From: Phallusia mammillata | Lineage: Eukaryota | Direction of reading: 5' to 3' | NCBI GenBank assembly: GCA_965637545.1 | Contig: OZ281495.1 | Location: 26,846,001-26,910,000, forward strand | DNA: 64,000 nt | Made by a program: the position numbers and the translations under genes | Shown: piece by piece, positions 1 through 64,000 of the stretch | Layout of the letters: each line of letters begins with the position of its first letter | Position numbering within the stretch: position 1 is the stretch's first letter | Notes under the pieces: model-generated | The model's input: only the letters and a program-made list of their open reading frames with translations | The model's database searches: none | What the model was told of the DNA's origin: nothing

Positions 1-202
1 GCAGACCAGCGATCACGGCACACTCATATATAAATCACAGTACGCCAGGCCCATTGAAGGCGCGCTTTAAAAGACTCCTGTCGTGGGTTCGAATCCCACC
101 GGCAGGCTAGATTTTTCTAGCCTACGCCTTGCCATATGGTGGTGAATGCTTGGTGACCGGCTGATTCGGTATAGCGCCTTCAATGGGCCTGGCGTACTGT
201 GA
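1..202. mobile_element. Two head-to-head fragments of a tRNA-derived SINE forming a 29-bp perfect inverted repeat
   Basis: 35-63 tcacagtacgccaggcccattgaaggcgc is the exact reverse complement of 174-202. A B-box-like gggttcgaatccc lies at 85-97. The same body sequence recurs at about 1700-1945, 2030-2131 and 18725-19285. Confidence 0.8.
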
Positions 203-398
203 GTAATGTAGAAACTTATTATTAATACAACAACAAAAAGCCAGGAAACGAAACTATTCTGCGACGCCCTTGGAAAGTTAAAGCGACGCACAGTTTGAGA
301 ACTACTGAGTTAAGGAATATGTGTTCAATGATACAAACATGGGCGCCTGCAGGTAAGTTTTGTGTCGCAGTTTCAAAACCTTTCGGACTCGGACTTAC

Positions 399-492
399 TT
401 CAAAGAAATCAAGCTTGCAATTAGGACACGCTTGTATCACTGGTATGGCTTCCTTTTGTAAGTCCATCGGTTCTTGCAATATACTCAGGTAC
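399..492 (-). CDS. Possible coding exon of an unidentified gene continuing left of the window (YLSILQEPMDLQKEAIPVIQACPNCKLDFFE)
   Basis: Open frame bounded by tag acceptor (493-495) and a strong gtaagt donor (393-398); the frame also extends to an ATG at 542. No recognisable family and a weak pyrimidine tract. Confidence 0.3.
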
Positions 493-645
493 CTACTGGG
501 TGACACATGGAAACCAATGGAAACATTTCTGCTCAACAGCATAAAAATATGAAAAAAACTTTTTTAACGAAACAAAACATGGACCAAAAGTTTGTTCTTA
601 TACCCTTGAAATGATGTGCGGATCAAATTCGGTGGATGCAACATA

Positions 646-3600
646 TCACATTACACTGGTAACAGCGGAGTTCATGGGGCGATTTTTTTCGGTTTTCCCC
701 GTCGCCCAATGGCGCATGGACTTGTACAGTCGACATACCGATTGTTGGAACTCCTTGTCTCGAAAACTCGTCACCAACACGTTAACTAAACTGTTAAAAA
801 ATGTGCAAAAATAGTGTTTATAAGTTACCATACCAAAAAAGTTATTTTTCCTACATCACCAAAAACCTATCATACCCTAAAGTTGAAACGCCAAACTATA
901 TTTAAATAAGTAACACCAGGTTACTCAAAAAAGAATGTTACAAAGAACCCAAAAATATATTTTTGTTTTGGGCACCCAAAGGATCGTTTTGCCGGTTCAT
1001 ACTTGCAAACGTTTTTGGGGAGAAAAAATGCGTGGTTTTGACTTGTTTGGGGATGTCGTCAAAACTGATACTTGCCTGTTTGAGCACACAAGGAGTGTAG
1101 CTGTCATTATTGGAAGTCCGACTTCTCCGCAAGTCAAAACATTACGAAATTCCATTGTCACAACAACGCAAAATGGCACTGCAAAAAACAGGACGAAATG
1201 TTATGTTCTATGTATAAACGATATCTAATGTGCGCTGCAGTTTAAAATTGGCCCACTTACATGTTGCTATCGTGAACCCGGTGTACATTAATCCAATTGT
1301 TTTGATGATGTCAACTTCGAGTTTGTACGATTTTTTGCTACTTTCCGCTCCACGCCTAAATAGACTGGCGGACTTACGCATTTTGTAGCGAAGAACCACT
1401 AAGGTTGTGAAAAACAAAGAGGTCTGCAAGATAAGTAAAAAGTGTTTAAATGATGTTAAATAAAATGTTTATCTCAGTCTGCAATTCGAACAGTGTTGTC
1501 AGGGTGGTGCCTTTGTTGCCAAATTGGGGTTTTTGACATCGAGGTCCTGGTTGCGCTTTTTGGGCGGAAAAGGTTTGGTTTTTAGATAATTTTGCATACA
1601 TTTTAGCTTGCACGCATCTTGCTGTCAGTACAGGTACAAAGTTCACGAATGACACCAAAACATTGTATAATTAAACTTCTTCAGAAAGATGAACATAAAT
1701 TCATAACTTGGATCAGTCCTGAAGCGTCTACTATGCAGACCAGCGCTCACGGCACACCGTAAAGTAGGAAGCATCACAGTACGCCAGGACCATTGAAGGC
1801 GCCAAACCGAATCGACCGGTCACCAAGCACTCACCACGGCAAGTCGTGGGCTAGAAAAATCTAGCCTGTAGTGGGATTCGTACCCACGTCAGGAGTCTCT
1901 CCGGTACTCGCCCTCTACCAACTGAGTTACGCAGGCTCAGTGGAGAATCCGTTGAAAGTTGAACCACAAGCACCGTTGCCTTCCTCGTATGCTGCACATG
2001 TCAGATTCGTATACAGTAGGGGATTTTTCTTCCATACGCCTTGACATATGGTGGTGAATGCTTGGTGACCGGCCGATCGGTTTGACGCCTTCAATGGGCC
2101 TGGCGTACTATGATTCTTAATTCCTACTTACCATTCCAGCATATGGAACAATGACGCAGGCCAAAGCAAGAAATATCGTTTCTCCGTGATTCATGGCATG
2201 TTGTACAGCTCTCAAGGCGGGCATGAAAATAAAACTTGACTGATAGTAGCTGAAGAGGATGTGTGAGTTGAAAAACACTTCAAAGTAAAAAGCGGGTAAT
2301 GTATTTTAGGCCCAACCTAAAACTTTAAAAACTGAGCAAAAAATAAGCCTAAATTAGATCTGAATGTTGTATTTACCGTATTGACCAGTTTATAAGAAGA
2401 ATCACGTCTACAGCATGCACAACCAAACAATCTATGATATTGGCACAGCCGAAACAAAGTTTTGGTAGGGACCAAAATAAGTTTAACGGTATACACTTTT
2501 GTGTTACAAAAGAAGTTGGAATTAATGCCTATATCAGTGATTCTCAACCTTTATCGCCAAATTACACTTCATTTCTCCTTAATAGGCTACGTAGTAGATG
2601 CTAAACCATACAAAAATCATTAAAAATTGAACATTTTATCAACTTCACAGGTTATATTCCCAGAGCTGAAGTGTCTACTAATTAACAAGCTATATGTAAA
2701 AAAGGAAATTCCTAATTGTTGATAGAATTGTGAATATGGCAACATCATTTAAATTTTAAAACACCAAGAACAAATTGACGTCACCCATATTCTTTATCCT
2801 TAATTACCTGCTGAAGTTGCTGAAGTCAAGGCGAAAAACCAAGCACTGCAAACCACGCCAATGATACATTTGTTTCCTACCGACCGGGTCCATAGTGGCC
2901 ACGTTATCGCCACCAAGCGGTAGCTGCTGATCACCATAAGATGGTACATAGAGTTAGTGTAGCTGACAATGAACAAAACGCCAAGGAACCGAGCCTTTGC
3001 AGTATCAGACACCTTCATACTAAAAATGTCAAGCTCATGAATTGTGGACCGAAGTGTAAAACACAGGTTTGGTATGAGGGTGGCGCAAATGCTGACCCCT
3101 AAAAATAAACAAGTTTATGCTTATTTTGGCAGGTTAAAACTTCATAACCCATTTTGTTAAAAGTGACCTTCCCTGTACCAAAAAAGAAGGTTCATGCCAT
3201 TCGACAAAAACTTTGTTCCTCTTATATTGTAAACAATGATTTGCCATTTAAATAAGCTAAAATAACTTTTCTAAATAACACATGAAACACTGCCTGTTAT
3301 ACTGTTACATCACTTTTTACAGCGTACTGTATTTCTGATTTATAAATATTTAATTTAAAAATCTTATACTTACCCATAAGCATGTCTGAGTACGAAAGGG
3401 AAAGACGTATTAGATCCAGTGAAGATCTTCTTCCTTTTCTTCCAAATAACACCGACCATTGAATTAATCCATTACCGAGGAATATAGCCAACGCAAGCAG
3501 GGAGGCTATTACAATATGCGCTATAGCAAAGGAATAATTGCAGGATTGGCATTTGTACAGGGGTATAGACTGACATGCATTTTGGGCCGAAAATTGGCAG

Positions 3601-3650
3601 AAGCCTGGCACTCCACAAAATCTGATTCCAAGAGACGCGTTTGACGCCAT
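646..3650 (-). CDS. Rhodopsin-like (class A) orphan GPCR, paralog A, about 383 aa, 7 coding exons
   Basis: Exons 3650-3374, 3098-2808, 2431-2377, 2249-2132, 1423-1261, 1178-1076, 790-646 join in frame (1152 nt). TM1 AIFLGN, TM2 LSYSD, TM3 end SSYRLVAITWPL, TM4 W, TM6 P, TM7 NSLVNVLV. The intron after 1076 has a GC donor. Confidence 0.85.
1700..1945 (-). mobile_element. Near full-length tRNA-derived SINE in a GPCR A intron
   Basis: tRNA-like head 1936-1864 with A box (taactcagttggtaga) and B box (gggtacgaatccc), followed directly by the non-tRNA body shared with the copies at 1-202, 2030-2131 and 18.7-19.3 kb. Confidence 0.8.
2030..2131 (+). mobile_element. SINE body fragment abutting the GPCR A exon 4 donor
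   Basis: gccttgacatatggtggtgaatgcttggtgaccgg...ttcaatgggcctggcgtact matches 125-200; it ends in cctacttac, which overlaps the minus-strand donor at 2126-2131. Confidence 0.75.
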
Positions 3651-6600
3651 TGCGAACCGAGCAGTTTGAATTACCAACCTAAAGTAAGTTACACTGAAAA
3701 GCAAGCGTAAAGATATTGTTAAAAACTTTATGAAACTTTACATTTTTTGAAAGGATTTTTCAACTAAGTTAACACACTTACAGTTGTCACAGGAAAATCT
3801 GCTATATACTCTACATCTATTTGTTTTTTAAGATAGTTGCTTGAAAACTTTTGTGTGCCGTTGATACGTACAGACGCTGACGTGTTTCTTGCCTGAAAAC
3901 CACTAGTTCTCACTCTGCTAATTTGCAGTAGGACTTAAACTAACTAATCTCAGTGATTAAACAACAAGGATGTCCTTGTTTAGACAGCAAAGTGTTTCTA
4001 CCGCCCGTGTATATTTTGATTACGAATAACGAATTAATCCGTTAACCAATGCATTTAAAAGGAGCTCGAATGTTTCGCAAAATTCCAATTCAGTTTTCCA
4101 AATTTGCAAAATAAGCGTGTGCTGTTTCTTTTAAAAAACAGAAGTATCAATATATTGTTTGTTAAAAAACAACTTCCAATGTTTGCCACCTTGTAAAACT
4201 CATGTGACAAAAATGCCTAACATTATACCTTTCGCAGCAGCTTGTAAAAAAATCAATTGAACTGTAACATGATTTTTTTGACAAACCTCAGATTACAGGT
4301 TAAGGTACAAATTCGATCATGTCAAGATTGACTACAATAAATAATGTCAAAGGAAACCGGCAATCCTGTTTGCATTCTCGAATTTTCTCTGTTTACTGCT
4401 GTCGTAAGCTATTACGTGCTCAATTTATTTAACTGAGAAAAGAATCGAGGGTTTTCCGACCAACGTCTAACACAAACTATTAACTGTCATGAAACTTCCC
4501 TACATGTTAACTTCGACTTCCATCTATTGATCAGTCGGTAACAGTACTGTATTGTACAGGAAGTCATATAATAGTGTTTAGCTGTTCTAACGAAATTATG
4601 TACACACCTAAAAGGGTTAAATTTCGGTTACTAAAGTTTATCGTAATTTGTTGGGTGGTCATCTTGTTGTAAGCTAATGGTTAGTTACGGCAATTTGATG
4701 ATTTAACTCAAAAACATTCGGGGTAAAAAATAGCAAAACGCATTAAGATGTAACAGCACCAATTATGTGTTGCGACGCGAAACGACTTAGGTGAGTATTT
4801 AGGTATCAAGTCATTTCGGCGTTTGCTCCAAATATGTTTTAGTCGTTTGCTCCAAATATGTTTTGCGAACAGATTGATTAGAATGAGCCTAAATGGCCGA
4901 CAGAAACTCCTTCTTAATCCAAATGGTTTTTTATTCATTTTACCCTTTTACCCGTACAGGCATTACCTTTCAAATCATTTAGATTGATTTTTCCCGTTTT
5001 TGCCAAAGTGGTAAAAACATAACTTGCTTCCATGGACCACAACAACACTTAAAGTTTACAACCGGTTTAATGTATTTGCAGTAGTTTCACCCGTAATTTT
5101 TTAACCTTGTAAACAGAAGTCATGCCCATATTTTAGAACTGCAACTCAATTAGGTGAAAATAAATGAGTAACATGATATTTTCATACTTTGTACGCCGCA
5201 TTTTCTCTTCACTTATGTCACGAATACTGGGTTTGTGTGGTTGGCTCGTCACTATGCTATGTCATTCATTTCCTTTTCGTAGTAAACATCATTACTTATT
5301 TGTTTTATCACTATTTTGCCAATACTTTATTACGTTATTTCAGCGCGTTGCACTAACATACACATCTTCACTTTTTTTCTTTAAGACGTTTTTGCAATCA
5401 AAATTTAGATAGCACGTGGCTTTTTGCCCTGAAGCCTTCTAACGAGAGGGCGGTGTATCTTTAACCTGGCGATCTTGTTAGGTTGGCGCATATATTGGTC
5501 AATTTAGTGCAAAACTTTGGTGTCAATTGGTTTCGTTTTTTATCAATTAACCAAATGCAACTTGCGTCGAATTTAATCGCGTTGTGAAAATTAGAAAAGC
5601 CAGGTTTGCTTATATGCCGATGTGTTTGTTGAGATTTGCACAGTGTGTTCATTGCTTTTTCCGGCTAACCGTTGAATTCAACGTTATAGCATCCTTTACC
5701 TTTGGCGCGAAAATAATAGCGCTACTAATTGGTGAACACCCCTGCACCCTGTTTCTCGTGGCTTTAAACTTGTGTGTGAAGCTGCCTAGTTTTACGAGCG
5801 GTAATAATTTAAATACTGTTTTTGAAGTTTAATATGTACTTTACAACATGAGAGCAACATAGGAAGTAAAAAAATACTTCTTGCATACGCATGTCAACAA
5901 AGATTTTTTAGTGGAATTACCGCATGACGCTAGCGTATAAAAGCAATCTTATGACGATTTAGTATCCAAAGCAAATGAGCATGGTCTTAACCACGGCCAA
6001 GTACTACTACATGAACGCATGGATGATATTCAACAACCAAACTAATTACCGCGTGCACTCTAATCCCTGGAAAGAACGAAGTGCTATTTTTGGCGCTTGC
6101 CAAGGGACTCTCTGACAGGAGTTTGGCAATTGACGTAGTGCGCAACGTAAAGTCCCGAGAGTTTGTCTCCGCAGCTAAGATAGCCATAGGTAGTGCGACC
6201 CATCTGCGGGTTTTTCAAATTTAAAAATTAAAAGGGAACTGGAGAGACGAGAGGTTGAAGATGCTCTTTAGTGGATTAGCCCAACCTCCAGCAATATGTG
6301 TCGTTTTTGGACGCTATATAGACTTCATGCGCTCATCAGACATCTACCTGTTTCGGGCCAATTGTAGCCATTGTATTAACTATAAAATAGCGTTAAAACT
6401 GGCTGGACCGTACAAACGTACAAGCAAAGAATTGATTCAGTTAGCCCCCTGCAATGTTACCCCAAATGGTAAGAAAGCTGAAGAATACTAGGTCAAATCA
6501 GCAGCACGTTGCACTAACGCCCAACATTCGGTAAAAATATTACCGGTTTGTAAACATTAAGGTGGACGAACGTCTAACATGTGCCCTGGTGGTGCTTCAG

Positions 6601-8259
6601 AAACTGTAATTCACAAGTGCGTGTGGGAAAGCTTTCTGTCTTGTCTGTCATCAGGTCCCACTCACAGATTTCTAATGCCGAAAGTGCTGAACTACATTTA
6701 AGCGGACAATGTAACTTCTGATTAAAGTCGGCTACGTCGCCGACAAGTTCTTGGTGTACGTGGCACTCAACATTGAAAAATATTGTAAACTTGGTTTAGA
6801 TATTCTTCACTGAAACAACTTCAACCTTTACCCTTTGTTACGAAAAACGATCCCTCTGGAACAAGAGTTGTACGTTGCTTCTGCTGAGTTTACAATTCAA
6901 CCTGAATAAAGCTGATGTGTGTTCAAATCGACAAGCTACCTGTACACATGAAGGTGTGTTTGGGATGTCTGGTAGCAAGGTGTTGCCAAATGAACGGGGG
7001 GAATTATGCCACTGCCCTTGGAAATGACACGTGCTAAATAACCGATAGATTACCCTTAAACCGTGTGATTTTATGTAGGTGATTAGTTTGGGCATAGTTT
7101 CAACCGGTTGTTTCACTCTTTGCGAACAACATGCTTGCAATGGATCAATATACCATATCCCTAATAAATCCAGGTTACGTTTAATTTCAAAGGAGTGGTT
7201 TAGCAAATCTTTTTTATTGATTTTTAACGTTAAACTAATGTTTAAGTGGTTAAATTGTAACTTTAAAAGTACAGCTAAGAAAAAAATCTTTTTATCACAC
7301 AAAAACAAACAATTGCCTAAGAGGGATGCAATAAAAAAGATTTAAAAAGAGGTTCTAAGGCCTTGCTTTCAGGCAAAACAAAAAAAGTCTTATGTGTTGA
7401 ATGCCCACCAATTTTTGGGGAGCAGCTTGAAATGTTTTCATACTAAACCGATCGTACATATCACGTGACGCTGAAACACGTGACAGCCTTTTATGTGGGA
7501 CAATACAATTTCCTCTGTAAATCCATCACGCATCTGTACAACAATACTGTACACGTGCCAGATTATGGGGTATAGCCATTTTCCACCGTAATCAATATAT
7601 ATATGAAGTGATGTAAGAGTTATTTTTTGGGGCTAGTCATGTCAATAAGTCAACAGTGCAATCAATATTTTCTGAGATACCACATTCACTACCGAGCTTG
7701 GAGTCTGACAGTTAATGAAGTAGGAAAAACATTGTTCACCTTCACGTTATGTCTGTCGTGTTTTTGTTATTTGTTTTTAGTTTATGTTCAAGCCAATTAG
7801 TAGTATAGGACACAGCTGATTTCAATTTTGTGTGAGACTTTTAGCATAAGATTTCGTTAACGAAATGACGAATACTAGTTATTTTCGTTTTGATCGCACT
7901 AGAGACGGTTCTCTTTGTGGAATGCCGGGTTTTTGCTCCAAGCAAGCTTACAACAGTTGTTTAACGACTCCGCTTTACGCTTGCAGTGAATGCAGGTAAG
8001 TGTTTGATAGTAATATGTGCTATTTAGCCATAGTGTATTTACTGCTTGCTTACAAAATAATGTACAGCTAAACCTTGCTTTTAAAAGTATGATAAACAAG
8101 TTGATGTTGTTAACTATAACTGCACGGCGAAATTTTCTTTTCAGCTCTCTATTTTGGTATGATTTTGACAACGTTTTTTATTATGGATCTGTCGTAATGT
8201 TTATTCACATGTACGAAATAAGATTTTTTGGGATTTATTACTACATAGCGATAAGCCAC

Positions 8260-11183
8260 ATGTCAAGTCCCTATCAGTTATTATTGTTGAAGCTGAGGAC
8301 CACAATGCACGACAAACCGCCTCTTCTTGTTTCGTTAAGCTTGCCTGGCGCCACGATTATTATTCTTGTGCTTGTTCTGATGGCAGTTGCCATACTCGTT
8401 GGTAACATGATGGTGATCGGTTCTGTATTTTTCAACGGAGATCAAGGCAGGACCAAGCTGGGATACGTGAAGGCTTCTCTAGCAATCGCTGATTTAATCA
8501 ACGGTATTTCTGCTTATCTATCCACGTTACATCAATTCTATTTCATTATTTATTTTATCAATTGAAACAGCATGCGTGGACCGCGTGGAAATGTTTACTT
8601 TGAGATGGATTTTTTTGTTAATACAGTGAAAATGTGTAAATCATATAAATGTGTAAATCATATATGAGTATATATAACAACCAGATTGTTTCATTTGATC
8701 CAGCTAATCGTAATACGGATACATTAATGTCAACAGGTGCTTACGTGTTATTGGTGATCATACCTAATATAATCTGGACCCTTCAAGTGACTTCATCCGA
8801 ACTGGACATAGCACAAAAGCAGCTAGAAAATTCAGCAACGGCGATAGCTGGCTCTCTCTTTTTTGCACTCACTTTTGTTGCCTCGATTGACCACCTTAAC
8901 TTCCTCGCCGTACAGCGCTGGACCGCCATCAAGTGGCCGTTCAGATATAGGACAACTGGAAGTAGGCCCACTTTTGTCGGGATCGCTTTTATTTGGTTTG
9001 GTGCAATAGCAACGAGCTTGATACCAGGTAATTTTGTTTTGTACAAAAACAAGGCATTGGCCCAGTGAGCTACCTTGCGGCACCCCCGTTTGTGAAATTT
9101 TGATTTTGTTTAGAATAGTTCATTACCCGATGACACCATGGTTTGTGACATGTTGACCATTTTGACCCCATTTTGTATCATGACATTTAATTGGGAATCC
9201 CCTTGTTTAGAGGCATTGCAGTGATAGCCAGTCTTTTACTTACAGTGATAGATTGGAAACGTTACGTATCCAGCTACTGCCAAACCGTTTTCCTGTACGT
9301 GTATCAGATTCAAGTGGAAATCGAGAGGGTTGTGTTGGTGGAAATTTCTATCATGGTTATTTTTGTCATCGTTCCCTTTTTATCAATGGTGAGAGTACAA
9401 AATTATAATATCCGAAACTTTATTAAATGTCAGGCAAGTTTTATTTGTCCTGTTTCTTTTAAATTAAGGTGAACTTCGAAACTCGTTCTTTTAGAGCAGT
9501 GGTTCTCAAACTTTTTCATTATTTTTTCAAAATGATCCCTTCGCCATTATTTTGAGGGCTCGCGGTCCATAAGCCTAAATGTGTATTTCAGAAAAACGAA
9601 AGTTGATTGCAGGATTTTAGCTAGTTATGCAAAATTGCGCATAACAAAGATCCAAAGACAGCATGTGACATCATAGACAAGACATAAAAAAACATTACGA
9701 TTGTGCGCGAACAATTACATTTTTGATAATTGTCATGCGATAAAGGCTATTGTTTAGCAATGGATACAGTCGATTCTCAATTCTACTTTGATTTAAACTT
9801 ATTTGGTGGCACAAACTGACCCCAAATAAGATTATAGAATTACTACCTTATCGCGGCCCACCCAAAACTGCCTCACGGACCCCAAAAGGACCGCGGACCC
9901 CAGTTTGAGAACCGCTGTTTTAGAGTCTGTAGTCTGTCTCACTGCTTTCGGCTAAAACACAGTTTAGTCGACCTGTGGGCTTTTTATGCTGCTGATAACA
10001 GTGCAACAATATGCGAAAATTGTGTTCAGACCTTCTTCACTGTATGGACGGGTTGCCTCGTTTGCGCCAGCACGCGGAAATCAGAGAATCTTCAAAACGA
10101 TCATACTCGTCCTTCAAAAACAGAGATTTCAATTTGCAAAAGTTTGGCATTAATGGAGATCGGATTCACATTAACCATAAGTATAAAATGTTGGGAAAAA
10201 ACGTAAACGTCGTACTGTCTGAAGTGATTTCCCTTATGCATGTTTTTACATAAATTACCCAAAGTTAATGGTATCCTGTACAATATGTAACAATTCAACT
10301 GTGAACCAATACCCGACTAACTAATATGAAATATTGTATGAAACCACATCGCTTGCCTTGGTTAGCTAAATACAACTTTGATGATAAAGGATCTGAATAA
10401 AAAATCTTTCGCTATAGAGATAACCAAAATCAGGGAGACCAAAAACGTTTTTTAAAAGTCGCTAAGGGAACTATAGAGTTGTAAGCGGGTCTGAAATTTG
10501 GTCTGGACCCGGGTTGAATACAAAATTACAAGCCTAATACCCGACCTTAACCCGAAAGAATGTTTAAATAAAAGCATAACTAGATTCGATGTTTGGATTC
10601 ACTATGGTGAAATTGCTACACAAATGTGGTCTAGTGTAAAGTCAGTCACGAATAAAGCCCGTTTTAGGTAAACTTGTTTCTAAACCTAAACCTGAAAAGC
10701 TCTACTCGACTTACAATTTCAAAGAGACATAACAAACACTTCATTACAAATTTTTCACCGAATATTGTTTGATTAGTTCCAGGAGTTGTGGCGATACTGC
10801 TTTTTTACACCGGAATAACATCATGCGACGTCAACAGTTATGTGTCATTGATCCTTATGCCATTGGCATCGTTAAACAGGCAAGTGCTTTTATTTCACTA
10901 TAGCAGGTCTGTTCTAAAAACACGAGAATTTAAACAGGGAGCCTACATGAGATGTACCTGTTTGCTGTGGTAAATGCAACTTCTGACCTTTCAGGAAATA
11001 TATAGCAAATTACTCTTTGAATAACCAGGCAGTGTTTAATTTATTAATTTTTAAGACTTGTTTATTTTGCTTTGCAGCCTCGTCAATGTAGTAGTTTACA
11101 GTTTTCGGGACAAAAACTTTCAAGCTGTGTCACGGAATCTTTGGCAAAAGCTTTGTCACAATTCTCCTTCCTCGGGTCGTTAA
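8260..11183 (+). CDS. Rhodopsin-like (class A) orphan GPCR, paralog B, 6 coding exons
   Basis: Exons 8260 (or 8305)-8503, 8737-9027, 9222 (or 9246)-9388, 10030-10180, 10777-10879, 11078-11183 join in frame. Exons of 291 nt and 103 nt have the same length and phase as in paralog A. TM1 ILVGN, TM2 LAIAD, TM3 AVQRWTAIKWPF, TM7 NSLVNVVVYSFRDKNF. Confidence 0.85.
9497..9917. mobile_element. hAT-type MITE in a GPCR B intron
   Basis: TIRs cagtggttctcaaact / agtttgagaaccgctg; perfect 8-bp TSD ttttagag (9489-9496, 9918-9925). Confidence 0.9.
10475..10722. mobile_element. Degenerate MITE-like repeat (agagttgt... family with cccga subrepeats)
   Basis: Starts agagttgtaagcggg and ends cgacttacaatttc. 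Termini resemble the related copies at about 22905-23225 and 41085-41400. No TSD seen. Confidence 0.4.
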
Positions 11184-11889
11184 TCTTTCCAGCACAAAAC
11201 AGGTTCCGCCGAAACCAAAACAGCGAACTAAATTAAGTAAACGCTTTACGATCTGTTGTCATTTACAGCATATCATTCACCTCTCTCATTTTGATAAAGC
11301 AAACCAGCACTTACCTGAGCATTATTGCTTCTAGTAAATGTATTACTTGTATAAAATTGACTTAACTATGTTTTTCTAGCAACGCGTTTGCAAAAATATG
11401 TTTTTTTCTCGCAATGCATTACACTCTTTTACCATATTGTCTGACTCTAATTTGACTTGGTGTGGGTTGTTTATGTGTGGTGGTTGTAGCCTATTTGATA
11501 CAATTAGGACAAAATGTGAACTGAATAGTTCCCTTTGACAGAAAACATGGACAAAAACCGACAAAGAATGTTTTGGAACAGTTATATTTGCCAAAAAAAA
11601 CGATAAAGGTATGTTTTTTAAAAAGAATTTTAAAACTATATGGTGTTGCTTTAATTGTTTATAATGTACATAAAAGTCGAATAATACTACAGATAATATA
11701 ATGCTTTGCACCTTTTTCATATTATGTACGTTGCTCAACTTAAGACATATAGCTTACACTAAAAGCAACATTTCAACAGATCGGGAGAAAATCTTTGCAC
11801 TGTGTACAACTCTAAGAAATGAAATGAAACTTGGGATAACCGACTATTGCTATCATAAAATATGTATATAATACCAAAGACATCACTGT

Positions 11890-14466
11890 CTAGGAGTCGG
11901 GCTTTAGGCAATTTTCTGGCAACAAATTTCTAAATGAGTCGAGATGAGCCTGGGCGTGATCGGGATAGTCGTCCTGAAGAAGTTCAATCAGCTGTTTGGT
12001 GCGTTCTGGTGCAAGAAGTCTCAATGGTTGACCCGTGCTCATTGCTTTCACCTACAAACATATACATAAACAAAGTGTTACGACTAGGTAAAAACGGCGT
12101 TTCAGAAGTTATGTTCTGATTTAGGTGACTTCACACAACTTTGTTGGATTATTCTTGGTGGAGTATGTTAGTTAACTTCAGACTTAAAACGATTTAGTTC
12201 CAAACAGTACACATGCTGTTCAGGTTAAATTCCGCAGCACGTCTGCTTAACAAAGTATCACATTTGTGTCATTAAAATCTTTCATTTTGATCGATTAACG
12301 AAGCTCCACAATCATGTATTAACGTTTTATTCGGCAAAAAAGGTTGCATCGTACTGTGGTAACACATCATTTATATGTCTTGTTTTTAAATGCATTAAAA
12401 TTATGGAGAACGACTCAACAGTTTTACCTGAGCTTCGGCAGCTTGTTCCATCGCCGTCATCTTTTCAAATGCTTGTGCTATCGAATGCCCGATCGTAGTG
12501 ACACCGTGATTGGCCAACCAGAGGACGTGCTTGTTTTCTGTTTATGAAATAACGATGTATCATTGCCCTGAAAATGCTGACCTCTGCCAATCGACATTAG
12601 TATCGACATGTCTGCGACATTACTTTTCCCAAATTGCGTACGACCACAATTTGTATCGGGATTTCAAAATGCAACCTACTTCCCAACGTCTGGAACCAAT
12701 CGTTGTAATAAGTTTCCCAATCTTCCACCTTACTTCCATAATATCCGATGTCATGGCAGAGCTCCATAAAAGTCATATTCAGTTGTTCAATCTTTGCGTT
12801 TTTCGTACATGCTAGAAGTTAAAATACGTCAAGCTTATTCATAGTGTTTCGCATGAACTATGTCATTTTATATAAAAATGCTTGAAAAAACGGCACAAAT
12901 CATTATTATTTTTTTGACAAACATGTTGCACTATCATTTATTTTTGGGTGTGTCACTGGTCTAAATGAACCATTTGGGGCTAATCCCATAGAAACAAACA
13001 ATTAGTAAAGAAATTAGATTTCCGTCAAAATTCTACACTCTCGTTTTGGGGAGGTACAACAGCAATGTATCACACATGGTATTATAATGGTAATGTTGAA
13101 TTTAGTTTAAAAAAGGTAATATTATATTTAATTTATTGTGTACATTTGTCCCTTAATACTCGCATTGGTTTATTTGCACTAGTTTAACGTTGAACAACGA
13201 GCCGTAAAAAGCATCTGGAAACTAACTTATATTTTACGTCAGCGCTCGAAAACGTTATGATGTGTTCCTGTGGACGTGTCAAAATTAGCATCTACATTGT
13301 CCCCGTCGTCTTACCAAGACTCAGTGAGTAAATTGGATGACAATGAAACACAGCTATGCAGTCAGGCCGATTCTTCTGCAGTGCGATCATGATGTGCACA
13401 GCTGTATCTGGCATTCTCAAACTTTCCCAGGCCTTTTCACCTTCCGAAAGATCGATTTCCACAATCGATTCCGGTGTGACGTCTGGTTGAGACAATATTA
13501 CTCAAATGAAAACACTTTAACGCTTGTTATCTTGAAAACTAATTCAACTTAAAGGTTAAATGAAAACATTTAATGGGGTATTTGCACCAATATAAAGAAC
13601 TTGCTATGCGCTTTGATTCTACATATTTTGTTCAAAATTTTGAGGGATATGCTCGGTAATACATGCTGTAGGTTTTGATTAGTAATACATGCCGTAGGTT
13701 GCTGTACGAGCCTACGGGAAATTTTATTCGTTCAAATATGCCAAAATACCTTATTGGTTATACAATTGGTCTCTTTACAGCGTACGTGCTTTGTATTCTC
13801 GATTACAACCATCAAATTCTGGAAATAGAATATATATTCTATTTACTTCATATAAAGTCTACCTTTCCAAAGCACTCCAAAAGGCCCTAGCAGATAGCAG
13901 GATCCGGTTCCATCCTTTCGTTTAGCAACAGCGACTGCGTGGTTAAACATCGCATTTCTCAGTCCGATTCCGTAACTGTAAACACCAAAGCGTTTGTTTA
14001 CATTTTATTTGGTTACACTTAAACTGTAAGAAGTATTGTTTAAGAAATAAAACACTTAGGTTTTGTGGTTTAAAAGCCTTGTTTGGAGCGTAGGTTTTGA
14101 TATTTAAAGAATTTAAGAAATAATTTACCACTATGTAACATTGGCATTAATTCCCTTCTAGTCAATCTTTTGTGAAGCTAATGAGAAACATACGAAATTT
14201 TTACTTTTTAGCTTTTAGCCCTTACATCTTGCTGAAGGCGTTTACTGTGAAAGTTGTAGTCGTTTTGTTTAACTCCAAGCCATGTATAAAAAAGAATAAA
14301 AAGCATATGAATTAATGCAGTCTCACAAGTAAAATCCACGACAAGCTGTTGCTAAATCCACCCTTGCTTGCCAATTGTCAGGAAGTTCGTCCGGTCTTTT
14401 ATGGTTGTGACATCGAATAATTTCTGGTAGTTTGTTTTCTGGCTCGTAACTGAAATTGCAACCCAT
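11890..14466 (-). CDS. Class II aldolase/adducin N-terminal domain protein, about 274 aa
   Basis: Exons 14466-14327, 13975-13863, 13482-13315, 12811-12680, 12537-12428, 12051-11890 join in frame (825 nt). Motifs ARVDLATACR, GPFGVLWKDVTPESIVEID, NRPDCIAVFHCHP and LANHGV are typical of class II aldolases. The true start may lie further upstream. Confidence 0.85.
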
Positions 14467-15221
14467 TTTCTTTGTCCTCTCTTTATCCTAAACACACAAA
14501 AAAAACTATTGACAGTTTACAAACAATCAAAGATGTGACAAAAACGCCAAATTAAAACCCATTTTCAAGTTAAATACAGTTTACTAAACGCAAGTATTTG
14601 GTTAATATTGAAAAACCTATTTACAAATTCTGTCCAACCATGCCCAAGCTGCGCAAAAATGTATGCACGCAACACAAGTCCGTGCCAACTTTATGTAAAA
14701 CAGCGATCACGTAGCCATATTCAAATGAGTATGTCGAAAAAAAATGTTCAAGATTGTACAAAGCAAAACCAACAAACTCCTTTCCTTCGTTCTTCGTGAT
14801 TCCGAGCGGAAATCGTGCTTAGCGGAGCCTATACATCTGTTAATCATTTTTTATGTTGAAGTGTTTTGACTTAAATGACAAATACAACAACAAAAGTTGT
14901 CGGATATAGCCTATGTGTCAGAGGGTTGAGTGCACAATGTGCCTAGTGCAACTCTTGACAAAAGTTATTTTTGCCCCAAATCATTTTTTTTGTTACTCGA
15001 TTTTCCAGTTTCACCGTTATTGTGGAGCGTATGAACATAGTTCTGTAAAAAAATGTAAAACAAAACATCAAGAAAGGTAAACTTAAAATTGATGATCTAG
15101 ATTTCTGAATTTTATGCGATTTTTGTGTTTAAAGCTTTACAGGTGTATATTTTAGGTGAAATACAGTATCACTGCCTATAGAGGAAATTTGAACCCAACG
15201 TTTGTCGCAATTTGGTTTCTA

Positions 15222-15560
15222 CAAGTCAAGTCAAGTGATTCCCGTAGTACTGATACCGTTGGGGCACTTTGTTCAGCTAACCACATTCTTCCATCTATGC
15301 TTTGAATGATTGATGTGCTCATCGTTGTGTTTCATTGGACAAGAACCTGGTAATGTTCATCTTCTACCTAGATATGAATGACCGTTGGATCTCAAGAACT
15401 TTGACTAGTCCTGGGGTTTACACACCCGCCTCACTTAAGTTGGAACTAGTGGGGGAGCCGGTTTAGTCGCCGGCAACTCGACCCGAGACAGGTTGCACTG
15501 CAGGGCTACGTGGTGTCAGTGGCAGGTGTAAAGTCTGACCTGACGGAGCCGGGTTTCTAA
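15222..15560 (-). mobile_element. Possible retroposon 3' end with (ACTTG)n tail
   Basis: (caagt)x3 at 15222-15236 followed by a GC-richer island. A short-repeat tail is typical of non-LTR retroposon 3' ends. No second copy in the window. Confidence 0.3.
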
Positions 15561-16183
15561 AATCTAAAATACGTGGGATTGTGTATAGCCCATGCCATGT
15601 AATATTTTATAGTCCATCAATATATGTCGAATGGCTATCTTTGGTTAATGCAAAACGTTTTCAAACATGTTTGTAAATGTTGTAGCGATTATAATGCATC
15701 GATGTTTTCACTTCATAAAACAGTTCAATGTTTTTTTAGTGGCATAAATAAATTATGGAGAGAATTAAGCTCAAAATAAACCCTGAATAACGTCAGAGCT
15801 TTGTACACAGGATCCCCGGCACTATTAACAATAAATCTGATTCAATGATAAAATAGGCAATTTCCGTCCGAAAAACTAATTAGGCAATTCACCCCTTACT
15901 TTATTTTCTTGCTAAAAGCTGTGCACATCGGCCTACTGTTTTCATGTTTGCCAAAAAGTTTTTTTACTCACTCTTTTCAAAGCATATTTTTGGTTTGGGA
16001 AATAGTTGAACTCAACGAGCTTCAGACTACCAGGTTTCCGGTAAAAGGGCATGCTTGTTTCGAGGCAAGACGCGTTGTACTTTATGGCATTGCCAAACAG
16101 CATCAGTTACAACTCACCGTCACAACAGTGTTTACACTAAGGTAGCGCTTGGCATACAAACAATGGCTTGCAACTTAGTAAGG

Positions 16184-16564
16184 GAAACGAGAGAACGTCA
16201 CGAATGATCGCGTAACAAACAGCTTGGCCAAATTAAAATATTGGAATATTGGCGATTTTAAAGAAAATAATAGGCCCGAAAAGATTTCAAAAATTATATT
16301 GAAGTTAGCATATTTCGTCACTATTGGCATTTGTCTCAAAGTGGATGTTAGTTAATTGCATTTTGCTGTAATAATCGAGTCTGGTTCACTTTTTTGAAAA
16401 CCGATTATTAAAATAGAAGAACAGATTAAGCAATGTTGCGAATTTAAAGAAAATAATGGGCCCGAAAAGATTTCAAAAATTGTATTGAAATTAACGTATT
16501 TCGCCAATATTTCAATTTGGCCAAGCTGTTTGTTACGCGATCATTCCTGACGTTCTCTCGTTTC
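16184..16564. mobile_element. MITE/foldback-like element with about 60-bp TIRs and an internal direct repeat
   Basis: gaaacgagagaacgtcacgaatgatcgcgtaacaaacagcttggccaaatt (from 16184) is nearly the reverse complement of 16504-16564. An internal repeat of about 60 bp (tttaaagaaaataat.ggcccgaaaagatttcaaaaatt) occurs at about 16257 and 16443. Confidence 0.7.
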
Positions 16565-17911
16565 TTCTTGCTTTTTTCGTTTTTTTCTGGCAGAATGACA
16601 AGTGAAGCTAATTAACTCGGATTAAATTGTAAACAAAGTTGCAAAACAAACCTCAATGCAAAGCGAGTGACAACAACAAGATACTGTACAGAAATTTGAC
16701 TTTTTGACACCAACAAGAATATTTTGAAGGTGAAACACTCTTACTGCCCTTTGGAGATGAAAAAAGATACCATTTCGTTCCACTTGAGCAGTCTTGATAT
16801 TTTACGCTTCAGGTCATACTACTGTGTTGACTTTTGACAGGACATGTTTCAGTTGTGTGCTTTCTTATACATTGCAATTTACTGCGTAACCAGTACAATT
16901 GCATACGCATATAATCTAAGCAAGAGATTTTAAGTTTCAAAGAGTTATTGGTCAAAAGATTTGACATGAGTTTGTGTACATTCATTCTAACCATGCTGCC
17001 GCTATTTACTTCAGCTTAAGCTGCTGGCCCTGCTGACCAGAGAGTAAAGCGATTGGGCGCTGGCTTCTCTCTGGTGCCCTGCTGGGTGACTGGGCATGAT
17101 AGCACTACAAGCGGCTCCCTTACGACTTTCGGAAAAGTTGTTTCCTGGAACACAACTTATGTCCAATCAGTTGTGGCAAACAGCCCTATTTAAGTAATAG
17201 CTTGTTGACAGTCCGTTAGGCCAGATTAAGTTACTGAACTTGTTTGCACAGTTTTATCAGTCCTCGTGTAAGGTAGTTGACCACAAATGTACAGCATTTA
17301 TGAATGTCCTCAAATCTACAGCTATCATGAGGTGTGCTAGCTTTACTGTTGTTATTTTGTTTTACTTTTATTTTACCAAGTGATACTGCAGTTTCTTAAA
17401 AAAAACTACCAGTAGGTTTGGATATAGTGTTTACCGTTTGCACTGATGATGAAAATGCAAACGCAAAATGTTTGCAATTAAATAAATTCACTGTCTACGT
17501 GGTATCTGGTAGTTTTGTTATCAAACAAGCTCTGTTTTCAGTCTGCGTTTATTGTTCCTTAGTTGCCTTTTTTGCAATCACCACCCTGTAAATTGGAAAG
17601 ATTGTCATCCAGGTAGAAAGAAAGTAGAGCAAAGATTAGGTTGATGGCAGGATGCGCATAAGCAGTAGCGAATAATATGAGAAGCTATTGTCATCAATCC
17701 TAGGTGTACGTTTTATAATACGTTTGAAATCTTCAAATTGGCGCAATACCTGTAATATAAAAAAAGATTCAGAATTAAACTTATGGCAGAAGTGAAACAA
17801 GCATTACAAGTCCAAGGCGGTTTATAATTTCGATAAAGCAGTCTTTGCGTTTTATGGGTAGTAACTTATTAACGAACTTAAAAGTATTTATGATTTGTGT
17901 ACATTTACAGT

Positions 17912-20900
17912 ATGGTCAACGCGTTCATAAAGTGTGCAGCGATAGCAATATGCGCCGCGGTGGCATGGCGGTGGTTTAGTGGCTCAAGGTTGCCACCTAA
18001 CGGCAGAGATGTACAACGCGTGGGGGCGCTCGAGAGCCTTAAAGAACATTCGCGCAAGTTTGATTCGGAGAAGATCGTCCAAGTAACCGATGGCGTGCAT
18101 GTTGCTATTGGTTACGCATTGGCAAACATGATAATGATCGAAGGTGGGCTTAAATTAACTCCTAACTTTTACTTTTAAACGAAACTTTATTTTCGTAATA
18201 ACGTAACATTGAGACTTTCTGTGGTAGCATATCCGCCGTAGCTGTAATCTATGTGAAGGTATTTGATTGGTCAACCAGTACTGATCACTATAAATCACTA
18301 AAATGGCTGCTATAATATATGAAACCCCTTTTTGCATACATATATATATAGGCACTGATGGAATCATCTTGGTTGATACTATGGAACATGAAGACGTAGC
18401 CATGAAAGCCTTTAAAGATCTGCGAAAGATAACCTCAAAACCGTTAAAAGGAATCATTATAACTCATTTCCATTTAGGTACATACTTTCCCTTTTTCTGT
18501 TTTTTGTGATTATCAACGGATTATAAGATATTCGTATTTTATAGATCATGTCGTTGGTGCAGTGTCTCTTCTACGTCAACACCCTGAAGTTCACATTTAC
18601 ATGCACGAGAGCACCAAGTCTGAACTGGCCCGTTTTGGTAAGTTTTGAATAAGCAAGACCTTGTTTAAACCACAACGAACTAGTTTAATTCATCGGCTAG
18701 TAGTATTTAAAAATATATATATCATATCAATCGCAGTACACCAGGCCCATTTGATTTGACGATATACCGAATAAGCCGGTGATCAAACATTCCAAAATGG
18801 AAAGTCGTAGGGTAGAAAAAGTGCCATATGTGAAAGTGCCGTGATTGCTGGTCTGCATAGACCAGGAGTTCCCAACCTGTGGTACGCGTACCACTAGTGG
18901 CACGTGAAGGTTTTTCAGGTGGTACGCGAGTAGCTTCCGTTTTTTCATAAAAACCTGTATTCAGACCTTTATATTTTCTTTTATACTTTACTGGCGATAC
19001 TGGTGGTAATGTGATAATGTAGGAAAGAAACTACAAAAAGTTGTAACTAACATTTTGTTACCAACTTTAGACTATCACATTTGTAGGTTTGGCTACTATG
19101 GTGGACCGTAAACAAAAATCTCATCAAAGTTGGTTGTGGTGCTTTAGTGTTATTTTGGTTCTTCTTCTGAATAAAATATGATTCGATCGAATTAAGAAGT
19201 GGTACGCGTTCCGGTACAGAGCGTCCAAGTGGTACGAGATCATAAAAACGTTGGGAAACCCTGGCATAGACGCTTCAGGGCTGAATCCAGTTATCAATCC
19301 ATGTTCAGTTTTGAAGAAAAAAAGACTTGAAAGCGACCCTTAACATCAATAGCATAATATCGTACTATTATATCGCGAAGGTGTTTCGTTTAATGTACTG
19401 TTTTAGTACAAAAATTTACAATTTGTGATTCCAAATCAATTTCAGTACGTTTGGGGGAAATCAACTTTGCCCGAGGAAGCCGACAGTTTGGAATATTTTT
19501 GGATGAGGACAAGGAAAAAATAAACGCTGGTATTGGGCCACAGTTAATGCAGGACGCAAATATGATGCATGTTGCACCAGAGGCAACTCATACGTACAAA
19601 GACAGAGAAACTTTTAACCTAGCAGGTGGGGAAAAAATTTAACATAAATATGCACTATGGCTTCAATTCTCGAAGTACCCTTCTCATTTTAATACCTAAG
19701 TTCTTAGCACTGGCTATTTCAAGCTTTTTTACCCGATTTCTAGCTTTTTAAACGTTGAATAAAGTGTTTGTCAACATGTGGCAAGTTTAAAAAACGAGAA
19801 TCTGTCAATGTTTACGTTGTCTTGCATGTTTTTGCTTATATTCAGAACGTTACAGAATCGACGTTATTCAAAAACAAAACATTATTGCAATTTATGTCAT
19901 GACCCTGGTGAAGGTGTCTCGAATGGGACATCGAAACGTCGGCATATTATAATAAAGACTGCTAAAAGAGCTTCAATTTGTTCAAACCAAACATATTTGT
20001 ATGTTTTAACAAGGTGTGGCCTTTGAACTTATCCACACGCCGGGTGAGACAGACGATCAAACTACAGTTTGGCTTGCAGACAAACAAGTAGTGTTTCCCG
20101 CTGACAATATTTACGAAACCTTTCCGAACCTGTACGCTATACGTGGTAGTCCGCCTCGGAGTTGCGAAAAATGGTACAAAAGTCTGGACAAAGTACGCCA
20201 GTTGGGGGCGCAACACATGGTGCCCTCCCATACGCGCCCCCTAAGTGGTAAAAAGGAGATCAATGACGTCATTACGATTTACCGTGACGCAATCCAGTAC
20301 GTTCATGATCAGACTGTACGGTGGATGAATAAGGGCTTTGGTGTGAATGAAATCGTTCACAAAGTGAAACTACCTCCTAAGCTTGCAGCACACCCTTATT
20401 TGCAGGAACATTACGGTACAGTAGCGTGGTCGGTCAGAGGTGTGTACGATTCGCTTATTGGATGGTTCGACGGCGATCCTGTTAACCTTTTCCCGCTGAC
20501 CAAAGCGCAGCGCGCTGGACGATGGAAACAGCTACTCGCGAGAGATTCAAAAGCAACCGCAGATGCAAAGATTTTGCAAGACGCATTAAACAGCCTCAAA
20601 GCGTCTGATGATAAATTTGAATTAATAGGGGAGTGTATGAACGATGAACTGCAGTGGGCTCTTGAACTGTCATCTCTGGCAGTAGAAGCAAGTGAAAATC
20701 AAGTGAAAGAAGAAGCGAAATCACTGCACGTTCGCGTTTTACGTAGCCTCGCGAAGTGTTCTAACAACGCCAACGCGAGACACTACTACCTGACTATTGC
20801 ACGCGAGATTGAATCCGGCCTTAAACTGCTCATGACGAAGAATTCTTTGCGCGACTTGCTCTTGACTCATCTTAACATAGACGAGCTGATGTCGTTTTTT

Positions 20901-21203
20901 CCGTTAAGATTTAAAGCAGAGGAATGCGACGAGAACACGCTACTGACTGTGGGTATGGTGTTCACCGACATACAGAAGTCGTACTACTACACTGTACGCA
21001 ACTGTATGGTCGAGTACCGTAAACATCCAGATGCAGTGCCACCTAACGTTGATGCAACCCTTACCACAACGTCCACTACGTGGCGTGAAATGGTCGTGCA
21101 AGAGAGCAGTACTGTTATCCAGTTTGCAACTGGAGGCTTGACGGTGACAGGCAGTATGTTGTCATTTCGAACCTTTATGAATTTAATTGAAACCTCATTT
21201 TAA
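17912..21203 (+). CDS. Alkyl sulfatase ALKS-A (SdsA1/BDS1-like; MBL, dimerisation and SCP2-like domains), about 606 aa, N-terminal hydrophobic segment
   Basis: Exons 17912-18143, 18352-18477, 18545-18637, 19446-19625, 20014-21203, all phase-1 joins (1821 nt). Motifs VTDGVHVAIGYALAN, THFHLDH, HTPGETDDQ, ADNIY, FPNLYAIRG, PSH, YRDAIQYVHDQT. Confidence 0.92.
18725..19285. mobile_element. SINE fragments (inverted piece plus tail) interrupted by a MITE, in ALKS-A intron 3
   Basis: gcagtacaccaggcccatt matches the minus SINE body. The tail gtgccgtgattgctggtctgcatagac...gcttcagggctgaatcc is split by the MITE. Confidence 0.7.
18863..19263. mobile_element. hAT MITE (gtggtacgcg family) inserted in a SINE
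   Basis: TIRs caggagttcccaac / gttgggaaaccctg; perfect TSD gcatagac (18855-18862, 19264-19271). Same family as 38916-39357. Confidence 0.9.
19885..19983 (+). mobile_element. Penelope-like element fragment with a degenerate minimal hammerhead motif
   Basis: ccCTGGTGAaggtgtctcgaatgggacatcGAAAcgtcgg (core 19905-19940). It aligns along its length with the reverse complement of 27088-27190. Confidence 0.6.
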
Positions 21204-22149
21204 TTGTGAATACGTTTCTTGGCGTTTTCGTTGGTGCGTAAGTGATGATAGGTTATTACAGGTAGCCTATTACCCAAAATGTTGCGATTTTTTTCTCCAA
21301 AATAATTTACAGTGTATTTAAAGATTTCTACATTATAGTTCTTCAAGCAATGAAGTCTACTTAGACATTCAAAGCCATTGGAATTTTTTATGTTGTATTT
21401 CGTGTTTACTTAACATTTAAATTATTGAATACTCCTCAGCTGTAGTTGACTGTTTTGATTTGAACAATTTCATCTAAAGTATACGTGATATATATGTCGA
21501 TGTGCCAAAAAACCCTAATTTCTTTATGTTCTACAAATAAGACACAGGTGCTTGCATGAAAAAATAAAGTGTATTAGGTGGGTCTTCTCTCTTCAACATG
21601 TGTTTTCTAATTCTGTTTTGGACGACATACAACATTTGTAATTATATTTTTAGTGTATGTTCATCTTTTTGTTTGTTCCAATTTGTTGTGATTGCGCAAC
21701 TTTCCTTGGTTCCTAATTTATTTTTGAAGGAATTTATTCAATGTTTGATGGGTTTGCTTAGTCTTATAGCAGATATTGACTTCATAGCAGTTTCAACATT
21801 GTTCTGTTGGCCTAGAAGTAAATTAGGACAGCGTCTAATCACATTGTTCTGCTGCTAACATGTCCGCACTATATAGTTTGTCGGTGGAAGAACAAGCATT
21901 TATAATCCATAGTTGTGATTACTTTGTATGCAGCAGGTACGAATCAACCCAGACCAAAATTAGTCCATCAGGGATTTGAGCTTGTGCGCAGATTTAGATC
22001 TAGAGTAGACTTTGTATTGTCATGCGGCAAAACTGTTCACTTAATAGAAACTTGTTAGATCCTTAAACGAAGGGCAATTGCAAATTTGGGACGTTTTTTT
22101 ATTATTTGAAGGTAATTACTTACTCGAGACATTTATACGGTTTACTTGT

Positions 22150-24090
22150 TACCTCATGTTATGACATAAAGGCTATATAAGCCAAAGGAACATTTGAATT
22201 AGACAGCAAGAACTTGATTACACAAATGGCCACAAACGTCGTAAACACTGGGAACCCTCACCTCTCTTATATTCGGTTATGTAGATAAAGCGCATTTGTC
22301 CAATCAGCATATCTAGTTGAGTGGTCTCTTGTTTTTTAGGTCAACGTTTTGAACACGCGATTTCGTAATGGAAAACTTTAAACATGGCGCCACCTAGGTG
22401 GACAAGCCCGTATTTGGTTTACATGCAACGTTTCATGCTTCGCTAGAACTGCTAGCTTAGCCCCATAATCATTGCCATGTCAAGTGTGACTGACCGCTTC
22501 TTCTTCCGAGTTAATGTCTTTCTCTCCCTCTTTTTAAATATTGCTGACTCGTCTTTAGTCAAATGCAGTGGCGTTGTACTTTACTTCAAGATAGGCAACC
22601 CAACAAAATAGAACTCACGTACGTCCTTGTGGCGATCGAGTGAAACAAATATGACCCAATTACTAGCTAACATTCGTAAGATATAACATTACATTTATAC
22701 AGCTTTTAGAGTTGGAGGCATGTTGTTAAATAGACTGTTACAATTGAAGTTTAAACCATCGGTTAAAACGTGGCCCCATGCCCATTTTTTGATTTTTGAA
22801 GTAAATATACAAACCTACAGTAAGTCTATGTGCTATGTATTTACATACGATTAGCTATGCGCCAGTTATGTAAATTACTGACGAATTTATAGAACTGAAA
22901 ATGAACTTTTCGGGTCGGGTTCGTACTTAGGTTTGTTCAAAGTTCGGGCCTTAGTTTGCACTCTGTGTCAGTATTTTACTTTTGAATAAATTTACCCAGC
23001 TAAGTAGCCATTTGCTATAGACCTGAATTAATGTCATACAGCCCTGAAACACCTTGTTTAAGACCAATTGTCTTTTGTGTTTGCTGTCTTGGTCCTTCCA
23101 GGGGCGACAATGTATGGGCCTGTCAACCAATCTTTCGAGCCTAAACTGGCTTTTCAAAAACGATTCGGGTTCGGGCTTGTACTTTCGGTTTCGCGCTCCA
23201 ATTTCAGGCCTGTTTACAATTCTGCCAAAGCAGTTTTATTAGCAGTGGGACAACAATACGTGATATCATCTCTAGGACAGTTGAAGTCATTATGTGGCAC
23301 ATTAGTTGGTCGCAGAGACACACAATGCTGACAGGTTGTGTCGCATTTCTATACCATTGTGCTACTTGCGGGACTGCTCCCCGCCGTTGGTTGTGTTCAG
23401 ACGAATTTAAACAATAAAGCGCAAAAACTGATTGCAAAGAAGTAGTTCAGTGATTCTGACCGTTTTTGTGAGGATTATCATGTTGAAAATTTTTGCTCGT
23501 TGTTTGCTTAACCTGCATATGAAGCGTATGCAAACAGGTGTCAGTTGGTAGTTATAAAACAGTGTGTAACGTTTCTCCAGCTTGCGTCGTAGGTCTCATT
23601 TTTACACTCCAAAAAGAAAATATATATGCGGATAAAAGGTACGAGAGTTACGAGAAAATATATTAGTCATTCATTTTTTAGATCCATGGTTCTAGTTTGT
23701 TTAACAACGGCAAGCCTAAACGTTTTTGTTACCATCCAAAAAAACGAGTTGTGTGCAAAAAAGACATCCTGCCTTATGTTCGCAAAACATAGAGAGTGAA
23801 ATTTGAAACCTGAGCACATTTCACAGAAAACGAGAATTAGTCTTTGTCTGTGTTGTCATCACACCATTTTTTCCGCTATATCACACCATGTTGCATTTCG
23901 CCACGCAGTGTTAATATTTGTCTTTTTGGTAAGTGGTGACCCAAATAATCAATTCAACTAAAAATACCACCATTGGAGTGTTGTGTTGACACTTTTTGAT
24001 AAGGCCATTAACTGAAGGAGAAGAACCGGTTAGATATATTAGAGACAATTTGTAGTCCAACAAGCAAGTCTTTCTGTTAGGATACAACTG
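22150..24090. repeat. Copy 1 of a segmental duplication (left block inverted, right block direct relative to copy 2)
   Basis: About 22150-22700 is the reverse complement of about 27065-27997. About 22700-24090 matches about 28005-28800 directly, apart from a MITE-like insert at about 22905-23225. Confidence 0.75.
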
Positions 24091-24643
24091 TTTTTTTTGT
24101 GTGTGTGTGTCATTGTGTGCCTAACCAACATAAATTATTGTTTTGTATGCAGTTTACAGATAGTAAAACTGCCCTCGACAGTTTTGGCAAGACTGCATCA
24201 CTTTTTGGAATGCATCACTAATTTAATTTTACTGGTATAAATGTGGTTTTGATCCGCCTTTGTATCGAAGTGCAAATTATATTTTCGAGTTTTTGCAACG
24301 AACACAAGCCCTTAATTGTGTTACTAACTAAAATCAAGTTGCACCCAAATTTATCTAGTACGTTGTTGTTTTTTCAAGTTTTTTTTTCTCATTTTACCAA
24401 AAGCTTTTTGTTATGCTCTTAAAATAAGTGATTGCATTGATTTACTTTGGAGAGTTTTCCAAAGCTAGTTCAGCTCTAACTTTGTAATGTCTTGTAACGC
24501 CCGACAAACATCTCTCCCAGGTAACTCATTGATTTGACATCCTTTATTTATTTTAAACGATGACAAAGAGACGGAAATGACGCCATACATTTTTATAATA
24601 GTTGAAAGGCTGCACTAGCCAATGCGGCCGATCTCTCGTCACC

Positions 24644-24695
24644 AGCTGCACTGATGAGACCTTATAGGTCGAAACAGTGTGCACTGTCTGCAGCT
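24644..24695 (+). ncRNA. Type I hammerhead ribozyme, canonical core
   Basis: Stem I agctgca/tgcagct; CUGAUGA 24651-24657; stem II gacc-ttata-ggtc; GAAA 24671-24674; stem III acagt-gtgc-actgt; GUC cleavage triplet with a predicted cut after C24688. Distal stem agccaat (24617-23) pairs with attggct (24704-10). Confidence 0.85.
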
Positions 24696-25059
24696 TATCA
24701 TTTATTGGCTCTATGCTTTTACATTTATAATAGTTGTTTAACTAAAACAATCGATGACCACAAACAACTCTTATTTAGTATGACTACGTCTTGCCACAAC
24801 AAAACTTTAACAACATGTTGAGCGCACTCATTTACTATGTCTCAGCTTTGTGATGTAATGTTCATTACGAAGAGCAGCATAAACGTCCTTGTTCCAGAAT
24901 CGTTTAGTTCTTTACTTTTTCTTAGTTTGTGACAACATGACCTGGAGAATAAATAAACTTGGTTATTTTTATAAAACTACGAGCGGTTGATGAGCAAATA
25001 TTTGTCTAACGGAGTAAAAATTGACGATACAAAATGGTGTTTTAGTCAGTAATTATCGT

Positions 25060-26150
25060 AAACATGGTTTGGCATGTGTTGTTCGTTATTAAGTATTGCC
25101 TGTCTATGACCCGAAGTTTCGAATAGCTGCTGAATATATTTCGGCTAAATATATCCATCTGGCAGGGTTTTGGTTTAGGCGGAACTTTTCAAACCTGAAA
25201 CGAAACCAAAACATCGCTCAAACGAAGCCTGTTGTTAAAATCTTCAGGAAAGATAAAGTCATCTTGAACGTATTAGTTGGTCGTAGACACACAATGCTGA
25301 CAGGTTGTCTCGTATTTCTGTAACATTGTGCTAGTTGCGCGACTGCTCCCCGCCGTCAGTTAAGTGTTCCCAAGGATATAAACGATAGAGCCCCTTTGCA
25401 AGCATGTTAGTAAAATCTCGTAAGTTAGAGCACTTGCAAAGCAAAGACTCTTTGCAGAGAAGTAGTTGATATTAGTGCTTGTGACATATTTTTTGCGTGG
25501 ATTATTACCTTGAAAATTCAAACTGGTTTGTTTGATTGACCTGGTTATGAAGCGGATGCAAACACGTATTAGTTGGTACGTTTCTCCAAAAATAGGCTGA
25601 ACTGATTGTTTCGTATTAAGGCTATAGCTTTTCAAATTGCCCACTACCGTTTTGGCCAAAAAATATACCATTCATGTATGTATGTGTAATGTCATAACAG
25701 ACTACAAGAATTAACCGGTGTAAATCAGCCATTCTTGTATGTGTCGTTTTTATCACGTTTGGCATTTGTTGTTCGTTATTATAAGTACTGCCTGTCTATA
25801 GCCCGTTTCGAAATCCTGAAACATTTCGGCTGAATATGTCCTATATTTCAAACCTGAAACGAAACCAAAACATCGCTCAAACGAAGTCTATTGTTAAAAT
25901 TTTCAGGAAAGATGATATTAGTTGGTCGTAGAGTCTACGACGTAGACACACAATGCTGACAGGTTGTGTCGCATTTCTGTACCATAGTGCTATTTGCGCG
26001 ACTGTTCCCCGCCGTTAGTTAAGTGTTTCAAAGGATATAACCGATAAATCTCCTTTGCAATCATGTTAGTAAGATCTCGTAAGCTGGAGCACTTGCAAGG
26101 CAAAGACTCTTTGCAGAGAACAAAATCTTACTCAAGACATTTATATAGAG
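25060..26150 (+). repeat. Two further partial copies of the degenerate unit (cacaatgctgacaggttgt... and gaaacgaaaccaaaacat)
   Basis: Blocks at about 25060-25620 and 25730-26150 match 28790-28970 joined to 28250-28600, consistent with a decayed tandem array. Confidence 0.7.
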
Positions 26151-26170
26151 TGCTATATCGTTATGTACAG

Positions 26171-27038
26171 CAGTGCTTCCCAACCTTTTCCACCTCACGG
26201 CCCACTTTTCAAAAAAATTTTTTTGGCGGACCACCGTTTACTGAGAACAAAAAATAAGAAACAAAAGTAATAACCACACAAGCAATACTCTTGTTAATCT
26301 GATTTGATATGAAGACATCAAGTCGGAGTTTATTGGGAGAGAAGCTTACACGCAATGCAGCATTTAGTGCAGTGGTTCCCAACCTTTTTTGTTACATTCC
26401 TCCCTTTGCCCATTTTCGAACTATTCATTCCTCCCCATAAGACGAAAAACAAATAGGCTAACATAAAAAATTATAGCAATTTGAAATAGACCTTATAATT
26501 AGGGATGTCCATTTCAGAAACCTTTACAACCGGTTCCAAATGTGAACCGGGTCCAAATTATAATGGACATAATAATGTGTGTACAAAAATATTGTGTAAC
26601 ATTTCCAATGTAATTTTTTTTTACAGTTTTTATGAAATTCCTCCCCTGAACTCCTAAAATTCCTCCCTAGGGAGGAATTCCTCCCCGGTTGGGAACCACT
26701 GATTTAGTGTTTCAGTGTTAAGACTCTTTCGTGTCTTCGATTTCGTGATGGTTACTAATAGTGTTGTGATGCGACAATTGCAGTTTAAATACTGTTGTGA
26801 CGTGACAATTGTAGTTTGTTTGTGTGATAAAGCTTTGTTTAACGTTAAATCCTATACGGATTTCATATTAAGTAATATTAGAGTAATATAGTTAAACCTA
26901 TAGGTTTTTATAAAGTACGTTCTCACGAACTGTGTTAATTTTTTTAACTTTTTTATTAGTATTGTCATAGTTTGAAAAGCTTCGCGGCCCACCAGGAATA
27001 ACGTCACGGCCCACCAGTGGGCCGCGGACCACCAGTTG
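26171..27038. mobile_element. Outer hAT MITE (right TIR truncated) containing a nested MITE
   Basis: Left end cagtgcttcccaacc preceded by atgtacag. Right end ...gggccgcggaccaccagttg followed by atatacag (7/8 TSD match). Confidence 0.5.
26370..26701. mobile_element. hAT MITE, nested
   Basis: TIRs cagtggttcccaacc / ggttgggaaccactg; perfect TSD atttagtg (26362-69, 26702-09). Confidence 0.9.
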
Positions 27039-27064
27039 ATATACAGTATTTTGCCTTATGCTGC

Positions 27065-28970
27065 CTTGATAAACATAATGTTGTGTCAACAGAATTTTTA
27101 GCTCTTCCGGCAGTTTTTTATTGTAATATGCCAACGTTTCGATGTCCCATACGAAACACCTTCATCAGGGTAATGACATACATTGCAAACACAAGTTATT
27201 ATAAAGCGAAAAGGGCGGCGAAACACACACAAAAATATTACAATAAAAAACTGCCGGAAGAGCTAAAAATTCTGTTAATACGTTATGCCTGGCAGCAACA
27301 GTGTATTCATAATGTTGTGTCTTTCGAACATCTGCTGGTAATTGAGTATGATTTATTTCACACGATAGCCATAAGGACGCAAGTGAGTTCTATGTTGTTT
27401 GGTTGCCTATCTTGAAGTAAAGCACAACGCCACTGCATTTTATATGGTTAGAAATATATTTAGCAAAATACTAGTTAAAGAATCGAGTATACGCATAGAG
27501 ACATGAAATACAGCGATCTACAACGTAAACGCGAAATGCACAGCGGAGTGTTCTACTATAAACTCTTACACTTCATAAGTTATATACGGAAGACGAGTCA
27601 GAATTATTTGAAAAGAGATAGAGAAAGACAGTTACTCGAAAGAAGAAGTGGTCAGTTACACTGACTTACATTCGTTACACTCGACCGATAATGAGGCTAA
27701 GCTAGCAGTTTTAGCGAAGCATAAAACACTGCGTGCAAACCAAATACGAGCTTGTCCACCTACGTGGCGCTGTGCATAAAGTTTTCCAATACGAAATCGC
27801 GTGTTAAAGACGTTGACCTAAAAATAAGAGACCATTCACCCAGAGATGCTGATTGGACAAATGCGCATAACCTAATGTAAAAGGGATGAGGGTGCCGAGT
27901 GTCTATGACGTTTGTGGTTATTTGTAAGACCAAGTTCTTGCTACTTAATTCAAATGTTTGTTTGACTTATATAGCGTGTTGTGTCATAAAATGACTTTAC
28001 CACAGACAGCTTTCAGAATCGGAGGATTGTGGTTGAATAGACAGTTACACTTGAATGTATAAACCTACCATAAGTCTATGTGCTATGTGTTTACTTGCAA
28101 TTAGCTATGCGCCAGTTACGTAAATTACTGACGAATTTATACAACTGAAAATGGTATCTATATTACTGAAGAAAGATCTCACGCACGTCTGTTTGCATTC
28201 ACAGTGGTTAAAATAGCAATGAGACAACAACACATGATATCAACTTCAGGAAAGATGAAGTCATTATATGGCATATTAGTTGGTCGTAGACACACAATGC
28301 TGACAGGTTGTGTCGTATTTCTGTGCCATTGTGTTACTGTGTTAGTTGCGCGACTGCTCCCCGCCGTCAGTTAAGTGTTCAGAAAAATAGACGATAAAGC
28401 GATCATGTTTGTAAAATCTCGTGAGTTGAATCACTTGCAAGGCAAAGACTCTTTGCAGAGAAGTAGCTGATATTAATGATCCTGACATATTTTTTGCGAG
28501 AATTATTGCCTTGAAATTTCGCCCTGGTTTGTTTGCTTAATCTGCTTAATGATGTGTATGCAATCACGTGTCAGTTGGTACGTTTCTCCAAACAGTGGTA
28601 ATATTCATCTTTTTGGTAGGTGGTGATCTAAATAACCAATTTAACTAAAAATTACCCTCCTACTCTGCTTTGCCGTCAGGAGTGCTGTGTTTTGGGCTAA
28701 CACTTTGTAGTGAGGCGAATAACCGAAAGGGAAGAAGTCAGTTACAGATATTAGAGACAACTTGTACTGCAACGGGCAAGTGTTTCTATATAAACCATTC
28801 TTGTGTGTGTCGTTTTTATCAGATTTGGCATATGTTGTTCGTTATTAAGTACTGCCTGTCCATGTCCGAAGCTTCGAATGGCAGAAACATTTCGGCTGAT
28901 AATGTCCTTTCTGGCAAGGTTTTGGCTTAGGTGGAACTTTTTAAACCTGAAACGAAACCAAAACATTTAA
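27065..28970. repeat. Copy 2 of the segmental duplication, directly upstream of the fucosyltransferase
   Basis: Contains the inverted counterpart of 22150-22700 (e.g. ccacctacgtggcgc vs gcgccacctaggtgg), followed by the direct counterpart starting acagctttcagaatcggagg at about 28005. Confidence 0.75.
27088..27307 (-). mobile_element. Short Penelope-like/retrozyme-like insertion with minimal hammerhead, 42-bp perfect inverted repeat and 14-bp TSD
   Basis: TSD cataatgttgtgtc at 27074-87 and 27308-21. IR arms 27088-27129 and 27235-27276. Minus strand ccCTGATGAaggtg...catcGAAAcgttgg at 27170-27131. Confidence 0.75.
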
Positions 28971-29335
28971 TGTTAAAAAAGTTCATTGTTAAAACATTGT
29001 TTCAGGTTTACAACTCACCAATTAAAACGTGAAAAGTTTTCTGAATATTGTCTTTAAAGTATTCAAGCCATGTTGGGAGCATATATTAAGACACAAACTG
29101 ATATTTTAGCCACGAAATAAAAACACCTTGGAAACCGTTGATCTTAGCAATAAGTACAGAAGATTTTCGGTGTGTTTGTAATGTTTCTTGAATCGACAAA
29201 GATTGCTAATGACAAGACAAACAGAAAAGAAGTACTCTCACGTTCAGCAGTATATGATTACATTCTGATTGGCTTTAACTTTGTTTTTGTACGGGCAGAG
29301 TTGTATTTGTATGTTGCTGTTTTTAAACTAGAATT

Positions 29336-32300
29336 ATGAGAAAGCTGTTTGCACAAATATCGGTTTTCTTGGCCGTATTTGCTTGCATGGGCTTCTACTT
29401 CAACTGGAGATATGAAAACAGTTTTCCCATTCCCAACCATGGTAAGAAAATATTAGTTTGCTTTAAAAGGTGCCTTAAAATTTTCATTGTTTTAACGTAG
29501 TCGATTTGTTATTTTTTACACAAACCTTATATTTTCTCAGCAACCTTGTGGTATCACAAATTTCATGAAGCTTTCCAGGAGTTTAGAAATGCAACCACAA
29601 AAGTAATGATACCGTCAACAAAAGCAACTCCTGACTTTCTACAATCTACAATATTAAGGAATAATGAAAATAATGTCAATTTTTCAAAAAGCGGTAAGGG
29701 AACCTGAATTGTCTACTAGATGTCACAAATACTTATATTTAGTTTTCATTCAATATTTAACTAACAAAAAATCAGAATTTCTGATTGTAACTCTGAGCGT
29801 CGAGACAAAAAACTTTACTATTTATTAATTAGATGTGTTCATTTGACGGAGTTTTGTTAGTTTTAGTGTACAATCGTCATTGCGTGTGTCAAACCTTTTC
29901 TTTTTAATGAAATCTCCTTTCAGGTAAAGCAACTGCGACGAGTTCTTTTTTCTTGACCTCGTGTGTGTCAAAATTAGTTGTGATCTCTATTATCTCTTAC
30001 TTATTATAACCACAAAGATTTATTTTGACAGATAGTTTTAGAGTCCAGGAAACGTCAAGGCAAGTTTTGACTACAGCTACGGCGATCTCCTCAAAACCTG
30101 CAACAACAACACCAACAACATTTAGTACGTTAATGTTGGTAGTGCAAAAAAATGTTTTAAACTTGGTTCTCGTTTAGACTAGCCAAAACAACTTTGACTC
30201 TTTAAAATAGTATCAAAAGGCGCGGGTTTTCTTTTCATTTGGTGAACTAGTAGCTTTGTTTTAGGGCAGTGGTCAGCAACCTTTTTTCTACTGCGGGCCG
30301 TTTTTTAAACTGAAATTTTATCGCTGACCGGCCTTCAAAAAAACTACAAATATTTAGCAATGAAAACACACAAATTAGTTTATAATCCCCGGGATACATG
30401 GGGAAAATGTTTTAGAGCATTTAACCTGAAAAATAAAACGGCCCGGTAGCAAACTCGTCGCGGACCAGTACCGGGACGCAGACCGGCGGTTGCTGACCAC
30501 TGTTTTAGGGAACACAACACGGAAGCCAGCTCGGTTCGGAATGTTTTTAAATAAAGTTTCAATAAATTGCAGTAGTATTGACCAAACAAAATGTTAGGAA
30601 AGTGAAACACTGTATTTTATAGTTTGACAAGATCAATTGCTATCTAGAGGATTTCGTTATAACTTACGGATACATTTAACAAAATGTTAATGTAAAATTA
30701 AATGTCACATGCTCGCCAGAGGGCATTTTCAGTACCACTAAAAACATGTTAAAGGCTTGCATTGATTCTTTCGCTAATGCATTAGCATCACCATTTAGAA
30801 ATACAAGTACTAAGTAAGAAACTAAAGCAATTAACTAAGTATAGAAGACAAGTTCTAATAACCAAATGTTGTTCAAAAGGTTATATTTTTTGTATTGTGT
30901 TATATTAACATAACTTGACCAAACATAAGTTGGTAAAATTATTTCTAAACTTACATCACATCCCACATCTTTGCAAAGAAAAATAGAGATAAAGGAAAAA
31001 CCTTGGTTTAAATGGGACATGTATTTCCATTTGATCTTTACCTTGTGTGCAATGTTTTAGAAACGCCGGTGATTCTTTTATGGAACCCAACATTCCCCAA
31101 TCACAGATGGCAATTGCCAAACACAGATGTATGTGGCAATGGTTGCGAACTGACCAATAACATAACGAGATTCAATGAAAGTGACGCCGTTGTGTTTTGG
31201 ATGGAGAAAACAACAAGTGAAGTCAAAAATCACCCCTACATGCGTTACAGGTATATTGGATTTTCAGTAGTTTTTGCACAGCTTGCAATGGGAGTAAAAC
31301 TCTCAGTTTGTAACCAAAAAAATATTGTAAAAAGTGTTTGCGTTTTTTGGTGGTTCTCGTAGTTTACAATCGAATGTGAGGGAATTTATTTGTTTTTTCA
31401 TTTTGTTTAAACAAGGGTTTGTATAGAAACTCCACACACCCACATAAAAGTAATTTAGTCAAAATCGTAACAGGTTTGCATAACTACTAAGTCGGCGGTA
31501 AAATATGACAAAAGAAAATAATTATAGATATTGTTGTCACATTATAGCCACATTTCCATCATTTAAAGAATTTTTCGTACGACGCGTTTCATTTGCCTCG
31601 GATTAGAGAATACCATTCTAGTGGTCACAACGTTTAAAATTGTGAACTTATACGTGAAACGGACCCCTGTACAAAAAAAATTAAACTTTGATTCCTCGTG
31701 CAGGCGTCCGGACCAGGCGTTCGCGTGGTGGTGTGGTGAAAGTGCTTGGACAACTAATAATTTTCATCGACGAAACTTGCACGGCTATGAGAATTTCTTC
31801 AACTGGTCAATGCACTACAGATCCGACTCGGACGTAATTAATGCCCTAATGCCACACAGCGCAAGGGATTGGTTTTTGCATCGTGTGGGAAGGTATTCAA
31901 TGGCCATGTATATTATTTGCAACAAACAGTCTCGCGTAAACTACAGTACATATTTTAAATGTTATGTAATTGCACAAAATGATAGAAAATTTGTCTAAAA
32001 TTACAACATAATTACTTGGGAATCGTACAGTGGCCAGGCTCGGTCTGTTCCACATGTTGCGACTAAATTGTGCTGTCAATTTAGTGATTCTAGCTTTCAT
32101 TTACATTTATGGTTGTTTATTGTGTTGTGTAGAGCCAACGAATCGTCCTACAAGGAACTAAAACTGGTTACTTCAGAGAAAGAATTTGATGTTATGTTTG
32201 AAAAATTATTGCAGGTTGGTAACTTGTTACTTGAGATAAATCTAGAGTAAATATTTGTGTTGTAATCAAATCATAAAAAATGTGAATCGTCGTTGTACTG

Positions 32301-33753
32301 ACAATAACTAAAAGCCAAAACATCGCTGGACGTCGTAAATTGGTGGGCAAATTAAAACAAAACAAGGTTCGACGAAAAATATTTACACATACTCTCTCCG
32401 TAAATTGCAAGAGATAAAATATACAAAATAACGAGAATTGCTTTTAGCATCACGCCAGTTGAACGACAAATTGGTTAAATATGCAACCATGGTGGACGAA
32501 AAGTTTGTTTATTTTTAAGTTATCTGCGGTACTTATGCTGTTATAATAACCAGAGTTTATTCGGCTGCACAACTGGCCTTTTCATGCGATTCGTAGAGCT
32601 CAATTAAACTACAGTTTTTACTTGTCCCAAATTTAATCAATTATTGATTTTCTTTTGCAGACGAAGAAAAAAGGTGCGGCTTGGGTTGTGAGCGATTGCG
32701 ACTTGATGAAGGGCGCCAAAGCCCGAATGGAATTTGGCAAACGGATAGAAACGGAAGGAGAGTATAAGTTTGATATGTTTGGAGCATGTTCAAAAAAATA
32801 TCTGCCCTATGACAACGACAAGTTCTTCGAGGCTTTACAAGAATACAAGTAGGTTGGCGCATATTGGGTACGAAATATCTGTTAACCTTGTGTTTCAAAT
32901 ACAAAAGCATAGAAATTCGACTAGCTCAAGACACACAGTTACCAGGCAAATTTGAGTTGGTTATGGTGTTTTATTTTAACGCGAAAATTTCAGTAACACA
33001 AAATTCGGTAAAATATATATTTGCATAAAAATGCTTGCAATAACCTATAATTTTATGCATATTTTATCCTTATGATTTCGTTACCTTGCGACGGTTACAA
33101 TTTTGTGGTCAAAGAAAAGCAAAAAAAGCACTAAATGTCTAGTTAAACTTGGTACGAAATTGCCCTGACCTGTATTTTAATACTTTTTTTTAATAAAGGC
33201 AGTTTAAAGTGTGTTTCTTATTTTTAGGTTTTACTTTGCTTTTGAAAATACGTTTAATTGCAAAGACTATATCACTGAGAAGTTTTGGTACAATGGGTTG
33301 TATGCTGGGCTGGTTCCTGTGGTTTTAGGTTCATCCAAAGACAACGTGAAACGTTTGGCTCCGCCGGGCTCCTATCTACACGTGGAAGACTTTAACAATG
33401 ATCCAAAGCTACTTGCGGAGTTTCTTCGATATTTAGAAACAAATGACACAGCATATAAAGAGTATTTCAGGTACATCTTTTGGCAGTCATCCAAAAATTA
33501 CGTTTTTGACAATACTTACATGTGTTTTTGCAGATGGTGGACCATGCCTGGGTTTTATCCGCTTTTTAAAATCCGCGAAGGAGAGGTAGAGGACGACCAC
33601 GTGGCTATTTGGCACGAAGACTTCCAAGTCATGGGATTCTGTCATCTCTGTAAGAAGTTACAAAATGGCGACCATTTACACACGCATAAAGTCATTCCGG
33701 ATTTTTGGCAAGATTTCTACGGCAAAGAAGAACCGGAGTGCTACCAGCCCTAA
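29336..33753 (+). CDS. Alpha-1,3-fucosyltransferase (GT10), type II membrane protein, about 487 aa, 9 exons
   Basis: Exons 29336-29441, 29541-29693, 30032-30124, 31061-31250, 31704-31892, 32133-32214, 32661-32848, 33228-33470, 33534-33753 join in frame (1464 nt). N-terminal TM, Thr-rich stem, motifs ESDAVVF, GESA, FNWSMHYRSDSDV, AWVVSDC and YKFYFAFENTFNCKDYITEKFW. Confidence 0.92.
30267..30502. mobile_element. hAT MITE in a fucosyltransferase intron
   Basis: TIRs cagtggtcagcaacc / ggttgctgaccactg; perfect TSD ttttaggg. Same family as 60451-60628. Confidence 0.9.
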
Positions 33754-35085
33754 CGAAATCATTTATCCAGCTAGTTGCCATATCTACAATGTGTTTGCGA
33801 CGAGTAGAAAAATGACTAAGACCTCGAGATGTCCGTTGAGGGGTGTATAAATGGTATCCACTGCAGCTTGTATTCACACTGTAGAGTCAAATTTGTTTTT
33901 GTAGATCTTGTTCAATACTTTGTTGTATGCTATACTGTGTTTCATTTTTGTTAACATTTAACTTCTAAAACTTTACATGAACTGAGAACTTGATGCGACG
34001 AGGCATCAGGGTGCTGCCTGGTCTGCCAAGATATCACCTCTTTGTACAACACGGATTCTTAAGTGCTGGCCGGACGAACGGTGACTACAAGGACTATAAT
34101 GACGTCACAAACCACATTAATTGTGCAACAAACATTTCTTGTAAAAATAGAATCAGTCGAAAGTTTCGACTCGAAACTGTAGATATATGTTTGGTTGCAA
34201 CGGTGTATTAAACCTATTTCACTCACGCAAAACTAGAAAGTTCTAGGAGTATACTAAGTTTTGCGCAACACAGTTAGGCAAATATAATACAGTTGTATTG
34301 GTCTGGTTTAAATTAAGTTTGAACTGAATTGGCAATGAAAGTGCCCTAACTGTATCAGTTTGTGAGTTCACGCATTGTCCTGATTTGTGATTTAAGCGGC
34401 AGGCGTAAAATGCCTCAAGCATTGAAGCAAATTCTTGATTTTACAAGAAGGAACTTTGTTTTGCTTATCGTTGTTGCAAGCAATTTATGTGTGCTGGCAA
34501 GTTTTCGGTGTGGCTATAGTTAGGAAAAGGTAGACACCTATTTATTAAGAGTAAAGCAGTGTGCCTTACTGAATGAAGAACGACAGACAAGCGGTCAAAA
34601 TAAGTTTGTGTCAGATGTTAAAACACTAACTTTGGTTAGGATTAGTACATATACAGCTTAAATAAAAGGTAGCCTTGCTGGTTTCATCATGTTAGCAACT
34701 TCGAAAATTTTTGACTTACATTTTGCATTACAGATGTTAAAGTTTCAAATTTTGGACTGAAGGATTTTGGTTTCAGTATTTGGATCAACAACAGTTGTTG
34801 TTAATATCACTTGGAAAAGCAATGGTCAATAACTTTGGTTCATAACGGATCATTTCAACAAGTCTATTCCAACCGAAGGATTTAAGTAGAAAAATGTATT
34901 TAGATGAATAATAATGTCAGTTATTTGTGTGGTTTTTAAAGTAAGTATACCCAAGCATGTAAGAACAAGTTTATTAAAATGTGTAATTTGTTACAACAAA
35001 TTTATTCATATCGGTTTATAAATGGATTAATTATGTGCAAATTTTTTCTAGAAAATTATTTTCTAGTTAGTAGAGTCTAGAAAAG

Positions 35086-38000
35086 TCATGCTCCCATTTC
35101 AAAAACAGCAAGGAACGATTTGAAATCAGTCAGGCTTCCATTCAACTGTATTTCTCCGTCTTCGTATGCCATCATGGCCAACTTTTGCTGCGTCACTATC
35201 TCTTTCCATACCCTTGACGTCATAGTGAGCATGACGTCAAATGAGTCAGGTAATTTAGCTACATCGGATCCCTGTGTATACTCAAAAACGCAATGCCTTA
35301 AAATGTAACGGTACCAGGTTGTAAGGTCTGTAAAAACAAATACTAAATTGACCACGATTGATTCGTCGCAGGCGTCTGCATCAAGTCGAGTGGTTCCTAG
35401 TTTCATTATCGTGTCCATATTTGAATTCATTGTGTTTGCAACCTGCAATTTGTTCTTTCCAGCAGGGGGCGCTCCGTCGTCAAGCTCACTAGCGCAGGAC
35501 ATGTAATAATTTCGGGCGTTGGCATTCTTACTGCTGGCACCGAGAGCGCGTAAGGCATCGTACTTTACTTGTTTAACTTCGTTTAAGCGATGTTGGCGAT
35601 TTGCTGCACTCCAGTCTAAAGCGATGGTGGAGAGCTCTAGCGCCCACTGAAGCTCATTTACGAGAAATACTCCCTTCGCTTGGTACCGGTCATCGGATTT
35701 ATTCAGACTTGTCTGAGCACTGGAAAGAATTCTGTCCAATGCAGAAGTTCCTTTTGGTTGATCCGGGGAAAGTAATTCGAGCCATCGATTGGCTCGCTCA
35801 GATCTTGCCAATTGGTTTAGGTTCACAGGATCTCCATCGAACCAACCGAAGTAATGATTGTAAACTCCTCGAACGGACCAAGACACAGTTCCGTAGAACT
35901 CCTGCAACCAATGATGGTTGGCCAACTTGGTCGGCAGCCTCACGTTCTCCACAACCTCATCTAAGCGAAAACCTTTATTGGTCAACCTGATCGTTTGGTC
36001 GTGCACGTACTGTATGGCGTCACGATAGTGGGTGATGATGTCATAAATCTTTTGCGCCCCGATGACGGGTCGGGTGTGGGAGGGCACCATGTACTCGGCC
36101 CCGAGTGCGCGCACGTCATCGAGGCTGCGAAACCACTTCTCGGTGTTGCGCGATGGACTTCCCCTGATTGCGTAGAGATTGGGGAAAGCCTCGTAGACGT
36201 TGTCAGCCGGCATCAGGAGTTTCTTCTCTGGAATCCACACCGAAATCTGGTCGTCTGTTTCACCGGGCGTGTGTAGAAGTTCAAAGGTAATGCCTAGAAG
36301 TTTTTACAATTGTGATATTTTTTAGATACTTTTGCAGAATGATGTTTTTACATTGCTACAATGTATTACATTCACAATTTCAAAAATCCTCATGATTTTT
36401 TATAACATTCCAGCTTGTTTTTATTATTATTATTCTTAAACCGTTTTTTGTACTAACTTTGCCCTAAAGTTTGATCAGTTTTGTTACAACCGTTCTTTGT
36501 CAGCGGTATAGAAGCGGTTATTAGTGCTTCTAATTGAGTCATGTACCAACGCAGCGATGTGCTGGAACGAATCTTCTACCTGCCACAGTATGGGTAGCAT
36601 GTTTGTCAAATGTGTGTGTTGCTTTTGCAAACTCGTAAACTCCACCGATCTTCAGAGAGGGCCCTATTCCTGAATTTACATGATCACTTCCCTTGCGCAG
36701 CTTAACTCCAAACTGACGGACAACTCGACGAATATTTTCGTCCTTTGTTGCAGCTGTGAAGAAAAAATCTCATTTAATAAGGTATTTTGATATCAAGTAC
36801 ACATGAAGGTTACACTGTTTGCAAAAATATACATGGGTTGCTCCTCTTTCAGTTTTGTTTTGAAAAATAGTTTTGTTTGTAACACTACATACGGATCTGT
36901 TCATAAGTTTAATGGTGAAAATAACGGCCCAAATGGACGTAAAAAGCGACATGCTTTATTGTTCAAACGTTTCGGCAAATGCTCATGCCATCATCAGTTA
37001 TATGAAGGCCACATCAATTGCACCCATTTATATACACTTTAGTCCAGTGATTCTCAAACTGTGTGCCGCGGCACACTAGTGTGCCATGAGAGATTTCCAA
37101 GTGTTGCGCGAAATATTTCCTATTTTAAAGTGCAAACATTCCCTCGTGTTTTAGGATTCCATGACAAAATACTGGTGTGCAAACAACGTTTACAAGCTCA
37201 TATTTTTGTTATTGGTAATGAAAAACATCCATAGGCATCAGAATAAAGTTGAAAATTAACATTCTTTGAATAAGTTTTTTATGTTTACCTGCGAAGTGTG
37301 CCGCAAAAGAAAATTGTAGTTTTTTAATGTGCCGCATGCTTAAAAAGTTTGAGAACCACTGCTTTAGTGGCATAAAAGAATGATAAAAAGGTGCGAAACA
37401 AGCGTCGCATAAAAACGATAGATAAAAAGGTGCGCAGAAGCGAGGTGTAAGCCACCTGCGAGTGTGCGTCTGACCAAAGTATATGTAATAGACTTTGCGT
37501 CTGACCAAACAGGTGCAGAGCAACTACGACATACAATATATTTGCAAACAAAGAAACAATAGTAGGACAGCACGTCACATCAAAAATACGCAATAAGTTA
37601 ATTAGGTATTAAACAAAAACAGAGGAACCGACTTAGAATCAACGTTTAATTCCGGTTTATAGCGTTGAATGAAGATTGATTCCAGTAACATTAGTCAATA
37701 GTGGTCCCTGGCTGTCCCAAGCACTTCCGGGTTTTTAAAGTCCACTACATGGTCTTAGTTTTGTTTGTTTTTGTTATTCGTAGCCTCGAGTTTTCGTTTC
37801 ACTATACGACTCTCACCGTATCTCCGCAACTCAAATTCAGTGGTAGAATGCATGAAGACTTCCACTTTTCCTTCCGCCTGGTCCACTAACGCCTTGGCCC
37901 CCAAAATGTGATCTGTGTTGTGAAAAGGGGAATTGGCGTGTATTACTTACATTAAAGTTTCAATCACAACTTTAAGAAATCTTGTAATAGCCTATTTTGC

Positions 38001-38545
38001 TCATCATCTTAATTCATAAATTGGTTTGGGCGATTACAAAGCTTATTCGAACTTACCACCATGGAAATGGGTAAGAATGATTGCTTTAAGTGGTTTATTG
38101 ACGATTGTTTGATATTCCTTAAATATGTTAAGAGCCACGTTTCTGTTTTCGGTTGTGTCGACCACAATAACTCCGTATCTACCTGTAGAAACCGAGCATA
38201 GTATTTTAACGAAAAGATCTGAAATACTTGTGCACATTGGGTTAACAAAGTTCATTTTGTATTTGAAACAAAACATTTGGACCTGTATAAAATTGATTCA
38301 TGCCAACCATAAATACCTTCGATCATTATCATGTTTCCTAGCGCAAATCCAATTGCAACATGCACGCCGTCTGTTACTTTAACGATCCTTGCTTCGTCAA
38401 AAATTTTCGAGTGCTCGCGCAGTTTTTGCTCCACTGCGACCTCTGGCGAATGTTGTGCTATAAACTTCTTCGTCCGCTGGAGGAAGTAGCGAGCCGTCAA
38501 TGCCACGAACAACACAAACAACCCAAACTTTAACCAGGTTGTCAT
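35086..38545 (-). CDS. Alkyl sulfatase ALKS-B (SdsA1/BDS1-like), about 610 aa
   Basis: Exons 38545-38317, 38182-38057, 37912-37817, 36753-36580, 36293-35086, all phase 1 (1833 nt). Motifs THFHGDH, HTPGETDDQ, ADNVY, FPNLYAIRG, PSH, QEFYG. Confidence 0.92.
36964..36997 (-). ncRNA. Degenerate Penelope-type minimal hammerhead motif in ALKS-B intron 3
   Basis: Minus strand CTGATGAtggcatgagcatttgccGAAAcgtttg. Stem II ggca/tgcc is intact, stem I is poor and the triplet is GUU. Confidence 0.45.
37045..37361. mobile_element. hAT MITE in ALKS-B intron 3
   Basis: TIRs cagtgattctcaaact / agtttgagaaccactg; TSD ctttagtc / ctttagtg (7/8). Confidence 0.85.
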
Positions 38546-38915
38546 CGTATATCAACAAAAATAGCCTTCAATATATACAATTGCTGTTTCCACCATATAT
38601 CTCACATGCAAATGATAGATTTAATAAATATTGGCTTCTGATTCTGTTCAATGCAACGAAACGAAAAACGCATTAATGATTATTAAAAGATTTCACTTAA
38701 ACATCTGTAAATAGCATATTTTCTCTCATTCTCCGGCTTACCGCACTTTGTTTATTCCGCATGCAACTGAATGTTTAGCGCGATTACTACATACCATGCG
38801 TGTTTACAAGTTATTCGCGCCTGTTCTACAAGCCAAGCTCATGTTGTATAAGTGGGCCCAGCGAGGCGCTACCTACTGATGGCCACGAAATTAGAGAAAT
38901 CTCTTTTCTCTAAGG

Positions 38916-39357
38916 CAGGGGTTCCCAACCGGTGGTACGCGTACCACTAGTGGTACGCGAAGGTTTTTCAGGTGGTACGCAAGTAGCTTCCGTTTTTTCA
39001 CAAAAACCTTGATTCACAACTTTATATTTTGTTTATCTGGTTTTGTTTACATTTTTTTCTGATGCCTATTGTTATTGTTACGTAACTATTCCTGCTGTTT
39101 CGTATCATTATGATCTTCACAATACAGGTCATGTCAATTTTTAACAAGAAGCACAGTTGCTTTGAAAAGCCGTGCAACGCTGTGGGACAGTGGGTTAATT
39201 TTGTCAAATGATTGCTCTTGGTAGATATCCTCTACTGCTTATAGCTTAAACAAATAGCGTTTGATTCGATTAAATTAGTTGTTCTGCAAGAAGTGGTACG
39301 CGTGGCAGTACAGAGCGTCCAAGTGGTACGAGATCGTAAAAAGGTTGGGAACCCCTG
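38916..39357. mobile_element. hAT MITE (gtggtacgcg family) upstream of ALKS-B
   Basis: TIRs caggggttcccaacc / ggttgggaacccctg; perfect TSD ctctaagg. Confidence 0.9.
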
Positions 39358-41084
39358 CTCTAAGGGGTCGGAGTTTAAGGAATGCATCGTAAATTGTCGA
39401 GCAAATAAACGGACAATGCCGTTATTGGCCAGGAACAAAGAAGATTACGTTTTTGTTTAGACAACTTTTTTTCTTACGAGGACAAAGCAAATTTTAGACC
39501 GTAATACAACAAATATTTGAGATATTCGTTTTCTGCATTACTACTGCAGAACTTGCGAACTATATGCTCAATAATTTCACTTCTAAGCCTACATCACAAT
39601 ACATTTGGACGTTTAAAGAATTCGGATGGTTTAACTGCAATGATTTTTGTCTGATCAAAAAATTTGTCTAAAAAGCAGTTTATCATGTCACTGATGATCC
39701 TATGAGCTTTTGCTAAAATCGTCAAGAATAAAGCATGTCGCTTTCTGCCTTTATTTTTACAATAAACTGTGTTACACTTAAAGCATTTTGTTGGTTACAG
39801 AAAGCTACACTGACTCTGCAAAAGCGCTGTGAGGTTCATGGTCAGAACATAAAACGTAATTTCGGTATGCAACTTTGTACCATCACGACTAAAGCAGGTC
39901 ATACTTTGAACGTTATTACCACTTTTACTCTGTCTGCTTCAGGAAGACTGGCGCGCGGGTCGCATGCGGCGTAGCTTTTGTGCCGCCTGCGAACAAATTC
40001 TGCATATATATCATCGAAACGATTGCAGTACATTATTTGCACATCATCAAGTAGAACGTCGTTGTATCTATCGTGAGCCAACAACAGCCTTTCCGCTCTT
40101 AATGGCGACATAAACAAATTCTCTTAGTTGCAAACATCGGCACTTGCAGCAATTTCAAAGGAGTTGTAACTGAGTGCTAGCAGATTTGCTTGGTGGTAAT
40201 CTTATTTAGATCTTAAAACATGAGGTAAATTAGAATAGAAAATTCAGCCCTTGTTTACAAAAGTTTCTCTCCTGTGCGGCCTGCCAAGTATTTGTTATCC
40301 TAATATGGCCCACCCTACTATAGGTTAACTTAAACGGCGTGACGTACGTCGACTGTGAATTGCTCAAAGAAGAACTTACATGTGCTTGGGAAATTGACTA
40401 TAAAGCAAAATAACGCCTTTTAAGGTCTGGTGTTCTCTGATCTATTTAATATAGCGTGACTTTATCGGCGGTTACATGAAAACATGTTCATAACTTTGCC
40501 TGTGTACAAATTATTATGCCTCGTTAGAAAAATCTATTAAATTAAGTATTTTGAGTTTTTGTCTTTTTATCCAACTTGGTTTAAATGCATTATTGATCCA
40601 TTTTTTTCAAATTCCAAGTGCCGGCCTCTAAGTTTAACGATGATTGTTTGCGGTACAACGCTCTCGATCAAACCGAGCCTAAAATGCTGAATCACGAATT
40701 GCCGGTATCAATCGAATGTAGGGCAAAGTGATTAAACAAACCTGCTCTTGGGGTTGACCTTTGCCTTAATAACGTCGTGATGAATCGTGGTAGTTCTCGC
40801 AATCGACGTTACAGCGATTACAAACTTCAACTGCTTAAAGGACATAACCAGGCGAAAGTTTGCATAACCGTTTTCACTATCATGAGTAAATTTCAACAGC
40901 TGTCAGTGTGGCGAAATTTTTGGGTAATTACACGTTACAATGAGTTTTATCTGATAAAATAATATAGCCTACTCGTGGCTAAAATTTCAAATCATTACAT
41001 AACTTAAGTCATGAAATTACCTGAACGTTTTGAAAATAATTTGTTTGTGACTTCGCCACTAAGATTAATAGGTTTTGTGTCACC

Positions 41085-41400
41085 CAGAGTTGTTAGTCGG
41101 GCCGAGTTTGCGTTAGGTTTTTTCAAAGAAACAGACTTGATGCGGGCCAATCTGAGTCGGTATTTTTCTTTTGAATACATTTAACTAGCTAGCCAGTTGC
41201 CGGACCTGACCTCATGTCAAACAGCCCTAAAACGACTTGTTCAAGACCCACTGTCTATTATTGTTTATTGTGTTTGTTGTTTGTCTTTCCTACGTATAGG
41301 ACCCGTCAATCAAACTTTCGGGCCTATACGGGCTTCTCAAAAACGATTCGGGTTCGGGCCACGTTTCGGGCTTCAATTTTACGCCCGTTTACAAATCTCT
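41085..41400. mobile_element. MITE-like repeat (agagttgt...gcccgtttacaa family)
   Basis: aaaaacgattcgggttcgggc and the cc.gtttacaa terminus are shared with 23100-23225. Confidence 0.5.
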
Positions 41401-42035
41401 CGTCGGCGCAATGGTTTTCTGCGCTAGGTAAATATTCTATAAAGCTTAACAAATATAGGCCTATACCACTTTTTCTCAAAATGGTGTCTTCACATTTTTC
41501 AGGGAGTTCGTGGACTAACTGCCAACAAATATAACCATGATTCTCTTAGAGGTTTAATTGAAACATAGTTCAGAAGTAAGTCAACTTCTCACGTTAGGCT
41601 ACGAATCAGTGGATGATTTTACATTACTGGTTTGCATTTGTGAATTCGTGCATTATTAGAAGAACATACAGATTGAATCGTTATTCAAAGCATTTTATCC
41701 TACAAAAGTATTTTTTGACAATTCCGAACAAACTCAGTTATAGTCAGTATAAGCATAACAGACTTTAAATTTAAAGAAGTCTAAATATTTGTCCACATTG
41801 AACACAGGTTTCCGGTAAAGCGAATGTGTTAATGCAAGTCCATGTTCAGTTCACCCCAAGGGGAGATTTGACCTTTGCTCTTGGCAAAACAAACACTATT
41901 TGGACACTAGCTTTGTTGCGTCTTTTATGCAAAAAATACATTTTCTTAGACAAAATTACACGGACTGCTCTGAACAAAATAGGTAGGTACAACGTACAGA
42001 AAAATTAATAGAAAGAGACAATAAGAAACTAAAGC

Positions 42036-43223
42036 TCAGTTCATTGTATCGGTGATTGCTTTAAAACTTATCATACTTCCATCAACTACTATATCCCCGG
42101 ACACGTAAGCCCCCATTCCACTGCGTTCTTTGTTCATCAAGTCACGCCATACTTGTGACGTCATCATCAATTTGACGTCATATGCTTCGGGGAAACGCGC
42201 GTCGTGGTCGATGTATTCAATCATGCAATTGCGAAATAAGAATCCGTACGTTTTGTCCAAGTCGGTGAAATGTAAAACGACTGCGATTTTGCTAAAAGAG
42301 TCGCATTTTTCTGGATTCATTTTCATAGTGAAAAGACGTAACAAATCACCAATCTCCATTTTGTTAATTAGGACCTTTTTTGCGTTGTCAATCTTAAGTG
42401 TAATGAAACTTCCGTCAAGTTCTGCTGCGCACGACAAGTAGTAGTTTTTTGCGCAAATGCTTATGGAGTAACGAGCCATCATCATTAGAGCATGTATCTT
42501 TGCTTTCCTTGCCCGTTCGTACTCTCTGCTGCCCACCAGCGAGATTACCAGCGCGGCGTTAGCAACCTCCAGTGCCCATTGACTTTCGATGTAGAGCACT
42601 TGTCCGGTCTTACGGAAATGATCCATTGACTTTTTCATGTTTCGCTCAGAGCTCTGAATCATCGCATCCACGCCACTATTGCTATTACCAATACTGTCTT
42701 CTAGCATTTCTTTGTTTTTCTGTGCTCTTTTGTCTAATAGTGAGAGGATATATTTCGTGAGCTTCTCCACTAAACCAGCCAGTGTAGTTTGCATAAACAG
42801 CTCGCACAGCCCATTCCACTGTACTGTAAAAGTCCTTTAGATGTGGCAGATTGGAGAGAGATAGGGGCAGTTTTACTTTCCGCACTATATCGCCCACGTT
42901 CAACCCTCGTTGGTCAGTCTGTCCGTTTGATCGTGGACGAACTGAATTCCATCTCGGTATTGTCAAAAACTCAAATATTTTTGCTTGGTTGTTCATTGGA
43001 GGCATATTTGCTGGAATCAAGTGCTCTGGTTACAAGTAGCGAAGTTTATCGATGCTCGTATACCAGTCAACTGCATTTCGAGGGAAGTCGGATTTTAAAG
43101 CACCAATATCAGGAAAAGATTCATAAATGGTGTCGGCAGGAAGAAGTGCCCGCTTTTCAAGAATCCAAACTACTATTTGATCTGGAGTTTCTCCGGGAAT
43201 GTGTATTACCTTCAGTTTTACCC
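42036..43223 (-). pseudogene. ALKS-psi: pseudogenised orphan copy of the alkyl sulfatase last exon
   Basis: Intact acceptor (cag 43226-24) then GVKLKVIHIPGETPDQ. In-frame TAA at RYL*PE, metal His lost (PANM vs PAHM), several frameshifts (ORF track splits into 43280-42789, 43020-42685, 42794-42036). No copies of exons 1-4 between it and ALKS-C. Confidence 0.85.
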
Positions 43224-44370
43224 CTGTTCATAAACAGTGTATTGGCACATGTTGCCCTTTACGAACTCCAGGGAAACTAGAGTTGCATTTTAAGGTTACC
43301 GTAAAACTTTAAAGTAAAAGTAAATATTTTTTTTATGTAAATACGATAAATATGTTTAATTCAAGTTGATTAAACCATAAAAAACCTAAAAAGGAATTCA
43401 AAATCCCCGCTAAATTCTTTAATAGAAACCCATAGCAACAAATCCTTGTAATAATCACATTTAGCTGGAGCGGGTTGACCCACAAACTGTTCCCTTTTTT
43501 TTCGCAACCATTTCCAAATTGGTGATGGTTTTTGCGTAATTCTGACACTTGTACCCAGAAAAGAAATGTTAACCCAATTCAAGCTATTGCGAAGGAATAA
43601 AAAAATCCCTAAGTAAAAAAATCAAACCCAAATCTGACTGCTGCCTGCCTGACCCATTACCCAGTGACACCTGAATAAGTGTGCACTGGATACACCGCTT
43701 TGAGCTTCAAACTTTTATTGCTGAGCAATGTTTGTTTTACAAGAACCTGAGCAATACCGGTACTTGGCAATATTTACAGGCGAACTTCCAGTTGCCTGCT
43801 GGTTCAACTATGCAGGTGCTATGTGCCTATGTCAGGGCCGTTGCCTGTATGTGTAAACACGATTTTCTTTTATCCTGTGTCTAGTTTAGAAACACTGAAT
43901 TTTTAAATCAATTACGGTTCAACTTGGCCTGAATACAAAAATTTGTAATTTTAGGTAATTAACGTTGTGATTTAAGCCTTTTTTATATAAATGTAGAGTA
44001 ACTTTAATAACAAAAACATAACTGCCAGAGTACTTGTGTATATTCAACGTTGCATTCACCTTTTTTTCTAAGTGGTTATATAAATCCGGTTCTAGCTCGA
44101 TTGACAAAATCAACATTTATTAACAAAATCAGCTCCATTCGACAGACAAGACAAAATTGCATAAACCGTATCAATACAATATAAATACTGAACGGAAAAG
44201 CACAACACTGAACAGAAATGATGTGATGGAAAATAGGAGGCAGCTTTTGGGCAAAAAAGCGCTTTTTGACACTGGATTGAAATGGAAATACACAATACTT
44301 ACTGGAAGCTCAACGAAACAACAACAAACCAGAAAAAAAGACAAAGGAAATTAAAAACCACAACAATAGA

Positions 44371-47300
44371 TTATTTCATTGTATCTGTGATTGCTTTAAA
44401 ACTCATCATACTTCCATCAACAACCATATCTCCAGACATGTAAGCTGACATTCCACCTCGCTCCTTGCTCGATAAGTCACGCCATACTTGTGACGTCATT
44501 GTCAGCTTGACGTCATACGTTTCAGGGAGGCGAGCGTTATCGTCGATGTATTCAATAACGCAATTACGAAGTAAAAAGCCGTAGGTTTTGTTTAAGTCGG
44601 TGAAATATAAAATAGCTGTGATCTTTTTGTATGAGTCGCATTTTTCGGGATTTACTCTCCTGGTGAAAAGAGTCAACAAGTCGGTAATTTCCATCTTGTT
44701 GATTGCCACTTTTCTCGCCTTTCCAAAGTCCGGTATGTTGAAACTTCCGTCAAGCTCTGCGGCACACGAGAGGTAGTAGTTTTTGGCATTAATGCCCTCA
44801 GAATAACGAGCCATTATCAACAAGGCATTTATCTTGGCCCTTTTTGCCCGTTCATTCTCTCTGCTACCATCTTGTGATACAACAATGGCAGCGTTGGCGA
44901 CCTCTAGTGCCCATTGACTTTCAATGAACAAAATATTTCCAGTCTGTTTGAAATGATCCATTGACTTTATAGCGTTTTGTTCAGAACTTTGAATCATGGC
45001 ATCCAAGCCAGTAGAATTGCAAGTGTAATCTTCTAGCATTTCTTTTGTTTTCTGAGCTCGCTCCTTTATTGTCAGAGGGTGGACGTCGTGGGCTTCTCCA
45101 CTAAACCATCCAGTGTAGTTTGCATAAACAGCCCGCACAGCCCATTCCACCGTTCCGTACAAACCCCTCAAATGCGGCAGATTGACGAGCGAGGGTGGCA
45201 GTTTCACTTTCCGCACGATGTCGCTCACGTGCAATCCCTCATTGATTAAACGAACAGTTTGATCGTGAACGAACTGAATTCCATCTCGGTACGTGGTCAG
45301 AAACTCAAATATTTTTGCTTGGTTGTTCATTGGAGGCATATGTGCTGGAATCAAGTAGTCTGGTTGCAAGTAGCGAAGTTTATCGATGCTCGTATACCAG
45401 TCAACTGCACTTCGAGGAAAGTCTCCTCTCAGCGGACTAATGTTTGGAAAGGCCTGGTAAATGGTATCAGCAGGTAGAATGGCTCGTTTTCCAGGAATCC
45501 AAACCGCAACTTGGTCGGTGGTCTCTCCAGGAATGTGAATCAACTTTAATTGCACCCCTGTTTAAACAAAACAAAAAGGTTTTTTATGTTGTCTGGTTTT
45601 AATCCAACTGCTAACAGAAATAAAGAGTTAATCATACACCCTAAAACCAAACAGACGACGTGGTTTTGTACAACATAACCGAAAATTAACTTATAGTCAT
45701 TTGTGTCTTAATAATCGTACATGTGATGCATATTGGTAAATCGGATATACAGCAAACAGTAAGTATAGGACGGGTTAAGAGTTTTAAGTACAACACTTTA
45801 TATGTTGTAATGTACCGAATATTCTGTTTGTAGAATTTCCTCGGCCGAATCTATTTTTTTTCTATTTTGTTTGGCAAACCTGCCGTATCTTCGGTTGCGA
45901 CCAGAACCCAAATTATGCTGATTCGGCGCGTTACTAACTATTTGTGCTTTGTGAAAGACTCTGGTCTTTTTCATTTAAGGTTATCCTTTCTACTGTGTTA
46001 GTTTTACCGCCATTGATATCAAATAGGACGATAACACTGATACCTGCAACTGTAGTTTCGAGGATATCGTCCACTACGTGTGTCGGTTGAAGATCAACGA
46101 ACTGTTGAGTTCCTTTAAGTCGCAGTTTTGGTCCGGGAACCGTGCGCTTTGCTTTTTCATTGAGGCCAATCCCGAATTGTTTGATGGCACGACGAACTCC
46201 AGATTGTGAGGTAATTACTACATATAAAAACAAAATCATGTAAAAATGACAATTCCTTAGACTCTTGAGAATTTAATATAACCCCCATGTACAGCCTCAT
46301 CACGTAATGTTCTGCACCGTTTGACAGAAAACAAAAACTGATGCAAGCCAAGACCGTATACTTTACGTTCTTACACTCTTAGCTTCTGTCGAAAGCACTC
46401 CTATTGTCTATTACAGTGGTTCTACATTGACTCTACTTTTAGAATATCAAACGAGTATGCGGCATTCAGCGGTAAACTTACTAGTCATTAAACTAAAAAC
46501 TCAATTAAGTAATATATTTGTTTAAACAAAATGGTAGTATTTCTAGTACTAATGTACTTTTCGAAAAGCTTTATAATTTCTTTCAAATGTCAAAAATATA
46601 AAAAAATATAAAATTTCAGGTCGTTTTGTAATAATAATAATAACAATTTGTCATAATAATAACAATTGTAATTGCCACAGTGAATACGAAAAAATCTTGC
46701 TACCCACGAAAAAGACAAATAGCATCAGAGTGCCTGGGTTATTGTATGTCACGTTGCTATATATTTACCGTCTTTGCACTCTTTCTAGTCAAAACTGTTG
46801 TTTCTAGCTCACTAGTTGTTGACTTTTCTGCCACCGCTACCACTGTAAAACACATAATAGATCTAATTTGCCCAATTTGTGATTTGCCTTCCAGACGCCA
46901 TTTTTCTCCTTGACCCAACAAACACAACAGTAGCTGATGACTCAACGTCTAATATGTGCTACCTAATAATAATTTAATTACTACATAATACTAACTACAC
47001 AATACTACTACTAACTACCATTATTAACTTCTACTAACGCTACTAATCTGTAATACCTGCATATCGCCGTGAAAAGCAACCCCTAGGACTGTATGTGCCT
47101 CTGAACTGCCGTCGATTTTGATGACCTTACCCCTTTTCTGAAAAACAGTGATCGTATAGCTATCTGAATGTGTTTACCCGAAAATTTCGTTACCCAATTC
47201 TCAATACTTACAGCTCCTTGACACTTCTTTTGTGGTCAGTCTGTGCGCATAAACTTCCACTGGGCCCTCTGCGTTTTTCAGCAGCCAATCAACACCACGA

Positions 47301-49512
47301 ATGTGATCTAAAATTAAGAAACACGACTTGATAAAAGTTCACAAAGGAGCTATAAAAACCTTGTAAAAGTTGTTATTTACCCAAATGGAAATGTGTGAGA
47401 ATAATTGCCTTTAGAGGTTTCTTGGAGATTTTTCGAAACTCGAGCATGACTTCTTCAATAACCTCTGCACTTTCCGTAGTGTCGACGATTATGATTCCGT
47501 CCTCTCCTAAACTTTCAGAAAAACAACAACAAGTGTATGTCTATCATACATATTAAATGGTGCAAAATGGAGTTAAAATAAAGCATTAAGGGTTTTCATT
47601 TCAACGAGCTTCGTTTAAGAAACCGAACATAGAATTTTATTTTGACTTTCAGCGCTTTGAATTATCCGTTTGTATTAACCTTTGAACTTTAGGTAGATTC
47701 GAGTTGTTGGAAGTCAAGTAAGTATTACTCTTAAAAACTTTAACTTCAACTAAATAGCTTAAAAGGGCCTATTTATGCCAATATTTTACTAAATCATAGA
47801 ACACACTATATCAAAGCAAAAGAAAAATAAAGAAAATGACACAGAGAGATCTTGTCGGTAACGCTTAGAGAGCACATTAATAATATTCAAGTTGACCATG
47901 TTTTTTTTTCAGTGGTCTGAACCAGGGAGTCGAACCGGAACTGAACCCGAACCCGCGAACCGGTTTGAGCGGTTAATTTCATTAAACCCGAACCGAACCC
48001 GAACCGCTAAATACGATTTTCTAAAAACCCGAACCGGAGTTGAACCCCATGTTTTGTTTTGCGTTGGACCCGAACCGGAACTGAACCAGTAAAAAAATGC
48101 AGCGTGTTTCATATTTTCAAAACATCGCACTAAACTGACTAAAGTATACGCGAGATAACACTTATAGGGCGTGTCAAAAATAACAGTGCACGGTGAAAAT
48201 AATTTTGGAGTTTGATAAGGCCAGGTAGATGATGGGTAGAATTAAATTAAATCGAATGAAAATTTGAACCGGTTTAAAAACCGCAAACCGGATCGGACCG
48301 AATAATTTGCCCAAACCGGAACAAAACCCGAACCCGAAAATATACATTTTTAAAAACCTGAACCGAACCCGAACCCTTAAAAACAAAACGAAGTGAACCC
48401 GAACCTAACCCGAATCTTAAAAATCGAACGAAGTGAACCCGAACCGAACCTGAACCCGCATAACAAGCGGTTCGACTCCCTGGTCTGAACGACAAAAAGC
48501 CAACCTAGGTTAATTATTACCCTGCAAAATCATTTCACAACCAGAGTTGACTTGTCGGCTACATTGCTTTCACTTTTAAGACATGTTTTGTGCGAGTAAT
48601 TTGCAGTTACAAAAAATTAATTTATGAATTAGTTAAAAATTTGTAAATTAATAAATTAGTTTAACCACCTATCCCCAGAATGCTTTCAGTTTTCTCAACA
48701 TTTTTTCACAGAAAGATTTACACTCAGAATGCTCTGATCACATCAATGCATTTGTCATAACATGGTTTTGGTTGTTACCAACATCCAACCCCTTTCTAAT
48801 TATATTAAATGCGCAGCAAAATCCCATGACACCATAGACAGGGTGGGGTTTTTAGCCTTCTGTGGTAACAGACATGGTTTACCTGTGCATAAAGTCTGCT
48901 GACTCTTGGGTAAACTCTTGTAAATCACTTTACACAGAATAAGGCAGCGAAACATTACTACAAATTAAAACGAGTGTTGCAAAACAAAAAAGTTCAGAAT
49001 CCAAATTTATTTCTTTTTTCAGATTATGAGTTTGCTTGTGTAATGGGGTACTTAATTGCAATTTTAAGACAAATCCAAAGAATTGTTTACCTTATAGGTA
49101 ACGTTTTTACCTTATAGAGTGTTTACCCTATAGGTAACGCCTTGAAACTATTGCGCACACCCCACACATATCCGCGAACCTCAGTTTGGGAACCACTGCA
49201 CTTTAGGGTCATCTACACTGTCTGTCTATAGCCCACGAAAGACATTAAATTTATGTTATGACGTAACATATTGACTGTACCTTCTATCATAATCACATTG
49301 CTCAGTGCATAGTTCATCGCCACGTATATTCCATCCGTCGCCTTCTCAATGGATTTCGAATAGTTGTGTTGGTTTTTCGCTTCTTGCCACAGCTCCTCCC
49401 AGTCTTGCGATGCGGCCGACGGTCGGGCGACATCGGCGTGATCGGCGAACCAAACGCGATAACAGAGTGCGACACACAACGATACAATTGCAAGTTCGAG
49501 CAACTTGGACAT
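44371..49512 (-). CDS. Alkyl sulfatase ALKS-C (SdsA1/BDS1-like, divergent subclass), about 604 aa
   Basis: Exons 49512-49281, 47506-47381, 47307-47212, 46217-46044, 45557-44371, all phase 1 (1815 nt). Motifs THFHLDH, HIPGETTDQ, ADTIY, FPNISPLRGDFPR, PAH. Confidence 0.9.
47923..48482. mobile_element. hAT MITE with gaaccc/gaaccg subterminal repeats in ALKS-C intron 1
   Basis: 14-bp perfect TIRs cagggagtcgaacc / ggttcgactccctg; perfect TSD gtctgaac (47915-22, 48483-90). Confidence 0.92.
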
Positions 49513-52500
49513 AGTTATCTGCCACAAAACACATAATAGTTGTGTTTTCAGAACATGTAAGGCAGTGGGTACACTTGGGTAAAGCTGGCTGGGTTTCTGC
49601 AAATGTGTAATTATGTGTACACAAGCTATAAGTACAAGCTATACCTAAAGCATGTTCCTTCAATTCAGTTAGGCACAATAAGCAATATAGGGGTTTCAAA
49701 TGTGCAATCAAGAACAAGAACCCTTTATCTTAAAATAAAGTTAAAGTGTTAAATAATATATAAGCACATAATGTGGGAATACATACAACTTTAAGAAACC
49801 TAAAGGGAATTTTGCTTACTATTGTTTTATATCCTACACATTTTGTATTGTTTGCATTGCTATAAATGTATAAAGGTTAAACATTACATTTTAAACTGCC
49901 TGTCAACTGCAATTTTTTGCTGAAACTGCTTGTATTTTGGGTTATGGAAGATATATATGTACATATATATTTAACAATTATGACAAATCTGACTCCCAAG
50001 TTATGCAAAACCAAACCAATCAAAGATAATTGTATGTAACCTCATTTAAACAACACAACAAAAAATAACTGGCAAAGTTCAAAAACACCCTTACTTCACT
50101 TCCTACTTTATCAACACACTTCCTACTTTATCATTTCTATTTAATCTCCACATTTTAATTTCCATCTTTTCAAATACTTTTGTTCATATTGTGGCATGTT
50201 CAATGGTTTGTTTACACAATGGGGCTATGTTGGACATCAGCCAAACAAGCTTGCATTGTATAGCAAACACGATCTTTGCTTACCAGCTTACCTCCCAAAG
50301 CAGTTATCCATTATGTGAAGGTCAGTAAACATTGCTTTCCGATATCAGGACAATTGCTGGACATGTGCACACTGTAGGGCCTAATAAGTGTCTGCATTCA
50401 TAAAATGGTTATGACTACATAAGCATCCTTCGCAAAAGTGGAAAACGTTCTGGCCATCTGACTAAACATATTTAGGTAATCTAAAGCACATAATAGAGGA
50501 AACTCTTCTGCCGGAAGAGTTGCGAATCGGAAAACGCCAGCCCGCAAACTTTTGCTGCCATAAATGCTGTTGAAATTCTGTTTGTTGCTTCAAAGTTTGC
50601 AGTCTTGCAAGCCTAAGCAAAATGATTACCTAAAATCATTAATATCTACCATTATAAACAAAACCTAGTATTTGGAAACCAAGAAACACCACTTGTATAC
50701 TTTGCAGCATCATTGTAAAAGTTTTAAATAATATTTTTCAACTTTTCAACTACTTAAGTTAACGAGACAAAAATGCCTGCCCGCCATCTTTTGTCATTAC
50801 GTCACAGCGCTCAAACCGCGTCTCCGTGTGAAATGTTTCTCCTGGCAGGAACAACGAAGCCGCGCAAAGATCCAAATAACTCAGGTTGCAACGTACAAGC
50901 GCCGGCCACAAAACTGCTGTTTACCTACTTGCGATGCGCCTTTACTATACCCACTACAGGCGCTTTCATTTGACAGTCAAACTAAACGCGAGTTTACCGC
51001 TAAGCAAAAGATTTAACATGTGAAAATACACCACTGTGCACCTAACGGAGTCCAAAACATGAATCTATTGCCACACCAGGCGGAAAGTTTAATCCAAGCG
51101 AGCGAGGTGAGCTCAGTCAGCGGGTTCACTGGATTGGATGACACGCCCCTTTGCGAAACAGGCGCTAGTGGGCTGAAATCGATCAACTGGATCGCGGTCG
51201 CCAGTTTACGCTAGGATTCTAGACAACACGTTGCCCTTTTTTTCTGTCGCTGATCGATATTCAACAAAAGGGCGTAAAAACTTTGCCGTTGGAAAGCTTA
51301 TGTACGTACGTAAAAATGTAAAAATGTCCCTGTACGTAAAATCGGTGCTTTTTATTCTGTTTCAACGACCGAAATGTCATGTTTTTGTAAAGTTGTCCAT
51401 TAAACACTGGGCCTTATAAATGGTAGTATTTGCAGTTGCCAAATTAAAACGAGTGTTGCAAAACAAAAAAGTTCAGAATCCAAATTTATTTCTTTTTTCA
51501 GATTATGAGTTTGCTTGTGTAATGGGGTACTTAATTGCAATTTTAAGACAAATCCAAAGAATTGTTTACCTTATAGGTAACGTTTTTACCTTATAGAGTG
51601 TTTACCTTATAGGTAACGCTTTAAAATTTTTGCGCACACCCCACACATATCCGCGAACCTCAGTTTGGGAACCACTGCACTTTAGGGTCATCTACACTGT
51701 CTGTCTATAGCCCACGAAAGACATTAAATTTATGTTATGACGTAACATATTGACTGTATCTTCTATCATAATCACATTGCTCAGTGCATAGTTCATCGCC
51801 ACGTATATTCCATCCGTCGCCTTCTCAATGGATTTCGAATAGTTGTGTTGGTTTTTCGCTTCTTGCCACAGCTCCTCCCAGTCTTGCGATGCGGCCGACG
51901 GTCGGGCGACATCGGCGTGATCGGCGAACCAAACGCGATAACAGAGTGCGACACACAACGATACAATTGCAAGTTCGAGCAACTTGGACATAGTTATCTG
52001 CCACAAAACACATAATAGTTGTGTTTTCAGAACATGTAAGGCAGTGGGTACACTTGGGTAAAGCTGGCTGGGTTTCTGCAAATGTGTAATTATGTGTACA
52101 CAAGCTATAAGTACAAGCTATACCTAAAGCATGTTCCTTCAATTCAGTTAGGCACAATAAGCAATATAGGGGTTTCAAATGTGCAATCAAGAACAAGAAC
52201 CCTTTATCTTAAAATAAAGTTAAAGTGTTCACTGGATTGGATGACACGCCCCTTTGCGAAACAGGCGCTAGTGGGCTGAAATCGATCAACTGGATCGCGG
52301 TCGCCAGTTTACGCTAGGATTCTAGACAACACGTTGCCCTTTTTTTCTGTCGCTGATCGATATTCAACAAAAGGGCGTAAAAACTTTGCCGTTGGAAAGC
52401 TTATGTACGTACGTAAAAATGTAAAAATGTCCCTGTACGTAAAATCGGTGCTTTTTATTCTGTTTCAACGACCGAAATGTCATGTTTTTGTAAAGTTGTC

Positions 52501-52543
52501 CATTAAACACTGGGCCTTATAATTGGTAGTATTTGCAGTTGCC
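48961..52543. repeat. Recent complex tandem duplication Y-Z-X-Y'-X'
   Basis: Y 48961-49750 = Y' 51440-52229 (offset 2479). X 51124-51440 = X' 52227-52543 (offset 1103). Junction overlaps are c (51440) and gtt (52227-29). Confidence 0.9.
51760..51991 (-). pseudogene. Duplicate of ALKS-C exon 1 with inactivated splice donor
   Basis: Coding sequence reads identically to 49512-49281, but the donor is GAAG|atacag instead of GAAG|gtacag (position 51759). Confidence 0.85.
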
Positions 52544-52740
52544 TTTTGATTTGTCCTTACAACTGTTTATAGTTAATTATCAATTGATATTCTGATCAGA
52601 CAACAGTATTAAGTCTGTGTTAGCAACGATTCGTAAACATAAAGGTAAAGCAAATGTAACGAATTTAGTCCGTATATGACAAAGTGCTCCACTATTTAAG
52701 CTATTGCTGCCAGGCATAGTATCAAGTTTAAAGAGCTCTT

Positions 52741-52971
52741 CTGGCAAATGTTATTTTATTCCGACGTTTCGACGTCCTATACAGGTCGTCTTCATCAGGG
52801 CCAATCATTTGTTATCGCGCGGTTTTTTCGTTGCGTTGTGACGTGCTTGCGTTCCATTCTTTTTTTCCTTTGTTTATCGTGCACTGTACTAGTCGCATTC
52901 AGTGTTATTTACCCTGATGAAGACGATCTGTATAGGACGTCGAAACGTCGGAATAAAATCACATTTGCCAG
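52741..52971. mobile_element. Palindromic Penelope-like element end: two inverted minimal hammerhead motifs
   Basis: Arms 52741-52800 and 52912-52971 are reverse complements at 58/60 nt. Each reads ccCTGATGAagacg...cgtcGAAAcgtcggaataaa. Confidence 0.75.
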
Positions 52972-53336
52972 ATTTTTCATCAATGATGTGCTGTTTTTTA
53001 AATCACCTGCGCCGTGCTTTGAAAAAAAAAACACTCCTCACCCCATCATGCACCTTTTTCGATTGTGTGTATAATTTGCGTAGTAAATTCTTAAAAACAT
53101 AAATGTCGACAACACACACCGATTTAACAATTGCACATAACGAATCACGATACATAGTACAATTAGTTTTCATCACGTCGTGTAAGCCGGGAATTAGTTC
53201 ATCGTATCTGTGATTGCTTTCAAACTCATCATACTTGGATTTGAAATGTAAACACAAAATCGTTACTCGAAACTCAACGAAACAACAGCAAACCAGAAAA
53301 AAAGACACAAAGGAAATTAAAAACCACAACATTAGA

Positions 53337-56300
53337 TTAATTCATTGTATCGGTGATGGCTTTAAAACTCATCATACTTCCATCAACTACCATATCCCCA
53401 GACATGTAAGCCGACATTCCACCTCGCTCCTTGCTCGATAAGTCACGCCATACTTGTGACGTCATTGTCAGCTTGACGTCATACATTTCAGGAAGGCGAG
53501 CGTTATCGTCAATGTATTCAATCACGCAATTACGAAGTAAGAATCCGTAGGTTTTGTTCAAGTCGGTGAAATATAAAATAGCTGTGATCTTTTTGTATGA
53601 GTCGCATTTTTCGGGATTTACTCTCCTGGTGAAAAGAGTCAACAAGTCGGTAATTTCCATCTTATTGATTGTCACCTTTCTCGCGTTGCCAAGTTCAAAT
53701 GGAGTAAAGCTTCCGTCAAGTTCTGCGGCACACGACAGGTAGTAGTTTTTGGCGGTGATGCTCTCAGAGTAACGAGCCATCATTCCCAGTGCGTTTATCT
53801 TTGCCTCCTTTGCCCGTTCATGCTCACTATTGCCCTCTGCCGAGGCCACCAGTGCCGAGCTGGCAAGCTCCAGAGCCCATTGACTTTCCACAAATAAAAC
53901 CTGTCCTGATTCACGAAAATGATCCGTTGATTTTTTCAAGTTGCGCTCAGCTACCTGAATCATCGCATCCACGCCTCCAGTGGAGGTTTTCATGTCTTCT
54001 TCTAACAACTCCTTCATTTTTGCTGCCTTCTCTTTTATTGTAAGCGGATTAAGTTCCTCAACTTCTCCACTAAACCATCCAGTGTAGTTTGCATAAACGG
54101 CCCGCACAGTCCATTCCACTGTTCCGTAGAAACCTCTTAAATGTGGCAGATCGACGAGTGATGGCGGCAGTTTAACTTTCCGCACGATGTCGCTCACGTG
54201 CAATCCCTCGTTGGTCAGTCGGACAGTCTGATCGTGGACAAACTGAATTCCATCCCGGTAAGTGGTAAGAAATTCGAAAACTTTGTCTTTTCCACTGAGA
54301 TGAGGCATATGTGCTGGAACCAAAAATTCCGGACGAAGATAGCGAATCTTGTCAATGCTGGTGAACCAGTTCACAGAGCTACGAGGAAAATCCCCTCTTA
54401 CTGGGGCGATGTTGGGAAAGGCCATGTAGATTATGTCGGCTGGAAGCAGAACTTTTTTGTCGGGAAGCCAAACCGATATTTGGTCGCTTGTTTCGCCAGG
54501 AATGTGGATCAACTTTATTCTTACCCCTTAAGAAACATACTGCTAGAATTAACGAATAGGTGGTCTTAAAAGTCGAAATATGGCTACATGATTGCTGCAG
54601 TAAGAAAAAGATAATTTTAAAACTTTCAACGGACTTAGACCATCAGACACTAAATCAAAACGCTATATTTTAATGTTAAAAAGTCTACGGCTTTGGCAGC
54701 TATACTGTCTTTGAGGCACTGTGGTACGATTTTAGAAATCTTTAACTAAACTCATGACAAATATTTGAATAGGCAGCACCGATTTTCATTAGCAATTAAA
54801 TTTGTTTCGAACCTGATATGGTAGCTTCAAGAACATCGTCAACAATATGGGTAGGATGCAGTACAACAAATGACGGGTTCTCGTTCAATTTCGTCATGGG
54901 AGTGACAATAGAACTGACCTCTCTTCTTTTAAGCCCCAACCCGAATTGCCGAACTAACCGTGGAAATGCAGCTTGTGATGTTATCACTGAAAATAATGTC
55001 AAATACATTTTGTATGTACTATCATACGAATAGAGTGAGTTGATAGAAATGCAGTGGCCCTAACCACAAAAATAGTTCACGATGGTTAGCAAACAAGGAA
55101 ACAGCATTCGACAAAAAACGAAACGAATTGTAATTCAGAATTCGTGATAAAAAAGGCAAAACATAACTTACCAATCGCATTTTGGGTGTTGATTTTACTG
55201 ACAAGTAATCAAATCCTGTTTTAAAAGTTGGCTGATTTAACAAATTGAGATTAAGCAAGAGTTGTAGGCGACTTACATGATTTTGACACTTCCACAGCTG
55301 ATTCTCTATGCGCGTATACGTCCACTGGGTGTCCGGTGTCATTCAACAACCAATCAAGTCCACGGATGTGATCTATAAAATTTGGATCATACTGTTCACA
55401 AAATACCGACATATTGTCTTGTCTATTACTGCAAAGCTATTCTTGTTTCCTTTGGAAAAATTAACTAGTTTTGTAAACGTCCATCTTCCTCGCACCCTTT
55501 TTAACAGTTACTTCGATTCCGTGTACTCTTGTCATTGATGTAATAAATAAATGACGTTTTACAGATATAAAATACAAACTTTAAGCATGATAAAGGGCAA
55601 AGTGAAATGATACTTTCTAAGAGAACGCAACTCTTTGATATGGTGGCACATATGTTATTATACACATACTTCAAATTATTTACAGTTGTCTAACTTTTTT
55701 GAATCCCTATATACCTCTCGGTACCCATTGCCCCTTTGACTGTTGTGGAGCACGCTGGGGTTCACACCCACTTTCAACAGAACAGGTTTAGTTTTTTATC
55801 AAGCAGGCCAAAGCAATTTGAGCAAGCAATTGGAACGGATAGCAAAAACGGAAGTCAGACTAGCAAGCATTAATTAAAATTAGCTTTTTTTACCGTGTGC
55901 AGTTGATTTTTGTCAGGAAACATGAGGTATTGAGCAACTTTTTTTTCGTTGGCGTACCTGGGTGAAAATGAGTAAGAATAATTGCCTTCAACGGCTTATC
56001 GGTGATTTTTCGAAACTCTTTCATCGCTTCTTCAATCGCGCTGGGTGTTTCAGTTGTGTCCACAATGATTATTCCATCGTCACCTGATACAACAATAAGT
56101 CACTTTCAAAAACAACTGCCTTCCACCATAGGCTATTCAAGATTAGATTGAAGCTTCGACCAAGGCTATTCAAAATTAGGTTGGTTTAGCAGGCTGAGTT
56201 TTGACAAGCACACTCGCTAGATGCAAATTAGTGACATTCTTGATAATAATCAACGACCAATGCCATAGTTGGTACATATATATTTTGAAGAAATGGCAAC

Positions 56301-56570
56301 TTTTAATATTTACAGGTATAAGTATAACTGTTTTGTTTACTCGCCTTCGATCATTACGACGTTGGCCAATCCGTAGTACATTGCCACATGTACGCCGTCA
56401 GTCACCTTCTTAAGTGTTTTGTTAAATCGGTCTTTGTTTTCGGCCGGCAAAATGTCTTCCCAATCTGAAAGAATGGACCGGCGATCGGCATTAGATTTGT
56501 CGGCAACAAAGTACCTGTAGCAAAACGCCACAAACAGTGACGCTACGGTAAAGTACAGCAGTTTTGACAT
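53337..56570 (-). CDS. Alkyl sulfatase ALKS-D (SdsA1/BDS1-like, divergent subclass), about 603 aa
   Basis: Exons 56570-56345 (GC donor gcgagt), 56083-55958, 55372-55277, 54986-54813, 54526-53337 (1812 nt). Motifs THFHPDH, HIPGETSDQ, ADIIY, FPNIAPVRGDFPR, PAH. Confidence 0.9.
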
Positions 56571-57856
56571 TTTTAGATTCTGCAAAGTAAATGGTTTTCA
56601 ACAGGCATAGTTTATAATGGGATGCAGTTTTTGTTTTGCAACTAAATTGGCACCCTGCTGGTGATTAATTAGTTCCGCTAGCTGCTACACTAACACATTG
56701 TTTTTTCATCATGATTCAGCGTCTAAATTCGCTAAAACCGCTCAACTAGTTGTTTACAAACAACAAATTAGTCTTTTACAAAAAACAAACCAATGCTGTT
56801 GCTAGGATAAATGCATTTAGTCAAGCATAACATTCCAAAACCTGCCCAGACAGCAGTCACACGTTGGCAATTTTGTACTTGAGCTTTCTGCAACATGCGA
56901 AGTCTAATGCTAACTTAATGTTTACTGGCATCAAACATGTCGTTAACGCCACGATTTCCTGTAAACGTAACCTCTCTCTCCGCCTTTATTACTTGTTATA
57001 CTATACACACGTTTTTTTGACATGGTAGCTTCTGCCAAACGTACACAAAATCAGTCTTTTAGCAAGTCTAATTCAATGTTGTTGTTTGGAAACCTGACTT
57101 TTCAGCATCGTTTTTGTGTAGAATGTAAGTTTTTCACAAATCTACACTTGGTCGCAAAGCTAAAAAACAATTTGGAAACTCTCCTTTGCCACAACTTACT
57201 ATTAACCTTGTTCATTTTCCGCCATTCATCAAAAATTTGACGATATGACCGTACAGAAACATGTCCTAGTGACTAGTTAAAGATAATAGCTGACAGTTGT
57301 TTGCCAAGCAGTGCAGTCGTAAGTTGTGTCATGTTTGCTCTTTAACGCGAACTTACTAGGTGTAAAGGTCAGTATTGAAGTTTTGAAACTAAGTGCCAAT
57401 CGTTTTTTTTTTATTAAAAGCATTTTGATCATCAATGAAGTTATTTTCGAAAGGAATGTGAGTTGATTGTTACTACCTTTATTTATTGTTTACGTAAGTT
57501 TACAAGCAATTCTGCAGTCGAACCGGAACTGACACGCTTGACTAAACCGGAAACGTGACCTGTTAGGCGCCGGTAAAAGAGATGTGTGGCAAAAATTCGA
57601 CGATGTGCATCGGTTTATGTAATGTATTTTGGGAGCGAAAAGACGCACCAGCCAATAGAAAAAATTATGTGAAGAAATCAGGAAAACACCAAACAGCAAC
57701 TACGGTAAAAAACGAATTAAAGGCTATGATTTATCCAAAATATACGGTTTAACAATTAGGACATAGCGTTGGAATTGAAATTAGGGTAAAGCACTAACGT
57801 AAGAACTCGCAGTAGCCAGGTTTGGGAATTTCCGATAGGTGGCGCAACGGAGTATC

Positions 57857-57944
57857 GGCGTTTACGGTGACAATAATTGCTGAGTCAGCAATTTGCTGGT
57901 AGCAGTTTGTAACTTGCTGAGCAATTATTGTCACCGTAAATGCC
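57857..57944. repeat. 88-bp hairpin (25-bp arms, 1 mismatch)
   Basis: ggcgtttacggtgacaataattgct (57857-81) pairs with agcaattattgtcaccgtaaatgcc (57920-44). Confidence 0.8.
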
Positions 57945-58271
57945 TATGCTCAGTTGCACCACGTATCGTTTATTCTCAAACCTGGCTACAGTGAGTTCTT
58001 ACGTCAGTTGCTCTTCCTGAAATTAGAGCACATGAAAACGAAAATGGTGCTTTTTGTGTCAAAAACAAGTCAATTATCACTGTCTTGTGGACAAATGATC
58101 ACTATAGATAAAGCAATACATGTAAAGGTGCAGTAACGCTCATTACAAGATTAGTTATACAGCCTATAATAAGCGAAAGTTAGTAGATTCGCTTGCGTTT
58201 CATTTGTGCATCAACACAAGCTGAAAATGTAATGTTTAATCAGTATATTTTTGATAAATGACGGTTCATTC

Positions 58272-60777
58272 TCAAAACATGGAAAAGATGAGTGCAGCGA
58301 AAATGTACACCACATTGGATGAGAGGAAGGCTGCCGAGCACGTCGTTGTTGTTGCTGGTGCCATAGTTGCTAAAAAGACAAAAATTACCCTTTATCAATA
58401 TTTAAGAGCAAAAACAATACAGCAAGGTTTGTAAAAGTGGATAATTTTAAAGAAAAAAGATTTTACTCTCATAAATGTAAAGTAGTGTGTTAAAGACATT
58501 TACGAGGGCAAATTTTTACGGTGGAAAACCAGAGAAGGTTTATAACAGTGGATATTTTTAAAGAAAAAAAATTTACACACATAAATGTAAAAGTAGTGTG
58601 TTAAAGATATTGATGGGGGCAAATTGTTAAGGTGGAAAACCAGATAAAAAGAAAATGCGAACCTTTACATTACAGTGATACCGGTAAAAAAATAAGATTT
58701 GATTGCAACTTACTTCCCGACAAATATCCTGTGTTGTCTACTAGGCTGAACATGCCATTGGTATTGGTCCTAGCAGTATTAGGGTGCCTCATTAACATTC
58801 CATCTGCTCCAACTTCTCCTTCGGCATACAAGAGGTTATATGCCGTATCACTGACGTTCCATGTCGTAACTATTCCGCTGACATTCTTGTCGACGCTGAT
58901 TGGCCTATAGAAAGAGCACGTGATCATCCCGTCGGCAATGCTGGTACTGACATTTGCTACGAGCTGTAGATGAACAAATAGTTTTTGTATTTCTTATAGT
59001 TGCATATTGGTTATTACAGATTTGTGGTTTCTGGTATTTTTTTCAACTAAATCAGTGGTTCTTAACCGGTGGGAAATTTCCCACTAGTGGGAAATTTCAT
59101 GTTTTCGGAGGGAAATTATGTAAGCTTGAAAAGAGCAAACTCGCGCTCGAGGGTCGAATCCGGCTTTGAATTAACCATTGAAAGTTACTTTACTAAAAAT
59201 TTTCTGCAACAACATGTAAGATTAATTTTACTAAGGTTTACAAGACACATACAAATCCAAAGGCCGGGTGTTACATCACAGACAAGACTAAAACCATCAA
59301 TGACTTTGCTATTGTGCGCGAATAAAAGCCTTTCCTTTGTTCATTGTGATGCAATAAACGAATAATGCAAGCAGAGCACACTCTTCAGTATTCCAAATAA
59401 TTTAATCTCTCACAGAAGCACTATTTAAACTCAAAAAGATTGCAGTATACCTTTGGAGTTCCAGACCAAATCGCTCCACAAAATTATTTTATTTAAAAAA
59501 TATTTTTTTGTTAACGTAGGGCACAAAACATGATTTTAAAAAAAAACAAAGGGGGAAATTCGAAGTTGGTGATTGACGTTAGTGGGAAACCACACCAAAA
59601 AGGTTAAGAACCACTGAACTAAATGCTATTTCAAAGGAATCACTTAACTCAAAATCATCTACAACAATTAAAACGGGGTATAAATTGATGATAAATGTAT
59701 GCATGTTTGATAAAGGTTCCAAATTTAAATTGTAATAAAAAAAAACTTTTTTTACCAGCTCTACGGTTGTAGGTCTGCCACGTTGAGTAATATACGCAGA
59801 GGTAACGGTGATATTCGTTGAATTTGGGGCAGTCCTTGAGCAAAAGTAACAATCGTCTGCCGTACCCTGCAAACAGTTTCTGTTGTTAAGAAAATGGCAA
59901 ACACTGAAAATAAAGTTGTAAAATCATTTTAGACCTTTTAAACAAAACCACCCAACGTATCAAATTATCTTGACTTGTAGCCATTAGCAATCGCAATTTT
60001 TCGTGCTTTGTCCAACCACAGTATTTCAACTTTTTTGTCCTTTTATGATACATTTCTGCTAACCGGTGTATAAAAAATGTCGCTTACCATAAGTTGGTCC
60101 AAAGAGATGGCTACTGCAACGTAACCAGTATCAGAGCCAGTCAGAGTGAAATTAAGCATCATATTGCCGTTCATCATAACGGGTTCCCACTCAACAGTTG
60201 CATTCAAACTCGTTGTCCAAACACCTCCACCATGCAACCGTGCTTCGATATCATCCACAGCAGTGTTCTGCAAAAAATGCGTAAGAAAAGCGTATAAGTG
60301 GCCAACCTGAAGCCAATGGTTTAAATGAGAAATTTTAGATTGAACAAACCAGACACATTACATTAAATGTTTACTGTCTATTTTCAAAACATTATGAACC
60401 AAATATGAAGTAAAGAGGTTTTTAATCTTTTGCTTAATGTTGCTATAAAACAGGGGTCGGCAACCTTTTTTCTACTGCGGACCGTTTTTGAAACCGAAAT
60501 TTTATCGCGGACCGGCCTTCAAAAAACTACAAATATTTAACAATAAAAACGCATTAAAATTATACGGCCCGGGAACGAACTCGTCGCTAACTGATTCCGG
60601 GCTGCGGCCCAGGGGTTGCAGGCCACTGCTATAAAGGAAAGTTTGCTTAACAATGACCTTTAGCTTTTCACACAACGATATGCAGATATATTAGTAATAT
60701 CTTACCTGGGCCTGTGTTGATTTAATGAAGCAACAGAGGACAACGGCCAAGAAAGATACTTTCATTGCGTTATTCAT
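58272..60777 (-). CDS. Secreted, probably GPI-anchored single DOMON-domain protein 1, about 236 aa
   Basis: Exons 60777-60706 (signal peptide), 60267-60088, 59866-59756, 58963-58714, 58369-58272 join in frame (711 nt). Motifs GYVAVAISLDQLMGTADDCYFC, ITCSFYR, LLYAEG, RH; S/T spacer plus hydrophobic tail. Confidence 0.85.
58424..58648. repeat. Two-unit tandem repeat of about 111 bp in a DOMON1 intron
   Basis: aaggttt.taa.agtggata.ttttaaagaaaaaa...cataaatgtaaa...ggtggaaaaccaga repeated at about 58424 and 58535. Confidence 0.75.
59053..59616. mobile_element. hAT MITE in a DOMON1 intron
   Basis: TIRs cagtggttcttaacc / ggttaagaaccactg; perfect TSD aactaaat. Confidence 0.9.
60451..60628. mobile_element. 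hAT MITE in DOMON1 intron 1
   Basis: Ends caggggtcggcaacc / ggttgcaggccactg; TSD ctataaaa / ctataaag. Homologous to 30267-30502. Confidence 0.8.
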
Positions 60778-62813
60778 GTTTCACGGCTTTTTAATAAATC
60801 AGGTAAACGGTGAAACTTGAAATAGAGTTGTTGGGTATATTTGGAGTTCACTATATGACAAAAAAACGCTGAATTCAGATGCAACAAATACCGAACAAAT
60901 GCTTTAAAAAACATATTACAAAAAATGCAAAACATAAAGTTCTGCATTTTGTCACCAAATCGGCGTCATTTTAAGAAAGCTTAGGCATCTAAATATTCTT
61001 GGTTTCTTAAGCGCAATTCATATTTGCTACAGCATTAAAGAAACCAAAAGACTTGGGCAATTTTATAATTCCACTAAAAAAGTAAGTAACATTATAAAAA
61101 ATATCGAAACGTTTGGTTAATAAAATGTCTACGTTATATTCTACATCGCTGGCAGTTTTGCTCTTAGTAAAGCTAAGTCCGTATCTTGTGTATCTAATAT
61201 CGAAACAGTTATTATACTTTGCAGAAGCTGTAAGGAAAATATAAACTGCCGCTTTGCGAGTCCCAACTGCGTAATGATTCTACCCATACCAGTACAAAGG
61301 ATTGCTATTCAATTACTCTTGCCTTTTTTCTTTGTTTTTCCTGAGAACTGAGCCCACGCCCAACTATTGAACCGCTCAAAAAGTGATAAGCTTGATCAAT
61401 CATGCAAGCTTTTGGCTGTCTCATTGCAATTCCAGGATTGAAAATTTTCTAAGTTTAACGCAATTGAACTCATTTCTGGGTTTCAAGCTGTTTTCATTGG
61501 AGTTAATGACAGCTGAGTTAATGACAACTATAGTTGTTCTGTTTGAAAATAAATACTAACTGCAACGTGACGAAATAATTTTAAGCAAACGATTAAATTA
61601 TACCCAACTTTAAACTTTATGTATTAGTACAGATTGCAAAACATAACCACTATTGTCCGTGCTTGCCTTTTTCGGTTTTAATCAAAATTCCAACAGGTTT
61701 AGAACCCAGCAGCAAAGCAGAACGGTTCCCTTGGTAACTGAGCCGCTTGGTAAAACACCATAGTGATCATAAACTGGAATCTTTCCCGTTCAAAAAATAT
61801 TACACACACCTTTTTGTTTGGAGTTGGAATTGCGGATATGGTGTATCCGTTTCAACAGTAGTAAACCGGTGTTGAAAAAAAAAGCAGAATGTAAAACATG
61901 TAATTCGATTCTATCCATTTCCTAATGTAACGCATGGGGAACCAGTAAGGCAGCAGTTTCCTCCTTAGCGCAAGCCTGGCATGAAAAAACCCAACTGGAA
62001 TTCTAGGCAAAATACCTTCGTTGGTGAAAAATGCTGTCATCAGCCGTTTTACCTGAAAACGGCCGGACTAAAAAAGTTTACCCCAAAACACTACTTTGCG
62101 GTTGCTTCACGCTTGATCTGTCTTTCCGCGTGCCTAAGCATCACAAGACGAGGGTTTCGAGTTACCCATTGCGGTTCAGCAGAAAAAAACGACATTTTTG
62201 GAAGCTGAAACTTTTTCTCCCTGGTTTATCTCTTTTTTCATCACAGACCGGAATCTCCTTTTTGAATGGCACCATTGTGAAAAAAGATAAACTAAGACTA
62301 AGTAAAACATGCGACATGCTAAAGCCCGTTCGTTTTGAAGGTTGTGAATTTCTCTTTTGCAGTTTTAACCGTAAAACATGATTGTGCTACCATTTTGCGT
62401 AGTTTATTGCATAACTTGCTACACAGCAAAACATTTGAATCCCTTTGTACAATGCAATATTCACAGTCCTGAAATAAAACATGATCATTATCGCACTAAT
62501 ACACACACAGGGAATCAAAAGTGGTTAGAAGTTATTAAGACACAGTATACACTGTGTTGTTTGTTACATTCTTTATAGCTGCCATTATCCGGCCAAAGTT
62601 AGTAAAAAAGCAGGTGCGTTACGGTAGAATGGTTCCAATCACAAGACCTAGCATCACATGAACAGCAAGCAAGGAACAAAGACAATTCCGAACATGAGGA
62701 GAAAAAATCAGCTGTAAGAATTGTTGGACGACCACAAAGTACATAGTTGCGTTCAGCCCATAGGTAAGACTATCATAACAGTAAATGATTTCATTTATAC
62801 TACAATGCATCAT

Positions 62814-63487
62814 TTACAATGACGTCATAATTGCCATTGTCACGATTAGAATTGTGGAAAACATTCCAGTGGCTCTCTGCTTCGGTTGTGCACTGGAGGT
62901 AGTAGGCGGTGAGATTGTTGAAAAACCTACAAAATATGTCAAAGTAAGTTCTGAAATCCGTTGGTTTGTTGTTTTGTTTTTAAGAAGTAAAATATAAACT
63001 GATTATTTTTGCATAAAAGACTTAATTTTACCTGTTTGAAGGTACAGAGTGTTGTCAACAAGGCTGAACGGCCCGTGGGTGTGTTTTCTGACGGTATGTC
63101 GCACAATATTACCACCGGAATTCACTTCTCCTTCGGCGTAGAGAAGGTTAAACGCATCACTTGTCAAATTCCAGGTCCTCGATATACCGCCGATCACCTT
63201 GGTAACACTAAGTGGGCGCAAAAAGGCACACGCAAAAGTACCGTTGGTGAGGTCAGCGCCAACTATTAGCTTCGAATCAACCTGCACGAAAGAAAAATGA
63301 CACGGTTTTTACTACACAAATTCACTATAGTGAAATACGCTATTCAGTTTCGATTTTAAACATTTATTGAATAACTTACAGGGCCAACAATAGTGGGAGC
63401 CTCTCTGGTTGTCAAGTACGCGGATTGAATCAAAATGTTCGATGAAGTCGGACTTTCCAGTGAGCAGATGTAGCAGTCGTCATTACT
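62814..63487 (-). CDS. DOMON-domain GPI-anchored protein 2, last three exons (5' part beyond the window)
   Basis: Exons 63487-63380 (SNDDCYIC), 63281-63032 (250 nt, same length as the paralog; FACAFLR, NLLYAEGEV, RH, FSLVDNT), 62926-62814 (S/T spacer, hydrophobic tail, TAA). Confidence 0.85.
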
Positions 63488-64000
63488 CTGTTCAGGCAAA
63501 AGTTTTCACTGTCAACTTCCAGTTGAAACAATTTTATCTAGTTTGGGTAGTAACACCTGCAGTGGCCGCTATATAGAATTGCACTCTTTCAGACATTCAA
63601 AGGTTAACTTAAATTTAAACATTTTTAGGCCCATCAAACACACGTAGGCTACTTTGTGTGTCAACGGTCCATCGTTATAAGTTGGGACGGGCTCTTGGGG
63701 GTCACGTCCGGGCTGTGCCTGGGGTTAAGTTTTACGAAAAAGGTTATGATGCGGGCTTGCCCTCAAACCTGGCTTTATTTTGGCATCAGTTTTACCAACT
63801 TCACGGCCTTATTGTAGCTTCTTTTTCAAGCTGCTTCAGTTGGGGTTAGACCCCCGAATTCAGGCCGGCTTGTAACTCTCTAGCAGCCCATATAATACAA
63901 TTTCACTGTCAACCCACCATGTCTTCGTCCACGGATATGGCCATGGCTACGTAACCACTCCCCTTCCCGATTATGAGGAATCGCATCTTCTCGACTCCTT

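Follow-up and report, generated by a model that had tools for sequence, protein, structure and literature searches.

The closest described relatives of the genes reported here are the family S3 alkyl sulfatases of other tunicates. Five Ciona genes (KY21.Chr1.634, Chr4.174, Chr4.175, Chr7.261 and Chr12.724) have been presented as horizontal-transfer candidates (Tamura, Oda-Ishii & Satou, Genome Biol Evol 2026; PMC13390645). The same study reports S3 alkyl sulfatases in many tunicates and spiralians, their expression in Ciona, the absence of an S3 homologue from other deuterostomes in NR or InterPro, and trees undecided between spiralian and bacterial neighbours of the tunicate genes. It links the tunicate enzymes to alkyl sulfates and vanadium, proposing them as transferred genes behind two traits specific to tunicates, an alcohol odour derived from alkyl sulfates and the sulfate supply for vanadium storage, and for these sulfatases it treats neither the positions of introns nor relatives in protists or Hydra (PMC13390645).

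The Pseudomonas primary alkyl sulfatases SdsAP/PSdsA (4NUR) and SdsA1 (2CFU) have the same three-domain layout as the four Phallusia proteins described below and share with them the HxHxDH motif, the equivalents of Glu303 and His367 and, putatively, an N-terminal export signal. However, identity is only about 25-30%, with Glu322 replaced by Asp, Tyr246 by Phe (RQFG) and THTLHN by YETFPN, and the Phallusia genes are eukaryotic with introns, unlike those of SdsAP and SdsA1. Yeast BDS1 has the same set of Pfam domains and gave its name to the database entry of one Phallusia protein; it was not among the best 150 named representatives of the protein search.

The window, i.e., the whole stretch of 64,000 nucleotides of Phallusia mammillata contig OZ281495.1 analysed here, contains four intact five-exon alkyl sulfatase genes, all within one 39-kb cluster (17912-56570) whose outer ends are the exact start codons of the two outermost genes. 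Judging from the gene models and comparisons below, the region very probably comprises four functional, linked genes with introns that belong to family S3 (type III, SdsA1/BDS1/YjcS-like) and are of eukaryotic-branch origin. The genes are:

17912-18143, 18352-18477, 18545-18637, 19446-19625, 20014-21203, plus strand: G1, five exons, 606 aa
38545-38317, 38182-38057, 37912-37817, 36753-36580, 36293-35086, minus strand: G2, five exons, 610 aa
49512-49281, 47506-47381, 47307-47212, 46217-46044, 45557-44371, minus strand: G3, five exons, 604 aa
56570-56345, 56083-55958, 55372-55277, 54986-54813, 54526-53337, minus strand: G4, five exons, 603 aa, GC donor in intron 1

All four introns of each gene are in phase 1 and lie at identical alignment columns across G1-G4. 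The last exons measure 1190, 1208, 1187 and 1190 bp in G1, G2, G3 and G4, respectively, and appear as long open reading frames at 20016-21203 (plus strand) and at 35086-36240, 44371-45555 and 53337-54512 (minus strand). Every G1 intron begins with GT and ends with AG, and the translation of G1 matches UniProt A0A6F9DL08 (P0001, Phallusia mammillata), which bears the database name 'Alkyl/aryl-sulfatase BDS1', at all but 1 of 606 residues (99.8% identity), in keeping with an ascidian host. For G2-G4, a Phallusia protein entry was absent among the top hits of the protein search. The G2 model is the top-scoring GT-AG solution against ascidian homologues and is 50% identical to a Clavelina protein (P0005) over residues 4-607. 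Two donor/acceptor pairs are possible for intron 1 of G3, 49281/47506 and 49276/47501, and the former was adopted by homology with the other genes. Intron 1 of G4 has a GC donor instead of GT; its model, solved by hand, agrees with a cDNA contig ending at 56085. Among the four genes, RNA evidence covers the G4 region only, where cDNA-like contigs from three runs (X1-X3) connect 54525 with 54812, and 55372 with 55958. These spliced contigs confirm the exon 2-3 and 4-5 junctions and give the exact ends of exon 3 (55277-55372) and of exon 4 (54812-54986), with the introns uncovered, whereas a G4 contig from DNA run X5 is unspliced.

Alkyl sulfatases of known structure resemble G1 over residues 45-599 of its 606 (4NUR 3e-54, 4PDX 2e-46, 2CFU (SdsA1) 2e-41 and 4AV7 (Pisa1) 3e-37). 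All four last exons encode the Alkyl_sulf_dimr domain (PF14863, E 1.6e-25 to 1.3e-30) and the SCP2-like Alkyl_sulf_C domain (PF14864, E 6e-9 to 1.5e-12), and those of G3 and G4 also match SCP2 (PF02036) and the end of Lactamase_B. The latter domain is annotated on the database entry of G1 (P0001), and all four proteins are colinear over their full length with homologues annotated as metallo-beta-lactamase (MBL) fold. The HxHxDH motif reads HFHLDH in G1 and G3, HFHGDH in G2 and HFHPDH in G4; a single-frame six-frame search for H.H.DH gave no match because intron 2 splits the motif, not because it is absent. A single hydrophobic segment is present at the N-terminus of each protein and of every animal and protist homologue, while bacterial homologues carry a lipobox signal there.

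These results bear out the structural part of the initial annotation, with one correction, the GC donor in intron 1 of G4. Its four intact genes and exon-level duplicates were all recovered by spliced models and nucleotide comparison, and its four shared phase-1 introns and last exon of about 1.19 kb correspond to identical columns and exons of 1187-1208 bp. Descent of the cluster from one ancestor, as it had proposed, agrees with the exon structure common to all four genes. The hydrophobic N-terminus, HxHxDH site, dimerisation region and SCP2-like C-terminus are present in 4/4 proteins, and the Pfam domains together with full-length similarity to solved enzymes uphold its placement in the SdsA1/BDS1-type (S3, MBL-fold) family.

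Metal ligands were transferred from SdsAP through pairwise alignment of G1 with the solved structures. The ligands given in the SdsAP paper, H192, H194, D196, H197, E303, E322 and H367, correspond to the predicted ligands H116, H118, D120, H121, E222, D241 and H283 of G1. In all four genes, the equivalents of Glu303 and His367 are the Glu of PGET (G1 E222) and the His of PSHTR/PAHMP (G1 H283). The position of the bridging or 'cysteine-site' Glu322 is Asp in all four (PADN/PADT/PADI), in G1 exactly 19 residues past the first Glu (D241), the same spacing as in SdsAP. This Asp, which recurs in spiralian and protist relatives and in the closest bacterial ones, is a predicted conservative carboxylate ligand. 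In Pisa1, according to a review, a histidine protonates the leaving sulfate. In the pairwise alignment both His of the SdsAP 'THTLHN' stretch are replaced (YETFPN), with the adjacent Asn and two Arg retained. Since both His are replaced, the acid catalyst proposed for Pisa1, which we take to be His317, may be absent from the Phallusia proteins.

In the proposed mode of action, the N-terminal hydrophobic segment would direct entry into the secretory pathway, acting either as a cleaved signal or as a membrane anchor; the charges flanking it are also compatible with a cytosol-facing anchor. An MBL-fold catalytic domain with a predicted two-zinc site is followed by the dimerisation domain and an SCP2-like lipid-binding C-terminus. 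A hydrophobic channel, shaped jointly with this C-terminal domain, would accommodate the alkyl chain of the substrate, a sulfate ester, and a zinc-activated water would split the ester into alcohol and sulfate. The likeliest substrates would be medium-chain alkyl or alkenyl sulfates, which are known from ascidians; both substrate and secretory or membrane location are put forward here as inference. G3 and G4 are divergent in the loop carrying the SdsAP specificity residue Gly263, and the four Phallusia paralogues, two of them with this divergent substrate loop, are ready candidates for enzyme assay.

As to novelty, the system can no longer be called undescribed, G1 being already in UniProt (A0A6F9DL08) and five Ciona genes having been reported (PMC13390645). 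Nor does 'expanded' apply, as the four genes of the cluster do not exceed the S3 genes among the named hits of Ciona (6), Clavelina (6) and Styela (5). The Ciona gene P0003 is organised like those of Phallusia, with five exons and four phase-1 introns, and Ciona also has tandem S3 copies. P0003 is the nearest to G1 (52% identity), a pairing weakly supported in one tree and unresolved in two others. Compared with the earlier study (PMC13390645), the spiralian-shared intron, the all-eukaryote clade with amoebae, apicomplexans and a foraminiferan, and the intronless Hydra copy are new, and the Phallusia cluster adds four verified gene models, one of them RNA-supported (G4). The intron and tree evidence shifts the question of origin away from "bacterium to tunicate".

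Trees split the bacterial rows from an all-eukaryote group with SH-aLRT 99 (93 rows) and 89/95 (43 rows), the deep branches being weak (80-90). This group contains tunicates, spiralians, Hydra, Reticulomyxa, Stygamoeba, Thecamoeba, Pelomyxa, Cardiosporidium, Siedleckia and two protist contigs, and it spans amoebae, apicomplexans, a foraminiferan and a picoeukaryote. Tunicates are monophyletic (100/100). The animal genes cluster with those of protists and not with any named fungal sequence. The Phallusia genes very probably belong to a eukaryote-wide S3 branch and did not enter tunicates recently or directly from bacteria.

The spiralian proteins named 'linear primary-alkylsulfatase-like' (Pecten P0057, Owenia P0053 and Tubulanus P0068) are 40-45% identical to Phallusia when the C-terminal 395 aa are queried. 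Their genes resemble the Phallusia genes in the N-terminal hydrophobic segment, the single last exon of about 1.1 kb and the last intron; however, they have three introns, not four, and their two 5' introns are in phase 0 and elsewhere. Four phase-1 introns lie at identical columns in the four Phallusia genes, Ciona, Clavelina and Styela. The last of them, in the Gly codon before HxPGET, is also identical in position and phase in the four ascidians and in three spiralian phyla (the mollusc Pecten, the annelid Owenia and the nemertean Tubulanus), and in ascidian and spiralian genes alike all introns are in the 5' third, followed by a last exon of 1.1-1.2 kb. Such agreement is what vertical descent would leave, namely an S3 gene with a phase-1 intron in the bilaterian or metazoan ancestor, kept in tunicates and spiralians and perhaps in Hydra as a retrocopy. 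Moreover, a clade of tunicates and spiralians is not rejected by the AU test on the 43-row tree (p 0.21), animals fall inside the eukaryote group, and the N-terminal hydrophobic segment is common to all. On the other hand, this descent implies many independent losses, in vertebrates, cephalochordates, ambulacrarians and most ecdysozoans; no non-tunicate deuterostome occurs among the named hits, most hits carrying no name, nor in NR or InterPro according to PMC13390645. In addition, the three other tunicate introns coincide with neither of the two other spiralian ones, the foraminiferan group stands among the animal branches, and the Hydra copy is intronless. Independent insertion at a CAG|G site could also account for the shared last intron. 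Vertical descent with these losses is offered tentatively, as a serious possibility that falls somewhat short of probable. The tunicate sulfatases might, with the same reserve, be relics of an ancient eukaryotic S3 lineage, marked by the N-terminal segment and the phase-1 intron, passed down vertically from the ancestor of animals and repeatedly lost; if this is true, the 'HGT candidate' label given to S3 sulfatases in 2026 is wrong.

A transfer between eukaryotes is a possibility of nearly the same weight: the ancestor of tunicates would have received intron-bearing DNA from a spiralian, the donor proposed in PMC13390645, or from a marine protist. The patchy distribution over animals and protists and a shared intron, which fits movement of genomic DNA, speak for it, as do the foraminiferans interleaved with animals; a re-read model of the Reticulomyxa gene places a putative intron, at 1933-2068 of L008, in the codon and phase of the shared last intron. 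A homologue also exists in Cardiosporidium cionae, a parasite of Ciona, but it is distant and its introns differ from the tunicate ones. Furthermore, the trees resolve no donor, tunicates being nested in neither spiralians nor any protist group, and just one spiralian intron would have been retained. Two Pelomyxa introns considered as shared positions were set aside, the one near tunicate intron 1 being one codon off and the one in the column of intron 3 being in a different phase.

Far less probable is a transfer directly from a bacterium to the tunicate ancestor, separate from the spiralian genes and with all introns gained later. The nearest prokaryotic relatives form a bacterial lipoprotein subfamily (e.g., Isoalcanivorax pacificus P0084 and the MAG proteins Desulfobacterales P0096 and Hydrogenedentes P0099) with 39-41% full-length identity to Phallusia, about as similar as the spiralian proteins, and with the variant motifs PGET, xxDN and FPNLYxIRG in common. 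They have a lipobox (…L-x-G/A-C), THNHxDH and no introns, in contrast to the hydrophobic start and THFHxDH of tunicates. S3 members are mostly bacterial, and the published trees are compatible with bacterial neighbours as well as spiralian ones (PMC13390645). However, the sampled bacteria form one clan without any eukaryote row, placing tunicates next to bacteria on the 43-row tree lowers the log-likelihood by 21 units (AU p 0.049, marginal), and the intron shared with spiralians would need a parallel gain. Direct bacterium-to-tunicate transfer is therefore unlikely, because of this intron, the all-eukaryote group and the Hydra copy. The horizontal origin from bacteria suggested by the initial annotation is not supported, given the homologues in spiralians and Hydra, the tunicate-spiralian intron and the grouping with protists, not inside bacteria. 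The same observations agree in part with the alternative it had named, vertical low-copy inheritance across animals.

The readings of the cluster as dead pseudogenes or as bacterial sequence contaminating the assembly have next to no likelihood, given the four spliceosomal introns of each gene, the spliced cDNA contigs, the animal genes between and beside the sulfatases (a GT10 fucosyltransferase and a GPCR), a GC content of 36-41% like that of the remaining window, and intact reading frames with a dN/dS of 0.16. The introns, spliced cDNA and animal neighbours likewise confirm that these are true host genes, as first annotated. The dN/dS value comes from the comparison of G3 with G4 (70% identity) and indicates purifying selection on this pair. 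An Rfam gathering scan of the whole window returned zero matches.

Apart from the intact genes, three features record partial duplication or exchange within the cluster:

42036-43228, minus strand: decayed last-exon copy (pseudo-exon) directly downstream of G3, 77.7% nucleotide identity to the G3 last exon
51755-51991, minus strand: copy of G3 exon 1, inside the 790-bp duplication 51440-52229
53299-53640, minus strand: 3' end of G4, nearly identical in nucleotides to the 3' end of G3 (44333-44670)

The pseudo-exon has an in-frame stop after about 65 codons, frameshifting indels of 2, 1 and 1 nt and a 3-nt insertion; it retains an acceptor-like CAG|G, and no exons 1-4 were found upstream of it. 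The duplication carrying the exon-1 copy is 99.2% identical over 790 bp to 48961-49750. The copy itself is identical at 237 of 238 positions, the single change (GAAG|GT to GAAG|AT) destroying the donor, and no cDNA contig of runs X1-X3 lies over it. The cluster would have arisen by old duplications, since G1, G2 and the G3/G4 pair each have nearer relatives outside Phallusia, with a later G3/G4 duplication followed by conversion at the 3' end and partial exon copying. The final ~300 nt of the G3 and G4 coding sequences are 92-97% identical, compared with 51-86% in other parts, and the 3' end of G4 at 53299-53640 is probably a gene-conversion tract with G3.

The alkyl sulfatase cluster of Phallusia mammillata is real and was correctly described, and its enzyme family is a known one, already reported in tunicates. 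What is new here are the verified gene models, RNA support for the fourth gene (G4), and evidence from introns and protists that changes the scenario for its origin. The GC content of the window is uniform (35–42%), and its 64 kb contain no runs of N. Four long open reading frames carry the domains of the family:

20016-21203, + strand, Pfam Alkyl_sulf_dimr and Alkyl_sulf_C
35086-36240, − strand, Pfam Alkyl_sulf_dimr and Alkyl_sulf_C
44371-45555, − strand, Alkyl_sulf_dimr, Alkyl_sulf_C, SCP2 and the C-terminal end of Lactamase_B
53337-54512, − strand, Alkyl_sulf_dimr, Alkyl_sulf_C, SCP2 and the C-terminal end of Lactamase_B

In a word-index protein search, the first ORF was best matched by A0A6F9DL08 (hereafter P0001; database name "Alkyl/aryl-sulfatase BDS1"), a Phallusia mammillata protein of 606 aa with 99% identity, and the host is therefore this ascidian. 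Next in rank came paralogue sets of Clavelina, Ciona and Styela, followed by bivalve, annelid and nemertean proteins, and then by bacterial and metagenomic ones with about 40% identity.

Threading P0001 onto the + strand yielded five exons for the first gene (G1), which reproduce the protein with one mismatch. For G2–G4, all on the − strand and likewise of five exons each, GT-AG pairs were enumerated under homology guidance, and G4 was also inspected by hand. The exon lengths (nt) were as follows:

G1, 17912-21203, + strand: 232/126/93/180/1190
G2, 35086-38545, − strand: 229/126/96/174/1208
G3, 44371-49512, − strand: 232/126/96/174/1187
G4, 53337-56570, − strand: 226/126/96/174/1190

All 16 introns are in phase 1 and occupy four alignment columns common to the four genes. 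Intron 2 interrupts the HxHxDH motif after its fourth residue, which makes the motif invisible in any single reading frame, and the donor of G4 intron 1 is GC (AAG|GCGAGT). Apart from the intact genes, a last-exon copy with 78% identity to that of G3 lies directly downstream of this gene (43228-42036); its frame is shifted several times and broken by an internal stop codon, and it is therefore a dead fragment. Exon 1 of G3 was copied to 51991-51755 by a 790-bp duplication (99.2% identity), the sole difference in the exon copy being the splice donor, GT changed to AT. The spliced models confirm the gene anatomy proposed in the initial annotation, including both outer start codons, and the two copies confirm its exon-level duplicates. 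G3 and G4 are 70% identical with a dN/dS of 0.16, showing that purifying selection acts on each, and the 92–97% identity of their final ~300 coding nucleotides indicates putative gene conversion at the 3′ ends.

G1 has a counterpart among the deposited Phallusia proteins, and read contigs were compared with one gene, G4. Three small runs tagged "RNA?" gave exon-only contigs at this locus, joining 54525 to 54812 (intron 4 spliced out) and 55372 to 55958 (intron 2 spliced out) and bounding exon 3 (55277-55372) and exon 4 (54812-54986) exactly; since these contigs are spliced, the runs are cDNA. A contig of the DNA run extends unspliced across 54175-56900. One G4 contig reaches 56085, two letters past exon 2, as expected under the GC-donor model, in which the last letters of exon 1 are ...AG.

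On the fold and domain set, G1–G4 belong securely to the S3 family of alkyl sulfatases. Residues 45–599 of P0001 align with the solved structures:

4NUR, PSdsA/SdsAP, E 3e-54
4PDX, YjcS, E 2e-46
2CFU, SdsA1, E 2e-41
4AV7/2YHE, Pisa1, E 3e-37

The zinc ligands of SdsAP are His192, His194, Asp196, His197, Glu303, Glu322 and His367 (PMC5426288). Transferred through the P0001–4NUR alignment (chain numbering plus 41), they correspond in G1 to H116, H118, D120, H121, E222, D241 and H283, and all seven mapped residues are present throughout G1–G4. In contrast to SdsAP, Glu322 is replaced by Asp, a substitution shared by those spiralian, protist and close bacterial relatives that were aligned, and the specificity residue Tyr246 is Phe in the Phallusia proteins (RQFG/KQFG). 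G1 and G2 retain Gly263, whereas the surrounding loop is divergent in G3 and G4. In place of THTLHN in SdsAP, the segment here is YETFPN, with its Asn and two subsequent Arg (FPNLYAIRGSPPR) kept. The acid catalyst of Pisa1 is a histidine (PMC3920027). One of the two replaced His may correspond to it. G1–G4 are likely to be catalytically competent.

Each of the four proteins has one hydrophobic stretch at residues ~1–20 (mean Kyte-Doolittle 1.7–2.1), with no second comparable segment along the whole protein. The same N-terminal stretch occurs in all tunicate and spiralian homologues examined, in Hydra and in nearly all protist homologues, and lipoprotein-type signals with a final lipobox Cys were found in 5 of the 7 close bacterial relatives examined. 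We infer that G1–G4 would enter the secretory pathway, with the stretch acting as a cleaved signal or a signal anchor; the basic residues following it are also compatible with a cytosol-facing anchor.

The core of the idea put forward in the initial annotation is already in print: Tamura, Oda-Ishii and Satou (Genome Biol Evol 2026) presented five Ciona genes of SulfAtlas family S3 as candidates for horizontal transfer, with homologues in many tunicates, molluscs, annelids, rotifers and nemerteans and none in other deuterostomes (PMC13390645). Expression of the Ciona genes was seen in several adult tissues, blood cells among them, and two links were proposed, one to the n-alcohols that Halocynthia frees from C8-C10 alkyl sulfates and one to the provision of sulfate for storing vanadium. 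The published trees left undecided whether the nearer kin of the tunicate proteins are spiralian or bacterial; a route from a bacterium through a spiralian to tunicates was proposed, with ancestral presence and loss also allowed. Intron positions, Hydra and protists are not mentioned for the S3 family in that paper (PMC13390645). In Ciona intestinalis (AP043570.1, L004 1-26, 1001-3237), a second paralogue with a 542-aa product lies ~1 kb upstream of the Ciona homologue P0003 on the opposite strand, so copies are linked in Ciona too.

Introns were compared at the genomic loci of six homologues (Ciona, Clavelina, Styela, Pecten, Owenia and Tubulanus), with proteins threaded exactly. All four phase-1 introns of Phallusia recur in Ciona, Clavelina and Styela, and the structure is therefore older than the split of three ascidian orders. 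Pecten, Owenia and Tubulanus have three introns in common (phases 0, 0 and 1), the last of which occupies the site of tunicate intron 4, in the identical Gly codon and phase just before the HxPGET strand; a single exon of 1.1–1.2 kb follows it in ascidians and spiralians alike. The probability of chance coincidence is <1% under uniform insertion (four plus three introns, ~1,800 possible sites) and rises if introns favour CAG|G-like sites, so the evidence for a common intron-bearing ancestor is good but not conclusive. Many database ORFs of ~370–400 aa start precisely at this exon boundary, which suggests that it is widespread. The Reticulomyxa filosa model ETO19477.1 (ASPP01013633.1) has a 29-residue insert found in no homologue. 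Splicing from GTACGT at L008 1933 to the AG at 2067-2068 would excise it and leave a phase-1 intron within the Gly codon that is interrupted in animals; in the deposited model, intron sequence has probably been translated in part.

An exhaustive search of representative sequences gave 645 clusters below 1e-30; names and contig context were then looked up. The sequences branching around the animal S3 genes are eukaryotic, on the following basis:

Reticulomyxa filosa (P0205), 3 introns
Pelomyxa schiedti (P0202), 12 introns
Cardiosporidium cionae (P0193), 6 introns
Siedleckia (P0194), Stygamoeba (P0124) and Thecamoeba (P0146/P0261), named in EukProt
Contig of P0155, FancD2 on the contig
Contig of P0222, TMEM135-like gene on the contig

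The homologue of Cardiosporidium cionae, an apicomplexan blood parasite of Ciona (JADAQX010000725.1, L010 3001-8121), groups with the gregarine-like Siedleckia, apart from tunicates. In Hydra vulgaris, an intronless single-exon 'linear primary-alkylsulfatase' gene on a 39-Mb chromosome (CP147929.1, L007 1001-2764), itself unmentioned in PMC13390645, groups with spiralian and tunicate genes and might have arisen as a retrocopy or been acquired separately.

Tunicates were monophyletic (100/100) in all three trees (FastTree, 174 rows; IQ-TREE with LG+C20 PMSF, 93 rows; careful IQ-TREE run, 43 rows). All bacterial rows fell on one side of a branch in both IQ-TREE runs (99 SH-aLRT; 89/95), and in FastTree one 15-row group lay outside the bacterial split. 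The tunicates fell with spiralians plus Hydra, the Reticulomyxa group and two paired picoeukaryote sequences in a weakly resolved group (84–90). A single clade of tunicates plus spiralians was not rejected (AU p 0.21), and tunicates constrained beside bacteria were rejected only marginally (delta lnL 21, AU p 0.049). Vertical descent with numerous losses is the reading we tentatively place first, short of calling it probable, and an ancient move of a gene with introns from one eukaryote to another is a possible second; the present data do not separate these two readings. Direct transfer from bacteria to tunicates is quite unlikely. The initial annotation had set vertical, low-copy inheritance across animals against its own proposal, and this pattern is seen in part: the family extends beyond tunicates with a gene structure common to phyla, yet occurs in several copies and with a patchy distribution.

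Several other features neighbour the genes. An element of ~220 bp (52745-52968) has ~48-bp terminal inverted repeats containing CTGATGA...GAAAC, i.e., hammerhead-like core motifs; no Rfam family matched anywhere in the window at the gathering threshold. Its contig depth in the DNA run is ~1,000-fold over the surroundings, and it is found in the cDNA-like runs too. Between G1 and G2, a GT10 fucosyltransferase is encoded in several exons (31012-33753, + strand), with Glyco_tran_10_N at 31012-31359 and 31621-31995 and Glyco_transf_10 at 33211-33750. Upstream of the cluster, the ORF 8649-9065 (+ strand) has a near-threshold match to rhodopsin-type GPCRs (7tm_1, E 4e-7).
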